29,490 nucleotides of DNA from an uncultured Deinococcales bacterium. Lineage in GTDB: Bacteria; Deinococcota; Deinococci; Deinococcales; JAAFIG01. Below are positions 1 through 29,490 of this stretch, piece by piece. The position numbers were made by a program, and so were the translations under genes. Location of the stretch: the NCBI GenBank assembly GCA_964244895.1, contig CAXTKV010000044.1, positions 1-29,490 of the forward strand, given 5' to 3'. Each line of letters opens with the position of its first letter. The first letter of the stretch is position 1. The notes under the pieces were generated by a model, which searched no databases, was not told the origin of the DNA, and saw only the letters and a list, made by a program, of their open reading frames with translations.

Positions 1-828
1 GGTAAGAGCCTCAACACCCGCGTGCCCGTCCCCAATACCCACGACGAGGTCGGCGATCTGGCGCGCACCCTGAACGGCATGCTGGAAGGGCTAGAGAACG
101 CCTTCGAGACGCAAAAGCGTTTCACGGCGGATGCCAGCCACGAACTGCGCACGCCCGTCACCGCGATCAGCGGTCACGCCAATTTCTTGTTGCGGCGCAC
201 CAACCCCACGCCCGACCAGAAAGAATCGCTCGAGGCGATCCGGTCGCTTTCCAACAGGCTCTCCAAGCTGATCGCAGACCTGCTCGATCTGGCCCGCGCG
301 GACGCCGGATTGCCGATCCAGCCGCAGGAAGTCAACCTGGTCAACCTGGCCGAAGACGTTCACCTGGAACTGGCGGCCATTGCAGGCAACGCCGAAATCG
401 AAGTCGAGGGTGCGCGCAACATTTTCGTGATGGCCGATCCGAACCGCATCAAGCAGGTGATCCTGAACCTCGTGCAGAACGCGATCAAGGCCGGGTCAAC
501 CCGCGTGGGCGTCAACGTCGAACTCGATCCTGCGTCCGACAAAACCGTGATTCTGTCCGTCGAGGACAACGGCCCCGGCATTCCTGCCGAACACCTCGCT
601 AAGCTCTTTGACCGTTTCTACCGCGTGGACACCGCCAGAGACCGCGCCGTGGGTGGTTCCGGGCTGGGCTTGTCCATCGTCAAATGGATCGTCGAGGCGC
701 ACGGCGGCACGGTCAACATCTCGAGCCGGGTCGGGGTCGGCACGCGCTTCGAGGTGCGCCTGCCCGTCTCGCGGGTCATCGTCAAACCCATCGGTGTGGC
801 CGTCAACGTGCTCGATGATCGCGCTTGA
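1..828 (+). CDS. Two-component sensor histidine kinase (HAMP-HisKA-HATPase_c), 5'-truncated by the window edge
   Basis: Frame is open from base 1 (GKSLNTRVPVPNTHDEVGDLARTLN, end of a HAMP domain); H-box DASHELRTP, N-box NLVQNA, G1 DNGPG, F-box FDRFYR, G2 GSGLGL. Confidence 0.95.
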   Translation, partial: GKSLNTRVPVPNTHDEVGDLARTLNGMLEGLENAFETQKRFTADASHELRTPVTAISGHANFLLRRTNPTPDQKESLEAIRSLSNRLSKLIADLLDLARADAGLPIQPQEVNLVNLAEDVHLELAAIAGNAEIEVEGARNIFVMADPNRIKQVILNLVQNAIKAGSTRVGVNVELDPASDKTVILSVEDNGPGIPAEHLAKLFDRFYRVDTARDRAVGGSGLGLSIVKWIVEAHGGTVNISSRVGVGTRFEVRLPVSRVIVKPIGVAVNVLDDRA

Positions 829-835
829 GTCGCGC

Positions 836-896
836 AGACCGTCCCGCACGAATTTCGTGTAAGCCCGAGAAGACCGTGCGAGACGATCTTCTCGAG
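836..896. repeat. Palindromic intergenic element, copy 1 (degenerate)
   Basis: Arms AGACCGTCCCGCACG (836-850) and CGTGCGAGACGATCT (875-889), ending in CTCGAG; lies between convergent genes. Confidence 0.75.
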
Positions 897-948
897 ATGA
901 GTCAACGATCAGGTGCGATCCCGCACGCTCGTTATTGCCAGGGTTTGA

Positions 949-1308
949 TCAAACCTTGCGGAGCTTTTCCAGGGCTGCATCCACGTCAATCTCGCCTTTT
1001 TCCAGGGCGCTGATGATGTCATCTTTTTGATCGGACTCGTCCGGCGCGGCCTCGTAGCCGAGCGCGCGCAGCAAGCCCTCGAAGCGCGAGCGCACCGTCG
1101 GGTACGACAATCCCAGGATGCGTTCGACTTCCTTGAGGTTACCGCGCACCTTGATGTACAGGCGCAGAAATTCGAGTTGTTCTGGTGGCAGGACTGAAAA
1201 TTCGTTCAGGCGGAACTGCCCTTCCAGGCTGACGCCCGCGTTCGGGTACGTCAGCCGCGTGACCAGCGGCTCGCCGTAAGGTTGGTTGGTCGGCAGATCG
1301 AAGATCAT
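949..1308 (-). CDS. DUF2089-family protein (HTH plus C-terminal SHOCT-like helix), probable regulator of its operon
   Basis: EQLEFLRLYIKVRGNLKEVERILGLSYPTVRSR motif and C-terminal IISALEKGEIDVDAALEKL. Confidence 0.88.
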   Translation of the reverse strand: MIFDLPTNQPYGEPLVTRLTYPNAGVSLEGQFRLNEFSVLPPEQLEFLRLYIKVRGNLKEVERILGLSYPTVRSRFEGLLRALGYEAAPDESDQKDDIISALEKGEIDVDAALEKLRKV

Positions 1309-1320
1309 GTGGCCCTTTCT

Positions 1321-1387
1321 GAGAACACCGTGTGGGACGGTGTACTCGAGTATTGAAGATATGTCGTGTAGGACGGTGTTTCTCGAG
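1321..1387. repeat. Palindromic intergenic element, copy 2
   Basis: GAGAACACCGTGTGGGACGGTGTACTCGAG followed by a second right arm CGTGTAGGACGGTGTTTCTCGAG. Confidence 0.75.
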
Positions 1388-1401
1388 TTCTCGATTCGAG
1401 A

Positions 1402-1980
1402 TCACTCGATCCAGATGCGGATTTCAGTGCCGTCCGCACCCTCGATCTCGACCAGGTTGCCGTCCGGTAGTTCGTCGTGCTTCAGCAGTTCCGTCAGGGC
1501 GCTCACGTCCAATCCCTGCTCGGTCATGGATTGTTGCGCCTCTTTGGGGATCAATTTCAGCGCGAAATTCGCTAAGCCCAGCGGCAGGTTGACGCGCACG
1601 TTCGATCCGTCCGAACCTTCGATCTCGAGCCGGAGTGTGCGCGAGGTCTTGCGTGCGCCACCCTTCTTGACGCCGAGATCGAGCATCACGTCGCCCAGCG
1701 CACCTCGGACGCTACCGAGAACATCCTCGACGATGCCGCCACCCGCTCCCGGTCTCGAGCGTTGGTACGCCGCGCCCGCGTTAACGGTCTGGCGCTCCAG
1801 AAGCGCTGCCACGTCAGCGGGGGAGAGCTGATCCTCTGAAAGCTGCACGTACAGGTTCTCGAGGACTTTCGGCGAGATCTTGCTCAGGCTCGGTTCCAGC
1901 GCGCTGAGGAGTTTCGTGGCTTCCTCGCGGGAAATCTTGTTGCCCGCGACCAGTTCCAGGATGCGCTCGATCTCGGTCAC
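1402..1980 (-). CDS. SHOCT-like domain protein of DUF2089-associated operons (192 aa)
   Basis: GTG at 1980 overlaps the upstream stop (GTGA); N-terminal EIERILELVAGNKISREEATKLL; C-terminal VRVNLPLGLA...LVEIEGADGTEIRIWIE. Confidence 0.82.
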   Translation of the reverse strand: MTEIERILELVAGNKISREEATKLLSALEPSLSKISPKVLENLYVQLSEDQLSPADVAALLERQTVNAGAAYQRSRPGAGGGIVEDVLGSVRGALGDVMLDLGVKKGGARKTSRTLRLEIEGSDGSNVRVNLPLGLANFALKLIPKEAQQSMTEQGLDVSALTELLKHDELPDGNLVEIEGADGTEIRIWIE

Positions 1981-2939
1981 TGCGATTCCCCGCCTTCCGC
2001 GATGATGTCCAGATCGCCCGCCGTCAACCGCGCCTCGAGCTTCGCGCGACCCGATCCGAGCCGACCTTCGATGGAACCGCCCGTGATGCGCCTGTCCGTC
2101 TGGGTCAGGATGAAGCCCTTGGCGCTGCAATCGCCCGCCGTGGTCGAGGCTTTGAGCGTCACGCTCGAGCCGGGTTCCAGCCTGATGTCCACGTCGCCCG
2201 CCAGGGCCGTCATGCTGGATTCGCCGCTCGTCAGTTTCGTTTTCACCTTCACGTCACCCGCTTTCGTTTCGATTCTGAAGCTGCTGGCGTCCGTCAAGTC
2301 CAGGTCTCCGGCTTGCAGGTCGAGTTCGACGCGCCCCAGGACGCCGCGCACATCCACGTCGCCCGCCAGGGCTTTGATCTCGAGCCGTTCCAGGGTGGCG
2401 GGCACTTCGAGCCTGATGTCCACGGGAATGGCGCGCCCGATGGCCTTGAAGACCGTGTCCAACCAGCCGAGTTCCGTGGGGTTGCCCAGCGTGCTGTTGC
2501 CGCCGACGCGCAGCACCTCGCCGTCGTAGGTCATGGAGATGTTGCTTGCGCCCGTACCGACGGCGTTGACGCGGTTGGTCAGTCCGGGTCTGCCCTCGAC
2601 CCGGATGTCTCCGGCCAGCGCGCTGATGATCACGTGCTTGACCGGGCCTTCGTAGAACGCGTTCGAGGTGGTTCTGGCGGGTTCTGCGGGTTTCGGTTCG
2701 GGTTTCGGCGGCGCGACCTGCGGTTGCGGTGCGACCTGCGGTTGCGGTGCGGCTTGCGGCGCTGGCTGTGGCGCTGCCGGTTGCACTGGGGGTGCGATCG
2801 GTGCGCTCGGGGTGGTGACGGCCTGGTTGGTGGTCTCGCCCTGCGCGTCGAGGGCTTTGAAGAGTTTCCTGGCTTCCTCCGGGCTGACCTTTCCCTCGCG
2901 GAGCAGGTTCTCGATGCGTTCACGGAATGGATCGCTCAT
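1977..2939 (-). CDS. DUF4097 (beta-strand repeat, YvlB/LiaX-like) protein with N-terminal SHOCT-like helix and Pro/Gln-rich linker
   Basis: RIENLLREGKVSPEEARKL N-terminus; repeated ALAGDI/LQAGDL/TKAGDV/TTAGD units; RBS GAAGGGAG upstream. Confidence 0.85.
   Translation of the reverse strand: MSDPFRERIENLLREGKVSPEEARKLFKALDAQGETTNQAVTTPSAPIAPPVQPAAPQPAPQAAPQPQVAPQPQVAPPKPEPKPAEPARTTSNAFYEGPVKHVIISALAGDIRVEGRPGLTNRVNAVGTGASNISMTYDGEVLRVGGNSTLGNPTELGWLDTVFKAIGRAIPVDIRLEVPATLERLEIKALAGDVDVRGVLGRVELDLQAGDLDLTDASSFRIETKAGDVKVKTKLTSGESSMTALAGDVDIRLEPGSSVTLKASTTAGDCSAKGFILTQTDRRITGGSIEGRLGSGRAKLEARLTAGDLDIIAEGGESQ
2713..2748. repeat. 18-bp tandem repeat (2 exact copies) encoding APQPQV in the linker
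   Basis: GCGACCTGCGGTTGCGGT at 2713-2730 and 2731-2748. Confidence 0.85.
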
Positions 2940-2961
2940 GGTTTGGCTCCCTTCTGAAAAT

Positions 2962-3005
2962 AGTATGCAACTGATATTTACATTTTGTCAAGTTTGGATT
3001 TACAT
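2962..3005 (-). promoter_or_regulatory. Sigma70-type promoter of the DUF4097 operon with a repeated operator-like motif
   Basis: Minus strand TTGACA (2991-2986), 18 nt, CATACT (2967-2962); ATGTAAAT repeated 22 bp apart (2976-2983, 2998-3005). Confidence 0.7.
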
Positions 3006-3074
3006 ATCGTTATTTCGGAGCGATCCGCGCACATCAACAAGCTCCAGAATCCGTCCTGAACGGGTCACACCTCA

Positions 3075-3122
3075 AGAACACCGTCCAGGACACGTTCCAT
3101 AGATCGCGTGCTGCACGGTGTT
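3075..3122. repeat. Palindromic intergenic element, copy 3
   Basis: AGAACACCGTCCAGGACACG...CGCGTGCTGCACGGTGTT. Confidence 0.85.
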
Positions 3123-3166
3123 GCTCTCAAAATTTATTCTTGGAACGCTCAAGATTATTTTTTCGA

Positions 3167-3193
3167 TGTCATCCTGAACGGAGTGAAGGCTCT
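3167..3193 (+). repeat. Possible REP-like unit of the (T/C)GTCA-tagged type
   Basis: TGTCATCCTGAACGGAGTGAAGGCTCT resembles GTCATCCTGAGCG-N-GAAGGATCT-type repeats; single copy in this window. Confidence 0.4.
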
Positions 3194-3340
3194 TTCGGCG
3201 TCGCACGGTTGAGTACGCACGATGCAATGGCGAAAAAACTTCTCATGTGAGGTCATCAAGATGAGCACGTTTGCAGCGGTTTCTACGGAGCGTTCTCGAG
3301 CACCTCGGAGACCGTTGGGATCAATGCCTCACCCCGCATC

Positions 3341-3369
3341 AAAAAAGCCCGAGGTCATCGCCTCGAGCC
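3341..3369 (-). terminator. Intrinsic terminator downstream of the cyclase gene
   Basis: Minus strand GCTCGAGG-CGATGA-CCTCGGGC followed by TTTTTT. Confidence 0.75.
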
Positions 3370-3392
3370 CGCACCGGATGTGAACCGCGCTT

Positions 3393-5246
3393 TTAGCGCC
3401 GTTGCACCATGACCGCGCCCAGCGGACGATCTGCGCCATTCACCGTTTTCGGGCCGACCTGAACGCGGTCAGGCTTGACGTTCGTGGCCTTCGAGAGCGC
3501 CACCGTGAATTGGTGCTCCTCGCCGGACAACCGGGAATGCTCGGCGGCGCGCACCGGATCGCGGCTCAGGAACCAGCGGGTCAGCGCGAAATGCGCCGCT
3601 TGCCAGGCTCGAGGGGCGCTCAACGAGGCGGCCAGGTCGCGCACCAGCGGCAAGGAAATCTCGAACTCGCGCTCGTTGTCCCAACGCGACGGGACTTCCT
3701 CGATCCAGCCATCGTTCAACAAGTGTTCCAGGGCATCGTGCGGTGCGCGGCCCAGCACGGCGCCGACCGCACCGGCAAAAAAGCTCGAGCTCATCATCGC
3801 GCCGACCGAAAGCACCTCTCGGGCCTCCAGGGACAACCGATCGAGGCGCGCCAGCAGCGCGCAGCGCACGGATTCCGGCAGGTCGACCTCGTCCTTCGTG
3901 CCGTGGCGCAGCGCATCGCCCAGGAGTTCCAGCAGGTACGGGTTGCCGCGCGAGGCCTCGAAGACGCGTTTGGCCACCCCGACGGACAGGGTTCCTGCGA
4001 TCTTCTCGAGGAAGGTCACGGCCTGGGCCGCCGTGAAGGGCTTGACGCGGATCACGGTCGCGGTCGGTCTGGTGGCGCGCGAGGCGTGGCGGGCGATCAG
4101 GATCGGGGCGTCCTCGGCCTCCAGGCGGGTGATCATGGCGCGCACGTCCGGGTCCAGGTCGTGGCTCTGCTCGAGCACCAGGCACAACGGGCGGCGCTTG
4201 GCCAGCGTGGCGATCAGCCCGGCGACCGCGTCCCACGGGCGTTGACCGAAACCCGTGACGCTCATGCCGAGCGTCAACGCCAGCCCGGAACGCAGGTGCG
4301 AGATGCCGAGCGTTTCCAGGTAATCGTTCAGGCTTTCCAGGTTGAGCGTGGCCTCGAACGGCAGCAGTCGCTGCGTCAGCCTGGCCAGACCCGTGCCCGG
4401 TTGCAGCGTCAGGCTCCAGGTATCGCCGGGACGGCGTTCGATTTCTCGGGCGAACTCTGCCAGCAATCGGCTCTTGCCCGTGCCGAAACCGCCGATGACC
4501 TCGACGCTGACGGGCCTGAGGGTCAGGCAGGCCTGCGTGAAGTACCCCTCGAGCGCCCCGAGTTCCGAACGGCGACCGATGAAGGGCAATTCGGGTTTGG
4601 TTTCGGAGAACTCGCGCACGCCTCGGAAACGGTACGGCCCGGCCTCGTCGGCGTAATCGCGCACCTCGAGGTTCGTGATGTGCTCGTATTCGACCAGCTT
4701 CCAGGTGTCCAGACGCGTGCGTTCGGAGACCAGCACCTCGCCGTGATCCGCCGCGCTGCACAATCGGCGCGCCAGGTTGACGACGTTGCCGAAAATCGTG
4801 TACTCGCCACCGATCCAGCCGGTCGTGGCGGTATCGGTGTCCACTCCGGCCCTGGCCTGGAGTTCCAGACCGTTGCGCTGCCCGTAGCGTTCGACCGCGC
4901 GGATCGCGGAGTTGGCGGCGCGCAGGGCGCGCAGGGCGTCGTCCTCGTGGGTGCGTTGCGCGCCGAACGCGGCCAGCACGGCGTCGCCCTGGAATTGCAG
5001 CACCTGTCCCTCGAGCGCCTCGATCTCGCCCGCCAACACGGTCAGGATCTCGCCCATCAAGTCGAAATATTCGTCCGATTTGAGGCTGCGCGCCAACCGC
5101 GTGCTGGCGACCAGGTCCACGAAGACCACGCTGACCCGGCGGCGTTCGTGGGCTCGGGTGGCGTTCATGCTCGTGCCGCAGCTGGGGCAGAAACGCCACC
5201 CTTGGCTCACGTGGTCACGGCAGGAAGGACATTGCACGGCTTTCAT
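3393..5246 (-). CDS. Class III adenylate/guanylate cyclase with N-terminal zinc ribbon and AAA_16-like P-loop ATPase domain
   Basis: CPSC...CPSCG; VFVDLVAST and FQGDAV metal-binding Asps; YTIFGNVVNLARRL; Walker A GGFGTGKS; GNPYLLE; LLARLDRL. Confidence 0.88.
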   Translation of the reverse strand: MKAVQCPSCRDHVSQGWRFCPSCGTSMNATRAHERRRVSVVFVDLVASTRLARSLKSDEYFDLMGEILTVLAGEIEALEGQVLQFQGDAVLAAFGAQRTHEDDALRALRAANSAIRAVERYGQRNGLELQARAGVDTDTATTGWIGGEYTIFGNVVNLARRLCSAADHGEVLVSERTRLDTWKLVEYEHITNLEVRDYADEAGPYRFRGVREFSETKPELPFIGRRSELGALEGYFTQACLTLRPVSVEVIGGFGTGKSRLLAEFAREIERRPGDTWSLTLQPGTGLARLTQRLLPFEATLNLESLNDYLETLGISHLRSGLALTLGMSVTGFGQRPWDAVAGLIATLAKRRPLCLVLEQSHDLDPDVRAMITRLEAEDAPILIARHASRATRPTATVIRVKPFTAAQAVTFLEKIAGTLSVGVAKRVFEASRGNPYLLELLGDALRHGTKDEVDLPESVRCALLARLDRLSLEAREVLSVGAMMSSSFFAGAVGAVLGRAPHDALEHLLNDGWIEEVPSRWDNEREFEISLPLVRDLAASLSAPRAWQAAHFALTRWFLSRDPVRAAEHSRLSGEEHQFTVALSKATNVKPDRVQVGPKTVNGADRPLGAVMVQRR

Positions 5247-5385
5247 TTTGTACAGTGAACAGTCACAAGGTTCTTACAAAAGTTCACCCGAACGCTCGAA
5301 ACCTCACATTATCAGATGGTTTCGCGCGGATTCGGTCATTTTTCGCAGTCTTTGAAGACGTGCGAGAAATCGGCCAGGGATTGAA

Positions 5386-5433
5386 GAAGACCGTCCAGGA
5401 CGCGATTCAAGAGCATCGTGCTGGACGGTCTTC
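5386..5433. repeat. Palindromic intergenic element, copy 4
   Basis: GAAGACCGTCCAGGACG...CGTGCTGGACGGTCTTC. Confidence 0.9.
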
Positions 5434-5446
5434 CTCGCGTCTCGAG

Positions 5447-5475
5447 CGGAGGGCGGGTCACAGACCCACCCTCCG
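5447..5475. repeat. REP-like hairpin (resembles GTAG-family GGGCGGGTC-N-GACCCGCCC units)
   Basis: CGGAGGGCGGGTC-ACA-GACCCACCCTCCG; no poly-T tail. Confidence 0.55.
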
Positions 5476-5512
5476 AGAAGAATTCCTGCGGTTGCTCGAG
5501 AATCGCCTTTTT

Positions 5513-5956
5513 TCAGGATCGCTTTTTGGCGTTCAGGTAAAAGCCGTGAACGGGTTCGAGGCTTTCCACCGACACGCAATCTCCAATTTTCAGGTTGCGC
5601 CACGAATCGTCGAACACGCCGACCACCAACGGCGCTCTGGCCTGCACGACCACGAAGCCGCGCGAGACTTCCAGCACCGAACCGATCGCGCTGATCCTCG
5701 AGACGCCGATGGGACGCAGTTCTTCGTCGGTGGCTTCGATCTTTTTGACGGTTTCCGCCACCGGATGCACGATCAGGTTGGCCTCGCCGGGACGCGCTGC
5801 GTAAGGCCCGACGCGATCCAGCAGGTAAATCACGCGCCCACCGATGCGCACTTCCAGCAGCGGAGAACCCTCAGGTTGCGGGTACACGACGGCTTGCGCG
5901 GCGTGGTGCTTCCAGCTTTGAACGAATTCGGCGATGGAATTCTCTAAAACGGGCAT
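5513..5956 (-). CDS. Hypothetical protein (147 aa, beta-rich, possibly OB-fold-like)
   Basis: Normal amino-acid composition unlike overlapping shadow ORFs; extended -10 TGtTAGACT 7 nt before the ATG. Confidence 0.8.
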   Translation of the reverse strand: MPVLENSIAEFVQSWKHHAAQAVVYPQPEGSPLLEVRIGGRVIYLLDRVGPYAARPGEANLIVHPVAETVKKIEATDEELRPIGVSRISAIGSVLEVSRGFVVVQARAPLVVGVFDDSWRNLKIGDCVSVESLEPVHGFYLNAKKRS

Positions 5957-5963
5957 CGCGTGG

Positions 5964-5972
5964 AGTCTAACA
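5964..5972 (-). promoter_or_regulatory. Extended -10 box implying a leaderless transcript
   Basis: TGtTAGACT then 7 nt then ATG at 5956; no Shine-Dalgarno. Confidence 0.55.
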
Positions 5973-5994
5973 GGTCGCGGAATGGCATTTCAGG

Positions 5995-6052
5995 GAACAC
6001 CGTCCAGGACGCGATTCTCGAGCATCAAGATTTCGTGTGCTGGACGGTCTTT
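5995..6052. repeat. Palindromic intergenic element, copy 5
   Basis: GAACACCGTCCAGGACGCG...CGTGTGCTGGACGGTCTTT. Confidence 0.88.
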
Positions 6053-6170
6053 GCCTCTGGAGGGTGTTGATGAAGTCTCGAGACTTGCCCATAACGCACT
6101 CGAAGCTCACGAGTCGCATTTCGGGAATCGGAACGAATTCGAGCCGAGCTCAAATCACAAGCGCTCGAGT

Positions 6171-6205
6171 TTCACTTTGAGCTTTTACCTTTTAACTTTC
6201 AGCCT
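6171..6205. repeat. Degenerate heptamer tandem repeat (5 units)
   Basis: TTCACTT TGAGCTT TTACCTT TTAACTT TCAGCCT. Confidence 0.6.
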
Positions 6206-6227
6206 CGTCAACACGCTCCCAGGGCGC

Positions 6228-6259
6228 AAAAAATCGAGCCTGGAATGTTCCAGGCTCGA
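6228..6259 (-). terminator. Intrinsic terminator of murA
   Basis: 12-bp perfect inverted repeat TCGAGCCTGGAA/TTCCAGGCTCGA followed on the minus strand by TTTTTT. Confidence 0.85.
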
Positions 6260-6280
6260 GGTTCCCCCGCAATCTGGGTG

Positions 6281-7564
6281 TTAAACGACCTGCGCCAGCA
6301 CCGGTTCCGTGCGTCCGACTTCCGCACCGACGGAACGCAGGCGGGCTTCCAGGTTCTCGTAGCCGCGATTCAGGTATTGCACGCCCTCGATGCGCGTCTC
6401 GCCGCTGGCGGCGACGGCGGCGATCACCAGGGCCGCCCCGGCGCGAATGTCCATCGCTTTGACGGGCGCACCCTCGAGGCGCGAGCCTTCGATCACGATG
6501 CTGGAATCCAGGACTTCGGTTTTCGCGCCCATGCGGTTCAGTTCGGCGCTGTAACCGAAGCGCGTCGGGTAAATCCGATCGGTGATGCGGCTGTGACCGT
6601 CCACGGTGGACAAGAAAGCCGCCATCATCGGCTGAACGTCCGTTGGGAAGCCGGGAAATTCGGCCACGGTGATCTGTCCGGGAACCAGGCTCGCGTTGCG
6701 CGCGTCCACACGCACGGTCTGACCGTCGAGTTCGAGGACGTTGACGCCGACCTCGATCAGTTTGGCGGTGACGCTCCTGATCAGGTTCACGTCAATTTTT
6801 TCCAGCGTCAGCGCGCCGCGCGAACTGGCCGCCGCCAGCATCAGGGTCGCGGCCTCGAGTCGGTCGCGGATGATGTGGTACTCGCCGCCCGAGAGCTTCT
6901 CGACGCCTTCGACTTCGATGGTGTGCGTGCCCAGGCCGCGAATCTTCGCGCCCAGGCTGACCAGGAAGCGGCCCATGTCGATCACGTCCGGGTCGATGCT
7001 GGCGTTCTCGAGGCGCACCAATCCCGTGCCCAGCACGGCGGCCAGGATCGCGTTCTGCGTGCCGCCGACGGTCAGCATGTCGAACACGAAGCGCCCCGAG
7101 AGCGGTCGGTCGCGCACGGCGATGAAGTCCCCGCCTTCCTCGGCGATGGTCGCACCGACGGCGCGCAGGGCCTTGACGTGCTGATCCACCGGTCGCGGCC
7201 CGAAGGTGCAACCGCCCGGCATGGAAATCCGGGCCTCGCCCGCGCGCGCCAAGAGCGGCCCGAGGACGATGAAGCTGGCGCGCATCTTGGAGACCAGGCT
7301 GTAGGGCGCTTCGGTGGCGGTGATTTCCGGGGTGTGAATCACCAGCGTGTGCTCGTCCGTCCAGGTGTAGCGCGCGCCCAGGCTGGCGACGATCTCGAGG
7401 ATGCATTCGACATCCGACAGGCGCGGCACGCCGTGCAGCGTGACGGGTTCGGAGAGCAGCAACGAGGCCGCGATGATCGGCAGGGCCGCATTCTTGGACG
7501 GGTTGACGGGCAGCGTGCCGATCAGCGGCGTACCGCCGTGAATCAGGAGCGGCGCGTTGGACAT
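6281..7564 (-). CDS. murA: UDP-N-acetylglucosamine 1-carboxyvinyltransferase
   Basis: SKNAALPI, KMRASF, MPGGCTFGPRPVDQH (active-site Cys retained), FPGFPTDVQP, DIRAGAAL, LNRGYE; start uncertain (alternatives 7591 and 7636, the latter with AAGGAAG upstream). Confidence 0.96.
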   Translation of the reverse strand: MSNAPLLIHGGTPLIGTLPVNPSKNAALPIIAASLLLSEPVTLHGVPRLSDVECILEIVASLGARYTWTDEHTLVIHTPEITATEAPYSLVSKMRASFIVLGPLLARAGEARISMPGGCTFGPRPVDQHVKALRAVGATIAEEGGDFIAVRDRPLSGRFVFDMLTVGGTQNAILAAVLGTGLVRLENASIDPDVIDMGRFLVSLGAKIRGLGTHTIEVEGVEKLSGGEYHIIRDRLEAATLMLAAASSRGALTLEKIDVNLIRSVTAKLIEVGVNVLELDGQTVRVDARNASLVPGQITVAEFPGFPTDVQPMMAAFLSTVDGHSRITDRIYPTRFGYSAELNRMGAKTEVLDSSIVIEGSRLEGAPVKAMDIRAGAALVIAAVAASGETRIEGVQYLNRGYENLEARLRSVGAEVGRTEPVLAQVV

Positions 7565-7705
7565 GGAGCGGGATTCAAACAGTGGCGGCATCGGTGTCTT
7601 TCTGCCCAGTCGTGGGTGGGCTCCCATCGGGGTCATGTTCTGGGACTTCCTTGAGAAGTCTCAACATCTTACACAACATACTCACATGGTGTCTATATCT
7701 CAGTC

Positions 7706-7766
7706 TGTTCAAATACCACTCGTGTTCAAATGACACTTCGCACTTCGGGTAGTCAGGTGCTACAAT
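7706..7766 (+). promoter_or_regulatory. Divergent murA/regulator promoter region with tandem direct repeats and extended -10
   Basis: TGTTCAAATACCACTCG (7706-7722), TGTTCAAATGACACTTCG (7723-7740), CACTTCG (7741-7747); TGcTACAAT at 7758-7766. Confidence 0.55.
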
Positions 7767-7783
7767 TCCACCCGAGGAGTGCC

Positions 7784-8008
7784 ATGCCAAAAAAAGAGAA
7801 AAAGCGCCTCCAGGTCGTGATCACCGAGGATCAGGACGCGCTCCTCACCAAAGCAGCCTACGAACTCTCGAGCCCGGAACGCCTGGTCTCGAAGTCCGAG
7901 GTCGTGCGCCTGGCCATCGAAAAGCTCAACAAGGACATCGCCGGAGGCGGAGCCGACCTCGAAGCGCTGGTTCACGCCCTGGAAGTCGAGGAAGAAGACG
8001 CTTCCTGA
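7784..8008 (+). CDS. Small ribbon-helix-helix-like DNA-binding protein (74 aa)
   Basis: RBS GAGGAG; KRLQVVIT beta-strand followed by two helices with SKSEVVRLAIE, typical of the RHH/CopG fold. Confidence 0.8.
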   Translation: MPKKEKKRLQVVITEDQDALLTKAAYELSSPERLVSKSEVVRLAIEKLNKDIAGGGADLEALVHALEVEEEDAS

Positions 8009-8018
8009 CGGCATTTAA

Positions 8019-8036
8019 CTCGAGAACACCGTCTGG
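8019..8036. repeat. Half copy of the palindromic element
   Basis: CTCGAGAACACCGTCTGG. Confidence 0.6.
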
Positions 8037-8068
8037 GGCGCGAGTTTAACCGCTCGCGCCGTTTCTTT
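8037..8068 (+). terminator. Intrinsic terminator after the RHH-like gene
   Basis: GGCGCGAG-TTTAACCG-CTCGCGCC followed by GTTTCTTT. Confidence 0.6.
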
Positions 8069-8102
8069 GGTCGCGTTCACAGCCGCACAGTATCGTGCTG
8101 GC

Positions 8103-8465
8103 GTGCGCCTACTTTTCGCCGTGCTGATATCGGGGCTGCTCTCGGGCTGCGCCTTCACCTTCATTCCGCTCGAGCCGAACCCGATCCGGCTCGAACCGAA
8201 GTTCGTGATCGGTTCCGCCTCGAGCTTCGAGCGCCGGAGCTCGGAGATCGTGCTGCGCCTCGAATTGCGCCGCGTGCCGCAGGAGGGTTACGTCAGCGTG
8301 TTCTTGTTTCGCAACGACGATCAGGTCGCAGAGGACAGCAAACTCGCGCGCCCTGACACGCAGAACCTCGAATTCCGCTTCAAGGACGCCATCGTCGGAC
8401 GCTACCGCGCGGTCGTGTTCTGGCAGGAGAGCGTGGCTCGGCAGTTCGACCTCGAAATCAAATGA
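8103..8465 (+). CDS. Putative lipoprotein (120 aa, Ig-like beta composition)
   Basis: Signal peptide with lipobox LLSGC; GTG start 6 nt after TATCGT (8091-8096). Confidence 0.78.
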   Translation: MRLLFAVLISGLLSGCAFTFIPLEPNPIRLEPKFVIGSASSFERRSSEIVLRLELRRVPQEGYVSVFLFRNDDQVAEDSKLARPDTQNLEFRFKDAIVGRYRAVVFWQESVARQFDLEIK

Positions 8466-8488
8466 GACCATCCCCGACGACTCTGTGG

Positions 8489-8506
8489 AAATAGCGTCCA
8501 GCACGG
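8489..8506. repeat. Half copy of the palindromic element
   Basis: AAATAGCGTCCAGCACGG. Confidence 0.5.
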
Positions 8507-8560
8507 ACTTTGCGATAAATTGTCACGATTTTTCCTGGATTGCGCGGATACACTGACGCG

Positions 8561-10267
8561 GTGAAGATTGATGCGCACGACTGGGACACCATCAGGCCGC
8601 ATTACGACGCACTGACGAGCGAAGCCCTCTCGCCGGACGGCGTCCTGGCCTGGTTGGAACGCTGGAGCGACCTCGAGAAGCAGCTCATTGAGGCCCGCGT
8701 CAGCGCCTACCGCGCCATGACGGAAGATACGGCGGATGAAACCGCCGAGCGCCGTTACCTGCACCTGGTCGAGGAGATCAACCCGAAAGCCCAGGTCGCA
8801 GCGCAGGCCCTCAAGGCCAAACTGCTGGCGCTTCACGGGTATACGCCGCACCCAGACCAGGCCGGAATGCTCGAGCGCCTGCGGGCAGACGCGAGCATTT
8901 ACCGCGATGAGAACGTCCCGATCCTGACTGAACTCACCGTGATGGACGCGGAATACAACAAGATCGTCGGCGCTATGAGCGTCACGCTGGACGCTCAGGA
9001 ACTGACCCTGGAGGCCGCCTCGAGCCGACTGCTCGAACCCGACCGTGCGCGCCGGGAAACCGCTTGGCACACGATTCATGGGCGCTGGCTCGAGGAGCGT
9101 GCCCGCCTGGACGAACTGTTCTTGAAGATGCTCCGGCTCCGGCGCCAGATTGCGCAGAACGCCGGGTTGCGAGATTACCGCGAGTACATTTGGCGCGCCT
9201 ACGCGCGCTTCGATTACTCGCCGGAGGACTGCCGCACCTTTCACGACGCGATTCAAAAAACAGTCGTGCCGCTCGCTACGCGCCTGCTCGAGCGCGACCG
9301 CGCGGCGTTCAGGCTCGAGACGATGCGACCGTGGGATTTTGATTTTCGATTTCAGCTCGACCCGCGAGGCCGCCAACCGCTGAAACCCTTTTCGGACGTG
9401 CAGGAGCTGACCGAGGGCGGCCAGCAGATTTTTGACGCGATCGATCCCGAACTGGGGGCGCAGTTTCAAAAAATGCGCGCCGGGTTTCTCGATCTGGGCA
9501 CGCGCCCCGGCAAGGCTCCGGGCGGCTACTGCGAGTATTTTCCGATCTCAAAAACGCCCTACATCTTCATGAGCGCCGTCGGCACGCACGACGATGTCAA
9601 CACGCTGTTGCACGAGGGCGGTCACGCCTTTCACGCTTTCGCCTTCGGTGCCTCGCAACCGCTCGTGTGGAACCACTGGAGCCCGATGGAGTTCGCCGAA
9701 GTCGGTTCGATGGCGATGGAACTCCTGGCGCACCCGTACCTCGAGCGGGATCGCGGCGGCTTTTATAGCCCCGAAGATGCGGGCCGCGCCCGCCTGGAAC
9801 ACCTGCAAAGCATCGTGCGTTTTTTGCCGTACATGGCGATCATGGATGCGTTCCAGCACTGGATTTACGCCAACCCCGCCGACGGTGGCGCGCCCGAGCA
9901 CATCACCGCCCGCGACCTGGACGCCAAGTGGAGCGAACTCTGGGAGGTTTTCTCGCCCGGTGTGGACTGGACGGGCCTAGATGACGCCGAGCGCTCGCGC
10001 TGGCACCGTCAGGGACACGTTTTCGGCGCGCCCTTCTACTACGTCGAGTACGGCATGGCGCAACTCGGGGCACTCCAGGTCTGGCGCAACGCGCTCACGG
10101 ATCAGGCGCAGGCCCTCGCGGCCTACAAGCGCTCGTTGTCGCTCGGGTACACCCGCAACGTGCCGGAACTGTTCGAGGCGGCGGGAGCGCGGTTCGCCTT
10201 CGATGCCGAGACGGTCGGTTCGCTGGTCGCGCTGATCGAGGAACACCTCGAGCTTGCGGGCGCGTAG
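8561..10267 (+). CDS. M3 family oligoendopeptidase (PepF-like)
   Basis: Zinc motif HEGGH, EFAEVGSMAME, GKAPGGYC, PFYYVEY; GTG start 6 nt after TACACT (8549-8554). Confidence 0.93.
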   Translation: MKIDAHDWDTIRPHYDALTSEALSPDGVLAWLERWSDLEKQLIEARVSAYRAMTEDTADETAERRYLHLVEEINPKAQVAAQALKAKLLALHGYTPHPDQAGMLERLRADASIYRDENVPILTELTVMDAEYNKIVGAMSVTLDAQELTLEAASSRLLEPDRARRETAWHTIHGRWLEERARLDELFLKMLRLRRQIAQNAGLRDYREYIWRAYARFDYSPEDCRTFHDAIQKTVVPLATRLLERDRAAFRLETMRPWDFDFRFQLDPRGRQPLKPFSDVQELTEGGQQIFDAIDPELGAQFQKMRAGFLDLGTRPGKAPGGYCEYFPISKTPYIFMSAVGTHDDVNTLLHEGGHAFHAFAFGASQPLVWNHWSPMEFAEVGSMAMELLAHPYLERDRGGFYSPEDAGRARLEHLQSIVRFLPYMAIMDAFQHWIYANPADGGAPEHITARDLDAKWSELWEVFSPGVDWTGLDDAERSRWHRQGHVFGAPFYYVEYGMAQLGALQVWRNALTDQAQALAAYKRSLSLGYTRNVPELFEAAGARFAFDAETVGSLVALIEEHLELAGA

Positions 10268-10268
10268 C

Positions 10269-10324
10269 TCGAGAGCACCGTCCAGCACGCATTCTGATAT
10301 TTGCGTGCTGGACGGTGCTCTCGA
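10269..10324. repeat. Palindromic intergenic element, copy 6 (best preserved)
   Basis: Perfect 23-bp inverted repeat TCGAGAGCACCGTCCAGCACGCA / TGCGTGCTGGACGGTGCTCTCGA around a 10-nt AT-rich loop, immediately after the stop codon. Confidence 0.95.
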
Positions 10325-10526
10325 TGTTGAGCGCGCACTAAACCGATTCGGCGCAGCTTTCCAGACAGCCCAATAGCTCATCGCTCGAGCCCTCGAGCAA
10401 GATTCCTCAAGGCAACAACGCTGCGACCGACGGTGAAAATGCCGCGGCGCGGCTTCACGGCGCGAGGTATTCCACGGCTCCCCTCGCGCAATCGGCGGGC
10501 AAAGCTGAACGATGAGCATTGATTCA

Positions 10527-10541
10527 TTCGATAATGCCGAA
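10527..10541. promoter_or_regulatory. Putative IclR-family operator, copy 1
   Basis: TTCGATAATGCCGAA (TTCG-N7-CGAA). Confidence 0.6.
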
Positions 10542-10701
10542 CGACAAACCGACGATCGTCGTTGCCTGACTTTGACTGTCCGCTCGGTCTGAGCCCCTCG
10601 GATTCGGCGAACTCAAAAGATGAAAATCTCGTACTGAACGAATTTTTTGCTGTACCTGGATCACTGCGGCTCCGCTCGAATACGTTACCGGTTCGTCCCC
10701 C

Positions 10702-10754
10702 TTGACAAATTGATCGCCCGACAGCTAGCATGTCGGTCATTCGGTATTATCAAA
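10702..10754 (+). promoter_or_regulatory. Promoter of the ABC/dha operon with operator copy 2 at the presumed start site
   Basis: TTGACA (10702-10707), 18 nt, TAGCAT (10726-10731); TTCGGTATTATCAAA (10740-10754) is a reverse-complement match to the operator. Confidence 0.68.
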
Positions 10755-10842
10755 CGAAATACGAATTGCTCGGCTCGAGCGCCCTTTTAGACGCACTGTC
10801 TTCGTCTAAAGCGCGAAAAGTTGTGTAATTTTCATATTTTGA

Positions 10843-10857
10843 TTCGACAATACCGAA
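10843..10857. promoter_or_regulatory. Putative IclR-family operator, copy 3
   Basis: TTCGACAATACCGAA, 13/15 identical to copy 1. Confidence 0.62.
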
Positions 10858-10889
10858 CAATTTTCCCGATAATCGGGAGGGGGTTCGTT

Positions 10890-12233
10890 ATGAGAAAAGC
10901 ACGAACGCGGTTCTCACTCGGTGTTCTCGCAGCAGTTGGTCTCGGAGCCGTCGGCGCTGCCGTCACCTCGAGCGCCGCCCAGACCCAGCAGCTGACCCTG
11001 TGCTGGGCCGCCTGGGACCCAGCCAACGCGCTGGTCGAACTCTCCAAGGACTTCACCACCAAAAGCGGCGTGCAGATGAAGTTCGAATTCGTGCCGTGGA
11101 CCAATTTCGCGGAACGAATGCTGAACGAACTGAACTCCGGCGGCAAGCTCTGCGACCTGTTGATCGGTGACAGCCAGTGGATCGGCAGCGCCGCCACCGA
11201 AGGGCACTACGTCGAACTCACCGATTACTTCGCCAAAGAGGGCATCAAGATGTCCGACTTCATGCCCGCCGCGGTCAACGCCTATTCCACCTGGCCGAAG
11301 GGCGCGCCGCACTACTGGTCGCTGCCCGCGATGGGCGACGCGGTGGCCTGGACGTACCGCAAGGACTGGTTCGCGCGGCCCGATTTGCAAAAAGAATTCA
11401 AAGCCAAGTACAAGCGCGAACTGGCCCCGCCGACCACCTGGGCGCAACTCAAAGAGGTCGCGCAGTTCTTCCAGGGCCGCTCGATCGGTGGCAAGAAGGT
11501 CTATGGCGCGGCCCTCTACACCGAGCGCGGCTCCGAGGGCATCACGATGGGCGTTACCAGCGCGATGTACGCCTACGGCTTTCAGTACGAGAACCCGAAG
11601 AAGCCCTACGACATGGCGGGCTACGTCAACAGCGCCAACGCCGTCAAGGCGCTCGAGGTCTACAAGGATCTCTTCAAATGCTGCACGCCGCCCGGTCACA
11701 CCAACGCCTACATGACCGAGAACCTGGACGCGTACAAATCCGGTCAGGTCGCCATGCAGATGAACTTCATCGCGTTCTTTCCGGGCATCGCCAAGGATCC
11801 CGACGTGGGCGGCGCGAAGACCGGCTTCTTCGTCAACCCGACCGGCACGACCAAGGGCGCGACCCTCGGCGGGCAGGGCATCAGCGTCGTCAAGTACGGC
11901 GACAAGCAGGATCTGGCCTTGCAGTACATCAAGTGGTTCGCATCCCCGGAAGTGCAGCAAAAATGGTGGAACGTCGGCGGCTTCAGCGTCCACAACGCCG
12001 TGCTGAAGGCCCCCGGCTTCCTGGCCAGCAAGCCGTACTCGAAGGTCTTTCTGGATTCGATGGCGATCGTCAAGGACTTCTGGCAGGAACCGACCTACGC
12101 GCAGCTCCTTCAATCCATGCAGCAGCGCGTTCACGATTACGTCGTGGCGGATAAGGGTACAGCCAAGGAAGCGCTCGATAAGCTGCTCGTCGATTGGACG
12201 CAGGTCTTCAAAGAGGACGGCAAGATCAAGTGA
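10890..12233 (+). CDS. Carbohydrate ABC transporter substrate-binding protein (CUT1)
   Basis: RBS GGGAGG; signal peptide; YRKDWF, PTTWAQL, LGGQGISV motifs; followed by permeases and ATPases. Confidence 0.93.
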   Translation: MRKARTRFSLGVLAAVGLGAVGAAVTSSAAQTQQLTLCWAAWDPANALVELSKDFTTKSGVQMKFEFVPWTNFAERMLNELNSGGKLCDLLIGDSQWIGSAATEGHYVELTDYFAKEGIKMSDFMPAAVNAYSTWPKGAPHYWSLPAMGDAVAWTYRKDWFARPDLQKEFKAKYKRELAPPTTWAQLKEVAQFFQGRSIGGKKVYGAALYTERGSEGITMGVTSAMYAYGFQYENPKKPYDMAGYVNSANAVKALEVYKDLFKCCTPPGHTNAYMTENLDAYKSGQVAMQMNFIAFFPGIAKDPDVGGAKTGFFVNPTGTTKGATLGGQGISVVKYGDKQDLALQYIKWFASPEVQQKWWNVGGFSVHNAVLKAPGFLASKPYSKVFLDSMAIVKDFWQEPTYAQLLQSMQQRVHDYVVADKGTAKEALDKLLVDWTQVFKEDGKIK

Positions 12234-12280
12234 TCTTCCAGGCTCCCGCTCGAGCGCGATTCATGCGTGCGTGATGGACA

Positions 12281-12310
12281 GGCGGTCGGGGTGATCCTGC
12301 CCCGACCGCC
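12281..12310 (+). terminator. Intra-operon GC-rich hairpin after the binding-protein gene (partial terminator or mRNA stabiliser)
   Basis: GGCGGTCGGGG-TGATCCTG-CCCCGACCGCC, weak T tail. Confidence 0.55.
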
Positions 12311-12363
12311 GCTGTTTCAAGCTCGAGCCGAACGAACCTCACGGCGGTATCGAAAAGGTTGTT

Positions 12364-12431
12364 CTCGAGCGGAATATCGTGCTGGACACGATCTTGAGAA
12401 TGCGTGTGGGACGGTACGCTTGAATCTCGAG
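12364..12431. repeat. Palindromic intergenic element, copy 7 (degenerate)
   Basis: CTCGAGCGGAATATCGTGCTGGACACG...TGCGTGTGGGACGGTAC...CTCGAG. Confidence 0.65.
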
Positions 12432-12499
12432 CGACCAAACACGAAACCAGAAATGACCAGGATGCCGATACGTTCCCCTCGAGCCAGAATTGGAGTGAC

Positions 12500-13438
12500 A
12501 TGCGACCCCTCTTGACCATCGCCGCGACACGACCGGGCGGCGGACGCGCCTCGAGCCGTTCGGGATTGTCCGACCGCTGGCTGGCCTGGCTGTTCTGCGG
12601 CCCGACGGTGCTGCTGCTGCTGGCCTTCAACATCTTCCCGCTGTTGTGGACGATCTACCTGTCCTACACGAACTACCGCGCCAACCGCCCCAGGTCAGCC
12701 GTCTCGGGCGTCGGGACGCTCAACTACGACAATTTGCTGGGCAACCCGGAAATCTGGGAGCGCCTTCAGGCCACCGCACATTTCTTGTTCTGGACAATCG
12801 CCTTGCAGCTCCTGATCGGCTTCGGGCTGGCTTGGCTGATCAACCAGAAGTTTCGCGGCCACGCCGTCATCACGACGTTAATCCTCTTGCCGATGATGCT
12901 CTCCCCGGCGGTGGTCGGCACGTTCTGGACGTACTTCTTCCAGCCGCAGTACGGCGTCTTCAACGCGGTCATCAACGCCATCGGTCACTTCGGGGATTTC
13001 ACCATGCTGGGCGATGTCAAGCTCGCGCCGTGGGCGATCGTGCTGGTGGACACCTGGATGTGGACGCCCTACGTGATGCTCTTGTTGCTGGCCGGGCTGC
13101 GCTCGATCCCCGAGTACATCTACGAGGCCGCCGAGGTGGATCGCGCCAGCGAGTGGACGAAATTCTGGCGCATCACCATCCCGATGGTCATGCCGTTCAT
13201 CGTGCTGGCGGTGCTCTTTCGGGTGATCGAGAATTTCAAGATGTTCGATCTGGTCAACCAGCTGACCAACGGCGGGCCGGGTTCGACCACGGAACTGGCC
13301 TCGATCACCCTCAAGCGCGAGGCCTTCGAGAAGTGGCGCACGGGCTACAGCAGCGCGTTCGCGATCATTCTGTTCGTCTCGATTTACGGGCTGGCGAACG
13401 TGCTGGTCAAGTTTCTGGAGCGGGTGAAAGAGCGATGA
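12500..13438 (+). CDS. Carbohydrate ABC transporter permease 1 (MalF/UgpA-like)
   Basis: Six hydrophobic segments; EAA loop YEAAEVDRASEW; LTNGGPG; RBS GGAG before ATG 12500 (alternative TTG at 12512). Confidence 0.93.
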   Translation: MRPLLTIAATRPGGGRASSRSGLSDRWLAWLFCGPTVLLLLAFNIFPLLWTIYLSYTNYRANRPRSAVSGVGTLNYDNLLGNPEIWERLQATAHFLFWTIALQLLIGFGLAWLINQKFRGHAVITTLILLPMMLSPAVVGTFWTYFFQPQYGVFNAVINAIGHFGDFTMLGDVKLAPWAIVLVDTWMWTPYVMLLLLAGLRSIPEYIYEAAEVDRASEWTKFWRITIPMVMPFIVLAVLFRVIENFKMFDLVNQLTNGGPGSTTELASITLKREAFEKWRTGYSSAFAIILFVSIYGLANVLVKFLERVKER

Positions 13439-13734
13439 CGCGATCAACAATGGACTTCTCGAGAACGACGATCTTGACGAGCTTCCATGCGAGGGCAACC
13501 ATAAAGGTTGCTACGAAACCAGGCTGTTGTAGGGGTAACCCTTGTGGTTACCCCTCCCGCGAATCGCGTTCGGTCGCCTTCACAGGAGGTCTATTCACCG
13601 CGGGCGTGCCCCCTCGAGCCTCTATTCGCGCTCGAGTCTCGAGAACACCGTCCAGTATGTGTTCTCGAAAATGCGTGTGGGACGGTGTTCTCGTGAAGAA
13701 CACGTTGAGGTACGAGAACGGGGATTGCCGATGA
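13435..13734 (+). CDS. Bridging mini-ORF (99 aa) spanning the repeat-containing gap between the two permeases
   Basis: ATG overlaps permease-1 stop (ATGA 13435-13438) and its TGA overlaps permease-2 start (ATGA 13731-13734); peptide is not protein-like, so translation is unproven. Confidence 0.35.
   Translation: MTRSTMDFSRTTILTSFHARATIKVATKPGCCRGNPCGYPSRESRSVAFTGGLFTAGVPPRASIRARVSRTPSSMCSRKCVWDGVLVKNTLRYENGDCR
13491..13556. repeat. GTAG-type REP doublet in inverted orientation
   Basis: GAGGGCAACCATAAAGGTTGCTAC (13491-13514) and GTAGGGGTAACCCTTGTGGTTACCCCTC (13529-13556). Confidence 0.75.
13640..13693. repeat. Palindromic intergenic element, copy 8
   Basis: CGAGAACACCGTCC...GGACGGTGTTCTCG, 14-bp perfect outer stem. 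Confidence 0.9.
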
Positions 13735-14702
13735 GCCTTCGCAATGCACCGACTCGCCCAGCGAACGTCCGAGAGCCGCTGCAACCCACGCCCCTCTCGA
13801 GGAACCTGGCGGGCGTCGTGGTCTACGCTTACGCCTTCATTACGCTGCTGCCGCTCGTCTGGATCGTGATCACGGGCTTCCGCACGCCGAACGACGCGAT
13901 CTCGTATCCGCCGAAGCTCATCACCGCGCCATCCTTGGTCGGGTACGTCAACTTGTTCACCACGCGCACGCGGCTGGCGCAAGAAGACCTGGATAAACTG
14001 CCGCCGCCCGCCAACTGGATTGAAGGCGTGGCGCGCCAGCAGCAGATGATCATCGCGGGGCCGTCCGGGTTTTTAAAGCGCTACACGAATTCCTTGATCG
14101 TGGGGTTCGGCTCGACTTTCCTGAGCGTCTTCCTGGGCGTGTTGGCCGCTTACGGCTTCTCGAGGTTCCGCGTGCCCGGCAAGGGTGATCTGCTGTTCTT
14201 CGTGCTGTCCACGCGCATGATGCCGCCCATCGCGGTGGCCATCCCGATCTTCTTGATGTACCGATCATTGGGTCTTTCGGACACGCACCTGGGCTTGATT
14301 TTGCTCTACACGGTCGTCAACCTGAGCCTGGCGGTGTGGTTACTCAAGGGCTTCATGGACGAGATCCCACAGGAATACGAGGAGGCCGCGATGATCGACG
14401 GCTACAGCCGCCTGGACGCCTTCCGGCGAATCGTGCTGCCGCAGGCGGCGACCGGCATCGCCGCGACCGCGATCTTCTGCCTGATCTTCTCATGGAACGA
14501 GTACGCGTTCTCGCTGTTGCTGACCAGCGGCAACGCCCAGACCGCGCCGCCGTTCATTCCGACGATCATCGGCGAGGGCGGCCTGGACTGGCCCGCGATG
14601 GCGGCGGGCACGACGCTGTTCCTGCTGCCGGTGCTGTTCTTCACCGTCCTGCTGCGGGATCACCTGCTGCGCGGCATCACCTTCGGAGCGATCCGCAAAT
14701 GA
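13731..14702 (+). CDS. Carbohydrate ABC transporter permease 2 (MalG/UgpE-like)
   Basis: AAYGFSRF, EAA loop YEEAAMIDGYSRL, FSWNEY, LLRGITFGAIRK. Confidence 0.93.
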   Translation: MSLRNAPTRPANVREPLQPTPLSRNLAGVVVYAYAFITLLPLVWIVITGFRTPNDAISYPPKLITAPSLVGYVNLFTTRTRLAQEDLDKLPPPANWIEGVARQQQMIIAGPSGFLKRYTNSLIVGFGSTFLSVFLGVLAAYGFSRFRVPGKGDLLFFVLSTRMMPPIAVAIPIFLMYRSLGLSDTHLGLILLYTVVNLSLAVWLLKGFMDEIPQEYEEAAMIDGYSRLDAFRRIVLPQAATGIAATAIFCLIFSWNEYAFSLLLTSGNAQTAPPFIPTIIGEGGLDWPAMAAGTTLFLLPVLFFTVLLRDHLLRGITFGAIRK

Positions 14703-14932
14703 CGCCGAGCGACCCGAACCAGATTCATGATGCTCTCGAGCGCGAGATCATCCGGCCCAAACCGCTTCACGCCTTCAGCCGCCGCATCTGGGAGCCGATC
14801 ACGGTCGGCGCGATGTTCCTGGGCTTCGTGATGCTGCTGCAACCATTTTTCCTGGTGCTGTTCACCCACGCCTTCAGCGTGATCCTCTTCGGCGTGATCG
14901 GCTTCACCGTCGCCAGCAAACTTCCGGAGTAA
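14699..14932 (+). CDS. Small two-helix membrane protein (77 aa) within the ABC operon
   Basis: ATGA overlap with permease 2; two hydrophobic stretches; ends 3 nt before the ATPase start. Confidence 0.75.
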   Translation: MTPSDPNQIHDALEREIIRPKPLHAFSRRIWEPITVGAMFLGFVMLLQPFFLVLFTHAFSVILFGVIGFTVASKLPE

Positions 14933-14935
14933 CCC

Positions 14936-16069
14936 ATGGCCGAGATTCGCATCGAACATTTGCACAAACGCTTCGGCGATTTTATCGCCGTCGAAGATTC
15001 CAGTTTGACGGTCAAGAACGGCGAGTTCTTCGTGCTTTTGGGGCCATCCGGCTGCGGCAAGACGACCACGCTTCGGATGATCGCTGGACTCGAGCTGCCG
15101 ACCTCGGGCACGATCCTGCTGGATGGTCAGGATGTGACGTTCAACCGCGCCCGCGAGCGCGACATCGCCTTCGTGTTTCAACTCTTCGCGCTCTACCCGC
15201 ACATGACGGTGCGGCAGAACATCCGTTTCCCGCTGGTCAACGAGCGCGTGCCCGCGCCGGAGATCGAGCGGCGCGTGATGGAAATTTCAAGGATGCTTCA
15301 GATCGATCACCTGCTGGGGCGTCGCGTCACGGGCTTATCGGGCGGCGACCGGCAGCGCGTGGCGCTCGGGCGAGCCATCGTGCGCCAGCCGAAGGCGTTC
15401 TTGATGGATGAACCGTTGGGCACGCTGGACGCGAGCTTCCGCGAGTTGATGTGCCTGGAGCTTCGCAAGCTTCACGACCGCCTGGGCGCGACCACCGTCT
15501 ACGTCACGCACGACCAGAGCGAGGCGATGGCGATGGCAGACACGATTGTCGTCATGAACCAGGGCCGGGTCTTGCAGGCCGACACGCCCGAACGCATTTA
15601 CGACTGTCCGAACTGCGTCTTCGTCGGGCGCTTCATCGGGGCACCGCCGATGGGTTTTCTCGAGGTTGCGGGGGCCGTCAAACCGGGCGACGAGCGCGTG
15701 CGCGTGGACGGCGTGAGCCTCAGCGTGCCGCGCCAGCTCGAGGGCGCCGAGCGCGTCCTGCTGGGCGTGCGGCCCGAACGCGTGATGGTGGTCGGCGACG
15801 GCGGCGTGCGCGGCGAGGTGCTGGCCGCCGAATACCTGGGCTCGCACCAGGTGCTGACCGTGCAGACCCGAGCGGGTACGGTTCGCGCGCGCGTCGGCAA
15901 GGATGCCCAGGCGAGGCTCGGCGAGACGGTCGGTCTCGAGTTCGATGCTTCGAACGTGATCCTCTACGGCGCGCAGACCGAACAGATGCTCCAGAGCGCC
16001 TTCACGGAGCGCTTCAAGGGTGCAGGGCAACCCTCGAGCGTTCCCAGGCAGGAGGTGGCCCGTGGCTGA
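14936..16069 (+). CDS. ABC transporter ATP-binding protein 1 (MalK-like)
   Basis: GPSGCGKT, LSGGDRQ, FLMDEP, VTHDQ, C-terminal TOBE-like region. Confidence 0.95.
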   Translation: MAEIRIEHLHKRFGDFIAVEDSSLTVKNGEFFVLLGPSGCGKTTTLRMIAGLELPTSGTILLDGQDVTFNRARERDIAFVFQLFALYPHMTVRQNIRFPLVNERVPAPEIERRVMEISRMLQIDHLLGRRVTGLSGGDRQRVALGRAIVRQPKAFLMDEPLGTLDASFRELMCLELRKLHDRLGATTVYVTHDQSEAMAMADTIVVMNQGRVLQADTPERIYDCPNCVFVGRFIGAPPMGFLEVAGAVKPGDERVRVDGVSLSVPRQLEGAERVLLGVRPERVMVVGDGGVRGEVLAAEYLGSHQVLTVQTRAGTVRARVGKDAQARLGETVGLEFDASNVILYGAQTEQMLQSAFTERFKGAGQPSSVPRQEVARG

Positions 16070-17102
16070 GGTTCGTCTCGAACAGCTCTTCAAATCGTTC
16101 GGCGATATTCAGGCCGTAGAAAATCTCGAGCTGACCATCGCAGACGGTGAATTCCTGGTGCTCTTGGGGCCGAGCGGCGCGGGCAAGACCACGACGCTGC
16201 GCCTCGTTGCAGGTCTCGAGACGCCAGACTCGGGCCGCGTCTTGCTGGACGGCGAGGACGCGACGGGCTGGCATCCGGCGGAGCGCGATGTCGCGTTCGT
16301 GTTTCAGCAGTTTTCCCTGTACCCGCACTACACCGTCTACGACAACCTGGCCTTTCCGCTTCGCGCCCCGAACCGCCGCACACCGGAACCCGAGATCGCC
16401 AAACGCGTCACCGAGGTCGCCGAACTCTTGCGGATCGAGGGCAAACTCAAGAACAAGTCCACCCGCCTGTCCGGTGGCGAGATGCAGCGCGTCGCCATCG
16501 GGCGGGCGCTGGTGCGCGAACCGCGCGTCTTCTTGATGGACGAACCGATGTCGTCGCTGGACGCGAAGCTGCGCGAGGAACTTCGGGCGGAACTCAAACG
16601 CATTCAGACGCGATTGGGCGCGACAATTCTGTACGTCACCCACGATCAGGTCGAGGCGACCACGCTGGCGGATCGTATCGGCATCCTCGAGCGCGGACGC
16701 TTGAAGCAGGTCGCGCCGCCGCGCACGATCTACGATGACCCGGATTCGCTCGGTGTAGCGAGGCGGCTCGGGTCGCCGCCGATCAATGTCCTCAAGACCG
16801 CCTGGTGCAACCCAAAAGAGGTTCCTGCCGGGGCGGACTGCCTGGGCATCCGCCCGGAGGATCTGGAACTCGAGATCGACCAACCAAGCGACCGCGATAT
16901 CGAAGCCAGCCCGACGGCCACGGTCGAACTGGTCGAACGGCTCGGGCCGCAACACCAGGTGGTCTTGCGAAACGCGCTCGGTGAGGTTCGGGTGCTCGTG
17001 CCGCCCGGCGTGCCGCTGGCTCGTGGGCGCGAGGTTCGGGTGCGCTTCCCGATCAGTAAGCGCCTGTTCTTTAATACCGCAGGGGAAAGGATACGCCCAT
17101 GA
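16062..17102 (+). CDS. ABC transporter ATP-binding protein 2 (MalK-like)
   Basis: RBS GGAGGT before GTG; GPSGAGKT, LSGGEMQ, FLMDEP, VTHDQ. Confidence 0.95.
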   Translation: MAEVRLEQLFKSFGDIQAVENLELTIADGEFLVLLGPSGAGKTTTLRLVAGLETPDSGRVLLDGEDATGWHPAERDVAFVFQQFSLYPHYTVYDNLAFPLRAPNRRTPEPEIAKRVTEVAELLRIEGKLKNKSTRLSGGEMQRVAIGRALVREPRVFLMDEPMSSLDAKLREELRAELKRIQTRLGATILYVTHDQVEATTLADRIGILERGRLKQVAPPRTIYDDPDSLGVARRLGSPPINVLKTAWCNPKEVPAGADCLGIRPEDLELEIDQPSDRDIEASPTATVELVERLGPQHQVVLRNALGEVRVLVPPGVPLARGREVRVRFPISKRLFFNTAGERIRP

Positions 17103-17782
17103 ACGGCTTTGAAATCATGACCGCCATCGACGCGGCGCACGCCGCCGTCCTGGAGCACAAAGAAGAGATCGCGTCCCTCGATCAGGCCATCGGTGACGGC
17201 GATCACGTGTTCAACCTCTTGCGCGGTCTCGAGGCCGTGCGCGAGCGACGGGCTGAAATTACCGTTCAGAACGCACCGGACGCCCTGAAGACCGTCGCCA
17301 AGCGGATGCTCGAGACGGTCGGCGGCAGCGCTGGGCCGCTGCTGGCATCCTTGGTGCTGGGCATGTCAAAAAGTGCGGGCGACGGCAGCAATGACGGTGC
17401 GCTCGATTTGCGCGACTTCGCCCGGATGTTCACCAGCGGCGTGGACGCGATGCGGGCGCGAGGCAAGGCCGGGCTGGGCGAAAAGACCATGCTGGACGTG
17501 CTGATTCCGGTGGCTGAAACCCTGAGCCAACAGGCTGAACAGCTCGAGAACGACACCGACCTGAGCCGAGAGCACGGCCTGGCGCGGGCGCTCGAGGCCG
17601 TGAAAGCCCGCGCCGAGAGCGGCATGAAGGGTACGAAAGACATGATCGCCACCAAGGGCCGCGCATCGTTCCTGGGTGAACGGGCGCGGGGCGTGATCGA
17701 CCCCGGCGCGCGCTCCAGCCAGGTCATGATCGAGGCGATCTGTGACATGGTGATGCGACACATGCGGGCCGGAGCGCTATGA
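17099..17782 (+). CDS. dhaL: Dihydroxyacetone kinase-family ADP-binding subunit (DAK2), copy 1
   Basis: LDQAIGDGDH, GEKTMLD, KGRASFLGER, DPGARS. Confidence 0.9.
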   Translation: MNGFEIMTAIDAAHAAVLEHKEEIASLDQAIGDGDHVFNLLRGLEAVRERRAEITVQNAPDALKTVAKRMLETVGGSAGPLLASLVLGMSKSAGDGSNDGALDLRDFARMFTSGVDAMRARGKAGLGEKTMLDVLIPVAETLSQQAEQLENDTDLSREHGLARALEAVKARAESGMKGTKDMIATKGRASFLGERARGVIDPGARSSQVMIEAICDMVMRHMRAGAL

Positions 17783-18768
17783 AAAAATTTCTCAACCGAG
17801 TCGAGACCTTTCTCGAGGACAGCCTGCACGGTTTCGCCGCCGCGCACGCCGATCTGGTCGAGGCGCACTTCGCGCCCACCTTCGTCCAGCGCCGGGTCTT
17901 GCAGCCCGGCAAGGTGGCGCTGATTTCCGGTGGCGGCTCCGGCCACGAACCGTTGCACGCGGGCTTCGTCGGGCGCGGGATGCTGGATGCCGCCTGCCCA
18001 GGTCACGTTTTTACCTCGCCCACGCCGGATCAGATGCTCAAGGCGGGCGAGACGGTGGACACGGGCGCCGGGGTCTTGTTCATCGTCAAGAACTATTCGG
18101 GAGATCTGATGAACTTCGAGATGGCCTCTGAACTGGCGGATTTTCAGAACGCCAGCCTGATCACCAACGACGACGTGGCCGTCGAGAATTCCAGTTTCAC
18201 CACTGGCAGGCGCGGCGTGGCGGGCACGGTGATCGTCGAGAAGGTCGTCGGCAGCCTGGCCGAGACGGGCGCGAACCTGGCGACCTGCCGCGCTTTGGGC
18301 GAGCGCGTCAACGCGCGAACGCGCTCGATGGGCGTGGCGCTCTCCAGTTGCACCGTGCCCGCCGCCGGACGACCGACGTTCGAGTTGGCCGACGACGAGA
18401 TCGAGGTCGGTGTGGGCATCCACGGCGAGGCGGGCCGACGGCGCGACAAGATCCAACCCGCCCGCGCGATTGTCACCGAGCTGATCACTGCCATCGTCGA
18501 CGACCTCGAGCCCGAACGGGACGCGGAGGTGCTGCTTCTGGTCAATGGCCTCGGCGGTACGCCGCTTTCGGAGCTGTATCTGCTTTACGGTGAAGCCAGG
18601 CGGGCGCTCGAGCCGCGCGGCCTGCGGGTGGCGCGGTCGCTGGTCGGGAATTACACGACCGCGCTCGAGATGGCGGGCGCGTCATTGACGGTGTGCCTGC
18701 TCGACGACGAGATCGCGCACCACTGGGATCAGCCCGTGCACACGGCGGCCTTGCGCTGGGGCGTTTGA
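17779..18768 (+). CDS. dhaK: Dihydroxyacetone kinase-family substrate-binding subunit (DAK1)
   Basis: SGGGSGHEP, KNYSGD, GRRGVAGT, GIHGEAG, NGLGGTP. Confidence 0.93.
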   Translation: MKKFLNRVETFLEDSLHGFAAAHADLVEAHFAPTFVQRRVLQPGKVALISGGGSGHEPLHAGFVGRGMLDAACPGHVFTSPTPDQMLKAGETVDTGAGVLFIVKNYSGDLMNFEMASELADFQNASLITNDDVAVENSSFTTGRRGVAGTVIVEKVVGSLAETGANLATCRALGERVNARTRSMGVALSSCTVPAAGRPTFELADDEIEVGVGIHGEAGRRRDKIQPARAIVTELITAIVDDLEPERDAEVLLLVNGLGGTPLSELYLLYGEARRALEPRGLRVARSLVGNYTTALEMAGASLTVCLLDDEIAHHWDQPVHTAALRWGV

Positions 18769-18856
18769 GAATGGTGTTCGCTCGAGCCGCGCGAATCGGT
18801 CTCGTGGGTCTGCTCGCGCCATGTGGACGGGTACGATGGTGGCGGAACCGATCTCG

Positions 18857-18979
18857 ATGAAGACTGACGAAGGTGCAAAACGTGAGAACACCGTCTGGTA
18901 CACGGAATTAAATTTGCGTGCTGGACGGTGTTCTCGAGCAGTGATTCCCAATCTGACCGATACCCACGAGGAACGATGA
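18857..18979 (+). CDS. Bridging mini-ORF (40 aa) across the repeat, coupled to dhaL copy 2
   Basis: MKTDEGAKRENTVWYTELNLRAGRCSRAVIPNLTDTHEER; stop overlaps dhaL start (ATGA 18976-18979); start overlaps the stop of a preceding mini-ORF 18765-18860, which itself overlaps the dhaK stop (TTGA). Confidence 0.33.
   Translation: MKTDEGAKRENTVWYTELNLRAGRCSRAVIPNLTDTHEER
18884..18938. repeat. Palindromic intergenic element, copy 9
   Basis: GAGAACACCGTCTGGTACACG...TGCGTGCTGGACGGTGTTCTCGAG. Confidence 0.9.
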
Positions 18980-19608
18980 CCAACGAAACCATCCGACAAT
19001 GGATTCTGGAGTGCGCCCGGCTGATGCGAGACCGCCAGGCGTACCTGACGCAACTCGACGCGGCCATCGGTGACGCCGACCACGGCTCGAACATGACGCG
19101 AGGCTTCGACGCCGCCGAAGCCAGGCTGGCCGAGATGCCCTCGGACACGACGCCGGGCGCGCTGCTGGTGATGGTCGGGCAAACCCTCGTCTCGAGCATC
19201 GGCGGGGCGAGCGGGCCGATCTGGGGTTCCGTCTTCCGGCGGGCGGGCAAGACCCTGGGCGAAGGGGCGCAGATCACCCAGGCGCTGTTCGTCGAGGCGC
19301 TCGACAAGGGTCTGGTGGCCGTGATGGAACTCGGGGCCGCAGAACCCGGCGATAAGACGATGGTGGACGCGCTCTCGCCCGCCGTGGATGCCCTGAAAAG
19401 CGCGTTGCAACAGGGCGCGCCGCTCGAGCAGGCCGTCACGGACGCGCGCGAGGCCGCGAACCGTGGGGCGCTCGAGACCGTGCCGATGGTCGCCCGCAAG
19501 GGCCGCGCCTCGTACCTGGGCGAGCGCTCGGTCGGTCACCAGGATCCCGGCGCGACCTCGACGGCGCTGATCGTGGCGGCGCTCGAGTTGGCCGTCAAGG
19601 GCGGCTGA
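18976..19608 (+). CDS. dhaL: Dihydroxyacetone kinase-family ADP-binding subunit (DAK2), copy 2
   Basis: RBS GAGGA; LDAAIGDADH, GDKTMVD, KGRASYLGER, DPGATS. Confidence 0.92.
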   Translation: MTNETIRQWILECARLMRDRQAYLTQLDAAIGDADHGSNMTRGFDAAEARLAEMPSDTTPGALLVMVGQTLVSSIGGASGPIWGSVFRRAGKTLGEGAQITQALFVEALDKGLVAVMELGAAEPGDKTMVDALSPAVDALKSALQQGAPLEQAVTDAREAANRGALETVPMVARKGRASYLGERSVGHQDPGATSTALIVAALELAVKGG

Positions 19609-19611
19609 GGC

Positions 19612-20370
19612 GTGAGCATCCAGTCGGTCGAACGGGCGGTCAGCATCTTGCGCGTCCTCGCCGCCAGCTCCAGACGCCTCAGCCTGGCCGAGGTCGCCGC
19701 GCCGCTCGGGCTGGCCAAAACGACCGTCTTCGGATTGCTGAAAACCCTGCACGAGCAGGGCTTCGTGGAACAGGACGCGGAAAGCGGCAAGTACCAGGTC
19801 GGCCACGCGCTCCTGGAACTCGGCTCGCGCTACCTGGATGCCAACGAACTGCGGCGGCGATCCCTCGTCTGGTCGGATCTGCTCGCGCAGCGCAGCGGCG
19901 AATCCGTGCGCGTCGGTGCGCTGCGCGCGGGCAGCGCGCTGATCGTGCATCACGTCTTCAGGCCGGACACGACCATGCAGGTTCTCGAGGTCGGCACGAA
20001 CCGCCCGTTGCACGCCACCGCCATCGGTAAGGCTTTACTGGCGCACCATCCGGGCGTGTTGCAGGATCTGCGCGACGACCAGCTGGCCCGATTGACGCAG
20101 CACACGCTGACGCGGCGCACGGAAATTCAAGCTCACCTGCAACTGGTGCTCGAGCAGGGCTACGCCACCGAGCGCGAGGAGGCCGTGCTGGCCGAGGCGG
20201 GTCTGGCCGCGCCGATCTTCGATCACCAGGGCGCGGTGGTCGGCGCGATCGGCATCAACGGCTCCTTGGACACGCTCTACCGCAAACGCGAGCCCCGCCG
20301 CGACCTGATCGATCTGGTCTGCGAGGCCGCCAGAAACATCTCGCGCGAACTGGTCAGCGGGCGCGTGTGA
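19612..20370 (+). CDS. IclR-family transcriptional regulator (GylR-like)
   Basis: IQSVERAVSIL N-terminal HTH, LHATAIGKALLA, LAAPIFD. Confidence 0.93.
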   Translation: MSIQSVERAVSILRVLAASSRRLSLAEVAAPLGLAKTTVFGLLKTLHEQGFVEQDAESGKYQVGHALLELGSRYLDANELRRRSLVWSDLLAQRSGESVRVGALRAGSALIVHHVFRPDTTMQVLEVGTNRPLHATAIGKALLAHHPGVLQDLRDDQLARLTQHTLTRRTEIQAHLQLVLEQGYATEREEAVLAEAGLAAPIFDHQGAVVGAIGINGSLDTLYRKREPRRDLIDLVCEAARNISRELVSGRV

Positions 20371-20586
20371 TGGACGTTGTGCGAACGCGAAGCTCGTCCG
20401 AGCCATCGTGATGCTGGTGTAGGCGCGAATTTCATGTTCGCCCTCGAGTGGTCACGATTCCTCGAGATGGAGCGTACAGCACAGGAGTTTCTCGAGATCG
20501 CGCCAGACTTTCGCGGGCGCTTCAGCGCCTTCGAGCCCGTTCGATCCCGGCTGTAAAGCCCGCCGTCTCGAGCGTCGCATCGATCC

Positions 20587-20634
20587 AAAGACCGTCCAGG
20601 ACGACATCATTTATTTGCGTCCGGAACGATCTTT
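20587..20634. repeat. Palindromic intergenic element, copy 10
   Basis: AAAGACCGTCCAGGACG...CGTCCGGAACGATCTTT. Confidence 0.75.
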
Positions 20635-20839
20635 ACTTATCGGATGAGCGGCTTGCGACGCGTGCGCCGCGACAGAAACAGTGCCATCACCCGGCGGCCA
20701 CGACTCGATCAAACCGTTTCGCACTCTTCAGGATCGTCTCGAACGGCGCACCGTCCCGCCACAGGTGGCGCACCCCTACACCTGTCCGCGACTCCCCTCG
20801 AGGCTGGGCGAACCTCCAGCCCGACAGCGGTTTTGCGCC

Positions 20840-21835
20840 CTAGCTCGCCGCAGCGGGCACGCGTTCGGGCATGCGGAACTCGATGTCCTCGGGCTCGCCT
20901 TCCTCGATCACGCGAAGGTTCGGATTGCGCGCCCGGAAGAACGCCACGATCTCCTGCACCAGATCGTCCGGTGTGCTGGCGGCGCTGGTCACGCCGACCG
21001 ATTCGATGCCCTCGAGCCACGCGTCCTGGATGTCGCGCACGCTCTCGATCCGGTGCGCGCGCGGCGTGATCTCTTCAGCCAGTTCCACCAGGCGCATGCC
21101 GTTGGAGGAATAGTTGCTCGAGACGACCAGAAACAAGTCAACCTTCGGTGCGATCTGTTTGACCGCCGCCTGACGGTTCTTGGTGGCGTAGCACAGGTCT
21201 GAACGCCCCGGCACGGTCAGCAGCGGGAAGCGCTGGCGCAGCACGTCGACTGTCTTGTCGGTGTCGTCCACCGACAGGGTCGTCTGGGTCAGCACGATGA
21301 TCTTTTCCGGGTCGGGAACCTCGACGGTGTGCGGGTCGTGCATGGCGGGATCATTCTTGCGGTTGCCCAGCACGTTGACCAGGATGGTTCGGTCTGGCGC
21401 TTCCCCGAGCGTGCCAATGACCTCCTGGTGCGTGCTGGAATCGCCGATCAAGAGAATCCAGTAGCCCGACGCGGCGTAGCGTTTGGCCTCCGTGTGAACT
21501 TTCGTGACCAGCGGACAGGTCGCGTCCACCGTCGCCAGACCGCGCCTGGCCGCCTCGGTGCGCACGGTCGGCGAGATGCCGTGCGCGCTGAACACGACCG
21601 TCTGGCCGGTTCCAGTCAAACCGTCCAGTTCCGCCATGTCCTCGATGAATTGCACGCCGTGATCGTTCTCCAGGCGCTTGACGACCGTGTCGTTGTGGAC
21701 GATGGCGTGGTACGCGATCAGATCGCCCTCGTTGCGCGTCCGGTTTTCCGTGGCCGCGATTTTCACGGCGTCGATGGCCATCACCACGCCCGCGCAGAAA
21801 CCTCTGGGTTGGGCGAGATACACGCGTTCGATCAT
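20840..21835 (-). CDS. ispH: 4-hydroxy-3-methylbut-2-enyl diphosphate reductase
   Basis: [44 protein letters not shown]; three Fe-S cysteines. Confidence 0.97.
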
Positions 21836-21841
21836 GCGCCG

Positions 21842-21847
21842 ATTCTA
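21842..21847 (-). promoter_or_regulatory. -10 box implying a leaderless ispH transcript
   Basis: TAGAAT 6 nt before the ATG at 21835. Confidence 0.65.
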
Positions 21848-21903
21848 CCCGCTCCCGCGCGGGACAATTCGGTTTGAAGGATCAATCGCGCTCGGGGCGA
21901 TAG

Positions 21904-21936
21904 CTCGAAAAATGCGTCCAGGACGGTACCCTCGAG
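21904..21936. repeat. Half or degenerate copy of the palindromic element
   Basis: CTCGAAAAATGCGTCCAGGACGGTACCCTCGAG. Confidence 0.5.
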
Positions 21937-22026
21937 AATGCTCGCTTTTGGTTCGCGCGTTCGGGTTTTCGTCGTCAGCGCGCCCCGAGTCCTCAGGATG
22001 CCACGCCCGAGCCGGGATCGACTGAA

Positions 22027-24405
22027 TTACAATCGGAAGCGCCGCAGCGCGAGTTCCACGATCAAAGCCAGCGCGCCCAGCACGGCCAGCCACGGCGCGA
22101 GCGGCGAGCGGCTGGCCGCCCGAGCGGGAACGTAGCCGTCCAGGTTCTCGAGGACGCGTCCGCCGGAAGCCTCGGCGATGGCGCGAAGCTGATCGAGCCC
22201 GCCGTCGGTGGACAGCTCGCGGTGATCGGGTTCGAGCCGCGTTCTGGCCAGCACCTCGCCCGCGCGCGTCAAGATCAGGTTGCCGCTCGCGCCTGCGGGC
22301 AGGGCGGCCTCGTAGCGTCCGGGTGCGGTCTGGGTCATCTCCAGGCGGCTCGCTCCGACGCGCAACTCGAAGCGCTCGCCGTTGACGTACTGATTGGCCG
22401 TAACCGCGTCCACGACGGCGTTTCGACCATCCGGGCTGAGGCTCAGGTTGTACGGTGCGGGCGCAGTCTCGAGCCAGCGCGTGACCGTTCCAAGCAACGC
22501 CGCGAGATCGGGCCAGCGCGTGAAATCGTCCGCGCGGTTCAGGTCAGCCGTCAGCGCGGCGGTGCGGCCCAAACCCTTGCGGGTCACGGCCAGCACGGGT
22601 TCGCCGTCCAGACCGATCAATATCGGCTCGCCCGTCTCGCGCAGGGTCGTGGCGATATAAGAGGTCAACGTCGGCGTCCTGCTCGAGACCGCGCCCGAGA
22701 GCGGGTGACGGATCAGTCTGGGGCGGACGGGTTCGGTGCGCACCAGCGCGCGCGTCGCCGTCAGGGCTTCGGTCGTGAAGATGCGCGGCAGCGTGTCCGC
22801 ATCCAGCGCCGCGTAGTAGCGCCCGCCACCCGCGCCCGCGATGGCCTTCAGGCGCGGCCCGTCCGCGTCGCTGCCGACCCCGATGGCGGAAGTCGTGATC
22901 CCGGCGGCCTTGGCGGTCTGCGCCATGCCCGCGAAATCCGGGGCTTTGGCGTTCGATCCGAACGGCGTCTGATCGTCCGCCAGTTGCCCGTCGGTCAGCA
23001 AGATGATGTGCTTGATGGCGGCTTTCGTGTCCCGCAGCGCCTGGATCGCCTCGCGGTAGGCGGGCTCGAGGATCGTGCCACCGTTCGATTCGATGCCCGC
23101 CACGGCGCGCACCATCTGCAATTTGTTGCTTTCCGTCGCTCGGGTCGGTTTGAAGATCCACTGCGCGGAATCCGAGAACGTCACCAAGCCCAACTGGTCG
23201 CGGTCGTTGGCCAGTTCGATCACGTTGCTGACGCCCTCTATGGCCAGACCCAATTTGCTGCCGCCGCTGACGCCGCCCGCGCCCTGCATCGAGAGCGAAC
23301 GGTCCACGATCATCACCATCGCCACCAACGGCACGTCGACGCGCGTGCGCAAATCGGACGCGACCGGCAGCGTGCCATCCACCGGTGTGCGCGACCAGCC
23401 GCCCATGCCGAAGGATTTCGGGCCGCCTGTCAGCATCAGCCCGCCCCCTTCCTGGACGTAACTTTCCAGGAGCTGCAACTGCCCCAGGCTGAAATCCGTG
23501 GCGGCGGCCCGCACCACCACGGCTTGCGGGCTGAAGGGTTCAGTCACGTCTTTGGGCGCGCCCTCGCGCACCTTGAAGCCCTGGGCGCGCAGCAATCGCG
23601 CGGCGGCGGGATCGCCGATCACCAGCACGCTGGCGGCGGCGCTGGATCGAAGGGACAGCGCGCGGCTGTCGTCGAGGGTCGGCTGATCGTAGTCCACGGT
23701 GACGCGCACCTCGAGTTCGATGTTCTCGCTGGGCGACCCGGTCGGCACGACGAATTCGACCGGCAAACTCGAACGTCCTGCGGGCAGTTCCACGGTGCGC
23801 GGTGGCAACGGACGAGAGTTCAGGCTGGGCAGCAGCCGCACCCGAGCCGCGCGCGTGGTTTCGATGACTGCCTGGGCGCGCACCGTGCCGCCGGGTTGCA
23901 CGCTGGTCGGCGCGATCAATTCCGCCACGCGAGCGTTCTCGCGTGGTTTCAGGACCAGCACGTCCACGGCCACGTCGGGCAACGCCGCCAGCGCGTCACC
24001 CGTGATCGCGTTGCCGTCAGAGACGAGCAGAATTCGGCTGGGCCGGTACGCGCCCGCCACCTGAAGGGCGTTCCTGAGGTCGGTTCGATCCGTCTCGAGC
24101 GCGGCGCGATCCGTGCCTGCCTCGCCGGTGCGACCCGCGAACTCGAGGCGGCGCGCGGCGCTCAGCGTGGACAATCCCGCCGGAGCCGCGCTGGCCGAAT
24201 CGGACACGTCCGTCAGGATCACCAAGCCCGGTTGGGCGCGTTCCAGGTTCGGGCTGGCTGCGGCCAACCCGAGCAGCACCAGCGCCAGCACCCGCCAGCG
24301 CGCGATGGCGCTCGAGACGACGCGACCCCGGCTGAGAACGAGCGCGAGCACCAGCCCGATCACGGTCAGTCCCACGATCCACGGTTGCTCGAACGTCAGG
24401 TTCAC
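22027..24405 (-). CDS. Membrane-anchored VWA-domain protein with a glutamine amidotransferase-like central domain
   Basis: N- and C-terminal TM helices; MIDAS motifs DVSDS and DRSLS, GGT, LLTDG; YVQEGGGLMLTGGPKSFG; RBS GGAGG. Confidence 0.88.
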   Translation of the reverse strand: MNLTFEQPWIVGLTVIGLVLALVLSRGRVVSSAIARWRVLALVLLGLAAASPNLERAQPGLVILTDVSDSASAAPAGLSTLSAARRLEFAGRTGEAGTDRAALETDRTDLRNALQVAGAYRPSRILLVSDGNAITGDALAALPDVAVDVLVLKPRENARVAELIAPTSVQPGGTVRAQAVIETTRAARVRLLPSLNSRPLPPRTVELPAGRSSLPVEFVVPTGSPSENIELEVRVTVDYDQPTLDDSRALSLRSSAAASVLVIGDPAAARLLRAQGFKVREGAPKDVTEPFSPQAVVVRAAATDFSLGQLQLLESYVQEGGGLMLTGGPKSFGMGGWSRTPVDGTLPVASDLRTRVDVPLVAMVMIVDRSLSMQGAGGVSGGSKLGLAIEGVSNVIELANDRDQLGLVTFSDSAQWIFKPTRATESNKLQMVRAVAGIESNGGTILEPAYREAIQALRDTKAAIKHIILLTDGQLADDQTPFGSNAKAPDFAGMAQTAKAAGITTSAIGVGSDADGPRLKAIAGAGGGRYYAALDADTLPRIFTTEALTATRALVRTEPVRPRLIRHPLSGAVSSRTPTLTSYIATTLRETGEPILIGLDGEPVLAVTRKGLGRTAALTADLNRADDFTRWPDLAALLGTVTRWLETAPAPYNLSLSPDGRNAVVDAVTANQYVNGERFELRVGASRLEMTQTAPGRYEAALPAGASGNLILTRAGEVLARTRLEPDHRELSTDGGLDQLRAIAEASGGRVLENLDGYVPARAASRSPLAPWLAVLGALALIVELALRRFRL

Positions 24406-24638
24406 GCGACCCTCCGGTCAACGCATCGTAGATCAAGGGAGGCTTCCCGAGCGGTTCGGGGCTCACGTTCGGTATCGCTCGCCCGAGATGGAGCGGCGCT
24501 TTCAACCCGCGACCCCGAGTCGGTTCGCGTTGCGTCCCACGAAAGAGAGTCTGGAGGAGCAGGGTGTTTCTCGAGAACACCGTCCTGCACACATATTGTG
24601 AATAGCGTGCGGGACGGTGTTCCCTGAATCCTGCTCAC
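24402..24638 (-). CDS. Bridging mini-ORF (78 aa) between the two VWA genes
   Basis: GTG at 24638 overlaps the upstream stop (GTGA) and its TGA overlaps the downstream GTG at 24405 (GTGA); reads through the repeat without a stop. Confidence 0.35.
   Translation of the reverse strand: MSRIQGTPSRTLFTICVQDGVLEKHPAPPDSLSWDATRTDSGSRVESAAPSRASDTEREPRTAREASLDLRCVDRRVA
24570..24623. repeat. Palindromic intergenic element, copy 11
   Basis: CTCGAGAACACCGTCCTGCAC...GTGCGGGACGGTGTTCC. Confidence 0.9.
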
Positions 24639-26329
24639 GCCGTCCGCCGCTCGAAGACGCCACCGAAACGCCCGCCGCCGCGCAAGTACGATTCGGCCAG
24701 CAGCGCCAAGAGCGCCAAGAGCAGCAACACGGCCCGCCACGGGGATTCTGCGGGTGGGGCACTGGACACGGTATCGGGTGCGTCCCTGCCGAGGCGCTGC
24801 ACACCGCTCGCGCCGACCGCAAAACGCGTCTGACCGCTCGAGGCGAGGTTGGCGGCGAAGGTGCGTCCGCCGACCGCGTACACGCCGGGCAGCAGGGCGC
24901 GCGTCAGTCCGGGCGCATCCCGACCGTCGAAGCTGACCTGGGCATCCGGCAGCCTCGAGCCGAGCGGCAGGTTGGGCACGCTGATGAACTCCGACATCGC
25001 GTTGAAGATTGCGACCGGAAAGGCCGGGCTGGATCGCAGGTCGGAATCCAACGGGTGCGCCGCAATGTAAATGGCGCGCACGCCGGGGCCATCGCCGCGC
25101 AAAATCAGGGCTTTCTGACCGGCTCGAGCCAGCACCGACCAGCTTCCGCCCGGAATTTCGGGCGGCGGCACGTCGGACACGTGGGCGCGAACGCCTTCCA
25201 GGTTGGCGAAACGCAACCAGCTCGACGCCGCGTCCCAGCTGGAGACGGTTTCCAGCGGCGCGGGTTTCTGTCCGGCCTTCGGGTTCGGTGAAAGCGGCGC
25301 AAAGATCAGGTACTGCCCCGCCGGGAGCGCTCTGGGCACGCTGCCGACCAGGATGATCGCGTCGAAACCCGCGCTGGTGGCGGGCGGTACGGTCTGCGTG
25401 GCGGCGCGCACGAATGGCACGCTGGCAACGGCGCGCAGCACGTCGTCCTGCGGTGGGCTGACCAGCACCCGTCCCGAACCGACCACGGCGACGGCGGTGT
25501 CGTCGAGCGCCAGCGCGTCGTCGCCCGTCAGTTTCGCGCGGTACTCGCCGGGCAGCAGCGAGATTTTCGGCGTCCAGACGGCGCGACCACCGCCGGGAAC
25601 GCTCAACTTCTGGCTGGCGATCTCGCGCCCGTCGCGCTCGAGGCGCACGCTGACCGTTTGCGGCCCCGTGCCGTTCGATTCGATGGCGGCGAACAGCTGA
25701 GAACCGCGCACCTGAAAGGCGGTCAACCCGACGTTCCTGCCGTTGCCGCGCACTATGTGCAGCACGCCGCGCGAATCGCTGGGCGCGTCCTGATCGGTGT
25801 AGATGTGCAACTCCGCCCTGGGCGCGAGCGATCTGGCCAGACTGATGGCCGCCTCGAGGTCCGCGCTCGAGTCGCCGGGTGAGAGGTTCTCGAGGGCGCG
25901 CCTGAATTCGGATGGGTCGCTCGAGTTGGCCGCGACCGTGGCGGCCAGCCCCGCGCGCACGACCGTGGCGCGCCTCGCGCCAGCCACCAGCGCGATCGCC
26001 CCCTGCCGCGCGACCTCGAAACGGGACGGTTTGAGGTCCGTGGCTCCCATGCTCCCGCCCGCGTCGATCACCACCGCCACCTCGCGCCCGAGCCCGTCCA
26101 ATCGCGGTCCCGCCGCCCCCAAGCTGGCGGCGCTGACCGTCAAAAGTTGCAGGAACAGCAACCAGGTCGGTGAAAAACGCGCGCGCCGGGAGGGCGCTTC
26201 CTCGCCGGGCCACAACCACAACGCGCTGACGGTGCGCGTGCGTCTGGCGCGCCGGACGAAGTGCAGCGCGATCACGACCGGAACCAGCAGCAGTCCCAGC
26301 AAGAACAACGGTGCGGCGAAGGCGAGCAT
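24635..26329 (-). CDS. BatA N-terminal / VWA-like membrane protein
   Basis: FAAPLFLLGLLLVPVVIALHF...VSALWLW...LLFLQLL BatA-type N-terminus; VVIDAGGSM, SRFE, YTD; C-terminal TM helix. Confidence 0.85.
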   Translation of the reverse strand: MLAFAAPLFLLGLLLVPVVIALHFVRRARRTRTVSALWLWPGEEAPSRRARFSPTWLLFLQLLTVSAASLGAAGPRLDGLGREVAVVIDAGGSMGATDLKPSRFEVARQGAIALVAGARRATVVRAGLAATVAANSSDPSEFRRALENLSPGDSSADLEAAISLARSLAPRAELHIYTDQDAPSDSRGVLHIVRGNGRNVGLTAFQVRGSQLFAAIESNGTGPQTVSVRLERDGREIASQKLSVPGGGRAVWTPKISLLPGEYRAKLTGDDALALDDTAVAVVGSGRVLVSPPQDDVLRAVASVPFVRAATQTVPPATSAGFDAIILVGSVPRALPAGQYLIFAPLSPNPKAGQKPAPLETVSSWDAASSWLRFANLEGVRAHVSDVPPPEIPGGSWSVLARAGQKALILRGDGPGVRAIYIAAHPLDSDLRSSPAFPVAIFNAMSEFISVPNLPLGSRLPDAQVSFDGRDAPGLTRALLPGVYAVGGRTFAANLASSGQTRFAVGASGVQRLGRDAPDTVSSAPPAESPWRAVLLLLALLALLAESYLRGGGRFGGVFERRTA

Positions 26330-26423
26330 CTTTGCCCATCATCGCGCGAAAATGCGCTCCTGTCATGACAGAAGCGTGTCACGCCGTGAAGGTGGTCAAA
26401 AATGGAATCTCCATTTCAAACAA

Positions 26424-26477
26424 AGACCGTCCAGCAGACACTTTCTTGACGCTCGAGAATTGCGTGCTGGACGGTCT
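26424..26477. repeat. Palindromic intergenic element, copy 12
   Basis: AGACCGTCCAGCA...TGCTGGACGGTCT, 13-bp perfect arms; lies between divergent genes. Confidence 0.88.
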
Positions 26478-26628
26478 CGTCTGAAGTTCTCGAAGTTTTA
26501 GAGCGCGCCTGACGCTGCTTAACTGACCGCTCGAGACTGGCTCGTCGAGACTTCATTTGCGTGTCGGTTTCGGCCCCGTTTCGCTCTGGTGCGCGATATC
26601 ATTCTCTGGCGTAGGCTCGAGGACACCT

Positions 26629-28125
26629 GTGGACATCGCGCTCGTCACTGAAGGTACGTACCCATTCCACTTGGGCGGCGTGGCCGTCTGGTGCGATCAA
26701 CTGATGCGCGGCCTGCCTCAGCACGCCTTCCAGGTGATCGCCATCGGCGGGGATGGATCGGAATCCGTGATCTGGGATGCGCCACCGAACCTGAGGGACG
26801 CGCAGAGCGTGTTTTTGTGGGGTCAGAAACTGGTGCGCAAACCCGCTACGGACGCGCTCGAGCGGCAATTTGCGGAATCGCACGCGATCTTCGCGCACGC
26901 CCTGATGCGACCGAGCAGCGGCGTCAAAGATTTCCTGGAGGCGCTGCGCGGGTTGCACGCCTACGCCCTGGAAGCGGACCTCGAGACCGCCATGACCTCG
27001 AACGCGTCGCTGGAACGGTTGAACACCGCCTGGCACGAGGCGCAGCGCGAGCGCCGCCGCGCCACGATCCGACCGCGCGATGCGCACGTCGAGATCAACC
27101 TGGCCGAGGTGCTGGCGGCCTCCAGGCTGATCGCGCACCTGCTGCGCCCGCTGTCCGCGCCTCCACCGCAGGTCAAGATCGTTCACGCCGTCTCGAACGG
27201 GCTGGCGGCCTTGCCCGCTTTCGCGGCCAAGTGGGCCTACGGCACGCCGTTCGTGCTGACCGAACACGGCGTGTACTTGCGCGAACGCTACCTGTCCTAC
27301 ACCGCCGCCACGTACCCGTATGCGGTGCGGGCGCTGGCGCTCAACTTTTACCGCCTGCTCTCGAGCGCCGCGTACCGGATGGCGGATCGGATCGTGCCGG
27401 GGTCGTTGTACAACCAGCGCTGGGAGCTGCGCGCCGGAACCGACCCATCGAAGGTTCGTACCGTCTACAACGGGATCGATCCGAGCGAATTTTATGAAAA
27501 CCGCACCGAGCCCGAGGAACCGACCATTTCCTGGTTGGGCCGGATCGATCCTTTGAAGGATCTCGAGACGCTTCTTCGCGCCTTCGCGTTGGTGCGCATG
27601 GAGATGCCGCGAGCCCGCTTGCGCCTGTTCGGTTCGGTACCCGCCGGGAACGAAGTGTACTTCGCGCGCTGCGAGGCGCTCCTCGAGGAACTGCGTCTCG
27701 AGGGTTCCGCGCGTTTTGAAGGTCGGGTCGAATTCTCTTTGGAGGCGTACCACGCGGGTCAGGTGTTCGTCATGACCAGCATCTCGGAGGGCTTCCCGTA
27801 CTCGCTGATCGAGGCCATGGCCTGCGGGTGCGCGGTCGTGGCGACCGACGTGGGCGGCGTCGGTGAAGCCATCCTCGACGCCGGGCTGATCGTGCCGCCC
27901 AGGGATCACGCGGCGGTCGCGCAAGCCTGCCTGACATTGCTGCGCGATGAAAACCTGCGGCGCAAGTTGGGCGCTGCCGGACGCACCCGCGTTCAGCAGC
28001 ATTTCACGCTCGAGAAATGCCTGGCGGCTTACCGCGAAATCTACGATGAGGCCGTCAGGGTCGAACCCTGGACGCTCGAGGTCGGCGTGGGTCGGGTGCG
28101 CCCGAGCCCCGCGCGCGTCGGATGA
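26629..28125 (+). CDS. pelF: GT4 glycosyltransferase, PelF-like (DUF3492 + Glycos_transf_1)
   Basis: TEGTYPFHLGGVAVW, LTEHGVYLRER, GRIDPLKD, SISEGFPYSLIEAM, TDVGGV; RBS GAGGA before GTG. Confidence 0.85.
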   Translation: MDIALVTEGTYPFHLGGVAVWCDQLMRGLPQHAFQVIAIGGDGSESVIWDAPPNLRDAQSVFLWGQKLVRKPATDALERQFAESHAIFAHALMRPSSGVKDFLEALRGLHAYALEADLETAMTSNASLERLNTAWHEAQRERRRATIRPRDAHVEINLAEVLAASRLIAHLLRPLSAPPPQVKIVHAVSNGLAALPAFAAKWAYGTPFVLTEHGVYLRERYLSYTAATYPYAVRALALNFYRLLSSAAYRMADRIVPGSLYNQRWELRAGTDPSKVRTVYNGIDPSEFYENRTEPEEPTISWLGRIDPLKDLETLLRAFALVRMEMPRARLRLFGSVPAGNEVYFARCEALLEELRLEGSARFEGRVEFSLEAYHAGQVFVMTSISEGFPYSLIEAMACGCAVVATDVGGVGEAILDAGLIVPPRDHAAVAQACLTLLRDENLRRKLGAAGRTRVQQHFTLEKCLAAYREIYDEAVRVEPWTLEVGVGRVRPSPARVG

Positions 28126-28247
28126 AGCCCGTTGCCCGAAATGGTGCGGCTGACGGTCGCCTGAATCCTCCAAAGAATCAGAAAAACACCGTCCAGAACG
28201 GTGTTTCCCTGTGCTGTCCCGGACGGTGTTTCGCGGTGGCGACGTGA
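28122..28247 (+). CDS. Bridging mini-ORF (41 aa) between pelF and the next gene
   Basis: MKPVARNGAADGRLNPPKNQKNTVQNGVSLCCPGRCFAVAT; ATGA overlap with the pelF stop and GTGA overlap with the next start at 28244. Confidence 0.35.
   Translation: MKPVARNGAADGRLNPPKNQKNTVQNGVSLCCPGRCFAVAT
28184..28231. repeat. Palindromic intergenic element, copy 13
   Basis: AAACACCGTCC...GGACGGTGTTT with an extra internal arm ACGGTGTTT. Confidence 0.82.
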
Positions 28248-29490
28248 GTCAGGCGCTCGAATTCGGCGCGGTGATCATCCGCGAACCGGGATACGAGATT
28301 TTCGAGGGGCTCAACCGGCGCTCCCTGCACCCGATCGACTCGATCTCGAGGCGGCTGGACTTCATCTGCACGACCGCCACGGATGCGCTTCAGATCGCGG
28401 CGGCGCTCGAGTCGGACGGTATCAACGACCGCATCGCCCGCGAGGAATACGGGTTTTCGGACGTGTTCGAGCTGGCCGAGGAGCTTTATCGCCGCGTGCC
28501 GTTGCGTCCACCGGACTACGTCCCGGTCACCTTTGAACCGCCCGTCCGATCCATCCTCAGGCTGACCAGGGGTTTGATGATCGCGCCCTTTTCAATGATG
28601 GTTCTCGCGCTGGCATCGACCTTTGGGGCGCGCCCGGTGGCGTTCGGGGTGATGGTCGCGCTGGCGGCGACCTGGATCTGGGGTCTGCTGGCTTTACCCC
28701 GAGATTCCGACCTGAGGGCGGGCGGGCGCGACGACGAGGCCAGACGGAATCTGTGGGTTTCGGCTGGCGCGGCGGTGTCGGCGGCGGTGCTGGCGGACGC
28801 CGCGCTGACGGTGATCACCGCTGGGCGGCTGGAATGGATCGCGGCGCAACTCGGGCTGAGCCTGCTGTTGATCTGTAGTTTGGTGCTGATCGCCCGAGCC
28901 AAAGAAGCTTGGCTTTGGCTGGCGCTCGCGTCGGGCGGTTTGATCGCGGCGCTCGGGCCCTCGGGTGGCTGGCCCGTCTGGATCGTACTGGCGGGCATGG
29001 TGGCCACGGTCGCGCTGACGCTCGGCGGGGCGTGGCTGGCGAGCGTCGAAGACGCGTACCTGTCCGTTGAACCCGACGCTGGATCGGCCAGACCGGACTG
29101 GCTCGCGGTGGCCGCCTTCGGGACGTTGTCGTTCGGGTTGTTCGGTCTTCTGCCCGGTTTGGCCTGGGGTCGCGGAGACGCGCGCGCGGGGTTCGCGGAC
29201 GCCTGCGCCCTCTTGCCGCTGCTGGTGGCGGCGGGTGGGCTCGAGTGGGGCATCGGACGGTTTCGCCGCTGGGCGGCCCGTTCGCTGACGAGGGCCAGCA
29301 GCCCGGCGGGTTTCGTCCGGCGGGTGCGTTGGGGTTTCTTGCTGCTGCTGGCGGGTCTGGCGGTGATTCTGGCGGGGTTGGCGCTGGTCGACCTGCGATT
29401 GTGCGCCCGAGCGGGCGACGGGCTGCTCGATTCGTCTCGAGACGCGAAGCTGCTGGCGGCCAACGCCGCGCTCGGTCTGGCGCTCGCCTC
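28244..29490 (+). CDS. Multi-pass membrane protein associated with the PelF-like gene (possible polysaccharide export), 3'-truncated; absent from the ORF track
   Basis: Hand translation from GTG 28244 is open to the window end: MSQALEFG...ALQIAAALESDGINDRIAREEYGFSDVFELAEELYRRVP followed by many hydrophobic helices. Confidence 0.8.
   Translation, partial: MSQALEFGAVIIREPGYEIFEGLNRRSLHPIDSISRRLDFICTTATDALQIAAALESDGINDRIAREEYGFSDVFELAEELYRRVPLRPPDYVPVTFEPPVRSILRLTRGLMIAPFSMMVLALASTFGARPVAFGVMVALAATWIWGLLALPRDSDLRAGGRDDEARRNLWVSAGAAVSAAVLADAALTVITAGRLEWIAAQLGLSLLLICSLVLIARAKEAWLWLALASGGLIAALGPSGGWPVWIVLAGMVATVALTLGGAWLASVEDAYLSVEPDAGSARPDWLAVAAFGTLSFGLFGLLPGLAWGRGDARAGFADACALLPLLVAAGGLEWGIGRFRRWAARSLTRASSPAGFVRRVRWGFLLLLAGLAVILAGLALVDLRLCARAGDGLLDSSRDAKLLAANAALGLALA

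Follow-up and report, generated by a model that had tools for sequence, protein, structure and literature searches.

Candidate ribosome relays: open reading frames that span gaps between coupled genes in an uncultured Deinococcales bacterium

Why should the DNA between two genes of an operon be open in one reading frame from the stop codon of the first to the start codon of the second? The question is raised by a 29,490-nt stretch of an uncultured Deinococcales bacterium (contig CAXTKV010000044.1 of assembly GCA_964244895.1; hereafter the window). An earlier note on this DNA described mini-ORFs that begin in a 4-nt overlap with an upstream stop, cross a palindromic element and end in a 4-nt overlap with the next start, and proposed that they relay ribosomes, which would melt the hairpin and avoid polarity, and that they would be a source of new small genes. 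Overlaps of the ATGA type reportedly mediate termination-reinitiation coupling, as described by Huber et al. in 2019.

Bridged junctions of the window

The coordinates of all five mini-ORFs were confirmed: each is open, in frame and ends as claimed, and each hand-over has a 4-nt stop/start overlap, one of the lengths (4, 1 or 8 nt) expected of coupling. The direct gene overlaps at 1977, 14699, 17099 and 17779 are all RTGA. NCBIfam and Pfam gave no match for any of the five peptides, and every spacer contains a copy of a ~55-bp hairpin repeat (RNA fold z of -5.4, -6.7, -6.2 and -2.4). A search of Rfam gave no match.

The first junction joins two sugar ABC permease genes on the plus strand. The MalF/UgpA-like gene (12404..13438) has a frame open from 12404, although translation probably begins with the ATG at 12500, and it stops within the ATGA that opens bridge ORF 1 (13435..13734, plus strand; 99 aa; ATGA/ATGA), which ends on the MalG/UgpE-like gene (13731..14702). 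The bridge holds a hairpin copy (13637..13693) and, as a degenerate inverted pair (13491..13556), a second short repeat of REP type that has a GTAG end; GTAGGGG occurs 330 times in the genome. At the second junction, also on the plus strand, dhaK (17779..18768) stops within a TTGA. A TTG-started ORF of 31 aa (18765..18860; TTGA/ATGA) is followed there by an ORF of 40 aa (18857..18979; ATGA/ATGA) that spans the hairpin copy at 18880..18939 and ends on the start of dhaL (18976..19608). The third lies on the minus strand, where a BatA/VWA-domain gene (24635..26329) stops within GTGA and bridge ORF 3 (24402..24638; 78 aa; GTGA/GTGA), with a hairpin copy at 24568..24625, leads to the GTG start of a large VWA-domain gene (22027..24405). 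Finally, a PelF-like GT4 glycosyltransferase gene (26629..28125, plus strand; start as given by the gene caller, frame open from 26557) stops within ATGA and is joined by bridge ORF 4 (28122..28247, plus strand; 41 aa; ATGA/GTGA), with a degenerate hairpin copy at 28184..28232, to a conserved membrane-protein-like gene (28244..29490, plus strand) cut by the contig end. The caller placed the start of this last gene at 28211, but the alignment of two relatives begins with their first residue at 28244, which supports the start chosen in the earlier note. With that start, the ten element-bearing co-directional junctions of the window comprise three single bridges (including the one at 28122), one TTGA chain and six unbridged junctions.

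Bridged gaps across the genome

We counted co-directional gaps of 40-500 nt whose downstream gene starts with RTGA, based on gene calls from a custom script rather than a curated annotation. A gap was considered bridged when one open frame spans it from the upstream-stop overlap to the downstream start. Gaps whose upstream stop lies in CTGA, TTGA or TAA/TAG served as controls sharing the same composition, element and gene caller. These start-codon controls replaced an indel-based null, which was set aside because it was unable to return bridges from in-frame gaps.

The excess anticipated from the relay proposal was observed: 102 of the 229 gaps whose upstream stop offers ATG or GTG were bridged vs 85/694 of those without (length-stratified odds ratio 5.2; P = 6 × 10−22). 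Bridging reached 34/63 for ATGA|RTGA and 63/150 for GTGA|RTGA, vs 30/244 for CTGA, 10/94 for TTGA and 30/285 for TAA/TAG; the excess is confined to upstream stops that provide an ATG or GTG start codon. Frame phases were biased in the same manner (44/7/12 for ATGA and 82/32/36 for GTGA, vs 87/79/78 for CTGA), independently of gap length. The excess was also found when only homologue-supported starts were retained (33/70 vs 21/189) and in one relative, G006 (29/96 vs 32/341; odds ratio 4.3), and no excess was detected at convergent gene ends (39/137 vs 322/827). The effect was strongest in the assembly studied here, in which rho was not found. Direct 4-nt overlaps number 360 in the genome, and 127 of the 229 RTGA/RTGA gaps lack a single bridge. 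Since background bridging is ~12% and chance alone would yield ~28 of the 102 bridges, the genome count proves no single case.

Shine-Dalgarno-like sites, scored with what we assume to be the anti-Shine-Dalgarno octamer, precede 37 of the 102 bridge starts (36%) vs 18 of 127 (14%) without a bridge. They are equally frequent before the downstream genes of bridged and unbridged gaps (47% in both), so that the downstream genes could initiate alone. Folding energy per base differed little between bridged spacers (-0.39) and other gaps (-0.35 and -0.36; up to 150 gaps folded per class).

The hairpin repeat itself is an abundant, almost wholly intergenic and lineage-specific palindrome with a stable predicted fold (z from -2.4 to -6.7), present at 1,953 merged loci, 41 of them inside called genes. 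Exact 14-mer matches to it number 964 here and at most three in any of 40 relatives. The earlier note had tied the bridges to this element, a link that was not supported: 64/130 element gaps and 33/83 element-free gaps were bridged (P = 0.20), and a looser arm detector gave 85/176 and 17/53 (P = 0.04). Within bridges, the arms lie at 0-256 and 5-240 nt from the two RTGAs, the first arm falls in all three frames (26/25/30), and 17 of the 102 bridges contain no arm. Because bridges occur in repeat-free gaps, and in excess in a relative with almost no element copies, the bridge is not encoded by the ~55-bp hairpin repeat. Gene ends that have taken up the repeat in frame are rare (2 and 4 cases among the 41 intragenic copies), and this was rejected as a common alternative route.

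As a class, chains that start in TTGA, such as the one at 18765, have no support, since gaps with TTGA ends are bridged at the background rate. In the only relative that has both this gene pair and a spacer, the junction is unbridged, and two-ORF chains presented no clear excess genome-wide (ATGA 5/72, GTGA 8/157, TTGA 5/109, CTGA 8/269). The 31-aa TTG ORF probably represents a chance occurrence.

Orthologous junctions and alternative readings

Bridged pairs appear to arise at directly overlapping junctions, as had been proposed: their orthologues overlap by 4 nt in 16/32 cases, vs 46/79 for direct pairs, 2/18 for unbridged RTGA/RTGA pairs and 9/131 for pairs without RTGA, with relatives that are not independent of each other and an ancestral state deduced without a tree. 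At the malF-malG junction of bridge ORF 1, a direct ATGA overlap joins the orthologous genes in 3/3 relatives. Strict bridges are absent from 22 of the 38 gapped junctions that have an orthologue with a 4-nt overlap; several of these 22 resemble start miscalls or other overlap geometries, and 10 are without any upstream ATGA/GTGA.

The batA-vwa junction (24638-24402) presents a natural series across 10 relatives, with three direct overlaps and seven unrelated spacers of 55-364 nt. All seven spacers are bridged, and the five long ones have a probability of 0.001-0.018 of being open when shuffled. A motif shared among them is read in frames 1, 0, 2, 1 and 2, and in five relatives the frame changes are compensated. 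That the frame differs across homologous DNA while every spacer is bridged points to selection on the frame rather than on the peptide. At the pelF junction, six of nine relatives have direct overlaps and three have bridging frames, one of them a three-ORF chain. In a second family, vwa was found behind batA in 0/20 short stretches (one of only 116 nt), an uninformative result; the evidence for generality beyond the own family comes from two pelF loci only (L176 and L181).

These observations could reflect a selection other than hand-over. The frames may be translated and maintained so that ribosomes cover the spacer RNA against Rho-type termination or decay. Restart frames do stop near the next start more often than controls (57/108 for ATGA and 94/266 for GTGA vs 65/489 for CTGA), rho is present in 18/18 family relatives and the downstream genes retain their own Shine-Dalgarno-like sites. 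However, the stops pile up at the exact 4-nt overlap (36/108 for ATGA and 66/266 for GTGA), a precision for which coverage by itself gives no reason. In addition, the effect is strongest in the present assembly, which is 91% complete and in which no rho was found; the genes that neighbor rho in G006 are scattered here. We consider this explanation unlikely.

Bridges might also be a mutational by-product, the ORF arising without selection when an RTGA junction is duplicated by insertion or slippage. A few are tandem copies of a junction (C104, C66 and C100), 23-nt repeats are found in L175, and the similarity between the 5' flanks of the two RTGAs slightly exceeds that of shuffled pairs (0.37 vs 0.32; P = 0.0005). 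This weak likeness nevertheless fits a shared Shine-Dalgarno bias. Exact runs beside RTGA do not exceed 4 nt and the same tetramer is found at both ends of 60/102 bridges vs ~55 expected from the margins, and target-site duplication was rejected as a general cause on this basis. Moreover, duplication fixes neither the phase nor the absence of stops over 100-370 nt, and compensated frame changes in five relatives need selection. The by-product explanation, which we view as very improbable, is largely refuted by the phase bias and the stop depletion.

That the bridges are ordinary small protein genes, missed by the caller and invaded by repeats, is hardly credible and is refuted for most cases. 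A real small gene coupled on one side does exist in the window (14699-14932), and a few of the 102 peptides are more protein-like (C39 and C106), but the median coding score of bridges (-0.45) resembles that of non-start controls rather than that of genes (+0.47), 0/102 peptides matched 2.8 Mb of G006 by tblastn, orthologous junctions are without the gene and homologous DNA is read in different frames. Lastly, chance at high GC-content or a start-calling artefact, to which we give next to no credence, is refuted for the bridge class as a whole: despite the background bridging, repeat arms without stops and some gene starts called inside the repeat, the excess persists in element gaps against controls of the same composition, element and caller (64/130 vs 39/362) and with homologue-supported starts, and the start miscalls observed hide bridges rather than create them.

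A putative relay and comparable systems

The relay account was thus partly supported: the excess, the origin at direct overlaps and the selection on frame stood, whereas the specificity for the element and the TTGA chain did not. We think it probable, on comparative sequence evidence, that the mini-ORFs are ribosome relays kept by selection on the reading frame after insertion into directly overlapping junctions; the best reading is that selection keeps translational coupling after the junction has expanded. Inserted DNA, often hairpin repeats, would land in the junction of two directly overlapping genes. A ribosome finishing the upstream gene would restart at the RTG within RTGA, aided by a Shine-Dalgarno site near the end of that gene, translate the spacer while passing any hairpin, and stop at the TGA overlapping the next start, where it would re-initiate or open the start region. 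We infer that bridge frames are translated in this way. Indels or insertions that introduce a stop codon or change the phase would break the coupling of partner subunits and, unless compensated, be removed by selection. The peptide would be a by-product and the repeat a passenger.

MIRUs, the mycobacterial interspersed repetitive units, were reportedly described by Supply et al. in 1997. According to the accessible portions of two papers, they lie between co-transcribed genes, measure 40-100 bp, occur in 40-50 copies with tetranucleotide direct repeats and carry their own ORF overlapping the neighbors by 4 nt, an arrangement proposed to permit insertion with little effect on expression (PMC12548453, PMC3184786). 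A repeat-filled junction with a neighbor-overlapping ORF would then already have been proposed for mycobacterial repeats. As far as those portions go, the bridges resemble MIRUs in placing repeat DNA and an ORF with two 4-nt overlaps between genes, and in that relatives have a direct junction at the empty site (16/32 pairs; malF-malG 3/3). They differ in that the MIRU repeat carries the ORF, whereas bridges here are locus-specific composite DNA: the ~1,950-copy hairpin keeps to no fixed distance (0-256 nt) or frame (26/25/30) within them, and in relatives bridges are formed equally well by repeats of other kinds or by unique DNA. As to tetranucleotide direct repeats, the end tetramers coincide in 60/102 bridges vs ~55 expected, with no longer duplication.

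Other systems share part of the arrangement, each as described in the available text of its source. In mycobacteria, Shell et al. (2015) found an excess of small ORFs whose terminal RTGA coincides with the next start (23/220 vs 32/1000), with the coupled architecture conserved and the peptide not (PMC4633059). The bridges share both properties, but the mycobacterial ORFs begin at the 5' ends of leaderless transcripts and have a single coupled end, whereas the bridges lie inside operons, are coupled at either end and take the place of a direct overlap. At integron attC/attI1 sites, ORF-11, ORF-17 and ORF-18 cross a hairpin and restore downstream translation by termination-reinitiation, the peptide sequence being of little importance (PMC8876359); these are likewise short ORFs crossing a hairpin, but restricted to recombination sites, whereas the bridges are found at housekeeping operon junctions genome-wide. 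In the reporters of Huber et al. (2023), the last 15 nt of the upstream gene suffice for coupling, gaps of ~20 nt almost abolish it, and pairs more than 20 nt apart are treated as independently translated (PMC10666635). The same 4-nt overlap is found at either bridge end; in contrast, gaps of 40-370 nt would stay coupled here through two hand-overs.

REP and REPIN sequences carry GTAG-type ends, and their cognate transposase is of the Y1 type (RAYT/TnpA-REP). The hairpin repeat resembles REP, REPIN and BIME elements, as far as they are described in the accessible text, in being short, very abundant, hairpin-forming, almost wholly intergenic and lineage-specific (PMC3184786). Its consensus is without the GTAG end, and no Y1 transposase (PF01797) was found in the 91%-complete assembly. 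A literature search covering mostly the main text of freely accessible papers found no study that surveys, across a genome, spacer ORFs coupled at both ends.

Bridges would provide comparative evidence that translational coupling itself is under purifying selection, drawn from DNA whose peptide is not conserved. If this is true, long intergenic gaps need not mean uncoupled genes, the spread of repeats into operons would be filtered by reading frame, and ~70 spacers of this genome would be translated but missed by annotation (102 bridges counted, ~28 by chance). The batA-vwa series, from direct overlap to bridges of 55-364 nt, is well suited to the question of ribosome hand-over vs RNA unfolding. 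More speculatively, relay ORFs could form a general and largely unannotated layer of operons, in which DNA between coupled genes is kept only if open from stop to start and each lineage builds bridges from whichever repeat spreads. Dozens of random peptides of 15-120 aa, made at operon-level rates, might then constitute raw material for new genes, and in this bacterium a loss of Rho may have allowed the hairpin repeat to spread throughout the intergenic DNA, with translational coupling left as the principal filter.

Bridged spacers in the window

The earlier note described five mini-ORFs, and we confirmed this observation: at 13435-13734, 18765-18860, 18857-18979 and 28122-28247 (plus strand) and 24638-24402 (minus strand), frame, absence of stops and tetramers all check out. 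They cover four spacers, every one with a hairpin copy, and the flanking genes encode MalF/MalG-like permeases, dhaK and dhaL, BatA/VWA and a large VWA protein, and a PelF-like glycosyltransferase and a conserved gene. None of the five peptides matched a family. Gene content, taken with the controls and the family structure of the genome searches, suggests that the source is a member of an uncultured Deinococcota family.

Other features were observed in these operons. The first bridge contains another short repeat, a degenerate pair ending in GTAG (13491-13556). At 12230-12500, the gene of a solute-binding protein stops in GTGA and the restart frame closes after 14 codons, with both a G+C hairpin and a copy of the repeat lying beyond its stop; we infer that this junction without relay fits a gene that needs to be produced in excess. 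A 77-aa ORF (14699-14932), two-helix-like, ATGA-coupled to malG and with a positive coding score, had no family match and probably encodes a genuine small membrane protein belonging to the ABC operon. Finally, dhaK lies between two dhaL genes within a sugar ABC operon (17099-19608).

Genome-wide excess of bridges

We defined a bridge as a single open frame that crosses a spacer from an RTGA (ATGA or GTGA) at the stop of the first gene to the RTGA at the start of the next. A gene caller trained for G000, the assembly holding the window, yielded 4,514 genes, with direct 4-nt overlaps in 360 pairs. We retained co-directional pairs that lie 60-400 nt apart and in which the second gene begins with RTGA, excluding gaps with N or adjoining genes cut by contig ends, and asked whether the frame set by the final 4 bases of the upstream gene was open through to the TGA of the downstream RTGA. 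Such open frames were found behind 34/63 ATGA and 63/150 GTGA stops, relative to 30/244 CTGA, 10/94 TTGA and 30/285 TAA/TAG control stops. Counted by phase alone, gaps behind ATGA (44/7/12) and GTGA (82/32/36) were unevenly distributed, those behind CTGA (87/79/78) evenly.

As the earlier note anticipated, bridges exceed matched controls. When stratified by length over 40-500 nt, 102/229 gaps with upstream RTGA were bridged vs 85/694 of the others (odds ratio 5.2; P = 6e-22), and the excess was seen in all six length bins, the signal reaching gaps of 300 nt. The same was observed when limiting the comparison to homologue-supported starts (33/70 vs 21/189). At convergent gene ends, open restart frames were not in excess (39/137 vs 322/827). 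About 28 of the 102 bridges are expected by chance. Shine-Dalgarno-like sites precede the RTGA start in 37/102 bridged and 18/127 unbridged gaps.

Bridge peptides presented negative coding scores, like non-start controls, and 0/102 had a match in the sample of G006, the genome of a relative; neither analysis gave a sign of function or gene birth. Similarity was limited to 52 of 5,151 peptide pairs and probably stems from the shared repeat.

The same junctions in relatives

The malF-malG junction is a direct ATGA overlap in 3/3 relatives. For batA-vwa, the best 11 loci from 18 genomes left ten after discarding one without the second gene: three overlap directly and seven have spacers (55, 127, 217, 280, 295, 361 and 364 nt), all bridged from RTGA to RTGA and containing other repeats. 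The five long spacers, which belong to one genus and are mutually non-independent, have 44-48% G+C and 6-13 stops summed over the other two frames; their shuffled versions are open in 0.1-1.8%. A 5' motif common to all five falls in frames 1, 0, 2, 1 and 2, indicating that indels were compensated: the peptide changed and the frame survived. Two batA-vwa bridges (L170 and L171) differ by 72 nt in frame, much of which comes from a GTAG-ended repeat similar to that of the window.

Among the best 9 pelF loci of 33 genomes with a match, six junctions overlap directly, one has a single 262-nt bridge and one a 16-nt bridge (TGATG to ATGA). Locus L175 carries a 242-nt chain of three ORFs, the last ending exactly on the downstream start, partly built of 23-nt junction copies (two extra, each with an ATGA end). 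The dhaK-dhaL junction is the weak case, and the chain proposed from 18765 was not supported: the TTG start of its first ORF is in a class at background, and the single close relative with both the pair and a spacer is unbridged. In 2 of the 3 closest relatives, another gene follows dhaK.

Both orthologues of a bridged pair were found in the G006 sample for 38 of 102 pairs and were adjacent in 32, of which 16 present a 4-nt overlap, including the junctions behind mraY and nuoD. This fraction approaches that of pairs overlapping in G000 (46/79) and greatly exceeds those of unbridged RTGA/RTGA pairs (2/18) and of pairs without upstream RTGA (9/131). Reciprocally, 6/79 pairs overlapping in G000 are bridged in G006. 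An argument against is that 22/38 gapped junctions of G000 with a directly overlapping orthologue fall short of a strict bridge. Several of these 22 looked, when inspected, like miscalled starts or overlaps of 1 or 8 nt, but 10 have lost the ATGA/GTGA of the upstream stop.

Proposed ribosome relay and alternative explanations

According to PMC10666635, coupling is almost lost once genes are ~20-38 nt apart, and a short tail of the upstream gene suffices for coupling. An insertion of 229 or 292 nt would leave partner subunits uncoupled, absent a relay. Ribosomes would restart at the old RTG and reach the new RTGA across the spacer, and selection would retain only spacers allowing both restart and delivery. 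Comparative sequence data strongly support selection on the bridge frame, from which we infer bridge translation and ribosome hand-over. The interpretation in the earlier note is partly supported. The data show the geometry of the bridges, their excess and its dependence on the start codon, the direct overlap of orthologous pairs in relatives and the conservation of the frame; a tie to the element is not supported.

The main rival is that ribosomes cover and protect the mRNA instead of being handed over. The sharp peak of stops at the 4-nt overlap favors hand-over. Furthermore, rho, present in 18/18 family relatives, was not found in G000 by HMM or by tblastn with a relative's Rho, although this assembly is 91% complete and the absence is no proof of loss. 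Junction duplication explains a few cases: some bridges on three G000 contigs (C104, C66 and C100) consist of a short unit in tandem that encodes repetitive peptides, and apparently arose by slippage at the junction. However, duplication accounts for neither phase nor stop depletion.

The repeat itself is ~55 bp long and imperfectly palindromic, its A/T-rich centre being variable, and looks REP-like. It forms 1,953 merged loci in G000 (E<0.01), 41 inside called genes, and one arm 14-mer has 964 copies in this assembly vs at most 3 in any of 40 relatives; a Y1 transposase was not found in the G000 assembly. Bridging is not due to the element, as seen from element-free gaps (33/83 bridged vs 64/130 with the element; P = 0.20) and from the excess in G006, with one exact arm match (29/96 vs 32/341; odds ratio 4.3; 2.8 of 5.1 Mb covered). 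A looser arm detector gave a weak difference (85/176 with an arm vs 17/53 without; P = 0.04), and arms lie in all three frames, 0-256 nt from the bridge start. Of the intragenic copies, 22 of 41 are >150 nt from both gene ends; the set may combine copies inserted into proteins in frame with miscalls. CTCGAG occurs 21,883 times in G000 (4.3 per kb) vs 568 for GAGCTC, and is also frequent in relatives' spacers.

The proposed relay works like the arrangements described for mycobacterial interspersed repetitive units (PMC12548453, PMC3184786), integron attC short ORFs (PMC8876359) and mycobacterial RTGA-coupled small ORFs (PMC4633059). Bridges are not such interspersed units, since their ORF is not the repeat's own. 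In the accessible literature, we found no description of doubly coupled spacer ORFs at the scale of a whole genome.

If rho has really been lost, its loss may be connected with the spread of ~1,950 intergenic hairpins. Shine-Dalgarno-like sites of downstream genes are equally frequent in bridged and unbridged pairs, so the relay may raise expression or set its proportions without being the sole route.
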